NCBI GenBank assembly: GCA_964016885.1
Contig: OZ024742.1
Location: forward strand, 167,152,001 to 167,216,000
Origin: Eledone cirrhosa
Lineage: Eukaryota
Direction: 5' to 3'
Length of the DNA stretch: 64,000 bases
A program made the position numbers and the translations under genes. The notes below the pieces were generated by a model. It had not been told where the DNA came from, did no database searches, and saw only the letters and a program-made list of their open reading frames with translations. Below are positions 1 through 64,000 of the stretch, in pieces; position 1 is the first letter of the stretch, and every line of letters begins with the position of its first letter.

Positions 1-179
1 GATAAATTCCAGCCTCGAAGGGGAGATAATTTCCAGCCAGCCAAGGGGAGATAATTTGTAAAAAAAATCAGGGGGAGATAATTTGTAAAAAAAAATCAGG
101 GGGAGATAATTTGTAAAAAAAAATCAGGGGGAGATAATTTGTAAAAAAAAATCAGGGGGAGATAATTTGTAAAAAAAAT

Positions 180-369
180 CAAGGGGAGATAATTTCCAGC
201 CGTCCAAGGGGAGATAATTTTCAGCCGTCCAAGGGGAGATAATTTCCAGCCGTCCAAGGGGAGATAATTTCCATCCTTCCAAGGGGAGATAATTTCCAGC
301 CGTCCAAGGGGAGATAATTTCCCGCCAACCAAGGGAAGATAATTTTTAAAAAAATCAGGCGGAGATTGT
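180..369 (+). repeat. B-module 'Z' (example): B, TTTTCAGCC, B, CCATCCTTCC, B, CCCGCCA(G/A)CC, GGGAAGATAAT-Tn-An, CAGGCGGAG
   Basis: The same ordered variants recur at ~4074, 7430, 11197, 18897, 20763, 26610, 29419, 42809, 54906, 58913 and 62689. Confidence 0.9.
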
Positions 370-572
370 AAAAAAAATCAGGGGGAGATAATTTGTAAAA
401 AAAAAATCAGGGGGAGATAATTTGTAAAAAAAATCAGGGGGAGATAATTTGTAAAAAAAAATCAAGGGGAGATAATTTGTACAAAAAATCAGGGGTATAT
501 AATTTGTAAAAAAAAATCAGGGGGAGATAATTTGTAAAAAAAAATCAGGGGGAGATAATTTGTAAAAAAAAT

Positions 573-735
573 CAAGGGGAGATAATTTGCAGCCGTCCAA
601 GGGGAGATAATTTTCAGCCGTCCAAGGAGAGGTAATTTCTAGTCGTCCAAGGTGAGATAATATCCAGCCGTCCAAGGGGAGATAATTTCCAGCCGTCCAA
701 GGGGAGATAATTTTTAAAAAAAAACAGGCGAAGAT
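573..735 (+). repeat. B-module 'W' (example): TTTGCAGCC, TTTTCAGCC, GGAGAGGTAATTTCTAG, GGTGAGATAATATCC, B, Tn-An-CAGGCG
   Basis: Recurs at ~4467, 9460, 14880, 19289, 21155, 29812, 34761, 39224, 43202, 48758, 53171 and 60953. Confidence 0.9.
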
Positions 736-837
736 AATTTGTAAAAAAAAAATCAGGGGGAGATAATTTGTAAAAAAAAATCAGGGGGAGATAATTTGTA
801 AAAAAAAATCAGGGGGAGGTAATTTGTGAAAAAAAAT

Positions 838-966
838 CAAGGGGAGATAATTTCCAGCCGTCCAAGGGAAGATAATTTCCAGCCCTCCAAGGGGCTATAA
901 TTTCCAGCGTCCAAGGGGAGATAATTTCCAGCCAGCGAAGGGGAGATAATTTTTTTTTTTTTAAAT
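838..966 (+). repeat. B-module 'Y' (example): B, GGGAAGATAATTTC(C/A)AGCCCTC, GGGGCTATAATTTCCAG(C/T)GTC (24 bp), CCAGCCAGCGAAGG, Tn-An
   Basis: The diagnostic GGGGCTATAA and CAGCGAAGG variants recur in fixed order dozens of times, e.g. ~1880, 3536, 4732, 8528, 9724, 12874, 15144. Confidence 0.92.
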
Positions 967-2056
967 CAGGGGGAGATCATTTGTAAAAAAAAATCAGGGG
1001 GAGATAATTTCCAGCCGTCCAAGGGGAGATAATTTTCAGCCGTCCAAGGGGAGATAATTTTCAGCCGTCCAAGGGGAGATAATTTCCCGCCAGCCAAGGA
1101 AAGATAATATTTAAAAAAATCAGGCGGAGATAATTTGTAAAAAAAAATCAGGGGGAGATAATTTGTAAAAAAAATCAATTGGAGATAATTTCCAGCCGTC
1201 CAAGGGGAGATAATTTTCAGCCGTCCAAGGAGAGGTAATTTCTAGACGTCCAAGGGGAGATAATTTCCAGCCGTCCAAGGGGAGATAATTTCCAGCCGTC
1301 CAAGGGTAGATAATATCCAGCCGTCCAAGGAGACATATTTTCCAGCTTTCCAAGGAGAGGTAATTTCTAGCCGTCCAAGGGGAGATAAATTCCAGCCTCC
1401 AAGGGGAGATAATTTCCAGCCAGCCAAGGGGAGATAATTTGTAAAAAAATCAGGGGGAGATAATTTGTAAAAAAAAATCAGGGGCAGATAATTTGTAAAA
1501 AAAATCAGGGGGAGATAATTTGTAAAAAATATCAGGGGGAGATAATTTGTAAAAAAAATCAAGGGGAGATAATTTCCAGCCGTCCAAGGGGAGATAATTT
1601 TCAGCCGTCCAAGGGGAGATAATTTCCCGCCAGCCAAGGGAAGATAATATTTAAAAAATAAGGCGGAGATAATTTGTAAAAAAAATCAGGGGGAGATAAT
1701 TTGTAAAAAAATCAGGGGGAGATAATTTGTAAAAAAAAAATCAGGGAGAGATAATTTGTAAAAAAAATCAGGGGGAGATAATTTGTAAAAAAAAATCAGG
1801 GGTAGATAATTTGTAAAAAAAAATCAGGGGGAGATAATTTGTAAAAAAAATCAGGGGGAGATAATTTGTAAAAAAAATCAAGGGGAGATAATTTCCAGCC
1901 GTCCAAGGGAAGATAATTTCAAGCCCTCCAAGGGGCTATAATTTCCAGTGTCCAAGGGGAGATAATTTCCAGCCAGCGAAGGGGAGATAATTTTTTTTTT
2001 TAAATCAGTGGGAGATTTGTACAAAAAATCAGGGGGAGATAATTTGTAAAAAAAAT

Positions 2057-2425
2057 CAAAGGGAGATAATTTCCAGCCGTCCAAAGAGAGATAATTTCTA
2101 GCCGTCCAAGGGGAGATAATTTCGAGCCAAGGGGAGATAATTTCCAGCCGTCCAAGGGGAGATAATTTTTTAAAAAATCAGGTGGAGATAATTTGTAAAA
2201 AAAATCAGGGGGAGATAATTTGTAAAAACAAAATCAAGGGCAGATAATTTCCAGCTGTCCAAGGGGAGATAATTTCCAGCCGTGCAAGGGGAGATAATTT
2301 CCAGCCGTCCAAGGGGAGATAATTTCCATCCTTCCAAGGGGAGATAATTTCCAGCCGTCCAAGGGGAGATAATTTCCCGCCAGCCAAGGGAAGATAATTT
2401 TTTAAAAAATCAGGCGGAGATTGTA
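2057..2425 (+). repeat. B-module 'V' plus linked Z-variant (example): AAAGGGAG..AAAGAGAG, TCTAGCC, 21-bp TTCGAGCC monomer, CAGGTGGAG, AAAACAAAATCAAGGGCAG, CTGTCC, GTGCAA, CCATCCTTCC
   Basis: Recurs at ~5950, 13052, 14093, 24072, 33974, 36708, 37722, 44685, 47971, 50704, 51718 and 56435. Confidence 0.9.
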
Positions 2426-2485
2426 AAAAAAATCAGGGGGAGATAATTTGTAAAAAAATCAGGGGGAGATAATTTGTAAAAAAAT

Positions 2486-2710
2486 CAAGGGGAGATAATT
2501 TCCAGCTGTCCAAGGGGAGGTAATATCTAGCCGTCCAAGGGGAGATAATTTCCAGCCGTCCAAGGGGAGATAATTTCCAGCCGTCCAAGGGTAGATAATA
2601 TCCAGCCGTCCAAGGAGACATATTTTCCAGCCGTCCAAGGAGAGGTAATTTCTAGCCGTCCAAGTGGAGATAAATTCCAGCCTCCAAGGGGAGATAATTT
2701 CCAGCCAGCC
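2486..2710 (+). repeat. B-module 'X' (example): GGGGAGGTAATATCTAG, B, B, GGGTAGATAATATCC, G(G/T)AGACA(TA)TTTTCC, GGAGAGGTAATTTCTAG, GATAAATTCCAGCCTC (24 bp), CCAGCCAGCC
   Basis: The longest B run (about 9 units). It produces the recurring minus-strand peptide GGWNLSPLGRLEITSPWTAGK seen in many ORFs across the window. Confidence 0.92.
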
Positions 2711-2799
2711 AAGGGGAGATAATTTGTAAAAAATTCAGGGGGAGATAATTTGTAAAAAAAATCAGGGGGAGATAATTTGTAAAAAAAAATCAGGGGGAG

Positions 2800-5700
2800 A
2801 TAATTTGTAAAAAAAATCAGGGGGAGATAATTTGTAAAAAAAATCAGGGGGAGATAATTAGTAAAAAAATCAAGGGGAGATAATTTCCAGCCGTCCAAGG
2901 GGAGGTAATATCTAGCCGTCCAAGGGGAGATAATTTCCAGCCGTCCAAGGGGAGATAATTTCCAGCCGTCCAAGGGTAGATAATATCCAGCCGTCCAAGT
3001 AGACATATTTTCCAGCCGTCCAAGGAGAGGTAATTTCTAGCCGTCCAAGGGGAGATAAATTCTAGCCTCCAAGGGGAGATAATTTCCAGCCAGCCAAGGG
3101 GAGATAATTTGTAAAAAAATCAGGGGGAGATAATTTGTAAAAAAAATCAGGGGGAGATAATTTGTAAAAAAAAATCAGGGGGAGATAATTTGTAAAAAAA
3201 ATCAGGGGGAGATAATTTGTAAAAAAAAATCAGGGGGAGATAATTTGTAAAAAAAATCAAGGGGAGATAATTTCCAGCCGTCCAAGGGGAGATAATTTCC
3301 AGCCGTCCAAGGGGAGGTAATATCTAGCCGTCCAAGGGGAGATAATTTCCAGCCGTCCAAGAGGAGATAATTTCCAGCCGTCCAAGGGAAGATAATTTCA
3401 AGCCCTCCAAGGGGCTATAATTTCCAGTGTCCAAGGGGAGATAATTTCCAGCCAGCGAAGGGGAGATAATTTTTTTTTAAAAATCAGGGGGAGATTTGTA
3501 AAAAAAATCAGGGGGAGATAATTTGTAAAAAAAATCAAGGGGAGATAATTTCCAGCCGTCGAAGGGAAGATAATTTCCAGCCCTCCAAGGGGCTATAATT
3601 TCCAGCGTCCAAGGGGAGATAATTTCCAGCCAGCGAAGGGGAGATAATTTTTTTAAAAAAATCATTGGGAGATTTGTAAAAAAAATCAGGGAGAGACAAT
3701 TTGTAAAAAAAATCAAGGGGAGATAATTTCCAGCCGTCCAAGGGGAGGTAATATCTAGCCGTCCAAGGGGAGATAATTTCCAGCCGTCCAAGGGGAGATA
3801 ATTTCCAGCCGTCCAAGGGTAGATAATATCCAGCCGTCCAAGTAGACATTTTCCAGCCGTCCAAGGAGAGGTAATTTCTAGCCGTCCAAGGGGAGATAAA
3901 TTCCAGCCTCGAAGGGGAGATAATTTCCAGCCAGCCAAGGGGAGATAATTTGTAAAAAAAATCAGGGGGAGATAATTTGTAAAAAAAAATCAGGGGGAGA
4001 TAATTTGTAAAAAAAAATCAGGGGGAGATAATTTGTAAAAAAAAATCAGGGGGAGATAATTTGTAAAAAAAATCAAGGGGAGATAATTTCCAGCCGTCCA
4101 AGGGGAGATAATTTTCAGCCGTCCAAGGGGAGATAATTTCCAGCCGTCCAAGGGGAGATAATTTCCATCCTTCCAAGGGGAGATAATTTCCAGCCGTCCA
4201 AGGGGAGATAATTTCCCGCCAACCAAGGGAAGATAATTTTTAAAAAAATCAGGCGGAGATTGTAAAAAAAATCAGGGGGAGATAATTTGTAAAAAAAAAA
4301 TCAGGGGGAGATAATTTGTAAAAAAAATCAGGGGGAGATAATTTGTAAAAAAAAATCAAGGGGAGATAATTTGTACAAAAAATCAGGGGTATATAATTTG
4401 TAAAAAAAAATCAGGGGGAGATAATTTGTAAAAAAAAATCAGGGGGAGATAATTTGTAAAAAAAATCAAGGGGAGATAATTTGCAGCCGTCCAAGGGGAG
4501 ATAATTTTCAGCCGTCCAAGGAGAGGTAATTTCTAGTCGTCCAAGGTGAGATAATATCCAGCCGTCCAAGGGGAGATAATTTCCAGCCGTCCAAGGGGAG
4601 ATAATTTTTAAAAAAAAACAGGCGAAGATAATTTGTAAAAAAAAAATCAGGGGGAGATAATTTGTAAAAAAAAATCAGGGGGAGATAATTTGTAAAAAAA
4701 AATCAGGGGGAGGTAATTTGTGAAAAAAAATCAAGGGGAGATAATTTCCAGCCGTCCAAGGGAAGATAATTTCCAGCCCTCCAAGGGGCTATAATTTCCA
4801 GCGTCCAAGGGGAGATAATTTCCAGCCAGCGAAGGGGAGATAATTTTTTTTTTTTTAAATCAGGGGGAGATAATTTGTAAAAAAAAATCAGGGGGAGATA
4901 ATTTCCAGCCGTCCAAGGGGAGATAATTTTCAGCCGTCCAAGGGGAGATAATTTTCAGCCGTCCAAGGGGAGATAATTTCCCGCCAGCCAAGGAAAGATA
5001 ATATTTAAAAAAATCAGGCGGAGATAATTTGTAAAAAAAAATCAGGGGGAGATAATTTGTAAAAAAAATCAATTGGAGATAATTTCCAGCCGTCCAAGGG
5101 GAGATAATTTTCAGCCGTCCAAGGAGAGGTAATTTCTAGACGTCCAAGGGGAGATAATTTCCAGCCGTCCAAGAGGAGATAATTTCCAGCCGTCCAAGGG
5201 TAGATAATATCCAGCCGTCCAAGGAGACATATTTTCCAGCTTTCCAAGGAGAGGTAATTTCTAGCCGTCCAAGGGGAGATAAATTCCAGCCTCCAAGGGG
5301 AGATAATTTCCAGCCAGCCAAGGGGAGATAATTTGTAAAAAAATCAGGGGGAGATAATTTGTAAAAAAAAATCAGGGGCAGATAATTTGTAAAAAAAATC
5401 AGGGGGAGATAATTTGTAAAAAATATCAGGGGGAGATAATTTGTAAAAAAAATCAAGGGGAGATAATTTCCAGCCGTCCAAGGGGAGATAATTTTCAGCC
5501 GTCCAAGGGGAGATAATTTCCCGCCAGCCAAGGGAAGATAATATTTAAAAAATAAGGCGGAGATAATTTGTAAAAAAAATCAGGGGGAGATAATTTGTAA
5601 AAAAATCAGGGGGAGATAATTTGTAAAAAAAAAATCAGGGAGAGATAATTTGTAAAAAAAATCAGGGGGAGATAATTTGTAAAAAAAAATCAGGGGTAGA

Positions 5701-5850
5701 TAATTTGTAAAAAAAATCAGGGGGAGATAATTTGTAAAAAAAATCAGGGGGAGATAATTTGTAAAAAAAATCAAGGGGAGATAATTTCCAGCCGTCCAAG
5801 GGAAGATAATTTCAAGCCCTCCAAGGGGCTATAATTTCCAGTGTCCAAGG
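2800..5850 (+). repeat. ~3 kb block duplicated at ~28.15-31.2 kb (offset 25,345) and ~41.55-44.6 kb
   Basis: ORF pairs 3477/28822, 3990/29335, 4860/30205 and 5136/30481 all have offset 25345; 3477/42212 has offset 38735. Confidence 0.9.
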
Positions 5851-7429
5851 GGAGATAATTTCCAGCCAGCGAAGGGGAGATAATTTTTTTTTTTAAATCA
5901 GTGGGAGATTTGTACAAAAAATCAGGGGGAGATAATTTGTAAAAAAAATCAAAGGGAGATAATTTCCAGCCGTCCAAAGAGAGATAATTTCTAGCCGTCC
6001 AAGGGGAGATAATTTCGAGCCAAGGGGAGATAATTTCCAGCCGTCCAAGGGGAGATAATTTTTTAAAAAATCAGGTGGAGATAATTTGTAAAAAAAATCA
6101 GGGGGAGATAATTTGTAAAAACAAAATCAAGGGCAGATAATTTCCAGCTGTCCAAGGGGAGATAATTTCCAGCCGTGCAAGGGGAGATAATTTCCAGCCG
6201 TCCAAGGGGAGATAATTTCCATCCTTCCAAGGGGAGATAATTTCCAGCCGTCCAAGGGGAGATAATTTCCCGCCAGCCAAGGGAAGATAATTTTTTAAAA
6301 AATCAGGCGGAGATTGTAAAAAAAATCAGGGGGAGATAATTTGTAAAAAAATCAGGGGGAGATAATTTGTAAAAAAATCAAGGGGAGATAATTTCCAGCT
6401 GTCCAAGGGGAGGTAATATCTAGCCGTCCAAGGGGAGATAATTTCCAGCCGTCCAAGGGGAGATAATTTCCAGCCGTCCAAGGGTAGATAATATCCAGCC
6501 GTCCAAGGAGACATATTTTCCAGCCGTCCAAGGAGAGGTAATTTCTAGCCGTCCAAGTGGAGATAAATTCCAGCCTCCAAGGGGAGATAATTTCCAGCCA
6601 GCCAAGGGGAGATAATTTGTAAAAAATTCAGGGGGAGATAATTTGTAAAATAAATCAGGGGGAGATAATTTGTAAAAAAAAATCAGGGGGAGATAATTTG
6701 TAAAAAAAAATCAGGGGGAGATAATATGTAAAAAAAATCAAGGGGAGATAATTTCCAGCCGTCCAAGGAGAGATAATTTAAAAAAAAAATCAGGCGGAGA
6801 TAATTTGTAAAAAAAAATCAGGGGGAGATAATTTGTAAAAAAAAATCAGGGGGAGATAATTTGTAAAAAAAATCAAGGGGAGATAATTTCCAGCCGTCCA
6901 AGGGGAGATAATTTTCAGCCGTCCAAGGGGAAATAATTTTTTTAAAAAAATCAGGCGGAGATAATTTGTAAAAAAAATCAGGGGGAGATAATTTGTAAAA
7001 AAAAATCAGGGGGAGATAATTTGTAAAAAAAAAATCAGGGGGAGATAATTTCCAGCCGTCCAAGGTAAGATAATTTCCAGCCCTCCAAGGGGCTATAATT
7101 TCCAGCATCCAAGGGGAGATAATTTCCAGCCGTCCAATGGTAGATAATATCCAGCCGTCCAAGTAGACATTTTCCAGCCGTCCAAGGAGAGGTAATTTCT
7201 AGCCGTCCAAGGGGAGATAAATTCCAGCCTCCAAGGGGAGATAATTTCCAGCCAGCCAAGGGGAGATAATTTGTAAAAAAATCAGGGGGAGATAATTTGT
7301 AAAAAAAATCAGGGGGAGATAATTTGTAAAAAAAATCAGGGGGAGATAATTTGTAAAAAAAAATCAGGGGGAGATAATTTGTAAAAAAAAATCAGGGGGA
7401 GATAATTTGTAAAAAAAATCAAGGGGAGA

Positions 7430-7592
7430 TAATTTCCAGCCGTCCAAGGGGAGATAATTTTCAGCCGTCCAAGGGGAGATAATTTCCAGCCGTCCAAGGG
7501 GAGATAATTTCCATCCTTCCAAGGGGAGATAATTTCCAGCCGTCCAAGGGGAGATAATTTTCAGTCGTCCAAGGGGAGATAATTTCCCGCCA
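7430..7592 (+). repeat. Example run of type B monomers, CAAGGGGAGATAATTTCCAGCCGTC, 25 bp
   Basis: Consecutive 25-bp units carrying point variants (TTTTCAGCC, CCATCCTTCC, CAGTCGTCC, CCCGCCAGCC). Confidence 0.97.
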
Positions 7593-10500
7593 GCCAAGGG
7601 AAGATAATATTTTAAAAAATCAGGCGGAGATAATTTGTAAAAAAAATCAGGGGGAGATAATTTGTAAAAAAATCAGGGGGAGATAATTTGTAAAAAAAAA
7701 ATCAGGGGGAGATAATTTGTAAAAAAAATCAGGGGGAGATAATTTGTAAAAAAAAAATCAGGTGTAGATAATTTGTAAAAAAAAATCAGGGGGAGATAAT
7801 TTGTAAAAAAAAAATCAGGGGGAGATAATTTGTAAAAAAAATCAGGGGGAGATAATTTGTAAAAAAAAATCAGGGGGAGATAATTTCCAGCCGTCCAAGG
7901 GGAGATAATTTTCAGCCGTCCAAGGGGAGATAATTTCCCGCCAGCCAAGGGAAGATAATATTTAAAAAAATCAGGCGGAGATAATTTGTAAAAAAAATCA
8001 GGGGGAGATAATTTGTAAAAAAAAATCAGGGGGAGATAATTTGTAAAAAAAATCAAGGGGAGATAATTTCCAGCCGTCCAAGGAGAGATAATTTAAAAAA
8101 AAAATCAGGCGGAGATAATTTGTAAAAAAAAATCAGGGGGAGATAATTTGTAAAAAAAAATCAGGGGGAGATAATTTGTAAAAAAAATCAAGGGGAGATA
8201 ATTTCCAGCCGTCCAAGGGGAGATAATTTTCAGCCGTCCAAGGGGAGATAATTTCCAGCCGTCCAAGGGGAGATAATTTAAAAAAAAAAATCAGGCGGAG
8301 ATAATTTGTAAAAAAAATCAAGGGGAGATAATTTGCAACCGTCCAAGGGGACATAATTTTCAGTCGTCCAAGGAGAGGTAATTTCTAGCCGTCCAAGGGG
8401 AGATAATTTCCAGCCGTCCAAGGGGAGATAATTTCCAGCCGTCCAAGGGGAGATAATTTTTTTTTAAAAATCAGGCGGAGATAATTTGTAAAAAAAAAAT
8501 CAGGGGGAGATAATTTGTAAAAAAAATCAAGGGGAGATAATTTCCAGCCGTCCAAGGGAAGATAATTTCCAGCCCTCCAAGGGGCTATAATTTCCAGCGT
8601 CCAAGGGGAGATAATTTCCAGCCAGCGAAGGGGAGATAATTTTTTTAAAAAAATCATTGGGAGATTTGTAAAAAAAATCAGGGAGAGATAATTTGTAAAA
8701 AAAATCAAGGGGAGATAATTTCCAGCCGTCCAAGGGGAGGTAATATCTAGCCGTCCAAGGGGAGATAATTTCCAGCCGTCCAAGGGGAGATAATTTCCAG
8801 CCGTCCAAGGGTAGATAATATCCAGCCGTCCAAGTAGACATTTTCCAGCCGTCCAAGGAGAGGTAATTTCTAGCCGTCCAAGGGGAGATAAATTCCAGCC
8901 TCCAAGGGGAGATAATTTCCAGCCAGCCAAGGGGAGATAATTTGTAAAAAAATCAGGGGGAGATAATTTGTAAAAAAATCAGGGGGAGATAATTTGTAAA
9001 AAAAAATCAGGGGGAGATAATTTGTAAAAAAAAATCAGGGGGAGATAATTTGTAAAAAAAAATCAGGGGGAGATAATTTGTAAAAAAAATCAAGGGGAGA
9101 TAATTTCCAGCCGTCCAAGGGGAGATAATTTCCATCCTTCCAAGGGGAGATAATTTCCAGCCGTCCAAGGGGAGATAATTTCCCGCCAGCCAAGGGAAGA
9201 TAATTTTTAAAAAAATCAGGCGGAGATTGTAAAAAAAATCAGGGGGAGATAATTTGTAAAAAAATCAGGGGGAGATAATTTGTAAAAAAAAAATCAGGGG
9301 GAGACAATTTGTAAAAAAAATCAGGGGGAAATAATTTGTAAAAAAAAATCAAGGGGAGATAATTTGTACAAAAAATCAGGGGTATATAATTTGTAAAAAA
9401 AAATCAGGGGGAGATAATTTGTAAAAAAAAATCAGGGGGAGATAATTTGTAAAAAAAATCAAGGGGAGATAATTTGCAGCCGTCCAAGGGGAGATAATTT
9501 TCAGCCGTCCAAGGAGAGGTAATTTCTAGCCGTCCAAGGTGAGATAATATCCAGCCGTCCAAGGGGAGATAATTTCCAGCCGTCCAAGGGGAGATAATTT
9601 TTAAAAAAAAACAGGCGAAGATAATTTGTAAAAAAAAAATCAGGGGGAGATAATTTGTAAAAAAAAATCAGGGGGAGATAATTTGTAAAAAAAAATCAGG
9701 GGGAGGTAATTTGTAAAAAAAATCAAGGGGAGATAATTTCCAGCCGTCCAAGGGAAGATAATTTCCAGCCCTCCAAGGGGCTATAATTTCCAGCGTCCAA
9801 GGGGAGATAATTTCCAGCCAGCGAAGGGGAGATAATTGTTTTAAAAAAATCATTGGGAGATTTGTAAAAAAAATCAGGGGGAGATAATTAATAAAAAAAA
9901 TCAAGGGGAGATAATTCCAGCCGTCCAAGGGGAGGTAATATCTAGCCGTCCAAGGGGAGATAATTTCCAGCCGTCCAAGGGGAGATAATTTCCAGCCGTT
10001 CAAGGGTAGATAATATCCAGCCGTCCAAGGAGACATATTTTCCAGCCGTGCAAGGAGAGGTAATTTCTAGCCGTCCAAGGGGAGATAAATTCCAGCCTCC
10101 AAGGGGAGATAATTTCCAGCCAGCCAAGGGGAGATAATTTGTAAAAAAATCAGGGGGAGATAATTTGTAAAAAAAGTCAGGGGTAGATAATTTGTAAAAA
10201 AAAATCAGGGGGAGATAATTTGTAAAAAAAAATCAGGGGGAGATAATTTGTAAAAAAAATCAAGGGGAGATAATTTCCAGCCATCCAAGGAGAGATAATT
10301 TTTAAAAAAAATCAGGCGGAGATAATTTGTAAAAAAAAATCAGGGGGAGATAATTTGTAAAAAAAATCAGGGGGTGATAATTTGTAAAAAAAATCAAGGG
10401 GAGATAATTTCCAGCCGTCCAAGGGGAGATAATTTCCAGCCGTCCAAGGGGACATAAATTTTTTAAAAAAATCAGGCGGAGATAATTTGTAAAAAAAATC

Positions 10501-13169
10501 AGGGGGAGATAAATTGTAAAAAAAAATCAGGGGAAGATAATTTGTAAAAAAAATCAGGGGGAGATAATTTCCAGCCGTCCAAGGTAAGATAATTTCCAGC
10601 CCTCCAAGGGGCTATAATTTCCAGCATCCAAGGGGAGATAATTTCCAGCCGTCCAAGGGTAGATAATATCCAGCCGTCCAAGTAGACATATTTTCCAGCC
10701 GTCCAAGGAGAGGTAATTTCTAGCCGTCCAAGGGGAGATAAATTCCAGCCTCCAAGGGGAGATAATTTCCAGCCAGCCAAGGGGAGATAATTTGTAAAAA
10801 AATCAGGGGGAGATAATTTGTAAAAAAAATCAGGGGGAGATAATTTGTAAAAAAAAATCAGGGGGAGATAATTTGTAAAAAAAAATCAGGGGGAGATAAT
10901 TTCCAGCCGTCCAAGGGGAGATAATTTTCAGCCGTCCAAGGGTAGATAATATCCAGCCGTCCAAGTAGACATTTTCCAGCCGTCCAAGGAGAGGTAATTT
11001 CTAGCCGTCCAAGGGGAGATAAATTCCAGCCTCCAAGGGGAGATAATTTCCAGCCAGCCAAGGGGAGATAATTTGTAAAAAAATCAGGGGGAGATAATTT
11101 GTAAAAAAAATCAGGGGGAGATAATTTGTAAAAAAAAATCAGGGGGAGATAATTTGTAAAAAAAAATCAGGGGGAGATAATTTGTAAAAAAAAATCAAGG
11201 GGAGATAATTTCCAGCCGTCCAAGGGGAGATAATTTTCAGCCGTCCAAGGGGAGATAATTTCCAGCCGTCCAAGGGGAGATAATTTCCATCCTTCCAAGG
11301 GGAGATAATTTCCAGCCTTCCAAGGGGAGATAATTTTCAGCCGTCCAAGGGGAGATAATTTCCCGCCAGCCAAGGGAAGATAATATTTTAAAAAATCAGG
11401 CGGAGATAATTTGTAAAAAAAATCAGGGGGAGATAATTTGTAAAAAAATCAGGGGGAGATAATTTGTAAAAAAAAAATCAGGGGGAGATAATTTGTAAAA
11501 AAAATCAGGGGGAGATAATTTGTAAAAAAAAATCAGGGGTAGATAATTTGTAAAAAAAAATCAGGGGGAGATAATTTGTAAAAAAAAAATCAGGGGGAGA
11601 TAATTTGTAAAAAAAATCAAGGGGAGATAATTTCCAGCCGTCCAAGGAGAGATAATTTTTAAAAAAAATCAGGCGGAGATAATTTGTAAAAAAAAATCAG
11701 GGGGAGATAATTTCCAGCCGTCGAAGGGAAGATAATTTCCAGCCCTCCAAGGGGCTATAATTTCCAGCGTCCAAGGGGAGATAATTTCCAGCCAGCGAAG
11801 GGGAGATAATTTTTTTAAAAAAATCATTGGGAGATTTGTAAAAAAAATAAGGGGGAGATAATTTGTAAAAAAAATCAAGGGGAGATAATTTCCAGCCGTC
11901 CAAGGGGAGGTAATATCTAGCCGTCCAAGGGGAGATAATTTCCAGCCGTCCAAGGGGAGATAATTTCCAGCCGTCCAAGGGTAGATAATATCCAGCCGTC
12001 CAAGTAGACATTTTCCAGCCGTCCAAGGAGAGGTAATTTCTAGCCGTCCAAGGGGAGATAAATTCCAGCCTCCAAGGGGAGATAATTTCCAGCCAGCCAA
12101 GGGGAGATAATTTGTAAAAAAATCAGGGGGAGATAATTTGTAAAAAAAATCAGGGGGAGATAATTTGTAAAAAAAAATCAGGGGGAGATAATTTGTAAAA
12201 AAAAATCAGGGGGAGATAATTTGTAAAAAAAAATCAGGGGGAGATAATTTGTAAAAAAAATCAAGGGGAGATAATTTCCAGCCGTCCAAGGGGAGATAAT
12301 TTTCAGCCGTCCAAGGGGAGATAATTTCCAGCCGTCCAAGGGGAGATAATTTCCATCCTTCCAAGGGGAGATAATTTGTAAAAAAAAATCAGGGGGAGAT
12401 AATTTGTAAAAAAAAATCAAGGGGAGATAATTTCCAGCCGTCCAAGGGGAGATAATTTTCAGCCGTCCAAGGGGAGATAATTTCCCGCCAGCCAAGGGAA
12501 GATAATATTTAAAAAAATCAGGCGGAGATAATTTGTAAAAAAAATCAGGGGGAGATAATTTGTAAAAAAATCAGGGGGAGATAATTTGTAAAAAAAAAAT
12601 CAGGGGGAGATAATTTGTAAAAAAAATCAGGAGGAGATAATTTGTAAAAAAAAATCAGGGGTAGATAATTTGTAAAAAAAAATCAGGGGGAGATAATTTG
12701 TAAAAAAAAATCAGGGGGAGATAATTTGTAAAAAAAATCAAGGGGAGATAATTTCCAGCCGTCCAAGGAGAGATAATTTAAAAAAAAAATCAGGCGGAGA
12801 TAATTTGTAAAAAAAAATCAAGGGGAGATAATTTGTAAAAAAAAATCAGGGGGAGATAATTTGTAAAAAAAATCAAGGGGAGATAATTTCCAGCCGTCCA
12901 AGGGAAGATAATTTCCAGCACTCCAAGGGGCTATAATTTCCAGTGTCCAAGGGGAGATAATTTCCAGCCAGCGAAGGGGAGATAATTTTTTTAAAAAAAT
13001 CAGGGGGAGATATGTAAAAAAAATCAGAGGGAGATAATTTCTAAAAAAAATCAAAGGGAGATAATTTCCAGCCGTCCAAAGAGAGATAATTTCTAGCCGT
13101 CCAAGGGGAGATAATTTCCAGCCAAGGGGAGATAATTTCCAGCCGTCCAAAGGGGAGATAATTTTTTAA

Positions 13170-16100
13170 AAAATCAGGTGGAGATAATTTGTAAAAAAAA
13201 TCAGGGGGAGATAATTTGTAAAAACAAAATCAAGGGCAGATAATTTCCAGCTGTCCAAGGGGAGATAATTTCCAGCCGTGCAAGGGGAGATAATTTCCAG
13301 CCGTCCAAGGGGAGATAATTTCCATCCTTCCAAGGGGAGATAATCTCCAGCCGTCCAAGGGGAGATAATTTCCAGCCAGCCAAGGGAAGATAATTTTTAA
13401 AAAAATCAGGCGGAGATTGTAAAAAAAATCAGGGGGAGATAATTTGTAAAAAAATCAGGGCGAGATAATTTGTAAAAAAAAAATCAGGGGAGATAATTTG
13501 TAAAAAAAAATCAGGGGGAGATAATTTGTAAAAAAAAAATCAGGGGGAGATAATTTGTAAAAAATAATCAGGGGTAGATAATTTGTAAAAAAAAATCAGG
13601 GGGAGATAATTTGTAAAAAAAAATCAGGGGGAGATAATTTGTAAAAAAATCAACGGGAGATAATATGCAGCCGTCCAAGGGGAGATAATTTTCAGCCGTC
13701 CAAGGAGAGGTAATTTCTAGCCGTCCAAGGGGAGATAATTTCCAGCCGTCCAAGGGGAGATAATTTCAAGCCGTCCAAGGGGAGATAGTTTTTTTAAAAA
13801 AATCAGGCGGAGATAATTTGTAAAAAAAAAATCAGGGGGAGATAATTTGTAAAAAAAAATCAGGGGGAGATAATTTGTAAAAAAAATCAGGGGGAGATAA
13901 TTTGTAAAAAAAATCAAGGGGAGATAATTTCCAGCCGTCCAAGGGAAGATAATTTCAAGCTCTCCAAGGGGCTATAATTTCCAGTGTCCAAGGGGAGATA
14001 ATTTCCAGCCAGCGAAGGGGAGATATTTTTTTTTTAAAAATCAGGGGGAGATTTGTAAAAAAAATCAGGGGGAGATAATTTGCAAAAAAAATCAAAGGGA
14101 GATAATTTCCAGCCGTCCAAAGAGAGATAATTTCTAGCCGTCCAAGGGGAGATAATTTCGAGCCAAGGGGAGATAATTTCCAGCCGTCCAAGGGGAGATA
14201 ATTTTTTAAAAAATCAGGTGGAGATAATTTGTAAAAAAAATCAGGGGGAGATAATTTGTAAAAACAAAATCAAGGGCAGATAATTTCCAGCTGTCCAAGG
14301 GGAGATAATTTCCAGCCGTGCAAGGGGAGATAATTTCCAGCCGTCCAAAGGGAGATAATTTCCATCCTTCCAAGGGGAGATAATTTCCAGCCGTCCAAGG
14401 GGAGATAATTTCCCGCCAGCCAAGAGAAGATAATTTTTTAAAAAATCAGGCGGAGATTGTAAAAAAAATCAGCGGGAGATAATTTGTAAAAAAATCAGGG
14501 GGAGATAATTTGTAAAAAAATCAAGGGGAGATAATTTCCAGCTCTCCAAGGGGAGGTAATATCTAGCCGTCCAAGGGGAGATAATTTCCAGCCGTCCAAG
14601 GGGAGATAATTTCCAGCCGTCCAAGGGTAGATAATATCCAGCCGTCCAAGGAGACATATTTTCCAGCCGTCCAAGGAGAGGTAATTTCTAGCCGTCCAAG
14701 TGGAGATAAATTCCAGCCTCCAAGGGGAGATAATTTCCAGCCAGCCAAGGGGAGATAATTTGTAAAAAAATCAGGGGGAGATAATTTGTAAAAAAAATCA
14801 GGGGGAGATAATTTGTACAAAAAATCAGGGGTAGATAATTTGTAAAAAAAATCAGGGGGAGATAATTTGTAAAAAAAATCAAGGGGAGATAATTTGCAGC
14901 CGTCCAAGGGGAGATAATTTTCAGCCGTCCAAGGAGAGGTAATTTCTAGCCGTCCAAGGTGAGATAATATCCAGCCGTCCAAGGGGAGATAATTTCCAGC
15001 CGTCCAAGGGGAGATAATTTTTAAAAAAAAACAGGCGGAGATAATTTGTAAAAAAAAAATCAGGGTGAGATAATTTGTAAAAAAAAATCAGGGGGAGATA
15101 ATTTGTAAAAAAAAATCAGGGGGAGGTAATTTATAAAAAAAATCAAGGGGAGATAATTTCCAGCCGTCCAAGGGAAGATAATTTCCAGCCCTCCAAGGGG
15201 CTATAATTTCCAGCGTCCAAGGGGAGATAATTTCCAGCCAGCGAAGGGGAGATAATTTTTTTTTTTTTAAATCAGGGGGACATAATTTGTAAAAAAAATA
15301 AGGGGGAGATAATCTGTAAAAAAAATCAAGGGGAGATAATTTGTAAAAAAATCAGGGGGAGATAATTTGTAAAAAAAAATCAGGGGGAGATAATTTGTAA
15401 AAAAAATCAAGGGGAGATAATTTGTAAAAAAAATCAAGGGGAGATAATTTCCAGCCGTCCAAGGGGAGATAATTTTCAGCCGTCCAAGGGGAGATAATTT
15501 CCCGCCAGCCAAGGGAAGATAATATTTAAAAAAATCAGGCGGAGATAATTTGTAAAAAAAATCAGGGGGAGATAATTTGTAAAAAAATCAGGGGGAGATA
15601 ATTTGTAAAAAAAAAATCAGGGGGAGATTTGTAAAAAAAATCAGGGGGAGATAATTTGTAAAAAAAAATCAGGGGTAGATAATTTGTAAAAAAAAATCAG
15701 GGGGAGATAATTTGTAAAAAAAAATCAGGGGGAGATAATTTGTAAAAAAAATCAATTGGAGATAATTTCCAGCCGTCCAAGGGGAGATAATTTTCAGCCG
15801 TCCAAGGAGAGGTAATTTCTAGACGTCCAAGGGGAGATAATTTCCAGCCGTCCAATGGGAGATAATTTCCAGCCGTCCAAGGGGAGATAATTTTTAAAAA
15901 AAAATCAGGCGGAGATAATTTGTAAAAAAAATCTAGGGGAGATAATTTGCAGCCGTCCAAGGGGAGATAATTTTCAGTCGTCCAAGGAGAGGTAATTTCT
16001 AGCCGTCCAAGGGGAGATAATTTCCAGCCGTCAAAGGGGAGATAATTTCCAGCCGTCCAAGGGGAGATAATTTTTTTAAAAAAATCAGGCGGAGATAATT

Positions 16101-16860
16101 TGTAAAAAAAATCAGGGGGAGATAATTTGTAAAAAAAAATCAGGGGGAGATAATTTGTAAAAAAAAATCAGGGGGAGATAATTTGTAAAAAAAATCAAGG
16201 AGAGATAATTTCCAGCCGTCCAAGGGAAGATAATTTCAAGCCCTCCAAGGGGCTATAATTTCCAGTGTCCAAGGGGAGATAATTTCCAGCCAGCGAAGGG
16301 GAGATAATTTTTTTTTTAAAATCAGGGGGAGATTTGTAAAAAAAATCAAGGGGAGATAATTTGTAAAAAAATCAGGGGGAGATAATTTGTAAAAAAAAAA
16401 TCAGGGGGAGATAATTTGTAAAAAAAATCAGGGGGAGATAATTTGTAAAAAAAAATCAGGGGTAGATAATTTGTAAAAAAAAATCAGGGGGAGATAATTT
16501 GTAAAAAAAAAATCAGGGGGAGATAATTTGTAAAAAAAATCAAGGGGAGATAATTTCCAGCCGTCCAAGGAGAGATAATTTTTAAAAAAAATCAGGCGGA
16601 GATAATTTGTAAAAAAAAATCAAGGGGAGATAATTTGTAAAAAAAAATCAGGGGGAGATAATTTGTAAAAAAAATCAAGGGGAGATAATTTCCAGCCGTC
16701 CAAGGGAAGATAATTTCAAGCCCTCCAAGGGGCTATAATTTCCAGTGTCCAAGGGGAGATAATTTCCAGCCAGCGAAGGGGAGATAATTTTTTTAAAAAA
16801 ATCAGGGGGAGATATGTAAAAAAAATCAGAGGGAGATAATTTCTAAAAAAAATCAAAGGG
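13170..16860 (+). repeat. ~3.5 kb block present three times (also ~33.07-36.7 kb and ~47.07-50.7 kb)
   Basis: ORF offsets 13201/33082, 13955/33836, 14563/34444 and 15267/35148 are all 19881. Private variants TCAACGGGAG, CAAGCTCTCC, TTTGCAAAA, CAGCGGGAG, TCTAGGGGA and CCAATGGGAG are shared by the three copies. Confidence 0.92.
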
Positions 16861-17489
16861 AGATAATTTCCAGCCAAGGGGAGATAATTTCCAGCCGTCC
16901 AAGGGGAGATAATTATTTAAAAAATCAGGGGGAGATAATTTGTAAAAACAAAATCAAGGGCAGATAATTTCCAGCTGTCCAAGGGGAGATAATTTCCAGC
17001 CGTGCAAGGGGAGATAATTTCCAGCCGTCCAAGGGGAGATAATTTCCATCCTTCCAAGGGGAGATAATTTCCAGCCGTCCAAGGGGAGATAATTTCCCGC
17101 CAGCCAAGGGAAGATAATTTTTTAAAAAATCAGGCGGAGATTGTAAAAAAAATCAGGGGGAGATAATTTGTAAAAAAATCAGGGGGAGATAATTTGTAAA
17201 AAAAAAATCAGGGGAGATAATTTGTAAAAAAAAATCAGGGGGAGATAATTTGTAAAAAAAAAATCAGGGGGAGATAATTTGTAAAAAAAATCAGGGGTAG
17301 ATAATTTGTAAAAAAAAATCAGGGGGAGATAATTTGTAAAAAAAAATCAGTGGGAGATAATTTGTAAAAAAATCAAGGGGAGATAATATGCAGCCGTCCA
17401 AGGGGAGATAATTTTCAGCCGTCCAAGGAGAGTTAATTTCTAGCCGTCCAAGGGGAGATAATTTCCAGCCGTCCAAGGGGAGATAATTT

Positions 17490-20400
17490 CCAGCCGTCCA
17501 AGGGGAGATAGTTTTTTTAAAAAAATCAGGCGGAGATAATTTGTAAAAAAAAAATCAGGGGGAGATAATTTGTAAAAAAAATCAGGGGGAGATAATTTGT
17601 AAAAAAAAATCAAGGGGAGATAATTTGTTAAAAAAATCAGGGGGAGATAATTAGTAAAAAAATCAAGGGGAGATAATTTCCAGCCGTCCAAGGGGAGGTA
17701 ATATCTAGCCGTCCAAGGGGAGATAATTTCCAGCCGTCCAAGGGTAGATAATATCCAGCCGTCCAAGTAGACATATTTTCCAGCCGTCCAAGGAGAGGTA
17801 ATTTCTAGCCGTCCAAGGGGAGATAAATTCTAGCCTCCAAGGGGAGATAATTTCCAGCAAGCCAAGGGGAGATAATTTGTAAAAAAATCAGGGGGAGATA
17901 ATTTGTAAAAAAAATCAGGGGGAGATAATTTGTAAAAAAAAATCAGGGGGAGATAATTTGTAAAAAAAATCAGGGGGAGATAATTTGTAAAAAAAAATCA
18001 GGGGGAGATAATTTGTAAAAAAAAATCAGGGGGAGATAATTTGTAAAAAAAAATCAGGGGGAGATAATTTGTAAAAAAAATCAAGGGGAGATAATTTCCA
18101 GCCGTCCAAGGGGAGATAATTTCCAGCCGTCCAAGGGGAGGTAATATCTAGCCGTCCAAGGGGAGATAATTTCTAGCCGTCCAAGAGGAGATAATTTCCA
18201 GCCGTCCAAGGGAAGATAATTTCAAGCCCTCCAAGGGGCGATAATTTCCAGTGTCCAAGGGGAGATAATTTCCAGCCAGCGAAGGGGAGATAATTTTTTT
18301 TTAAAAATCAGGGGGAGATTTGTAAAAAAAATCAGGGGGAGATAATTTGTAAAAAAAATCAAGGGGAGATAATTTCCAGCCGTCGAAGGGAAGATAATTT
18401 CCAGCCCTCCAAGGGGCTATAATTTCCAGCGTCCAAGAGGAGATAATTTCCAGCCAGCGAAGGGGAGATAATTTTTTTAAAAAAATCATTGGGAGATTTG
18501 TAAAAAAAATCAGGGAGAGATAATTTGTAAAAAAAATCAAGGGGAGATAATTTCCAGCCGTCCAAGGGGAGGTAATATCTAGCCGTCCAAGGGGAGATAA
18601 TTTCCAGCCGTCCAAGGGGAGATAATTTCCAGCCGTCCAAGGGTAGATAATATCCAGCCGTCCAAGTAGACATTTTCCAGCCGTCCAAGGAGAGGTAATT
18701 TCTAGCCGTCCAAGGGGAGATAAATTCCAGCCTCCAAGGGGAGATAATTTCCAGCCAGCCAAGGGGAGATAATTTGTAAAAAAAATCATGGGGAGATAAT
18801 TTGTAAAAAAAAATCAGGGGGAGATAATTTGTAAAAAAAAATCAGGGGGAGATAATTTGTAAAAAAAAATCAGGGGGAGATAATTTGTAAAAAAATCAAG
18901 GGGAGATAATTTCCAGCCGTCCAAGGGGAGATAATTTTCAGCCGTCCAAGGGGAGATAATTTCCAGCCGTCCAAGGGGAGATAATTTCCATCCCTCCAAG
19001 GGGAGATAATTTCCAGCCGTCCAAGGGGAGATAATTTCCCGCCAACCAAGGGAAGATAATTTTTAAAAAAATCAGGCGGAGATTGTAAAAAAAATCAGGG
19101 GGAGATAATTTGTAAAAAAAAAATCAGGGGGAGATAATTTGTAAAAAAAATCAGGGGGAGATAATTTGTAAAAAAAAATCAAGGGGAGATAATTTGTACA
19201 AAAAATCAGGGGTATATAATTTGTAAAAAAAAATCAGGGGGAGGTAATTTGTAAAAAAAATCAGGGGGAGATAATTTGTAAAAAAAATCAAGGGGAGATA
19301 ATTTGCAGCCGTCCAAGGGGAGATAATTTTCAGCCGTCCAAGGAGAGGTAATTTCTAGCCGTCCAAGGTGAGATAATATCCAGCCGTCCAAGGGGAGATA
19401 ATTTCCAGCCGTCCAAGGGGAGATAGTTTTTTTAAAAAAATCAGGCGGAGATAATTTGTAAAAAAAAAATCAGGGGGAGATAATTTGTAAAAAAAAATCA
19501 GGGGGAGATAATTTGTAAAAAAAAATCAAGGGGAGATAATTTGTTAAAAAAATCAGGGGGAGATAATTAGTAAAAAAATCAAGGTGAGATAATTTCCAGC
19601 CGTCCAAGGGGAGGTAATATCTAGCCGTCCAAGGGGAGATAATTTCCAGCCGTCCAAGGGGAGATAATTTCCAGCCGTCCAAGGGTAGATAATATCCAGC
19701 CGTCCAAGTAGACATATTTTCCAGCCGTCCAAGGAGAGGTAATTTCTAGCCGTCCAAGGGGAGATAAATTCTAGCCTCCAAGGGGAGAATATTTCCAGCA
19801 AGCCAAGGGGAGATAATTTGTAAAAAAATCAGGGGGAGATAATTTGTAAAAAAAATCAGGGGGAGATAATTTGTAAAAAAAAATCAGGGGGAGATAATTT
19901 GTAAAAAAAATCAGGGGGAGATAATTTGTAAAAAAAAATCAGGGGGAGATAATTTGTAAAAAAAAATCAGGGGGAGATAATTTGTAAAAAAAAATCAGGG
20001 GGAGATAATTTGTAAAAAAAATCAAGGGGAGATAATTTCCAGCCGTCCAAGGGGAGATAATTTCCAGCCGTCCAAGGGGAGGTAATATTTAGCCGTCCAA
20101 GGGGCTATAATTTCCAGTGTCCAAGGGGAGATAATTTCCAGCCAGCGAAGGGGAGATAATTTTTTTTTAAAAATCAGGGGGAGATTTGTAAAAAAAATCA
20201 GGGGGAGATAATTTGTAAAAAAAATCAAGGGGAGATAATTTCCAGCCGTCGAAGGGAAGATAATTTCCAGCCCTCCAAGGGGCTATAATTTCCAGCGTCC
20301 AAGGGGAGATAATTTCCAGCCAGCGAAGGGGAGATAATTTTTTTAAAAAAATCATTGGGAGATTTGTAAAAAAAATCAGGGAGAGATAATTTGTAAAAAA

Positions 20401-21290
20401 AATCAAGGGGAGATAATTTCCAGCCGTCCAAGGGGAGGTAATATCTAGCCGTCCAAGGGGAGATAATTTCCAGCCGTCCAAGGGGAGATAATTTCCAGCC
20501 GTCCAAGGGTAGATAATATCCAGCCGTCCAAGTAGACATTTTCCAGCCGTCCAAGGAGAGGTAATTTCTAGCCGTCCAAGGGGAGATAAATTCCAGCCTC
20601 CAAGGGGAGATAATTTCCAGCCAGCCAAGGGGAGATAATTTGTAAAAAAAATCATGGGCAGATAATTTGTAAAAAAAAATCAGGGGGAGATAATTTGTAA
20701 AAAAAAATCAGGGGGAGATAATTTGTAAAAAAAAATCAGGGGGAGATAATTTGTAAAAAAATCAAGGGGAGATAATTTCCAGCCGTCCAAGGGGAGATAA
20801 TTTTCAGCCGTCCAAGGGGAGATAATTTCCAGCCGTCCAAGGGGAGATAATTTCCATCCTTCCAAGGGGAGATAATTTCCAGCCGTCCAAGGGGAGATAA
20901 TTTCCCGCCAACCAAGGGAAGATAATTTTTAAAAAAATCAGGCGGAGATTGTAAAAAAAATCAGGGGGAGATAATTTGTAAAAAAAAAATCAGGGGGAGA
21001 TAATTTGTAAAAAAAATCAGGGGGAGATAATTTGTAAAAAAAAATCAAGGGGAGATAATTTGTACAAAAAATCAGGGGTATATAATTTGTAAAAAAAAAT
21101 CAGGGGGAGGTAATTTGTAAAAAAAATCAGGGGGAGATAATTTGTAAAAAAAATCAAGGGGAGATAATTTGCAGCCGTCCAAGGGGAGATAATTTTCAGC
21201 CGTCCAAGGAGAGGTAATTTCTAGCCGTCCAAGGTGAGATAATATCCAGCCGTCCAAGGGGAGATAATTTCCAGCCGTCCAAGGGGAGAT
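17490..21290 (+). repeat. Higher-order tandem duplication, period ~1.87-1.92 kb
   Basis: ORF pairs 18301/20167, 18359/20225, 18814/20680 and 19206/21072 all have offset 1866. Shared private variants: TTTGTTAAAA (~17625/19541), CCAGCAAGCC (~17854/19795), ATCATGGG (~18785/20651). Confidence 0.9.
17863..18081 (+). repeat. Example run of type A monomers, CAGGGGGAGATAATTTGT(A)7-10T, 26-29 bp
   Basis: About eight consecutive units that differ essentially only in A-tract length. Similar runs of 1-9 units occur throughout the window. Confidence 0.97.
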
Positions 21291-22132
21291 AATTTTAAAA
21301 AAAAAACAGGCGAAGATAATTTGTAAAAAAAAAATCAGGGGGAGATAATTTGTAAAAAAAAATCAGGGGGAGATAATTTGTAAAAAAAAATCAGGGGGAG
21401 GTAATTTGTAAAAAAAATCAAGGGGAGATAATTTCCAGCCGTCCAAGGGAAGATAATTTCCAGCCCTCCAAGGGGCTATAATTTCCAGCGTCCAAGGGGA
21501 GATAATTTCCAGCCAGCGAAGGGGAGATAATTTTTTTTTTTTTAAATTAGGGGGACATAATTTGTAAAAAAAATCAGGGGGAGATAATTTGTAAAAAAAA
21601 TCAAGGGGAGATAATTTTTAAAAAAAAATCAGGGGGAGATAATTTGTAAAAAAAAATCAGGGGGAGATAATTTGTAAAAAAAATCAAGGGGAGATAATTT
21701 GTAAAAAAAAATCAAGGGGAGATAATTTCCAGCCGTCCAAGGGGAGATAATTTTCAGCCGTCCAAGGGGAGATAATTTCCCGCCAGCCAAGGAAAGATAA
21801 TATTTAAAAAAATCAGGCGGAGATAATTTGTAAAAAAAATCAGGGGGAGATAATTTGTAAAAAAATCAGGGGGAGATAATTTGTAAAAAAAAAATCAGGG
21901 GGAGATAATTTGTAAAAAAAATCAGGGGGAGATAATTTGTAAAAAAAAATCAGGGGGAGATAATTTGTAAAAAAAAATCAGGGGGAGATAATTTGTAAAA
22001 AAAATCAATTGGAGATAATTTCCAGCCGTCCAAGGGGAGATAATTTTCAGCCGTCCAAGGAGAGGTAATTTCTAGACGTCCAAGGGGAGATAATTTCCAG
22101 CCGTCCAAGGGGAGATAATTTCCAGCCGTCCA

Positions 22133-24710
22133 AGGGTAGATAATATCCAGCCGTCCAAGGAGACATATTTTCCAGCTTTCCAAGGAGAGGTAATTTCTAG
22201 CCGTCCAAGGGGAGATAAATTCCAGCCTCCAAGGGGAGATAATTTCCAGCCAGCCAAGGGGAGATAATTTGTAAAAAAATCAGGGGGAGATAATTTGTAA
22301 AAAAAAATCAGGGGCAGATAATTTGTAAAAAAAATCAGGAGGAGATAATTTGTAAAAAAAATCAGGGGGAGATAATTTGTAAAAAAAATCAAGGGGAGAT
22401 AATTTCCAGCCGTCCAAGGGGAGATAATTTTCAGCCGTCCAAGGGGAGATAATTTCCCGCCAGCCAAGGGAAGATAATATTTAAAAAATGAGGCGGAGAT
22501 AATTTGTAAAAAAAATCAGGGGGAGATAATTTGTAAAAAAATCAGGGGGAGATAATTTGTAAAAAAAAAATCAGGGAGAGATAATTTGTAAAAAAAATCA
22601 GGGGGAGATAATTTGTAAAAAAAAATCAGGGGTAGATAATTTGTAAAAAAAAATCAGGGGGAGATAATTTGTAAAAAAAATCAGGGTGAGATAATTTGTA
22701 AAAAAAATCAAGGGGAGATAATTTCCAGCCGTCCAAGGGAAGATAATTTCAAGCCCTCCAAGGGGCTATAATTTCCAGTGTCCAAGGGGAGATAATTTCC
22801 AGCCGTCCAAGGGGAGATAATTTTTTAAAAAATCAGGTGGAGATAATTTGTAAAAAAAATCAGGGGGAGATAATTTGTAAAAACAAAATCAAGGGCAGAT
22901 AATTTCCAGCTGTCCAAGGGGAGATAATTTCCAGCCGTGCAAGGGGAGATAATTTCCAGCCGTCCAAGGGGAGATAATTTCCATCCTTCCAAGGGGAGAT
23001 AATTTCCAGCCGTCCAAGGGGAGATAATTTCCCGCCAGCCAAGGGAAGATAATTTTTTAAAAAATCAGGCGGAGATTGTAAAAAAAATCAGGGGGAGATA
23101 ATTTGTAAAAAAATCAGGGGGAGATAATTTGTAAAAAAATCAAGGGGAGATAATTTCCAGCTGTCCAAAGGGAGGTAATATCTAGCCGTCCAAGGGGAGA
23201 TAATCTCCAGCCGTCCAAGGGTAGATAATATCCAGCCGTCCAAGGAGACATATTTTCCAGCCGTCCAAGGAGAGGTAATTTCTAGCCGTCCAAGTGGAGA
23301 TAAATTCCAGCCTCCAAGGGGAGGGTAGATAATATCCAGCCGTCCAAGGAGACATATTTTCCAGCTTTCCAAGGAGAGGTAATTTCTAGCCGTCCAAGGG
23401 GAGATAAATTCCAGCCTCCAAGGGGAGATAATTTCCAGCCAGCCAAGGGGAGATAATTTGTAAAAAAATCAGGGGGAGATAATTTGTAAAAAAAAATCAG
23501 GGGCAGATAATTTGTAAAAAAAATCAGGAGATAATTTGTAAAAAAAATCAGGGGGAGATAATTTGTAAAAAAAATCAAGGGGAGATAATTTCCAGCCGTC
23601 CAAGGGGAGATAATTTTCAGCCGTCCAAGGGGAGATAATTTCCCGCCAGCCAAGGGAAGATAATATTTAAAAAATGAGGCGGAGATAATTTGTAAAAAAA
23701 ATCAGGGGGAGATAATTTGTAAAAAAATCAGGGGGAGATAATTTGTAAAAAAAAAATCAGGGAGAGATAATTTGTAAAAAAAATCAGGGGGAGATAATTT
23801 GTAAAAAAAAATCAGGGGTAGATAATTTGTAAAAAAAATCAGGGGGAGATAATTTGTAAAAAAAATCAGGGTGAGATAATTTGTAAAAAAAATCAAGGGG
23901 AGATAATTTCCAGCCGTCCAAGGGAAGATAATTTCAAGCCCTCCAAGGGGCTATAATTTCCAGTGTCCAAGGGGAGATAATTTCCAGCCAGCGAAGGGGA
24001 GATAATTTTTTTTTTTAAATCAGGGGGAGATTTGTACAAAAAATCAGGGGGAGATAATTTGTAAAAAAAATCAAAGGGAGATAATTTCCAGCCGTCCAAA
24101 GAGAGATAATTTCTAGCCGTCCAAGGGGAGATAATTTCGAGCCAAGCGGAGATAATTTCCAGCCGTCCAAGGGGAGATAATTTTTTAAAAAATCAGGTGG
24201 AGATAATTTGTAAAAAAAATCAGGGGGAGATAATTTGTAAAAACAAAATCAAGGGCAGATAATTTCCAGCTGTCCAAGGGGAGATAATTTCCAGCCGTGC
24301 AAGGGGAGATAATTTCCAGCCGTCCAAGGGGAGATAATTTCCATCCTTCCAAGGGGAGATAATTTCCAGCCGTCCAAGGGGAGATAATTTCCCGCCAGCC
24401 AAGGGAAGATAATTTTTTAAAAAATCAGGCGGAGATTGTAAAAAAAATCAGGGGGAGATAATTTGTAAAAAAATCAGGGGGAGATAATTTGTAAAAAAAA
24501 TCAAGGGGAGATAATTTCCAGCTGTCCAAAGGGAGGTAATATCTAGCCGTCCAAGGGGAGATAATTTCCAGCCGTCCAAGGGGAGATAATTTCCAGCCGT
24601 CCAAGGGTAGATAATATCCAGCCGTCCAAGGAGACATATTTTCCAGCCGTCCAAGGAGAGGTAATTTCTAGCCGTCCAAGTGGAGATAAATTCCAGCCTC
24701 CAAGGGGAGA
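22133..24710 (+). repeat. Higher-order tandem duplication (~1.19 kb + ~1.39 kb copies) with an out-of-register junction at ~23,322
   Basis: ORF ends 22183/23372 (offset 1189) and 22467/23653 (1186); 22860/24220 (1360). Shared private variants AAATGAGGCGG, TCAGGGTGAG and CTGTCCAAAGGGAGG. Confidence 0.88.
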
Positions 24711-25389
24711 TAATTTCCAGCCAGCCAAGGGGAGATAATTTGTAAAAAAATCAGGGGGAGATAATTTGTAAAAAAAATCAGGGGGAGATAATTTGTAAAA
24801 AAAAATCAGGGGGAGATAATTTGTAAAAAAAATCAGGGGGAGATAATTTGTAAAAAAAATCAAGGGGAGATAATTTCCAGCCGTCCAAGGAGAGATAATT
24901 TTAAAAAAAAATCAGGCGGAGATAATTTGTAAAAAAAAATCAGGGGGAGATAATTTGTAAAAAAAAATCAGGGGGAGATAATTTGTAAAAAAAATCAAGG
25001 GGAGATAATTTCCAGCCGTCCAAGGGGAGATAATTTTCAGCCGTCCAAGGGGAGATAATTTCCAGCCGTCCAAGGGGAGATAATTTGAAAAAAAAATCAG
25101 GCGGAGATAATTTGTAAAAAAAATCAAGGGGAGATAATTTGCAACCGTCCAAGGGGACATAATTTTCAGTCGTCCAAGGAGAGGTAATTTCTAGCCGTAC
25201 AAGGGGAGATAATTTCCAGCCGTCCAAGGGGAGATAATTTCCAGCCGTCCAAGGGGAGATAATTTTTTTTTAAAAATCAGGCGGAGATAATTTGTAAAAA
25301 AAAAATCAGGGGGAGATAATTTGTAAAAAAAAATCAGGGGGAGATAATTTGTAAAAAAAATCAGGGGGAGATAATTTGTAAAAAAAATC

Positions 25390-28300
25390 AAGGGGAGATA
25401 ATTTCCAGCCGTCCAAGGGAAGATAATTTCCAGCCCTCCAAGGGGCTATAATTTCCAGCGTCCAAGGGGAGATAATTTCCAGCCAGCGAAGGGGAGATAA
25501 TTGTTTTAAAAAAATCATTGGGAGATTTGTAAAAAAAATCAGGGGGAGATAATTAATAAAAAAAGTCAAGGGGAGATAATTTCCAGCCGCCCAAGGGGAG
25601 GTAATATCTAGCCGTCCAAGGGGAGATAATTTCCAGCCGTCCAAGGGGAGATAATTTCCAGCCGTCCAAGGGTAGATAATATCCAGCCGTCCAAGGAGAC
25701 ATATTTTCCAGCCGTCCAAGGAGAGGTAATTTCTAGCCGTCCAAGGGGAGATAAATTCCAGCCTCCAAGGGGAGATAATTTCCAGCCAGCCAAGGGGAGA
25801 TAATTTGTAAAAAAATCAGGGGGAGATAATTTGTAAAAAAAATCAGGGGTAGATAATTTGTAAAAAAAAATCAGGGGGAGATAATTTGTAAAAAAAAATC
25901 AGGGGGAGATAATTTGTAAAAAAAATCAAGGGGAGAAAATTTCCAGCCGTCCAAGGAGAGATAATTTTTAAAAAAAATCAGGCGGAGATAATTTGTAAAA
26001 AAAAATCAGGGGGAGATAATTTGTAAAAAAAAATCAGGGGGAGATAATTTGTAAAAAAAATCAAGGGGAGATAATTTCCAGCCGTCCAAGGGGAGATAAT
26101 TTCCAGCCGTCCAAGGGGAAATAATTTTTTTAAAAAAATCAGGCGGAGATAATTTGTAAAAAAAATCAGGGGGAGATAATTTGTAAAAAAAAATCAGGGG
26201 GAGATAATTTGTAAAAAAAAATCAGGGGGAGATAATTTCCAGCCGTCCAAGGTAAGATAATTTCCAGCCCTCCAAGGGGCTATAATTTCCAGCATCCAAG
26301 GGGAGATAATTTCCAGCCGTCCAAGGGTAGATAATATCCAGCCGTCCAAGTAGACATATTTTCCAGCCGTCCAAGGAGAGGTAATTTCTAGCCGTCCAAG
26401 GGGAGATAAATTCCAGCCTCCAAAGGTAGATAATTTCCAGCCAGCCAAGGGGAGATAATTTGTAAAAAAATCAGGGGGAGATAATTTGTAAAAAAAATCA
26501 GGGGGAGATAATTTGTAAAAAAAAATCAGGGGGAGATAATTTGTAAAAAAAAATCAGGGGGAGATAATTTGTAAAAAAAAATCAGGGGGAGATAATTTGT
26601 AAAAAAAATCAAGGGGAGATAATTTCCAGCCGTCCAAGGGGAGATAATTTTCAGCCGTCCAAGGGGAGATAATTTCCAGCCGTCCAAGGGGAGATAATTT
26701 CCATCCTTCCAAGGGGAGATAATTTCCAGCCGTCCAAGGGGAGATAATTTTCAGTCGTCCAAGGGGAGATAATTTCCCGCCAGCCAAGGGAAGATAATAT
26801 TTTAAAAAATCAGGCGGAGATAATTTGTAAAAAAAATCAGGGGGAGATAATTTGTAAAAAAATCAGGGGGAGATAATTTGTAAAAAAAAAATCAGGGGGA
26901 GATAATTTGTAAAAAAAATCAGGGGGAGATAATTTGTAAAAAAAAAATCAGGGGTAGATAATTTGTAAAAAAAAATCAGGGGGAGATAATTTGTAAAAAA
27001 AAAATCAGGGGGAGATAATTTGTAAAAAAAATCAGGGGGAGATAATTTGTAAAAAAAAATCAGGGGGAGATAATTTCCAGCCGTCCAAGGGGAGATAATT
27101 TTCAGCCGTCCAAGGGGAGATAATTTCCCGCCAGCCAAGGGAAGATAATATTTAAAAAAATCAGGCGGAGATAATTTGTAAAAAAAATCAGGGGGAGATA
27201 ATTTGTAAAAAAATCAGGGGGAGATAATTTGTAAAAAAAATCAAGGGGAGATAATTTCCAGCCGTCCAAGGGGAGGTAATATCTAGCCGTCCAAGGGGAG
27301 ATAATTTCCAGCCGTCCAAGAGGAGATAATTTCCAGCCGTCCAAGGGTAGATAATATCCAGCCGTCCAAGGAGACATATTTTCCAGCCGTCCAAGGAGAG
27401 GTAATTTCTAGCCGTCCAAGGGGAGATAAATTCCAGCCTCCAAAGGGAGATAATTTCCAGCCAGCCAAGGGGAGATAATTTGTAAAAAAAATCAAGGGGA
27501 GATAATTTGTAAAAAAAATCAGGGGGAGATAATTTGTAAAAAAAAATCAGGGGGAGATAATTTGTAAAAAAAATCAGGGGGAGATAATTTGTAAAAAAAA
27601 ATCAAGGGGAGATAATTTCCAGCCGTCCAAGGGGAGATAATTTCCCGCCAGCCAAGGGAAGATAATATTTAAAAAATCAGGCGGAGATAATTTGTAAAAA
27701 AAATCAGGGGGAGATAATTTGTAAAAAAATCAGGGGGAGATAATTTGTAAAAAAAAAATCAGGGGGAGATAATTTGTAAAAGAAATCAGGGGGAGATGAT
27801 TTGTAAAAAAAAATCAGGGGTAGATAAATTGTAAAAAAAAATCAGGGGGAGATAATTTGTAAAAAAAAATCAGGGGGAGATAATTTGTAAAAAAAAATCA
27901 GTGGGAGATAATTTGTAAAAAAATCAAGGGGAGATAATATGCAGCCGTCCAAGGGGAGATAATTTTCAGCCGTCCAAGGAGAGTTAATTTCTAGCCGTCC
28001 AAGGGGAGATAATTTCCAGCCGTCCAAGGGGAGATAATTTCCAGCCGTCCAAGGGGAGATAGTTTTTTTAAAAAAATCAGGCGGAGATAATTTGTAAAAA
28101 AAAAATCAGGGGGAGATAATTTGTAAAAAAAAATCAGGGGGAGATAATTTGTAAAAAAAAATCAAGGGGAGATAATTTGTAAAAAAAATCAGGGGGAGAT
28201 AATTAGTAAAAAAATCAAGGGGAGATAATTTCCAGCCGTCCAAGGGGAGGTAATATCTAGCCGTCCAAGGGGAGATAATTTCCAGCCGTCCAAGGGGAGA

Positions 28301-31300
28301 TAATTTCCAGCCGTCCAAGGGTAGATAATATCCAGCCGTCCAAGTAGACATATTTTCCAGCCGTCCAAGGAGAGGTAATTTCTAGCCGTCCAAGGGGAGA
28401 TAAATTCTAGCCTCCAAGGGGAGATAATTTCCAGCCAGCCAAGGGGAGATAATTTGTAAAAAAATCAGGGGGAGATAATTTGTAAAAAAAATCAGGGGGA
28501 GATAATTTGTAAAAAAAAATCAGGGGGAGATAATTTGTAAAAAAAATCAGGGGGAGATAATTTGTAAAAAAAAATCAGGGGGAGATAATTTGTAAAAAAA
28601 ATCAAGGGGAGATAATTTCCAGCCGTCCAAGGGGAGATAATTTCCAGCCGTCCAAGGGGAGGTAATATCTAGCCGTCCAAGGGGAGATAATTTCCAGCCG
28701 TCCAAGAGGAGATAATTTCCAGCCGTCCAAGGGAAGATAATTTCAAGCCCTCCAAGGGGCTATAATTTCCAGTGTCCAAGGGGAGATAATTTCCAGCCAG
28801 CGAAGGGGAGATAATTTTTTTTTAAAAATCAGGGGGAGATTTGTAAAAAAAATCAGGGGGAGATAATTTGTAAAAAAAATCAAGGGGAGATAATTTCCAG
28901 CCGTCGAAGGGAAGATAATTTCCAGCCCTCCAAGGGGCTATAATTTCCAGCGTCCAAGGGGAGATAATTTCCAGCCAGCGAAGGGGAGATAATTTTTTTA
29001 AAAAAATCATTGGGAGATTTGTAAAAAAAATCAGGGAGAGACAATTTGTAAAAAAAATCAAGGGGAGATAATTTCCAGCCGTCCAAGGGGAGGTAATATC
29101 TAGCCGTCCAAGGGGAGATAATTTCCAGCCGTCCAAGGGGAGATAATTTCCAGCCGTCCAAGGGTAGATAATATCCAGCCGTCCAAGTAGACATTTTCCA
29201 GCCGTCCAAGGAGAGGTAATTTCTAGCCGTCCAAGGGGAGATAAATTCCAGCCTCCAAGGGGAGATAATTTCCAGCCAGCCAAGGGGAGATAATTTGTAA
29301 AAAAAATCAGGGGGAGATAATTTGTAAAAAAAAATCAGGGGGAGATAATTTGTAAAAAAAAATCAGGGGGAGATAATTTGTAAAAAAAAATCAGGGGGAG
29401 ATAATTTGTAAAAAAAATCAAGGGGAGATAATTTCCAGCCGTCCAAGGGGAGATAATTTTCAGCCGTCCAAGGGGAGATAATTTCCAGCCGTCCAAGGGG
29501 AGATAATTTCCATCCTTCCAAGGGGAGATAATTTCCAGCCGTCCAAGGGGAGATAATTTCCCGCCAACCAAGGGAAGATAATTTTTAAAAAAATCAGGCG
29601 GAGATTGTAAAAAAAATCAGGGGGAGATAATTTGTAAAAAAAAAATCAGGGGGAGATAATTTGTAAAAAAAATCAGGGGGAGATAATTTGTAAAAAAAAA
29701 TCAAGGGGAGATAATTTGTACAAAAAATCAGGGGTATATAATTTGTAAAAAAAAATCAGGGGGAGATAATTTGTAAAAAAAAATCAGGGGGAGATAATTT
29801 GTAAAAAAAATCAAGGGGAGATAATTTGCAGCCGTCCAAGGGGAGATAATTTTCAGCCGTCCAAGGAGAGGTAATTTCTAGTCGTCCAAGGTGAGATAAT
29901 ATCCAGCCGTCCAAGGGGAGATAATTTCCAGCCGTCCAAGGGGAGATAATTTTTTAAAAAAAACAGGCGAAGATAATTTGTAAAAAAAAAATCAGGGGGA
30001 GATAATTTGTAAAAAAAAATCAGGGGGAGATAATTTGTAAAAAAAAATCAGGGGGAGGTAATTTGTGAAAAAAAATCAAGGGGAGATAATTTCCAGCCGT
30101 CCAAGGGAAGATAATTTCCAGCCCTCCAAGGGGCTATAATTTACAGCGTCCAAGGGGAGATAATTTCCAGCCAGCGAAGGGGAGATAATTTTTTTTTTTT
30201 TAAATCAGGGGGAGATAATTTGTAAAAAAAAATCAGGGGGAGATAATTTCCAGCCGTCCAAGGGGAGATAATTTTCAGCCGTCCAAGGGGAGATAATTTT
30301 CAGCCGTCCAAGGGGAGATAATTTCCCGCCAGCCAAGGAAAGATAATATTTAAAAAAATCAGGCGGAGATAATTTGTAAAAAAAAATCAGGGGGAGATAA
30401 TTTGTAAAAAAAATCAATTGGAGATAATTTCCAGCCGTCCAAGGGGAGATAATTTTCAGCCGTCCAAGGAGAGGTAATTTCTAGACGTCCAAGGGGAGAT
30501 AATTTCCAGCCGTCCAAGGGGAGATAATTTCCAGCCGTCCAAGGGTAGATAATATCCAGCCGTCCAAGGAGACATATTTTCCAGCTTTCCAAGGAGAGGT
30601 AATTTCTAGCCGTCCAAGGGGAGATAAATTCCAGCCTCCAAGGGGAGATAATTTCCAGCCAGCCAAGGGGAGATAATTTGTAAAAAAATCAGGGGGAGAT
30701 AATTTGTAAAAAAAAATCAGGGGCAGATAATTTGTAAAAAAAATCAGGGGGAGATAATTTGTAAAAAATATCAGGGGGAGATAATTTGTAAAAAAAATCA
30801 AGGGGAGATAATTTCCAGCCGTCCAAGGGGAGATAATTTTCAGCCGTCCAAGGGGAGATAATTTCCCGCCAGCCAAGGGAAGATAATATTTAAAAAATAA
30901 GGCGGAGATAATTTGTAAAAAAAATCAGGGGGAGATAATTTGTAAAAAAATCAGGGGGAGATAATTTGTAAAAAAAAATCAGGGAGAGATAATTTGTAAA
31001 AAAAATCAGGGGGAGATAATTTGTAAAAAAAAATCAGGGGTAGATAATTTGTAAAAAAAAATCAGGGGGAGATAATTTGTAAAAAAAATCAGGGGGAGAT
31101 AATTTGTAAAAAAAATCAAGGGGAGATAATTTCCAGCCGTCCAAGGGAAGATAATTTCAAGCCCTCCAAGGGGCTATAATTTCCAGTGTCCAAGGGGAGA
31201 TAATTTCCAGCCGTCCAAGGGTAGATAATATCCAGCCGTCCAAGGAGACATATTTTCCAGCCGTCCAAGGAGAGGTAATTTCTAGCCGTCCAAGTGGAGA

Positions 31301-34300
31301 TAAATTCCAGCCTCCAAGGGGAGATAATTTCCAGCCAGCCAAGGGGAGATAATTTGTAAAAAATTCAGGGGGAGATAATTTGTAAAAAAAATCAGGGGGA
31401 GATAATTTGTAAAAAAAAATCAGGGGGAGATAATTTGTAAAAAAAATCAGGGGGAGATAATTTGTAAAAAAAATCAAGGGGAGATAATTTCCAGCCGTCC
31501 AAGGAGAGATAATTTAAAAAAAAAATCAGGCGGAGATAATTTGTAAAAAAAAATCAGGGGGAGATAATTTGTAAAAAAAAATCAGGGGGAGATAATTTGT
31601 AAAAAAAATCAAGGGGAGATAATTTCCAGCCGTCCAAGGGGAGATAATTTTCAGCCGTCCAAGGGGAGATAATTTCCAGCCGTCCAAGGGGAGATAATTT
31701 AAAAAAAAAATCAGGCGGAGATAATTTGTAAAAAAAATCAAGGGGAGATAATTTGCAACCGTCCAAGGGGACATAATTTTCAGTCGTCCAAGGAGAGGTA
31801 ATTTCTAGCCGTACAAGGGGAGATAATTTCCAGCCGTCCAAGGGGAGATAATTTCCAGCCGTCCAAGGGGAGATAATTTTTTTTTAAAAATCAGGGGGAG
31901 ATAATTTGTAAAAAAAAATCAGGGGGAGATAATTTGTAAAAAAAAATCAGGGGGAGATAATTTGTAAAAAAAATCAAGGGGAGATAATTTCCAGCCGTCC
32001 AAGGGAAGATAATTTCCAGCCCTCCAAGGGGCTATAATTTCCAGCGTCCAAGGGGAGATAATTTCCAGCCAGCGAAGGGGAGATAATTGTTTTAAAAAAA
32101 TCATTGGGAGATTTGTAAAAAAAATCAGGGGGAGATAATTAATAAAAAAAATCAAGGGGAGATAATTTCCAGCCGTCCAAGGGGAGGTAATATCTAGCCG
32201 TCCAAGGGGAGATAATTTCCAGCCGTCCAAGGGAGATAATTTCCAGCCGTCCAAGGGTAGATAATATCCAGCCGTCCAAGGAGACATATTTTCCAGCCGT
32301 CCAAGGAGAGGTAATTTCTAGCCGTCCAAGGGGAGATAAATTCCAGCCTCCAAGGGGAGATAATTTCCAGCCAGCCAAGGGGAGATAATTTGTAAAAAAA
32401 TCAGGGGGAGATAATTTGTAAAATAAATCAGGGGTAGATAATTTGTAAAAAAAAATCAGGGGGAGATAATTTGTAAAAAAAAATCAGGGGGAGATAATAT
32501 GTAAAAAAAATCAAGGGGAGATAATTTCCAGCCGTCCAAGGAGAGATAATTTAAAAAAAAAATCAGGCGGAGATAATTTGTAAAAAAAAATCAGGGGGAG
32601 ATAATTTGTAAAAAAAAATCAGGGGGAGATAATTTGTAAAAAAAATCAAGGGGAGATAATTTCCAGCCGTCCAAGGGGAGATAATTTCCAGCCGTCCAAG
32701 GGGAAATAATTTTTTTAAAAAAATCAGGCGGAGATAATTTGTAAAAAAAATCAGGGGGAGATAATTTGTAAAAAAAAATCAGGGGGAGATAATTTGTAAA
32801 AAAAAAATCAGGGGGAGATAATTTCCAGCCGTCCAAGGTAAGATAATTTCCAGCCCTCCAAGGGGCTATAATTTCCAGCATCCAAGGGGAGATAATTTCC
32901 AGCCGTCCAATGGTAGATAATATCCAGCCGTCCAAGTAGACATTTTCCAGCCGTCCAACGAGATGTAATTTCTAGCCGTCCAAGGGGAGATAAATTCCAG
33001 CCTCCAAGGGGAGATAATTTCCAGCCAGCCAAGGGGAGATAATTTGTAAAAAAATCAGGGGGAGATAATTTGTAAAAAAAATCAGGGGGAGATAATTTGT
33101 AAAAACAAAATCAAGGGCAGATAATTTCCAGCTGTCCAAGGGGAGATAATTTCCAGCCGTGCAAGGGGAGATAATTTCCAGCCGTCCAAGGGGAGATAAT
33201 TTCCATCCTTCCAAGGGGAGATAATCTCCAGCCGTCCAAGGGGAGATAATTTCCAGCCAGCCAAGGGAAGATAATTTTTAAAAAAATCAGGCGGAGATTG
33301 TAAAAAAAATCAGGGGGAGATAATTTGTAAAAAAATCAGGGGGAGATAATTTGTAAAAAAAAAATCAGGGGAGATAATTTGTAAAAAAAAATCAGGGGGA
33401 GATAATTTGTAAAAAAAAAATCAGGGGGAGATAATTTGTAAAAAATAATCAGGGGTAGATAATTTGTAAAAAAAAATCAGGGGGAGATAATTTGTAAAAA
33501 AAAATCAGGGGGAGATAATTTGTAAAAAAATCAACGGGAGATAATATGCAGCCGTCCAAGGGGAGATAATTTTCAGCCGTCCAAGGAGAGGTAATTTCTA
33601 GCCGTCCAAGGGGAGATAATTTCCAGCCGTCCAAGGGGAGATAATTTCAAGCCGTCCAAGGGGAGATAGTTTTTTTAAAAAAATCAGGCGGAGATAATTT
33701 GTAAAAAAAAAATCAGGGGGAGATAATTTGTAAAAAAAAATCAGGGGGAGATAATTTGTAAAAAAAATCAGGGGGAGATAATTTGTAAAAAAAATCAAGG
33801 GGAGATAATTTCCAGCCGTCCAAGGGAAGATAATTTCAAGCTCTCCAAGGGGCTATAATTTCCAGTGTCCAAGGGGAGATAATTTCCAGCCAGCGAAGGG
33901 GAGATATTTTTTTTTTAAAAATCAGGGGGAGATTTGTAAAAAAAATCAGGGGGAGATAATTTGCAAAAAAAATCAAAGGGAGATAATTTCCAGCCGTCCA
34001 AAGAGAGATAATTTCTAGCCGTCCAAGGGGAGATAATTTCGAGCCAAGGGGAGATAATTTCCAGCCGTCCAAGGGGAGATAATTTTTTAAAAAATCAGGT
34101 GGAGATAATTTGTAAAAAAAATCAGGGGGAGATAATTTGTAAAAACAAAATCAAGGGCAGATAATTTCCAGCTGTCCAAGGGGAGATAATTTCCAGCCGT
34201 GCAAGGGGAGATAATTTCCAGCCGTCCAAAGGGAGATAATTTCCATCCTTCCAAGGGGAGATAATTTCCAGCCGTCCAAGGGGAGATAATTTCCCGCCAG

Positions 34301-37300
34301 CCAAGAGAAGATAATTTTTTAAAAAATCAGGCGGAGATTGTAAAAAAAATCAGCGGGAGATAATTTGTAAAAAAATCAGGGGGAGATAATTTGTAAAAAA
34401 ATCAAGGGGAGATAATTTCCAGCTCTCCAAGGGGAGGTAATATCTAGCCGTCCAAGGGGAGATAATTTCCAGCCGTCCAAGGGGAGATAATTTCCAGCCG
34501 TCCAAGGGTAGATAATATCCAGCCGTCCAAGGAGACATATTTTCCAGCCGTCCAAGGAGAGGTAATTTCTAGCCGTCCAAGTGGAGATAAATTCCAGCCT
34601 CCAAGGGGAGATAATTTCCAGCCAGCCAAGGGGAGATAATTTGTAAAAAAATCAGGGGGAGATAATTTGTAAAAAAAATCAGGGGGAGATAATTTGTACA
34701 AAAAATCAGGGGTAGATAATTTGTAAAAAAAATCAGGGGGAGATAATTTGTAAAAAAAATCAAGGGGAGATAATTTGCAGCCGTCCAAGGGGAGATAATT
34801 TTCAGCCGTCCAAGGAGAGGTAATTTCTAGCCGTCCAAGGTGAGATAATATCCAGCCGTCCAAGGGGAGATAATTTCCAGCCGTCCAAGGGGAGATAATT
34901 TTTAAAAAAAAACAGGCGGAGATAATTTGTAAAAAAAAAATCAGGGTGAGATAATTTGTAAAAAAAAATCAGGGGGAGATAATTTGTAAAAAAAAATCAG
35001 GGGGAGGTAATTTATAAAAAAAATCAAGGGGAGATAATTTCCAGCCGTCCAAGGGAAGATAATTTCCAGCCCTCCAAGGGGCTATAATTTCCAGCGTCCA
35101 AGGGGAGATAATTTCCAGCCAGCGAAGGGGAGATAATTTTTTTTTTTTTAAATCAGGGGGACATAATTTGTAAAAAAAATGAGGGGGAGATAATCTGTAA
35201 AAAAAATCAAGGGGAGATAATTTGTAAAAAAATCAGGGGGAGATAATTTGTAAAAAAAAATCAGGGGGAGATAATTTGTAAAAAAAATCAAGGGGAGATA
35301 ATTTGTAAAAAAAATCAAGGGGAGATAATTTCCAGCCGTCCAAGGGGAGATAATTTTCAGCCGTCCAAGGGGAGATAATTTCCCGCCAGCCAAGGGAAGA
35401 TAATATTTAAAAAAATCAGGCGGAGATAATTTGTAAAAAAAATCAGGGGGAGATAATTTGTAAAAAAATCAGGGGGAGATAATTTGTAAAAAAAAAATCA
35501 GGGGGAGATTTGTAAAAAAAATCAGGGGGAGATAATTTGTAAAAAAAAATCAGGGGTAGATAATTTGTAAAAAAAAATCAGGGGGAGATAATTTGTAAAA
35601 AAAAATCAGGGGGAGATAATTTGTAAAAAAAAATCAATTGGAGATAATTTCCAGCCGTCCAAGGGGAGATAATTTTCAGCCGTCCAAGGAGAGGTAATTT
35701 CTAGACGTCCAAGGGGAGATAATTTCCAGCCGTCCAATGGGAGATAATTTCCAGCCGTCCAAGGGGAGATAATTTTTAAAAAAAAATCAGGCGGAGATAA
35801 TTTGTAAAAAAAATCTAGGGGAGATAATTTGCAGCCGTCCAAGGGGAGATAATTTTCAGTCGTCCAAGGAGAGGTAATTTCTAGCCGTCCAAGGGGAGAT
35901 AATTTCCAGCCGTCAAAGGGGAGATAATTTCCAGCCGTCCAAGGGGAGATAATTTTTTTAAAAAAATCAGGCGGAGATAATTTGTAAAAAAAATCAGGGG
36001 GAGATAATTTGTAAAAAAAAATCAGGGGGAGATAATTTGTAAAAAAAAATCAGGGGGAGATAATTTGTAAAAAAAATCAAGGAGAGATAATTTCCAGCCG
36101 TCCAAGGGAAGATAATTTCAAGCCCTCCAAGGGGCTATAATTTCCAGTGTCCAAGGGGAGATAATTTCCAGCCAGCGAAGGGGAGATAATTTTTTTTTAA
36201 AAATCAGGGGGAGATTTGTAAAAAAAATCAAGGGGAGATAATTTGTAAAAAAATCAGGGGGAGATAATTTGTAAAAAAAAAATCAGGGGGAGATAATTTG
36301 TAAAAAAAATCAGGGGGAGATAATTTGTAAAAAAAAATCAGGGGTAGATAATTTGTAAAAAAAAATCAGGGGGAGATAATTTGTAAAAAAAAAATCAGGG
36401 GGAGATAATTTGTAAAAAAAATCAAGGGGAGATAATTTCCAGCCGTCCAAGGAGAGATAATTTTTAAAAAAAATCAGGCGGAGATAATTTGTAAAAAAAA
36501 ATCAGGGGGAGATAATTTGTAAAAAAAATCAAGGGGAGATAATTTCCAGCCGTCCAAGGGAAGATAATTTCAAGCCCTCCAAGGGGCTATAATTTCCAGT
36601 GTCCAAGGGGAGATAATTTCCAGCCAGCGAAGGGGAGATAATTTTTTTAAAAAAATCAGGGGGAGATATGTAAAAAAAATCAGAGGGAGATAATTTCTAA
36701 AAAAAATCAAAGGGAGATAATTTCCAGCCGTCCAAAGAGAGATAATTTCTAGCCGTCCAAGGGGAGATAATTTCCAGCCAAGGGGAGATAATTTCCAGCC
36801 GTCCAAAGGGGAGATAATTTTTTAAAAAATCAGGTGGAGATAATTTGTAAAAAAAATCAGGGGGAGATAATTTGTAAAAACAAAATCAAGGGCAGATAAT
36901 TTCCAGCTGTCCAAGGGGAGATAATTTCCAGCCGTGCAAGGGGAGATAATTTCCAGCCGTCCAAGGGGAGATAATTTCCATCCTTCCAAGGGGAGATAAT
37001 CTCCAGCCGTCCAAGGGGAGATAATTTCCCGCCAGCCAAGGGAAGATAATTTTTAAAAAAATCAGGCGGAGATTGTAAAAAAAATCAGGGGGAGATAATT
37101 TGTAAAAAAATCAGGGGGAGATAATTTGTAAAAAAAAAATCAGGGGAGATAATTTGTAAAAAAAAATCAGGGGGAGATAATTTGTAAAAAAAAAATCAGG
37201 GGGAGATAATTTGTAAAAAATAATCAGGGGTAGATAATTTGTAAAAAAAAATCAGGGGGAGATAATTTGTAAAAAAAAATCAGGGGGAGATAATTTGTAA

Positions 37301-40300
37301 AAAAATCAAGGGGAGATAATATGCAGCCGTCCAAGGGGAGATAATTTTCAGCCGTCCAAGGAGAGGTAATTTCTAGCCGTCCAAGGGGAGATAATTTCCA
37401 GCCGTCCAAGGGGAGATAATTTCAAGCCGTCCAAGGGGAGATAGTTTTTTTAAAAAAATCAGGCGGAGATAATTTGTAAAAAAAAAATCAGGGGGAGATA
37501 ATTTGTAAAAAAAAATCAGGGGGAGATAATTTGTAAAAAAAATCAAGGGGAGATAATTTCCAGCCGTCCAAGGGAAGATAATTTCAAGCCCTCCAAGGGG
37601 CTATAATTTCCAGTGTCCAAGGGGAGATAATTTCCAGCCAGCGAAGGGGAGATATTTTTTTTTTAAAAATCAGGGGGAGATATGTAAAAAAAATCAGAGG
37701 GAGATAATTTCTAAAAAAAATCAAAGGGAGATAATTTCCAGCCGTCCAAAGAGAGATAATTTCTAGCCGTCCAAGGGGAGATAATTTCCAGCCAAGGGGA
37801 GATAATTTCCAGCCGTCCAAGGGGAGATAATTATTTAAAAAATCAGGGGGAGATAATTTGTAAAAACAAAATCAAGGGCAGATAATTTCCAGCTGTCCAA
37901 GGGGAGATAATTTCCAGCCGTGCAAGGGGAGATAATTTCCAGCCGTCCAAGGGGAGATAATTTCCATCCTTCCAAGGGGAGATAATTTCCAGCCGTCCAA
38001 GGGGAGATAATTTCCCGCCAGCCAAGGGAAGATAATTTTTTAAAAAATCAGGCGGAGATTGTAAAAAAAATCAGGGGGAGATAATTTGTAAAAAAATCAG
38101 GGGGAGATAATTTGTAAAAAAAAAATCAGGGGAGATAATTTGTAAAAAAAAATCAGGGGGAGATAATTTGTAAAAAAAAAATCAGGGGGAGATAATTTGT
38201 AAAAAAAATCAGGGGTAGATAATTTGTAAAAAAAAATCAGGGGGAGATAATTTGTAAAAAAAAATCAGTGGGAGATAATTTGTAAAAAAATCAAGGGGAG
38301 ATAATTTCCAGCCGTCGAAGGGAAGATAATTTCCAGCCCTCCAAGGGGCTATAATTTCCAGCGTCCAAGGGGAGATAATTTCCAGCCAGCGAAGGGGAGA
38401 TAATTTTTTTTAAAAAATCATTGGGAGATTTGTAAAAAAAATCAGGGAGAGATAATTTGTAAAAAAAATCAAGGGGAGATAATTTCCAGCCGTCCAAGGG
38501 GAGGTAATATCTAGCCGTCCAAGGGGAGATAATTTCCAGCCGTCCAAGGGGAGATAATTTCCAGCCGTCCAAGGGTAGATAATATCCAGCCGTCCAAGTA
38601 GACATTTTCCAGCCGTCCAAGGAGAGGTAATTTCTAGCCGTCCAAGGGGAGATAAATTCCAGCCTCCAAGGGGAGATAATTTCCAGCCAGCCAAGGGGAG
38701 ATAATTTGTAAAAAAATCAGGGGGAGATAATTTGTAAAAAAATCAGGGGGAGATAATTTGTAAAAAAAAATCAGGGGGAGATAATTTGTAAAAAAAAATC
38801 AGGGGGAGATAATTTGTAAAAAAAAATCAGGGGGAGATAATTTGTAAAAAAAATCAAGGGGAGATAATTTCCAGCCGTCCAAGGGGAGATAATTTCCATC
38901 CTTCCAAGGGGAGATAATTTCCAGCCGTCCAAGGGGAGATAATTTCCCGCCAGCCAAGGGAAGATAATTTTTAAAAAAATCAGGCGGAGATTGTAAAAAA
39001 AATCAGGGGGAGATAATTTGTAAAAAAATCAGGGGGAGATAATTTGTAAAAAAAAAATCAGGGGGAGACAATTTGTAAAAAAAATCAGGGGGAAATAATT
39101 TGTAAAAAAAAATCAAGGGGAGATAATTTGTACAAAAAATCAGGGGTATATAATTTGTAAAAAAAAATCAGGGGGAGATAATTTGTAAAAAAAAATCAGG
39201 GGGAGATAATTTGTAAAAAAAATCAAGGGGAGATAATTTGCAGCCGTCCAAGGGGAGATAATTTTCAGCCGTCCAAGGAGAGGTAATTTCTAGCCGTCCA
39301 AGGTGAGATAATATCCAGCCGTCCAAGGGGAGATAATTTCCAGCCGTCCAAGGGGAGATAATTTTTAAAAAAAAACAGGCGAAGATAATTTGTAAAAAAA
39401 AAATCAGGGGGAGATAATTTGTAAAAAAAAATCAGGGGGAGATAATTTGTAAAAAAAAATCAGGGGGAGGTAATTTGTAAAAAAAATCAAGGGGAGATAA
39501 TTTCCAGCCGTCCAAGGGAAGATAATTTCCAGCCCTCCAAGGGGCTATAATTTCCAGCGTCCAAGGGGAGATAATTTCCAGCCAGCGAAGGGGAGATAAT
39601 TGTTTTAAAAAAATCATTGGGAGATTTGTAAAAAAAATCAGGGGGAGATAATTAATAAAAAAAGTCAAGGGGAGATAATTTCCAGCCGCCCAAGGGGAGG
39701 TAATATCTAGCCGTCCAAGGGGAGATAATTTCCAGCCGTCCAAGGGGAGATAATTTCCAGCCGTCCAAGGGTAGATAATATCCAGCCGTCCAAGGAGACA
39801 TATTTTCCAGCCGTCCAAGGAGAGGTAATTTCTAGCCGTCCAAGGGGAGATAAATTCCAGCCTCCAAGGGGAGATAATTTCCAGCCAGCCAAGGGGAGAT
39901 AATTTGTAAAAAAATCAGGGGGAGATAATTTGTAAAAAAAATCAGGGGTAGATAATTTGTAAAAAAAAATCAGGGGGAGATAATTTGTAAAAAAAAATCA
40001 GGGGGAGATAATTTGTAAAAAAAATCAAGGGGAGAAAATTTCCAGCCGTCCAAGGGGAGATAATTTTCAGCCGTCCAAGGGGAGATAATTTCCAGCCGTC
40101 CAAGGGGAGATAATTTCCATCCTTCCAAGGGGAGATAATTTCCAGCCGTCCAAGGGGAGATAATTTTCAGTCGTCCAAGGGGAGATAATTTCCCGCCAGC
40201 CAAGGGAAGATAATATTTTAAAAAATCAGGCGGAGATAATTTGTAAAAAAAATCAGGGGGAGATAATTTGTAAAAAAATCAGGGGGAGATAATTTGTAAA

Positions 40301-43300
40301 AAAAAAATCAGGGGGAGATAATTTGTAAAAAAAATCAGGGGGAGATAATTTGTAAAAAAAAAATCAGGGGTAGATAATTTGTAAAAAAAAATCAGGGGGA
40401 GATAATTTGTAAAAAAAAAATCAGGGGGAGATAATTTGTAAAAAAAATCAGGGGGAGATAATTTGTAAAAAAAAATCAGGGGGAGATAATTTCCAGCCGT
40501 CCAAGGGGAGATAATTTTCAGCCGTCCAAGGGGAGATAATTTCCCGCCAGCCAAGGGAAGATAATATTTAAAAAAATCAGGCGGAGATAATTTGTAAAAA
40601 AAATCAGGGGGAGATAATTTGTAAAAAAATCAGGGGGAGATAATTTGTAAAAAAAATCAAGGGGAGATAATTTCCAGCCGTCCAAGGGGAGGTAATATCT
40701 AGCCGTCCAAGGGGAGATAATTTCCAGCCGTCCAAGAGGAGATAATTTCCAGCCGTCCAAGGGTAGATAATATCCAGCCGTCCAAGGAGACATATTTTCC
40801 AGCCGTCCAAGGAGAGGTAATTTCTAGCCGTCCAAGGGGAGATAAATTCCAGCCTCCAAAGGGAGATAATTTCCAGCCAGCCAAGGGGAGATAATTTGTA
40901 AAAAAAATCAAGGGGAGATAATTTGTAAAAAAAATCAGGGGGAGATAATTTGTAAAAAAAAATCAGGGGGAGATAATTTGTAAAAAAAATCAGGGGGAGA
41001 TAATTTGTAAAAAAAAATCAAGGGGAGATAATTTCCAGCCGTCCAAGGGGAGATAATTTCCCGCCAGCCAAGGGAAGATAATATTTAAAAAATCAGGCGG
41101 AGATAATTTGTAAAAAAAATCAGGGGGAGATAATTTGTAAAAAAAAAATCAGGGGGAGATAATTTGTAAAAGAAATCAGGGGGAGATGATTTGTAAAAAA
41201 AAATCAGGGGTAGATAATTTGTAAAAAAAAATCAGGGGGAGATAATTTGTAAAAAAAAATCAGGGGGAGATAATTTGTAAAAAAAAATCAGTGGGAGATA
41301 ATTTGTAAAAAAATCAAGGGGAGATAATATGCAGCCGTCCAAGGGGAGATAATTTTCAGCCGTCCAAGGAGAGTTAATTTCTAGCCGTCCAAGGGGAGAT
41401 AATTTCCAGCCGTCCAAGGGGAGATAATTTCCAGCCGTCCAAGGGGAGATAGTTTTTTTAAAAAAATCAGGCGGAGATAATTTGTAAAAAAAAAATCAGG
41501 GGGAGATAATTTGTAAAAAAAAATCAGGGGGAGATAATTTGTAAAAAAAAATCAAGGGGAGATAATTTGTAAAAAAAATCAGGGGGAGATAATTAGTAAA
41601 AAAATCAAGGGGAGATAATTTCCAGCCGTCCAAGGGGAGGTAATATCTAGCCGTCCAAGGGGAGATAATTTCCAGCCGTCCAAGGGGAGATAATTTCCAG
41701 CCGTCCAAGGGTAGATAATATCCAGCCGTCCAAGTAGACATATTTTCCAGCCGTCCAAGGAGAGGTAATTTCTAGCCGTCCAAGGGGAGATAAATTCTAG
41801 CCTCCAAGGGGAGATAATTTCCAGCCAGCCAAGGGGAGATAATTTGTAAAAAAATCAGGGGGAGATAATTTGTAAAAAAAATCAGGGGGAGATAATTTGT
41901 AAAAAAAAATCAGGGGGAGATAATTTGTAAAAAAAATCAGGGGGAGATAATTTGTAAAAAAAAATCAGGGGGAGATAATTTGTAAAAAAAATCAAGGGGA
42001 GATAATTTCCAGCCGTCCAAGGGGAGATAATTTCCAGCCGTCCAAGGGGAGGTAATATCTAGCCGTCCAAGGGGAGATAATTTCCAGCCGTCCAAGAGGA
42101 GATAATTTCCAGCCGTCCAAGGGAAGATAATTTCAAGCCCTCCAAGGGGCTATAATTTCCAGTGTCCAAGGGGAGATAATTTCCAGCCAGCGAAGGGGAG
42201 ATAATTTTTTTTTAAAAATCAGGGGGAGATTTGTAAAAAAAATCAGGGGGAGATAATTTGTAAAAAAAATCAAGGGGAGATAATTTCCAGCCGTCGAAGG
42301 GAAGATAATTTCCAGCCCTCCAAGGGGCTATAATTTCCAGCGTCCAAGGGGAGATAATTTCCAGCCAGCGAAGGGGAGATAATTTTTTTAAAAAAATCAT
42401 TGGGAGATTTGTAAAAAAAATCAGGGAGAGACAATTTGTAAAAAAAATCAAGGGGAGATAATTTCCAGCCGTCCAAGGGGAGGTAATATCTAGCCGTCCA
42501 AGGGGAGATAATTTCCAGCCGTCCAAGGGGAGATAATTTCCAGCCGTCCAAGGGTAGATAATATCCAGCCGTCCAAGTAGACATTTTCCAGCCGTCCAAG
42601 GAGAGGTAATTTCTAGCCGTCCAAGGGGAGATAAATTCCAGCCTCCAAGGGGAGATAATTTCCAGCCAGCCAAGGGGAGATAATTTGTAAAAAAAATCAG
42701 GGGGAGATAATTTGTAAAAAAAAATCAGGGGGAGATAATTTGTAAAAAAAAATCAGGGGGAGATAATTTGTAAAAAAAAATCAGGGGGAGATAATTTGTA
42801 AAAAAAATCAAGGGGAGATAATTTCCAGCCGTCCAAGGGGAGATAATTTTCAGCCGTCCAAGGGGAGATAATTTCCAGCCGTCCAAGGGGAGATAATTTC
42901 CATCCTTCCAAGGGGAGATAATTTCCAGCCGTCCAAGGGGAGATAATTTCCCGCCAACCAAGGGAAGATAATTTTTAAAAAAATCAGGCGGAGATTGTAA
43001 AAAAAATCAGGGGGAGATAATTTGTAAAAAAAAAATCAGGGGGAGATAATTTGTAAAAAAAATCAGGGGGAGATAATTTGTAAAAAAAAATCAAGGGGAG
43101 ATAATTTGTACAAAAAATCAGGGGTATATAATTTGTAAAAAAAAATCAGGGGGAGATAATTTGTAAAAAAAAATCAGGGGGAGATAATTTGTAAAAAAAA
43201 TCAAGGGGAGATAATTTGCAGCCGTCCAAGGGGAGATAATTTTCAGCCGTCCAAGGAGAGGTAATTTCTAGTCGTCCAAGGTGAGATAATATCCAGCCGT

Positions 43301-46300
43301 CCAAGGGGAGATAATTTCCAGCCGTCCAAGGGGAGATAATTTTTTAAAAAAAACAGGCGAAGATAATTTGTAAAAAAAAAATCAGGGGGAGATAATTTGT
43401 AAAAAAAAATCAGGGGGAGATAATTTGTAAAAAAAAATCAGGGGGAGGTAATTTGTGAAAAAAAATCAAGGGGAGATAATTTCCAGCCGTCCAAGGGAAG
43501 ATAATTTCCAGCCCTCCAAGGGGCTATAATTTCCAGCGTCCAAGGGGAGATAATTTCCAGCCAGCGAAGGGGAGATAATTTTTTTTTTTTAAATCAGGGG
43601 GAGATAATTTGTAAAAAAAAATCAGGGGGAGATAATTTCCAGCCGTCCAAGGGGAGATAATTTTCAGCCGTCCAAGGGGAGATAATTTTCAGCCGTCCAA
43701 GGGGAGATAATTTCCCGCCAGCCAAGGAAAGATAATATTTAAAAAAATCAGGCGGAGATAATTTGTAAAAAAAAATCAGGGGGAGATAATTTGTAAAAAA
43801 AATCAATTGGAGATAATTTCCAGCCGTCCAAGGGGAGATAATTTTCAGCCGTCCAAGGGGAGGTAATTTCTAGACGTCCAAGGGGAGATAATTTCCAGCC
43901 GTCCAAGGGGAGATAATTTCCAGCCGTCCAAGGGTAGATAATATCCAGCCGTCCAAGGAGACATATTTTCCAGCTTTCCAAGGAGAGGTAATTTCTAGCC
44001 GTCCAAGGGGAGATAAATTCCAGCCTCCAAGGGGAGATAATTTCCAGCCAGCCAAGGGGAGATAATTTGTAAAAAAATCAGGGGGAGATAATTTGTAAAA
44101 AAAAATCAGGGGCAGATAATTTGTAAAAAAAATCAGGGGGAGATAATTTGTAAAAAATATCAGGGGGAGATAATTTGTAAAAAAAATCAAGGGGAGATAA
44201 TTTCCAGCCGTCCAAGGGGAGATAATTTTCAGCCGTCCAAGGGGAGATAATTTCCCGCCAGCCAAGGGAAGATAATATTTAAAAAATAAGGCGGAGATAA
44301 TTTGTAAAAAAAATCAGGGGGAGATAATTTGTAAAAAAATCAGGGGGAGATAATTTGTAAAAAAAAAATCAGGGAGAGATAATTTGTAAAAAAAATCAGG
44401 GGGAGATAATTTGTAAAAAAAAATCAGGGGTAGATAATTTGTAAAAAAAAATCAGGGGGAGATAATTTGTAAAAAAAATCAGGGGGAGATAATTTGTAAA
44501 AAAAATCAAGGGGAGATAATTTCCAGCCGTCCAAGGGAAGATAATTTCAAGCCCTCCAAGGGGCTATAATTTCCAGTGTCCAAGGGGAGATAATTTCCAG
44601 CCAGCGAAGGGGAGATAATTTTTTTTTTTAAATCAGTGGGAGATTTGTACAAAAAATCAGGGGGAGATAATTTGTAAAAAAAATCAAAGGGAGATAATTT
44701 CCAGCCGTCCAAAGAGAGATAATTTCTAGCCGTCCAAGGGGAGATAATTTCGAGCCAAGGGGAGATAATTTCCAGCCGTCCAAGGGGAGATAATTTTTTA
44801 AAAAATCAGGTGGAGATAATTTGTAAAAAAAATCAGGGGGAGATAATTTGTAAAAACAAAATCAAGGGCAGATAATTTCCAGCTGTCCAAGGGGAGATAA
44901 TTTCCAGCCGTGCAAGGGGAGATAATTTCCAGCCGTCCAAGGGGAGATAATTTCCATCCTTCCAAGGGGAGATAATTTCCAGCCGTCCAAGGGGAGATAA
45001 TTTCCCGCCAGCCAAGGGAAGATAATTTTTTAAAAAATCAGGCGGAGATTGTAAAAAAAATCAGGGGGAGATAATTTGTAAAAAAATCAGGGGGAGATAA
45101 TTTGTAAAAAAATCAAGGGGAGATAATTTCCAGCTGTCCAAGGGGAGGTAATATCTAGCCGTCCAAGGGGAGGTAATATCTAGCCGTCAAGGGGAGATAA
45201 TTTCCAGCCGTCCAAGGGTAGATAATATCCAGCCGTCCAAGGAGACATATTTTCCAGCCGTCCAAGGAGAGGTAATTTCTAGCCGTCCAAGTGGAGATAA
45301 ATTCCAGCCTCCAAGGGGAGATAATTTCCAGCCAGCCAAGGGGAGATAATTTGTAAAAAATTCAGGGGGAGATAATTTGTAAAAAAAATCAGGGGGAGAT
45401 AATTTGTAAAAAAAAATCAGGGGGAGATAATTTGTAAAAAAAATCAGGGGGAGATAATTTGTAAAAAAAATCAAGGGGAGATAATTTCCAGCCGTCCAAG
45501 GAGAGATAATTTAAAAAAAAAATCAGGCGGAGATAATTTGTAAAAAAAAATCAGGGGGAGATAATTTGTAAAAAAAAATCAGGGGGAGATAATTTGTAAA
45601 AAAAATCAAGGGGAGATAATTTCCAGCCGTCCAAGGGGAGATAATTTTCAGCCGTCCAAGGGGAGATAATTTCCAGCCGTCCAAGGGGAGATAATTTAAA
45701 AAAAAAATCAGGCGGAGATAATTTGTAAAAAAAATCAAGGGGAGATAATTTGCAACCGTCCAAGGGGACATAATTTTCAGTCGTCCAAGGAGAGGTAATT
45801 TCTAGCCGTACAAGGGGAGATAATTTCCAGCCGTCCAAGGGGAGATAATTTCCAGCCGTCCAAGGGGAGATAATTTTTTTTTAAAAATCAGGGGGAGATA
45901 ATTTGTAAAAAAAAATCAGGGGGAGATAATTTGTAAAAAAAAATCAGGGGGAGATAATTTGTAAAAAAAATCAAGGGGAGATAATTTCCAGCCGTCCAAG
46001 GGAAGATAATTTCCAGCCCTCCAAGGGGCTATAATTTCCAGCGTCCAAGGGGAGATAATTTCCAGCCAGCGAAGGGGAGATAATTGTTTTAAAAAAATCA
46101 TTGGGAGATTTGTAAAAAAAATCAGGGGGAGATAATTAATAAAAAAAATCAAGGGGAGATAATTTCCAGCCGTCCAAGGGGAGGTAATATCTAGCCGTCC
46201 AAGGGGAGATAATTTCCAGCCGTCCAAGGGAGATAATTTCCAGCCGTCCAAGGGTAGATAATATCCAGCCGTCCAAGGAGACATATTTTCCAGCCGTCCA

Positions 46301-49300
46301 AGGAGAGGTAATTTCTAGCCGTCCAAGGGGAGATAAATTCCAGCCTCCAAGGGGAGATAATTTCCAGCCAGCCAAGGGGAGATAATTTGTAAAAAAATCA
46401 GGGGGAGATAATTTGTAAAATAAATCAGGGGTAGATAATTTGTAAAAAAAAATCAGGGGGAGATAATTTGTAAAAAAAAATCAGGGGGAGATAATATGTA
46501 AAAAAAATCAAGGGGAGATAATTTCCAGCCGTCCAAGGAGAGATAATTTAAAAAAAAAATCAGGCGGAGATAATTTGTAAAAAAAAATCAGGGGGAGATA
46601 ATTTGTAAAAAAAAATCAGGGGGAGATAATTTGTAAAAAAAATCAAGGGGAGATAATTTCCAGCCGTCCAAGGGGAGATAATTTCCAGCCGTCCAAGGGG
46701 AAATAATTTTTTTAAAAAAATCAGGCGGAGATAATTTGTAAAAAAAATCAGGGGGAGATAATTTGTAAAAAAAAATCAGGGGGAGATAATTTGTAAAAAA
46801 AAAATCAGGGGGAGATAATTTCCAGCCGTCCAAGGTAAGATAATTTCCAGCCCTCCAAGGGGCTATAATTTCCAGCATCCAAGGGGAGATAATTTCCAGC
46901 CGTCCAATGGTAGATAATATCCAGCCGTCCAAGTAGACATTTTCCAGCCGTCCAAGGAGAGGTAATTTCTAGCCGTCCAAGGGGAGATAAATTCCAGCCT
47001 CCAAGGGGAGATAATTTCCAGCCAGCCAAGGGGAGATAATTTGTAAAAAAATCAGGGGGAGATAATTTGTAAAAAAAATCAGGGGGAGATAATTTGTAAA
47101 AACAAAATCAAGGGCAGATAATTTCCAGCTGTCCAAGGGGAGATAATTTCCAGCCGTGCAAGGGGAGATAATTTCCAGCCGTCCAAGGGGAGATAATTTC
47201 CATCCTTCCAAGGGGAGATAATCTCCAGCCGTCCAAGGGGAGATAATTTCCAGCCAGCCAAGGGAAGATAATTTTTAAAAAAATCAGGCGGAGATTGTAA
47301 AAAAAATCAGGGGGAGATAATTTGTAAAAAAATCAGGGGGAGATAATTTGTAAAAAAAAAATCAGGGGAGATAATTTGTAAAAAAAAATCAGGGGGAGAT
47401 AATTTGTAAAAAAAAAATCAGGGGGAGATAATTTGTAAAAAATAATCAGGGGTAGATAATTTGTAAAAAAAAATCAGGGGGAGATAATTTGTAAAAAAAA
47501 ATCAGGGGGAGATAATTTGTAAAAAAATCAACGGGAGATAATATGCAGCCGTCCAAGGGGAGATAATTTTCAGCCGTCCAAGGAGAGGTAATTTCTAGCC
47601 GTCCAAGGGGAGATAATTTCCAGCCGTCCAAGGGGAGATAATTTCAAGCCGTCCAAGGGGAGATAGTTTTTTTAAAAAAATCAGGCGGAGATAATTTGTA
47701 AAAAAAAAATCAGGGGGAGATAATTTGTAAAAAAAAATCAGGGGGAGATAATTTGTAAAAAAAATCAGGGGGAGATAATTTGTAAAAAAAATCAAGGGGA
47801 GATAATTTCCAGCCGTCCAAGGGAAGATAATTTCAAGCTCTCCAAGGGGCTATAATTTCCAGTGTCCAAGGGGAGATAATTTCCAGCCAGCGAAGGGGAG
47901 ATATTTTTTTTTTAAAAATCAGGGGGAGATTTGTAAAAAAAATCAGGGGGAGATAATTTGCAAAAAAAATCAAAGGGAGATAATTTCCAGCCGTCCAAAG
48001 AGAGATAATTTCTAGCCGTCCAAGGGGAGATAATTTCGAGCCAAGGGGAGATAATTTCCAGCCGTCCAAGGGGAGATAATTTTTTAAAAAATCAGGTGGA
48101 GATAATTTGTAAAAAAAATCAGGGGGAGATAATTTGTAAAAACAAAATCAAGGGCAGATAATTTCCAGCTGTCCAAGGGGAGATAATTTCCAGCCGTGCA
48201 AGGGGAGATAATTTCCAGCCGTCCAAAGGGAGATAATTTCCATCCTTCCAAGGGGAGATAATTTCCAGCCGTCCAAGGGGAGATAATTTCCCGCCAGCCA
48301 AGAGAAGATAATTTTTTAAAAAATCAGGCGGAGATTGTAAAAAAAATCAGCGGGAGATAATTTGTAAAAAAATCAGGGGGAGATAATTTGTAAAAAAATC
48401 AAGGGGAGATAATTTCCAGCTCTCCAAGGGGAGGTAATATCTAGCCGTCCAAGGGGAGATAATTTCCAGCCGTCCAAGGGGAGATAATTTCCAGCCGTCC
48501 AAGGGTAGATAATATCCAGCCGTCCAAGGAGACATATTTTCCAGCCGTCCAAGGAGAGGTAATTTCTAGCCGTCCAAGTGGAGATAAATTCCAGCCTCCA
48601 AGGGGAGATAATTTCCAGCCAGCCAAGGGGAGATAATTTGTAAAAAAATCAGGGGGAGATAATTTGTAAAAAAAATCAGGGGGAGATAATTTGTACAAAA
48701 AATCAGGGGTAGATAATTTGTAAAAAAAATCAGGGGGAGATAATTTGTAAAAAAAATCAAGGGGAGATAATTTGCAGCCGTCCAAGGGGAGATAATTTTC
48801 AGCCGTCCAAGGAGAGGTAATTTCTAGCCGTCCAAGGTGAGATAATATCCAGCCGTCCAAGGGGAGATAATTTCCAGCCGTCCAAGGGGAGATAATTTTT
48901 AAAAAAAAACAGGCGGAGATAATTTGTAAAAAAAAAATCAGGGTGAGATAATTTGTAAAAAAAAATCAGGGGGAGATAATTTGTAAAAAAAAATCAGGGG
49001 GAGGTAATTTATAAAAAAAATCAAGGGGAGATAATTTCCAGCCGTCCAAGGGAAGATAATTTCCAGCCCTCCAAGGGGCTATAATTTCCAGCGTCCAAGG
49101 GGAGATAATTTCCAGCCAGCGAAGGGGAGATAATTTTTTTTTTTTTAAATCAGGGGGACATAATTTGTAAAAAAAATAAGGGGGAGATAATCTGTAAAAA
49201 AAATCAAGGGGAGATAATTTGTAAAAAAATCAGGGGGAGATAATTTGTAAAAAAAAATCAGGGGGAGATAATTTGTAAAAAAAATCAAGGGGAGATAATT

Positions 49301-52300
49301 TGTAAAAAAAATCAAGGGGAGATAATTTCCAGCCGTCCAAGGGGAGATAATTTTCAGCCGTCCAAGGGGAGATAATTTCCCGCCAGCCAAGGGAAGATAA
49401 TATTTAAAAAAATCAGGCGGAGATAATTTGTAAAAAAAATCAGGGGGAGATAATTTGTAAAAAAATCAGGGGGAGATAATTTGTAAAAAAAAAATCAGGG
49501 GGAGATTTGTAAAAAAAATCAGGGGGAGATAATTTGTAAAAAAAAATCAGGGGTAGATAATTTGTAAAAAAAAATCAGGGGGAGATAATTTGTAAAAAAA
49601 AATCAGGGGGAGATAATTTGTAAAAAAAAATCAATTGGAGATAATTTCCAGCCGTCCAAGGGGAGATAATTTTCAGCCGTCCAAGGAGAGGTAATTTCTA
49701 GACGTCCAAGGGGAGATAATTTCCAGCCGTCCAATGGGAGATAATTTCCAGCCGTCCAAGGGGAGATAATTTTTAAAAAAAAATCAGGCGGAGATAATTT
49801 GTAAAAAAAATCTAGGGGAGATAATTTGCAGCCGTCCAAGGGGAGATAATTTTCAGTCGTCCAAGGAGAGGTAATTTCTAGCCGTCCAAGGGGAGATAAT
49901 TTCCAGCCGTCAAAGGGGAGATAATTTCCAGCCGTCCAAGGGGAGATAATTTTTTTAAAAAAATCAGGCGGAGATAATTTGTAAAAAAATCAGGGGGAGA
50001 TAATTTGTAAAAAAAAATCAGGGGGAGATAATTTGTAAAAAAAAATCAGGGGGAGATAATTTGTAAAAAAAATCAAGGAGAGATAATTTCCAGCCGTCCA
50101 AGGGAAGATAATTTCAAGCCCTCCAAGGGGCTATAATTTCCAGTGTCCAAGGGGAGATAATTTCCAGCCAGCGAAGGGGAGATAATTTTTTTTTAAAAAT
50201 CAGGGGGAGATTTGTAAAAAAAATCAAGGGGAGATAATTTGTAAAAAAATCAGGGGGAGATAATTTGTAAAAAAAAAATCAGGGGGAGATAATTTGTAAA
50301 AAAAATCAGGGGGAGATAATTTGTAAAAAAAAATCAGGGGTAGATAATTTGTAAAAAAAAATCAGGGGGAGATAATTTGTAAAAAAAAAATCAGGGGGAG
50401 ATAATTTGTAAAAAAAATCAAGGGGAGATAATTTCCAGCCGTCCAAGGAGAGATAATTTTTAAAAAAAATCAGGCGGAGATAATTTGTAAAAAAAAATCA
50501 GGGGGAGATAATTTGTAAAAAAAATCAAGGGGAGATAATTTCCAGCCGTCCAAGGGAAGATAATTTCAAGCCCTCCAAGGGGCTATAATTTCCAGTGTCC
50601 AAGGGGAGATAATTTCCAGCCAGCGAAGGGGAGATAATTTTTTAAAAAAAATCAGGGGGAGATATGTAAAAAAAATCAGAGGGAGATAATTTCTAAAAAA
50701 AATCAAAGGGAGATAATTTCCAGCCGTCCAAAGAGAGATAATTTCTAGCCGTCCAAGGGGAGATAATTTCCAGCCAAGGGGAGATAATTTCCAGCCGTCC
50801 AAAGGGGAGATAATTTTTTAAAAAATCAGGTGGAGATAATTTGTAAAAAAAATCAGGGGGAGATAATTTGTAAAAACAAAATCAAGGGCAGATAATTTCC
50901 AGCTGTCCAAGGGGAGATAATTTCCAGCCGTGCAAGGGGAGATAATTTCCAGCCGTCCAAGGGGAGATAATTTCCATCCTTCCAAGGGGAGATAATCTCC
51001 AGCCGTCCAAGGGGAGATAATTTCCCGCCAGCCAAGGGAAGATAATTTTTAAAAAAATCAGGCGGAGATTGTAAAAAAAATCAGGGGGAGATAATTTGTA
51101 AAAAAATCAGGGGGAGATAATTTGTAAAAAAAAAATCAGGGGAGATAATTTGTAAAAAAAAATCAGGGGGAGATAATTTGTAAAAAAAAAATCAGGGGGA
51201 GATAATTTGTAAAAAATAATCAGGGGTAGATAATTTGTAAAAAAAAATCAGGGGGAGATAATTTGTAAAAAAAAATCAGGGGGAGATAATTTGTAAAAAA
51301 ATCAAGGGGAGATAATATGCAGCCGTCCAAGGGGAGATAATTTTCAGCCGTCCAAGGAGAGGTAATTTCTAGCCGTCCAAGGGGAGATAATTTCCAGCCG
51401 TCCAAGGGGAGATAATTTCAAGCCGTCCAAGGGGAGATAGTTTTTTTAAAAAAATCAGGCGGAGATAATTTGTAAAAAAAAAATCAGGGGGAGATAATTT
51501 GTAAAAAAAAATCAGGGGGAGATAATTTGTAAAAAAAATCAAGGGGAGATAATTTCCAGCCGTCCAAGGGAAGATAATTTCAAGCCCTCCAAGGGGCTAT
51601 AATTTCCAGTGTCCAAGGGGAGATAATTTCCAGCCAGCGAAGGGGAGATATTTTTTTTTTAAAAATCAGGGGGAGATATGTAAAAAAAATCAGAGGGAGA
51701 TAATTTCTAAAAAAAATCAAAGGGAGATAATTTCCAGCCGTCCAAAGAGAGATAATTTCTAGCCGTCCAAGGGGAGATAATTTCCAGCCAAGGGGAGATA
51801 ATTTCCAGCCGTCCAAGGGGAGATAATTATTTAAAAAATCAGGGGGAGATAATTTGTAAAAACAAAATCAAGGGCAGATAATTTCCAGCTGTCCAAGGGG
51901 AGATAATTTCCAGCCGTGCAAGGGGAGATAATTTCCAGCCGTCCAAGGGGAGATAATTTCCATCCTTCCAAGGGGAGATAATTTCCAGCCGTCCAAGGGG
52001 AGATAATTTCCCGCCAGCCAAGGGAAGATAATTTTTTAAAAAATCAGGCGGAGATTGTAAAAAAAATCAGGGGGAGATAATTTGTAAAAAAATCAGGGGG
52101 AGATAATTTGTAAAAAAAAAATCAGGGGAGATAATTTGTAAAAAAAAATCAGGGGGAGATAATTTGTAAAAAAAAAATCAGGGGGAGATAATTTGTAAAA
52201 AAAATCAGGGGTAGATAATTTGTAAAAAAAAATCAGGGGGAGATAATTTGTAAAAAAAAATCAGTGGGAGATAATTTGTAAAAAAATCAAGGGGAGATAA

Positions 52301-53550
52301 TTTCCAGCCGTCGAAGGGAAGATAATTTCCAGCCCTCCAAGGGGCTATAATTTCCAGCGTCCAAGGGGAGATAATTTCCAGCCAGCGAAGGGGAGATAAT
52401 TTTTTTAAAAAAATCATTGGGAGATTTGTAAAAAAAATCAGGGAGAGATAATTTGTAAAAAAAATCAAGGGGAGATAATTTCCAGCCGTCCAAGGGGAGG
52501 TAATATCTAGCCGTCCAAGGGGAGATAATTTCCAGCCGTCCAAGGGGAGATAATTTCCAGCCGTCCAAGGGTAGATAATATCCAGCCGTCCAAGTAGACA
52601 TTTTCCAGCCGTCCAAGGAGAGGTAATTTCTAGCCGTCCAAGGGGAGATAAATTCCAGCCTCCAAGGGGAGATAATTTCCAGCCAGCCAAGGGGAGATAA
52701 TTTGTAAAAAAATCAGGGGGAGATAATTTGTAAAAAAATCAGGGGGAGATAATTTGTAAAAAAAAATCAGGGGGAGATAATTTGTAAAAAAAAATCAGGG
52801 GGAGATAATTTGTAAAAAAAAATCAGGGGGAGATAATTTGTAAAAAAAATCAAGGGGAGATAATTTCCAGCCGTCCAAGGGGAGATAATTTCCATCCTTC
52901 CAAGGGGAGATAATTTCCAGCCGTCCAAGGGGAGATAATTTCCCGCCAGCCAAGGGAAGATAATTTGTAAAAAAATCAGGGGGAGATAATTTGTAAAAAA
53001 AAAATCAGGGGGAGACAATTTGTAAAAAAAATCAGGGGGAAATAATTTGTAAAAAAAAATCAAGGGGAGATAATTTGTACAAAAAATCAGGGGTATATAA
53101 TTTGTAAAAAAAAATCAGGGGGAGATAATTTGTAAAAAAAAATCAGGGGGAGATAATTTGTAAAAAAAATCAAGGGGAGATAATTTGCAGCCGTCCAAGG
53201 GGAGATAATTTTCAGCCGTCCAAGGAGAGGTAATTTCTAGCCGTCCAAGGTGAGATAATATCCAGCCGTCCAAGGGGAGATAATTTCCAGCCGTCCAAGG
53301 GGAGATAATTTTTAAAAAAAAACAGGCGAAGATAATTTGTAAAAAAAAAATCAGGGGGAGATAATTTGTAAAAAAAAATCAGGGGGAGATAATTTGTAAA
53401 AAAAAATCAGGGGGAGGTAATTTGTAAAAAAAATCAAGGGGAGATAATTTCCAGCCGTCCAAGGGAAGATAATTTCCAGCCCTCCAAGGGGCTATAATTT
53501 CCAGCGTCCAAGGGGAGATAATTTCCAGCCAGCGAAGGGGAGATAATTGT
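25390..53550 (+). repeat. Large higher-order tandem duplication, two ~14 kb copies (~25.4-39.5 kb and ~39.5-53.5 kb) differing by internal indels
   Basis: ORF offsets: 25608/39707 = 14099; 26863/40279 = 13416; 28822/42212 = 13390; 31526/45523 through 35606/49603 = 13997; 36570/50566 through 38291/52287 = 13996; 39432/53379 = 13947. Confidence 0.92.
36500..38290 (+). repeat. Local ~1 kb diverged tandem repeat unit (also ~12.85-14.5 kb and ~50.5-52.3 kb)
   Basis: ORF pairs 36570/37584 (1014), 36857/37843 (986), 13201/14241 (1040) and 50566/51580 (1014). Module order is Y, V, Z-variant, A-run, W-variant. Confidence 0.82.
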
Positions 53551-56500
53551 TTTAAAAAAATCATTGGGAGATTTGTAAAAAAAATCAGGGGGAGATAATT
53601 AATAAAAAAAATCAAGGGGAGATAATTCCAGCCGTCCAAGGGGAGGTAATATCTAGCCGTCCAAGGGGAGATAATTTCCAGCCGTCCAAGGGGAGATAAT
53701 TTCCAGCCGTTCAAGGGTAGATAATATCCAGCCGTCCAAGGAGACATATTTTCCAGCCGTGCAAGGAGAGGTAATTTCTAGCCGTCCAAGGGGAGATAAA
53801 TTCCAGCCTCCAAGGGGAGATAATTTCCAGCCAGCCAAGGGGAGATAATTTGTAAAAAAATCAGGGGGAGATAATTTGTAAAAAAAGTCAGGGGTAGATA
53901 ATTTGTAAAAAAAAATCAGGGGGAGATAATTTGTAAAAAAAAATCAGGGGGAGATAATTTGTAAAAAAAATCAAGGGGAGATAATTTCCAGCCATCCAAG
54001 GAGAGATAATTTTTAAAAAAAATCAGGCGGAGATAATTTGTAAAAAAAAATCAGGGGGAGATAATTTGTAAAAAAAATCAGGGGGTGATAATTTGTAAAA
54101 AAAATCAAGGGGAGATAATTTCCAGCCGTCCAAGGGGAGATAATTTCCAGCCGTCCAAGGGGACATAAATTTTTTAAAAAAATCAGGCGGAGATAATTTG
54201 TAAAAAAAATCAGGGGGAGATAAATTGTAAAAAAAAATCAGGGGAAGATAATTTGTAAAAAAAATCAGGGGGAGATAATTTCCAGCCGTCCAAGGTAAGA
54301 TAATTTCCAGCCCTCCAAGGGGCTATAATTTCCAGCATCCAAGGGGAGATAATTTCCAGCCGTCCAAGGGTAGATAATATCCAGCCGTCCAAGTAGACAT
54401 ATTTTCCAGCCGTCCAAGGAGAGGTAATTTCTAGCCGTCCAAGGGGAGATAAATTCCAGCCTCCAAGGGGAGATAATTTCCAGCCAGCCAAGGGGAGATA
54501 ATTTGTAAAAAAATCAGGGGGAGATAATTTGTAAAAAAAATCAGGGGGAGATAATTTGTAAAAAAAAATCAGGGGGAGATAATTTGTAAAAAAAAATCAG
54601 GGGGAGATAATTTCCAGCCGTCCAAGGGGAGATAATTTTCAGCCGTCCAAGGGTAGATAATATCCAGCCGTCCAAGTAGACATTTTCCAGCCGTCCAAGG
54701 AGAGGTAATTTCTAGCCGTCCAAGGGGAGATAAATTCCAGCCTCCAAGGGGAGATAATTTCCAGCCAGCCAAGGGGAGATAATTTGTAAAAAAATCAGGG
54801 GGAGATAATTTGTAAAAAAAATCAGGGGGAGATAATTTGTAAAAAAAAATCAGGGGGAGATAATTTGTAAAAAAAAATCAGGGGGAGATAATTTGTAAAA
54901 AAAATCAAGGGGAGATAATTTCCAGCCGTCCAAGGGGAGATAATTTTCAGCCGTCCAAGGGGAGATAATTTCCAGCCGTCCAAGGGGAGATAATTTCCAT
55001 CCTTCCAAGGGGAGATAATTTCCAGCCTTCCAAGGGGAGATAATTTTCAGCCGTCCAAGGGGAGATAATTTCCCGCCAGCCAAGGGAAGATAATATTTTA
55101 AAAAATCAGGCGGAGATAATTTGTAAAAAAAATCAGGGGGAGATAATTTGTAAAAAAATCAGGGGGAGATAATTTGTAAAAAAAAATCAGGGGGAGGTAA
55201 TTTGTGAAAAAAAATCAAGGGGAGATAATTTCCAGCCGTCCAAGGGAAGATAATTTCCAGCCCTCCAAGGGGCTATAATTTCCAGCGTCCAAGGGGAGAT
55301 AATTTCCAGCCAGCGAAGGGGAGATAATTTTTTTTTTTTTAAATCAGGGGGAGATAATTTGTAAAAAAAAATCAGGGGGAGATAATTTCCAGCCGTCCAA
55401 GGGGAGATAATTTTCAGCCGTCCAAGGGGAGATAATTTTCAGCCGTCCAAGGGGAGATAATTTCCCGCCAGCCAAGGAAAGATAATATTTAAAAAAATCA
55501 GGCGGAGATAATTTGTAAAAAAAAATCAGGGGGAGATAATTTGTAAAAAAAATCAATTGGAGATAATTTCCAGCCGTCCAAGGGGAGATAATTTTCAGCC
55601 GTCCAAGGAGAGGTAATTTCTAGACGTCCAAGGGGAGATAATTTCCAGCCGTCCAAGGGGAGATAATTTCCAGCCGTCCAAGGGTAGATAATATCCAGCC
55701 GTCCAAGGAGACATATTTTCCAGCTTTCCAAGGAGAGGTAATTTCTAGCCGTCCAAGGGGAGATAAATTCCAGCCTCCAAGGGGAGATAATTTCCAGCCA
55801 GCCAAGGGGAGATAATTTGTAAAAAAATCAGGGGGAGATAATTTGTAAAAAAAAATCAGGGGCAGATAATTTGTAAAAAAAATCAGGGGGAGATAATTTG
55901 TAAAAAATATCAGGGGGAGATAATTTGTAAAAAAAATCAAGGGGAGATAATTTCCAGCCGTCCAAGGGGAGATAATTTTCAGCCGTCCAAGGGGAGATAA
56001 TTTCCCGCCAGCCAAGGGAAGATAATATTTAAAAAATAAGGCGGAGATAATTTGTAAAAAAAATCAGGGGGAGATAATTTGTAAAAAAATCAGGGGGAGA
56101 TAATTTGTAAAAAAAAAATCAGGGAGAGATAATTTGTAAAAAAAATCAGGGGGAGATAATTTGTAAAAAAAAATCAGGGGTAGATAATTTGTAAAAAAAA
56201 ATCAGGGGGAGATAATTTGTAAAAAAAATCAGGGGGAGATAATTTGTAAAAAAAATCAAGGGGAGATAATTTCCAGCCGTCCAAGGGAAGATAATTTCAA
56301 GCCCTCCAAGGGGCTATAATTTCCAGTGTCCAAGGGGAGATAATTTCCAGCCAGCGAAGGGGAGATAATTTTTTTTTTTAAATCAGTGGGAGATTTGTAC
56401 AAAAAATCAGGGGGAGATAATTTGTAAAAAAAATCAAAGGGAGATAATTTCCAGCCGTCCAAAGAGAGATAATTTCTAGCCGTCCAAGGGGAGATAATTT

Positions 56501-59500
56501 CGAGCCAAGGGGAGATAATTTCCAGCCGTCCAAGGGGAGATAATTTTTTAAAAAATCAGGTGGAGATAATTTGTAAAAAAAATCAGGGGGAGATAATTTG
56601 TAAAAACAAAATCAAGGGCAGATAATTTCCAGCTGTCCAAGGGGAGATAATTTCCAGCCGTGCAAGGGGAGATAATTTCCAGCCGTCCAAGGGGAGATAA
56701 TTTCCATCCTTCCAAGGGGAGATAATTTCCAGCCGTCCAAGGGGAGATAATTTCCCGCCAGCCAAGGGAAGATAATTTTTTAAAAAATCAGGCGGAGATT
56801 GTAAAAAAAATCAGGGGGAGATAATTTGTAAAAAAATCAGGGGGAGATAATTTGTAAAAAAATCAAGGGGAGATAATTTCCAGCTGTCCAAGGGGAGGTA
56901 ATATCTAGCCGTCCAAGGGGAGATAATTTCCAGCCGTCCAAGGGGAGATAATTTCCAACCGTCCAAGGGTAGATAATATCCAGCCGTCCAAGGAGACATA
57001 TTTTCCAGCCGTCCAAGGAGAGGTAATTTCTAGCCGTCCAAGTGGAGATAAATTCCAGCCTCCAAGGGGAGATAATTTCCAGCCAGCCAAGGGGAGATAA
57101 TTTGTAAAAAATTCAGGGGGAGATAATTTGTAAAAAAAATCAGGGGGAGATAATTTGTAAAAAAAATCAGGGGGAGATAATTTGTAAAAAAAATCAAGGG
57201 GAGATAATTTCCAGCCGTCCAAGGAGAGATAATTTAAAAAAAAAATCAGGCGGAGATAATTTGTAAAAAAAAATCAGGGGGAGATAATTTGTAAAAAAAA
57301 ATCAGGGGGAGATAATTTGTAAAAAAAATCAAGGGGAGATAATTTCCAGCCGTCCAAGGGGAGATAATTTTCAGCCGTCCAAGGGGAGATAATTTCCAGC
57401 CGTCCAAGGGGAGATAATTTAAAAAAAAAATCAGGCGGAGATAATTTGTAAAAAAAATCAAGGGGAGATAATTTGCAACCGTCCAAGGGGACATAATTTT
57501 CAGTCGTCCAAGGAGAGGTAATTTCTAGCCGTACAAGGGGAGATAATTTCCAGCCGTCCAAGGGGAGATAATTTCCAGCCGTCCAAGGGGAGATAATTTT
57601 TTTTTAAAAATCAGGGGGAGATAATTTGTAAAAAAAAATCAGGGGGAGATAATTTGTAAAAAAAAATCAGGGGGAGATAATTTGTAAAAAAAATCAAGGG
57701 GAGATAATTTCCAGCCGTCCAAGGGAAGATAATTTCCAGCCCTCCAAGGGGCTATAATTTCCAGCGTCCAAGGGGAGATAATTTCCAGCCAGCGAAGGGG
57801 AGATAATTGTTTTAAAAAAATCATTGGGAGATTTGTAAAAAAAATCAGGGGGAGATAATTAATAAAAAAAATCAAGGGGAGATAATTTCCAGCCGTCCAA
57901 GGGGAGGTAATATCTAGCCGTCCAAGGGGAGATAATTTCCAGCCGTCCAAGGGAGATAATTTCCAGCCGTCCAAGGGTAGATAATATCCAGCCGTCCAAG
58001 GAGACATATTTTCCAGCCGTCCAAGGAGAGGTAATTTCTAGCCGTCCAAGGGGAGATAAATTCCAGCCTCCAAGGGGAGATAATTTCCAGCCAGCCAAGG
58101 GGAGATAATTTGTAAAAAAATCAGGGGGAGATAATTTGTAAAATAAATCAGGGGTAGATAATTTGTAAAAAAAAATCAGGGGGAGATAATTTGTAAAAAA
58201 AAATCAGGGGGAGATAATATGTAAAAAAAATCAAGGGGAGATAATTTCCAGCCGTCCAAGGAGAGATAATTTAAAAAAAAAATCAGGCGGAGATAATTTG
58301 TAAAAAAAAATCAGGGGGAGATAATTTGTAAAAAAAAATCAGGGGGAGATAATTTGTAAAAAAAATCAAGGGGAGATAATTTCCAGCCGTCCAAGGGGAG
58401 ATAATTTCCAGCCGTCCAAGGGGAAATAATTTTTTTAAAAAAATCAGGCGGAGATAATTTGTAAAAAAAATCAGGGGGAGATAATTTGTAAAAAAAAATC
58501 AGGGGGAGATAATTTGTAAAAAAAAAATCAGGGGGAGATAATTTCCAGCCGTCCAAGGTAAGATAATTTCCAGCCCTCCAAGGGGCTATAATTTCCAGCA
58601 TCCAAGGGGAGATAATTTCCAGCCGTCCAATGGTAGATAATATCCAGCCGTCCAAGTAGACATTTTCCAGCCGTCCAAGGAGAGGTAATTTCTAGCCGTC
58701 CAAGGGGAGATAAATTCCAGCCTCCAAGGGGAGATAATTTCCAGCCAGCCAAGGGGAGATAATTTGTAAAAAAATCAGGGGGAGATAATTTGTAAAAAAA
58801 ATCAGGGGGAGATAATTTGTAAAAAAAATCAGGGGGAGATAATTTGTAAAAAAAAATCAGGGGGAGATAATTTGTAAAAAAAAATCAGGGGGAGATAATT
58901 TGTAAAAAAAATCAAGGGGAGATAATTTCCAGCCGTCCAAGGGGAGATAATTTTCAGCCGTCCAAGGGGAGATAATTTCCAGCCGTCCAAGGGGAGATAA
59001 TTTCCATCCTTCCAAGGGGAGATAATTTCCAGCCGTCCAAGGGGAGATAATTTTCAGTCGTCCAAGGGGAGATAATTTCCCGCCAGCCAAGGGAAGATAA
59101 TATTTTAAAAAATCAGGCGGAGATAATTTGTAAAAAAAATCAGGGGGAGATAATTTGTAAAAAAATCAGGGGGAGATAATTTGTAAAAAAAAAATCAGGG
59201 GGAGATAATTTGTAAAAAAAATCAGGGGGAGATAATTTGTAAAAAAAAAATCAGGTGTAGATAATTTGTAAAAAAAAATCAGGGGGAGATAATTTGTAAA
59301 AAAAAAATCAGGGGGAGATAATTTGTAAAAAAAATCAGGGGGAGATAATTTGTAAAAAAAAATCAGGGGGAGATAATTTCCAGCCGTCCAAGGGGAGATA
59401 ATTTTCAGCCGTCCAAGGGGAGATAATTTCCCGCCAGCCAAGGGAAGATAATATTTAAAAAAATCAGGCGGAGATAATTTGTAAAAAAAATCAGGGGGAG

Positions 59501-62500
59501 ATAATTTGTAAAAAAAAATCAGGGGGAGATAATTTGTAAAAAAAATCAAGGGGAGATAATTTCCAGCCGTCCAAGGAGAGATAATTTAAAAAAAAAATCA
59601 GGCGGAGATAATTTGTAAAAAAAAATCAGGGGGAGATAATTTGTAAAAAAAAATCAGGGGGAGATAATTTGTAAAAAAAATCAAGGGGAGATAATTTCCA
59701 GCCGTCCAAGGGGAGATAATTTTCAGCCGTCCAAGGGGAGATAATTTCCAGCCGTCCAAGGGGAGATAATTTTAAAAAAAAAATCAGGCGGAGATAATTT
59801 GTAAAAAAAATCAAGGGGAGATAATTTGCAACCGTCCAAGGGGACATAATTTTCAGTCGTCCAAGGAGAGGTAATTTCTAGCCGTCCAAGGGGAGATAAT
59901 TTCCAGCCGTCCAAGGGGAGATAATTTCCAGCCGTCCAAGGGGAGATAATTTTTTTTTAAAAATCAGGCGGAGATAATTTGTAAAAAAAAAATCAGGGGG
60001 AGATAATTTGTAAAAAAAATCAAGGGGAGATAATTTCCAGCCGTCCAAGGGAAGATAATTTCCAGCCCTCCAAGGGGCTATAATTTCCAGCGTCCAAGGG
60101 GAGATAATTTCCAGCCAGCGAAGGGGAGATAATTTTTTTAAAAAAATCATTGGGAGATTTGTAAAAAAAATCAGGGAGAGATAATTTGTAAAAAAAATCA
60201 AGGGGAGATAATTTCCAGCCGTCCAAGGGGAGGTAATATCTAGCCGTCCAAGGGGAGATAATTTCCAGCCGTCCAAGGGGAGATAATTTCCAGCCGTCCA
60301 AGGGTAGATAATATCCAGCCGTCCAAGTAGACATTTTCCAGCCGTCCAAGGAGAGGTAATTTCTAGCCGTCCAAGGGGAGATAAATTCCAGCCTCCAAGG
60401 GGAGATAATTTCCAGCCAGCCAAGGGGAGATAATTTGTAAAAAAATCAGGGGGAGATAATTTGTAAAAAAATCAGGGGGAGATAATTTGTAAAAAAAAAT
60501 CAGGGGGAGATAATTTGTAAAAAAAAATCAGGGGGAGATAATTTGTAAAAAAAAATCAGGGGGAGATAATTTGTAAAAAAAATCAAGGGGAGATAATTTC
60601 CAGCCGTCCAAGGGGAGATAATTTCCATCCTTCCAAGGGGAGATAATTTCCAGCCGTCCAAGGGGAGATAATTTCCCGCCAGCCAAGGGAAGATAATTTT
60701 TAAAAAAATCAGGCGGAGATTGTAAAAAAAATCAGGGGGAGATAATTTGTAAAAAAATCAGGGGGAGATAATTTGTAAAAAAAAAATCAGGGGGAGACAA
60801 TTTGTAAAAAAAATCAGGGGGAAATAATTTGTAAAAAAAAATCAAGGGGAGATAATTTGTACAAAAAATCAGGGGTATATAATTTGTAAAAAAAAATCAG
60901 GGGGAGATAATTTGTAAAAAAAAATCAGGGGGAGATAATTTGTAAAAAAAATCAAGGGGAGATAATTTGCAGCCGTCCAAGGGGAGATAATTTTCAGCCG
61001 TCCAAGGAGAGGTAATTTCTAGCCGTCCAAGGTGAGATAATATCCAGCCGTCCAAGGGGAGATAATTTCCAGCCGTCCAAGGGGAGATAATTTTTAAAAA
61101 AAAACAGGCGAAGATAATTTGTAAAAAAAAAATCAGGGGGAGATAATTTGTAAAAAAAAATCAGGGGGAGATAATTTGTAAAAAAAAATCAGGGGGAGGT
61201 AATTTGTAAAAAAAATCAAGGGGAGATAATTTCCAGCCGTCCAAGGGAAGATAATTTCCAGCCCTCCAAGGGGCTATAATTTCCAGCGTCCAAGGGGAGA
61301 TAATTTCCAGCCAGCGAAGGGGAGATAATTGTTTTAAAAAAATCATTGGGAGATTTGTAAAAAAAATCAGGGGGAGATAATTAATAAAAAAAATCAAGGG
61401 GAGATAATTCCAGCCGTCCAAGGGGAGGTAATATCTAGCCGTCCAAGGGGAGATAATTTCCAGCCGTCCAAGGGGAGATAATTTCCAGCCGTTCAAGGGT
61501 AGATAATATCCAGCCGTCCAAGGAGACATATTTTCCAGCCGTGCAAGGAGAGGTAATTTCTAGCCGTCCAAGGGGAGATAAATTCCAGCCTCCAAGGGGA
61601 GATAATTTCCAGCCAGCCAAGGGGAGATAATTTGTAAAAAAATCAGGGGGAGATAATTTGTAAAAAAAGTCAGGGGTAGATAATTTGTAAAAAAAAATCA
61701 GGGGGAGATAATTTGTAAAAAAAAATCAGGGGGAGATAATTTGTAAAAAAAATCAAGGGGAGATAATTTCCAGCCATCCAAGGAGAGATAATTTTAAAAA
61801 AAAATCAGGCGGAGATAATTTGTAAAAAAAAATCAGGGGGAGATAATTTGTAAAAAAAATCAGGGGGTGATAATTTGTAAAAAAAATCAAGGGGAGATAA
61901 TTTCCAGCCGTCCAAGGGGAGATAATTTCCAGCCGTCCAAGGGGACATAAATTTTTTAAAAAAATCAGGCTGAGATAATTTGTAAAAAAAATCAGGGGGA
62001 GATAAATTGTAAAAAAAAATCAGGGGGAGATAATTTGTAAAAAAAATCAGGGGGAGATAATTTCCAGCCGTCCAAGGTAAGATAATTTCCAGCCCTCCAA
62101 GGGGCTATAATTTCCAGCATCCAAGGGGAGATAATTTCCAGCCGTCCAAGGGTAGATAATATCCAGCCGTCCAAGTAGACATATTTTCCAGCCGTCCAAG
62201 GAGAGGTAATTTCTAGCCGTCCAAGGGGAGATAAATTCCAGCCTCCAAGGGGAGATAATTTCCAGCCAGCCAAGGGGAGATAATTTGTAAAAAAATCAGG
62301 GGGAGATAATTTGTAAAAAAAATCAGGGGGAGATAATTTGTAAAAAAAAATCAGGGGGAGATAATTTGTAAAAAAAAATCAGGGGGAGATAATTTCCAGC
62401 CGTCCAAGGGGAGATAATTTTCAGCCGTCCAAGGGTAGATAATATCCAGCCGTCCAAGTAGACATTTTCCAGCCGTCCAAGGAGAGGTAATTTCTAGCCG

Positions 62501-62970
62501 TCCAAGGGGAGATAAATTCCAGCCTCCAAGGGGAGATAATTTCCAGCCAGCCAAGGGGAGATAATTTGTAAAAAAATCAGGGGGAGATAATTTGTAAAAA
62601 AAATCAGGGGGAGATAATTTGTAAAAAAAAATCAGGGGGAGATAATTTGTAAAAAAAAATCAGGGGGAGATAATTTGTAAAAAAAAATCAAGGGGAGATA
62701 ATTTCCAGCCGTCCAAGGGGAGATAATTTTCAGCCGTCCAAGGGGAGATAATTTCCAGCCGTCCAAGGGGAGATAATTTCCATCCTTCCAAGGGGAGATA
62801 ATTTCCAGCCTTCCAAGGGGAGATAATTTTCAGCCGTCCAAGGGGAGATAATTTCCCGCCAGCCAAGGGAAGATAATATTTTAAAAAATCAGGCGGAGAT
62901 AATTTGTAAAAAAAATCAGGGGGAGATAATTTGTAAAAAAATCAGGGGGAGATAATTTGTAAAAAAAAAA
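52330..62970 (+). repeat. Higher-order repeat, period ~7.78 kb (~52.3-55.2 kb repeated at ~60.1-63.0 kb; third copy at ~8.6-11.5 kb)
   Basis: ORF pairs 53379/61161, 53653/61435, 54210/61992 and 54569/62351 all have offset 7782; 9668/53379 has offset 43711. Shared variants GATAATTCCAG, CCGTTCAAG, AAAAGTCAGG and GGGGGTGATAA. Confidence 0.9.
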
Positions 62971-64000
62971 TCAGGGGGAGATAATTTGTAAAAAAAATCA
63001 GGGGGAGATAATTTGTAAAAAAAAATCAGGGGTAGATAATTTGTAAAAAAAAATCAGGGGGAGATAATTTGTAAAAAAAAAATCAGGGGGAGATAATTTG
63101 TAAAAAAAATCAAGGGGAGATAATTTCCAGCCGTCCAAGGAGAGATAATTTTTAAAAAAAATCAGGCGGAGATAATTTGTAAAAAAAAATCAGGGGGAGA
63201 TAATTTCCAGCCGTCGAAGGGAAGATAATTTCCAGCCCTCCAAGGGGCTATAATTTCCAGCGTCCAAGGGGAGATAATTTCCAGCCAGCGAAGGGGAGAT
63301 AATTTTTTTAAAAAAATCATTGGGAGATTTGTAAAAAAAATCAGGGGGAGATAATTTGTAAAAAAAATCAAGGGGAGATAATTTCCAGCCGTCCAAGGGG
63401 AGGTAATATCTAGCCGTCCAAGGGGAGATAATTTCCAGCCGTCCAAGGGGAGATAATTTCCAGCCGTCCAAGGGTAGATAATATCCAGCCGTCCAAGTAG
63501 ACATTTTCCAGCCGTCCAAGGAGAGGTAATTTCTAGCCGTCCAAGGGGAGATAAATTCCAGCCTCCAAGGGGAGATAATTTCCAGCCAGCCAAGGGGAGA
63601 TAATTTGTAAAAAAATCAGGGGGAGATAATTTGTAAAAAAAATCAGGGGGAGATAATTTGTAAAAAAAAATCAGGGGGAGATAATTTGTAAAAAAAAATC
63701 AGGGGGAGATAATTTGTAAAAAAAAATCAGGGGGAGATAATTTGTAAAAAAAATCAAGGGGAGATAATTTCCAGCCGTCCAAGGGGAGATAATTTTCAGC
63801 CGTCCAAGGGGAGATAATTTCCAGCCGTCCAAGGGGAGATAATTTCCATCCTTCCAAGGGGAGATAATTTGTAAAAAAAAATCAGGGGGAGATAATTTGT
63901 AAAAAAAAATCAAGGGGAGATAATTTCCAGCCGTCCAAGGGGAGATAATTTTCAGCCGTCCAAGGGGAGATAATTTCCCGCCAGCCAAGGGAAGATAATA
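55190..64000 (+). repeat. Long-range copy of ~4.7-12.5 kb (offset 50,484-50,485, then 51,493 after a 1,008-bp indel)
   Basis: ORF pairs 4860/55344 (50484) and 6098/56583 (50485); 6818/58311, 7364/58857, 8385/59878, 9668/61161, 10858/62351 and 12178/63671 all have offset 51493. Confidence 0.93.

What the first reader, a model, noticed from the sequence alone, without database searches (positions are those of the whole stretch)
1..64000. Two-letter satellite: one conserved 16-bp core with two alternative tails
Seen: nearly every monomer starts CA(A/G)GGGGAGATAATTT and continues with either GT(A)7-10T (type A) or CCAGCCGTC (type B). The tails are unrelated in sequence and composition, yet the core and the ~25-28 bp spacing are kept. 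The result is alternating AT-rich and GC-rich patches of about 50-250 bp. Inference: a shared core on two different tails suggests either a constrained protein-binding box, analogous to the CENP-B box in alpha satellite or the conserved boxes shared between Meloidogyne satellite families, or a recombination handle that lets A and B intermix. I do not recognise this family, so it may be undescribed.
Basis: partly seen in the sequence, partly recalled or inferred. Interest (0 to 1): 0.75.

Follow-up and report, generated by a model that had tools for sequence, protein, structure and literature searches.

The report
Layered two-tail satellite of a cephalopod
This is a real, very abundant satellite repeat in a cephalopod genome whose shared 16-base core mutates as fast as its GC-rich tail, and older repeat layers at the edge of the array show that the two-tail pattern likely arose by joining a GC-rich repeat to AT-rich DNA and then copying those joints, not from a protected protein-binding box.

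Summary
The pattern is real: 2,465 monomers (1,207 A, 1,258 B) fill the window, part of a 2.0-Mb array and an estimated 17-19 Mb family in a 3-Gb cephalopod genome. But only 58% of monomers have the exact core, and the core is not constrained: with base class controlled it carries 1.22 times (95% CI 1.01-1.47) the tail's mutation events. A/B joints are mostly inherited (154 of 154 CAGC-ending B precede A); core crossovers explain about 7% of A>B joints. The array's gap-free edge preserves older layers: a 1-kb unit with a 19-mer inside an (AATTT)n tract, then B' blocks with a 300-bp AT-rich spacer starting exactly where the A tail starts, then A/B. The module hosting the 19-mer lies elsewhere without the core, often beside interstitial telomere-type repeats. 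So the core is likely shared by descent, with AATT as a passive joint. Arrays are mid-chromosome on the four giant chromosomes and C21; a centromeric role is untested. No description found in the papers searched; this scan noted the same layering on another piece (e1-10328835). New member of a known kind.

The parts
1..64000 (+). Interior of a 2.03-Mb A/B satellite array (G000:C3:165.860-167.893 Mb); 2,465 monomers in 249 B blocks alternating with A blocks; mean B+A unit 258 bp (sd 100)
2871..3094 (+). Example 9-monomer B block with an ordered series of variants, ending in the CAGC junction variant
   Evidence: sequence, decomposition, block grammar
3095..3257 (+). Example 6-monomer A block; first monomer has the B-type head (CAA), the rest the A-type head (CAG)
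   Evidence: sequence
2107..2127 (+). 21-bp monomer with a CGAGC tail, the tail of the oldest 19-mer layer (8 such sites in the window); relic or independent deletion
   Evidence: older layer
4889..4913 (+). Chimeric monomer, A-type head on a B tail: product of exchange within the core (22 copies in the window)
7937..7978 (+). Inherited B>A joint: CAGC-ending last B, T-type first A (no G in the tail), then a diagnostic second A
31101..39185 (+). 8.1-kb segment duplicated at 45,099-53,187 with 99.4% identity (offset 14.0 kb): kilobase-scale copying that carries joints along

Best explanation
This is a young, non-coding composite satellite whose core mutates as fast as its B tail and is likely shared by descent, because the A monomer likely formed when a B-type repeat was joined at its AATT tract to AT-rich DNA, and the few resulting joints were then likely copied by kilobase-scale duplication. 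Steps: (1, shown) a dispersed module (palindromic TGCGCATGCGC repeats, a 33-bp repeat, AT microsatellites) exists without the core; (2, shown as sequence, order inferred) a 19-bp minisatellite sits inside its (AATTT)n tract in a 1-kb unit; (3, inferred) a deletion between two TTT tracts removed the palindrome, and the 19-mer became the 25-bp B', giving B' blocks plus a 300-bp AT-rich spacer; (4, inferred) the spacer was replaced by, or collapsed into, a 10-bp T/A tail, making the first A monomer, which then multiplied locally; (5, shown) A/B blocks were amplified by duplications of 1.5-8 kb with occasional register shifts inside the core. It most likely acts as mid-chromosome heterochromatin, probably pericentromeric, without a sequence-specific box.
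For: Core versus tail: 522 single-step mutation events in 6,799 B and B' monomers; core/tail ratio 1.22 (1.01-1.47) with base class fitted, G/C sites 2.3 times A/T sites; rare-versus-common test p=0.63 and 0.48 (first sample, p=0.85). Inherited joints: 154 of 154 CAGC-ending 25-mers precede A (permutation mean 30, max 51 of 10,000), 552 of 552 in 33 stretches; first A is T-type in 674 of 892 joints against 12 of 3,765 inner A; the naive crossover product (commonest B then commonest A tail) is 4 of 892. Layers: gap-free 5' edge of this array runs 19-mer unit, then about 10 kb B'/spacer, then A/B in register; B'/spacer also at the 5' edge and inside the C1 array. All 27 spacers extracted start right after core position 16 (the pattern used required this), the position where the A tail starts. 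B' layer is more diverse (154 distinct of 486 against about 79 rarefied). The module has no core in 10 of 10 other loci fetched. 8.1-kb duplicate at 99.4%.
Against: Copy-weighted mismatch in young B is lower in the core than the tail (0.044 against 0.094; 0.065 without tail positions 23-24), though reversed in B' (0.076 against 0.062). The first 14 core bases did persist through three monomer types while every length change fell 3' of them. Event counts saturate, are ambiguous in the G run and left 97 variants unattached. The donor of the A tail is not settled: the spacer and a neighbouring (CCATT(T)A5-9T)n satellite both fit, both low in complexity, and no true intermediate was found (3 hits; one is a layer boundary and two are lone copies inside A/B arrays). 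Layer order comes from position and diversity in one assembly, with no outgroup.
Confidence: 0.7

Rival explanations
1. The A/B arrays are the functional centromeres of the giant, probably fused chromosomes, with the older layers as dead flanks, and the alternation of GC-rich and AT-rich blocks is kept by selection on chromatin structure rather than on sequence. Compatible with the best explanation's origin story.
For: Megabase, homogeneous arrays at 43-65% of C1-C4 and at 50% of C21; older, more diverse layers at edges; A:B near 1:1 in all five array groups and no pure A or pure young-B array in the stretches sampled; run lengths under-dispersed (A variance 5.5 against 18.8 geometric); GC/AT alternation in all three layers.
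Against: No hit on C5-C20 or C22-C26 among 95 fully listed rare-variant matches (few independent events); C4 has two arrays 41 Mb apart; unit length is loose (129-420 bp); other megabase satellites share these regions; under-dispersion also follows from descent from a few units; no chromatin data.
Confidence: 0.25
2. The core is a constrained protein-binding box, as the first reader proposed (it contains a GATA-type AGATAA; motif name recalled).
For: The first 14 bases are common to the 19-mer, B', B and A; young-B copy-weighted mismatch is half that of the tail.
Against: No deficit of mutation events in the core (ratio 1.22) or in AGATAA (0.91, 0.71-1.17); 16% of window monomers lack an intact AGATAA and 40% the 13-bp core; common variants with 2-4 core changes were amplified; no 9-of-9 CENP-B site, best match to the Meloidogyne box 11 of 19.
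Confidence: 0.08
3. A and B are two once separate satellites that are continually intermixed by crossover in the shared core.
For: 67 of 901 A>B joints are head/tail chimeras, 18 of 47 in the C2 plus array, with several entry points; layer boundaries are in register.
Against: Most joints carry fixed junction variants on both sides; 0 of 895 B>A and only 7% of A>B joints show the other head; no pure A array seen in any stretch fetched.
Confidence: 0.1
4. The fine mosaic is an assembly artefact.
For: Several array edges are 200-N gaps; 7.7 kb at C3:168.76 Mb is 100% identical to C3:163.26 Mb, a possible false duplication.
Against: No N in the window; ordered variant blocks recur on five chromosomes; both ends of this array are gap-free; variants spread in local clusters as in real arrays.
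Confidence: 0.02

Closest known systems
Meloidogyne chitwoodi/fallax satellite library with Box 1 and Box 2 (PMC3694981; passages read)
   Same: Unlike monomers share a short segment, and transitions between monomer types fall in it; Box 2 is a homopolymer-rich joint proposed for illegitimate recombination.
   Different: There Box 1 is 17 bp kept among monomers only 32% alike and resembles the CENP-B box; here the core is 60% of the monomer, is not more conserved than the tail, and lacks that resemblance.
Meloidogyne incognita CenH3-bound repeats with a 19-bp box (PMC8097292; passages read)
   Same: Short monomers of different types in mosaic arrays around one shared segment.
   Different: That box is completely conserved, GC-rich, dyad-forming, shared across species and ChIP-validated; this core is variable, folds no better than shuffles and has no chromatin data.
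Layered primate alpha satellite, including SF5 irregular R1/R2 alternation (PMC4496801; passages read)
   Same: Homogeneous young array flanked by older, more diverse layers; irregular alternation of two monomer types.
   Different: 25-28 bp against 170 bp; types differ by a replaced tail, not by a binding box; relic layers seen at one end only; no fixed higher-order unit; centromere function untested.
Tribolium madens intermingled major/minor satellites and satellite-microsatellite composites (PMC13081366; passages read)
   Same: Two related repeats intermingled over megabases with a few conserved transition types.
   Different: Blocks there are kilobases with frequent inversions; here 25-300 bp and one orientation over megabases.
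Satellites born from repeats inside mobile elements: Tetris (PMC4079207) and oyster Helentrons (PMC7492417); abstracts only
   Same: A short internal tandem repeat of a modular, dispersed repeat expands into long arrays.
   Different: No terminal repeats, target duplications or transposase were shown for the host module; it often abuts degenerate telomere-type arrays.
Bovine 1.706 'patchwork' satellite of 23-bp motifs (recalled; search found no paper on it)
   Same: Short related motifs arranged as a patchwork of blocks.
   Different: Unrelated sequence and lineage; not checked here.

Membership tests
Satellite DNA (long tandem non-coding array) | Head-to-tail monomers over very long arrays, high copy number | tested here: met
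   2,465 monomers in 64 kb; 385,057 exact cores genome-wide; 2.03-Mb array
CENP-B-box satellites | 17-bp box with nine essential bases | tested here: not met
   No site with 9 of 9 on either strand; one with 8, seven with 7 (the nine-base pattern is recalled)
Conserved-box satellites (Meloidogyne type) | Box more conserved than the rest of the monomer | tested here: not met
   Core/tail event ratio 1.22 (1.01-1.47); searches likewise
Conserved-box satellites (Meloidogyne type) | Monomer-type transitions fall in the shared segment | tested here: met
   B>A, B'>spacer and head/tail chimeras all switch in or at the end of the core; the usual A>B joint lies just before it
Conserved-box satellites (Meloidogyne type) | Box conserved across species | not tested
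Conserved-box satellites (Meloidogyne type) | Association with CenH3/CENP-A chromatin | not testable with these tools
   No ChIP or CUT&Tag data
Layered centromeric satellite (alpha-satellite type) | Young homogeneous array flanked by older, more diverse related layers | tested here: met
   5' edges of the C3 plus and C1 arrays; absent at the gap-free 3' edge of the C3 plus array, the 5' edge of C2 minus and of C21
Layered centromeric satellite (alpha-satellite type) | Fixed higher-order repeat unit | tested here: not met
   73 distinct B blocks of 249; duplicate offsets of 11.7-54 kb with no constant period
Layered centromeric satellite (alpha-satellite type) | One array at the centromere of each chromosome | tested here: inconclusive
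   Found on C1-C4, C21 and unplaced contigs; none on other large contigs among 95 listed rare-variant hits; centromere positions unknown
Transposon-derived satellite (Tetris/Helentron type) | Monomer occurs as an internal repeat of a mobile element with defined ends | tested here: inconclusive
   The 19-mer occurs inside a dispersed module at 2 loci; 10 of 10 other module loci lack it; no element ends or transposase frame recognised

The most novel reading that the evidence does not exclude
This is the first cephalopod centromeric satellite: it was born inside a telomere-associated repeat left at old fusion points, took over the middle of the four giant chromosomes, and kept an alternation of GC-rich and AT-rich blocks through three complete turnovers of sequence because the alternation itself, not any motif, is what chromatin selects.
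Probability: 0.15. Interest if true: 0.75.

Novelty: new member of a known kind. Interest (0 to 1): 0.4.

Why it matters
It gives an unusually complete record, in one array, of how a two-monomer satellite with a shared core can arise with no selected box, a caution for reading shared motifs as binding sites. It also supplies a mapped candidate for (peri)centromeric DNA in cephalopods, for which my searches found no described centromeric satellite, and a direct test (CENP-A mapping, FISH) of whether satellites seeded at telomere-type relics mark the giant chromosomes' centromeres.

Tried and rejected
Literature: the 13-bp core on either strand is in 0 papers; topic searches on octopus or cephalopod satellites, centromeres and interstitial telomeric repeats listed nothing on such a repeat; two cephalopod genome papers have 0 occurrences of centromer, satellite, tandem repeat or telomer in the main text (supplements not seen); some searches gave only general leads. 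Most subscription papers, Dfam and Repbase were not searchable, so 'undescribed' is limited to these searches. Rfam: 0 hits at gathering scores in 8 flank loci; two weak microRNA-hairpin hits far below threshold on the palindrome, taken as chance hairpin matches. Folding: three stretches fold no better than shuffles (z 0.6-1.2); no canonical short-loop G-quadruplex motif. Mirror-image arrays as fusion scars: set aside, since the C3 minus 5' edge, C2 plus 5' edge, C4 plus 5' edge and the C1 and C3 minus 3' edges are scaffold gaps. The flank shared by the small C1:231.58 copy and C4 proved a common interspersed repeat. The 9-bp AT satellite as donor of the G-type A tail: 0 matches in 7 stretches. 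Present-day subtelomeres: no module or core array in 20 contig ends, 5 of which reach telomere repeats, 3 with sub-telomeric DNA in view. Nucleosome-length period: B+A unit too variable. Searches had script faults (a save error, a spacer pattern that matched nothing) corrected. The sequence look-up of earlier findings returned only unrelated notes.
Full report
Setting. The window is G000:C3:167,152,001-167,216,000 in a 3.0-Gb genome with four giant contigs of 443, 416, 379 and 379 Mb, the next being 135 Mb. The genome has 39 matches to the molluscan hemocyanin domain; one unit scores 650-659 bits against PDB chains 4yd9_C, 1js8_A and unit 8 of 6r83, and at most 507 among the other per-unit scores shown. 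That those chains are from squid and octopus is recalled. The host is therefore a cephalopod, likely an octopod (flanking repeats look octopod from recall only).

Observation. Viterbi decomposition gives 2,465 monomers, 1,207 A and 1,258 B, 195 distinct strings. A blocks (median 111 bp) are 27% GC, B blocks (median 100 bp) 50%; a B+A unit averages 258 bp, 5-95% range 129-420. There is no fixed higher-order unit: 73 distinct B blocks among 249, and long duplicates at offsets of 11.7-54 kb, one being 8.1 kb at 99.4%.

Extent. 385,057 exact cores and 54,774 BB 41-mers, scaled by window density (1,430 and 185 per 64 kb), give 17-19 Mb, about 0.6% of the genome. Sampling placed arrays at C1:251.19-252.21 Mb (minus), C2:245.7-248.28 (minus) and 248.50-250.44 (plus), C3:162.70-165.65 (minus), 165.86-167.89 (plus, holding the window) and about 168.76-169.10 (minus), C4:205.7-206.4 (minus) and from 247.35 (plus), C21:17.54 to at least 17.65 of 35.4 Mb, and unplaced C123 (2.9 Mb) and C1453. 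Only the first 100 places of a pattern are listed, so the map rests on two fully listed rare-variant searches (36 and 59 hits) and point samples; it is incomplete.

Is the core constrained? Each distinct 25-bp variant was attached to a commoner variant one step away. In the first sample (4,051 B monomers, 182 events, 22 unattached) core and tail gave 6.7 and 8.3 events per site (p=0.14); G/C sites 11.0 against 9.4, A/T sites 4.1 against 4.5. Pooled (5,921 B and 878 B' monomers, 522 events, 97 unattached), a Poisson model gives G/C sites 2.3 times A/T sites and core 1.22 times tail (1.01-1.47); AGATAA 0.91 (0.71-1.17); rare and common variants split alike (p=0.63, 0.48). Against this, copy-weighted mismatch in young B is 0.044 in the core and 0.094 in the tail, partly from the junction variant at tail positions 23-24 (0.065 without them), and it reverses in B' (0.076, 0.062). 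In A, inner monomers show about 0.023 mismatch per core site and about 0.009 substitutions per tail site. The 19-mer layer gives 0.052 and 0.068 on 65 copies.

Are joints remade in the core? Mostly not. All 154 CAGC-ending 25-mers in the window precede an A (permutation mean 30, maximum 51), 552 of 552 in 33 stretches. The first A of a block is T-type in 674 of 892 joints, against 12 of 3,765 inner A; the commonest B followed by the commonest A tail occurs 4 times, in one context. A>B joints keep the B head in 93%; 67 of 901 have an A head on a B tail, entering B blocks at about nine points (my reading). Four B>A classes make up 782 of 892 joints and can be derived from one another by shifts in the core. 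Core exchange is real but rare and then amplified.

Older layers. A core search showed a 28-unit B' array (tail CCAGCCGGC) at C1:231.58 Mb, and B' then mapped to domains of the C1 array. There, 4-36 B' monomers alternate with an AT-rich spacer (98-367 bp, 14% GC) that begins after core position 16. B' is about twice as diverse as young B at equal sample size. The window's own array has a gap-free 5' edge: three 1-kb units, then about 10 kb of B'/spacer, then A/B in register. Each 1-kb unit is 4-17 copies of a 19-mer (first 14 core bases plus CGAGC) set inside an (AATTT)n tract, followed by CCCGGAAAT repeats, a TGCGCATGCGC-rich palindrome and the spacer sequence. The last 19-mer core runs into the (AATTT)n tract, which supplies the TT that completes the 16-bp core; deleting from there to the TTT before the spacer sequence gives the B'/spacer joint; and the first B' after a spacer often still has a CGAGC tail. 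These steps are inferred from the sequences. The 19-mer occurs at only one other place, C2:192.18 Mb (21 hits in all).

Host module. The palindrome is a dispersed family (598 candidates, 40 scored). Ten other loci fetched have the palindrome but no core, and 7 of the 10 (two are duplicates of each other) abut degenerate TTAGGG arrays of 24-97 repeats per kb, against 45 in 136 kb of background. It is not in the 20 contig ends examined. So the satellite's parent is a repeat associated with interstitial telomere-type DNA; whether these are fusion relics is untested.

Origin of the A tail. Two donors fit. The spacer starts at the same position, contains a T-run/A-run step, and is often preceded by an AGC-ending monomer (16 of 43 against 49 of 878 overall), like the last B before A. 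A neighbouring satellite, (CCATT(T)A5-9T)n at C3:168.4-168.6 and C2:245.5 Mb, matches the T-type tail plus the next C at 49-56 motifs per kb, against 6 in 86 kb of flank on both strands. Both are low in complexity and no intermediate was found. Of seven gap-free joins to foreign DNA that I counted by eye, four fall at core positions 12-16, for example the 3' end of this array into a (CCTAAAATT)n satellite; that is suggestive of microhomology at the only AT-rich tract of B, but post hoc.

Function. Megabase homogeneous arrays in mid-chromosome among other satellites point to heterochromatin. Centromere status is open: the family was not seen on most smaller chromosomes, C4 has two distant arrays, and the apparent mirror arrangement on C2 and C3 crosses scaffold gaps. 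The one feature that neutral descent may not fully explain is that every array sampled keeps A and B near 1:1 in short blocks, and that GC/AT alternation is present in all three layers.

Comparison and verdict. It resembles the Meloidogyne mosaics in having joints at a shared segment (PMC3694981, PMC8097292, passages) but fails their defining test of a conserved box; it resembles alpha satellite in layering (PMC4496801, passages) and Tribolium in conserved transitions (PMC13081366, passages). PMC12692304 (passages) and PMC13652916 (abstract) were read as background. I found no description of the sequence in the searches listed. An earlier unreviewed note of this scan on another piece (e1-10328835), seen after my layers were mapped, reads what appears to be the same family the same way; it is not independent evidence. 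Verdict: real, apparently undescribed, mechanistically ordinary; new member of a known kind; interest 0.4.

Noticed in passing
G000:C8:30.88 and 31.03 Mb, C13:26.36 and 26.39, C14:23.92, C3:150.93, C4:101.47-101.49 (L169-L180): Palindromic TGCGCATGCGC module directly beside kilobases of degenerate interstitial TTAGGG repeats; at C8, C13 and C14 it lies between telomere-like tracts that point toward it, near mid-chromosome: possible fusion scars or a telomere-repeat-bearing element.
   Followed up: partly
first A monomers of blocks, e.g. window 7946-7970: In T-type junction monomers the T run and the following A run trade length (T3A10 to T13A3; Spearman -0.96 over 19 classes), keeping the monomer near 26-30 bp; unexplained, perhaps boundary sliding in a self-complementary T/A tract.
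   Followed up: partly
G000:C3:168.76 Mb versus 163.26 Mb (L076, L080): 7,723 bases 100% identical 5.5 Mb apart: very recent duplication or false duplication in the assembly.
   Followed up: partly
G000:C3:167.9 and 162.65 Mb, C21:17.54 Mb (L014, L055, L153): A 9-bp AT-rich satellite, (AATTTTAGG)n, loosely telomere-like, abuts A/B arrays; the joins at C3:167.893 and C21:17.542 are gap-free and fall at AATT.
   Followed up: partly
G000:C2:192.175-192.178 Mb (L150, L151): About 3.5 copies of the 1-kb unit sit in sequence that looks like an LTR-retrotransposon coding region (by eye); one copy shows a separate deletion from a 19-mer straight into the spacer.
   Followed up: partly
G000:C1:231.580 Mb (L021:4830-5530): Isolated 28-unit B' array starting with the end of a spacer and ending inside the core: a fragment copied out of the old layer 20 Mb away from the nearest array.
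   Followed up: yes
L103, beyond the 5' edge of the C1 array: A 16-base match to the core end plus spacer start occurs within a small palindrome in the flanking dispersed repeat.
   Followed up: no
G000:C1:173.75-173.91 Mb and C26:21.93-22.02 Mb: Two hemocyanin gene clusters; the C26 pair is inverted.
   Followed up: no
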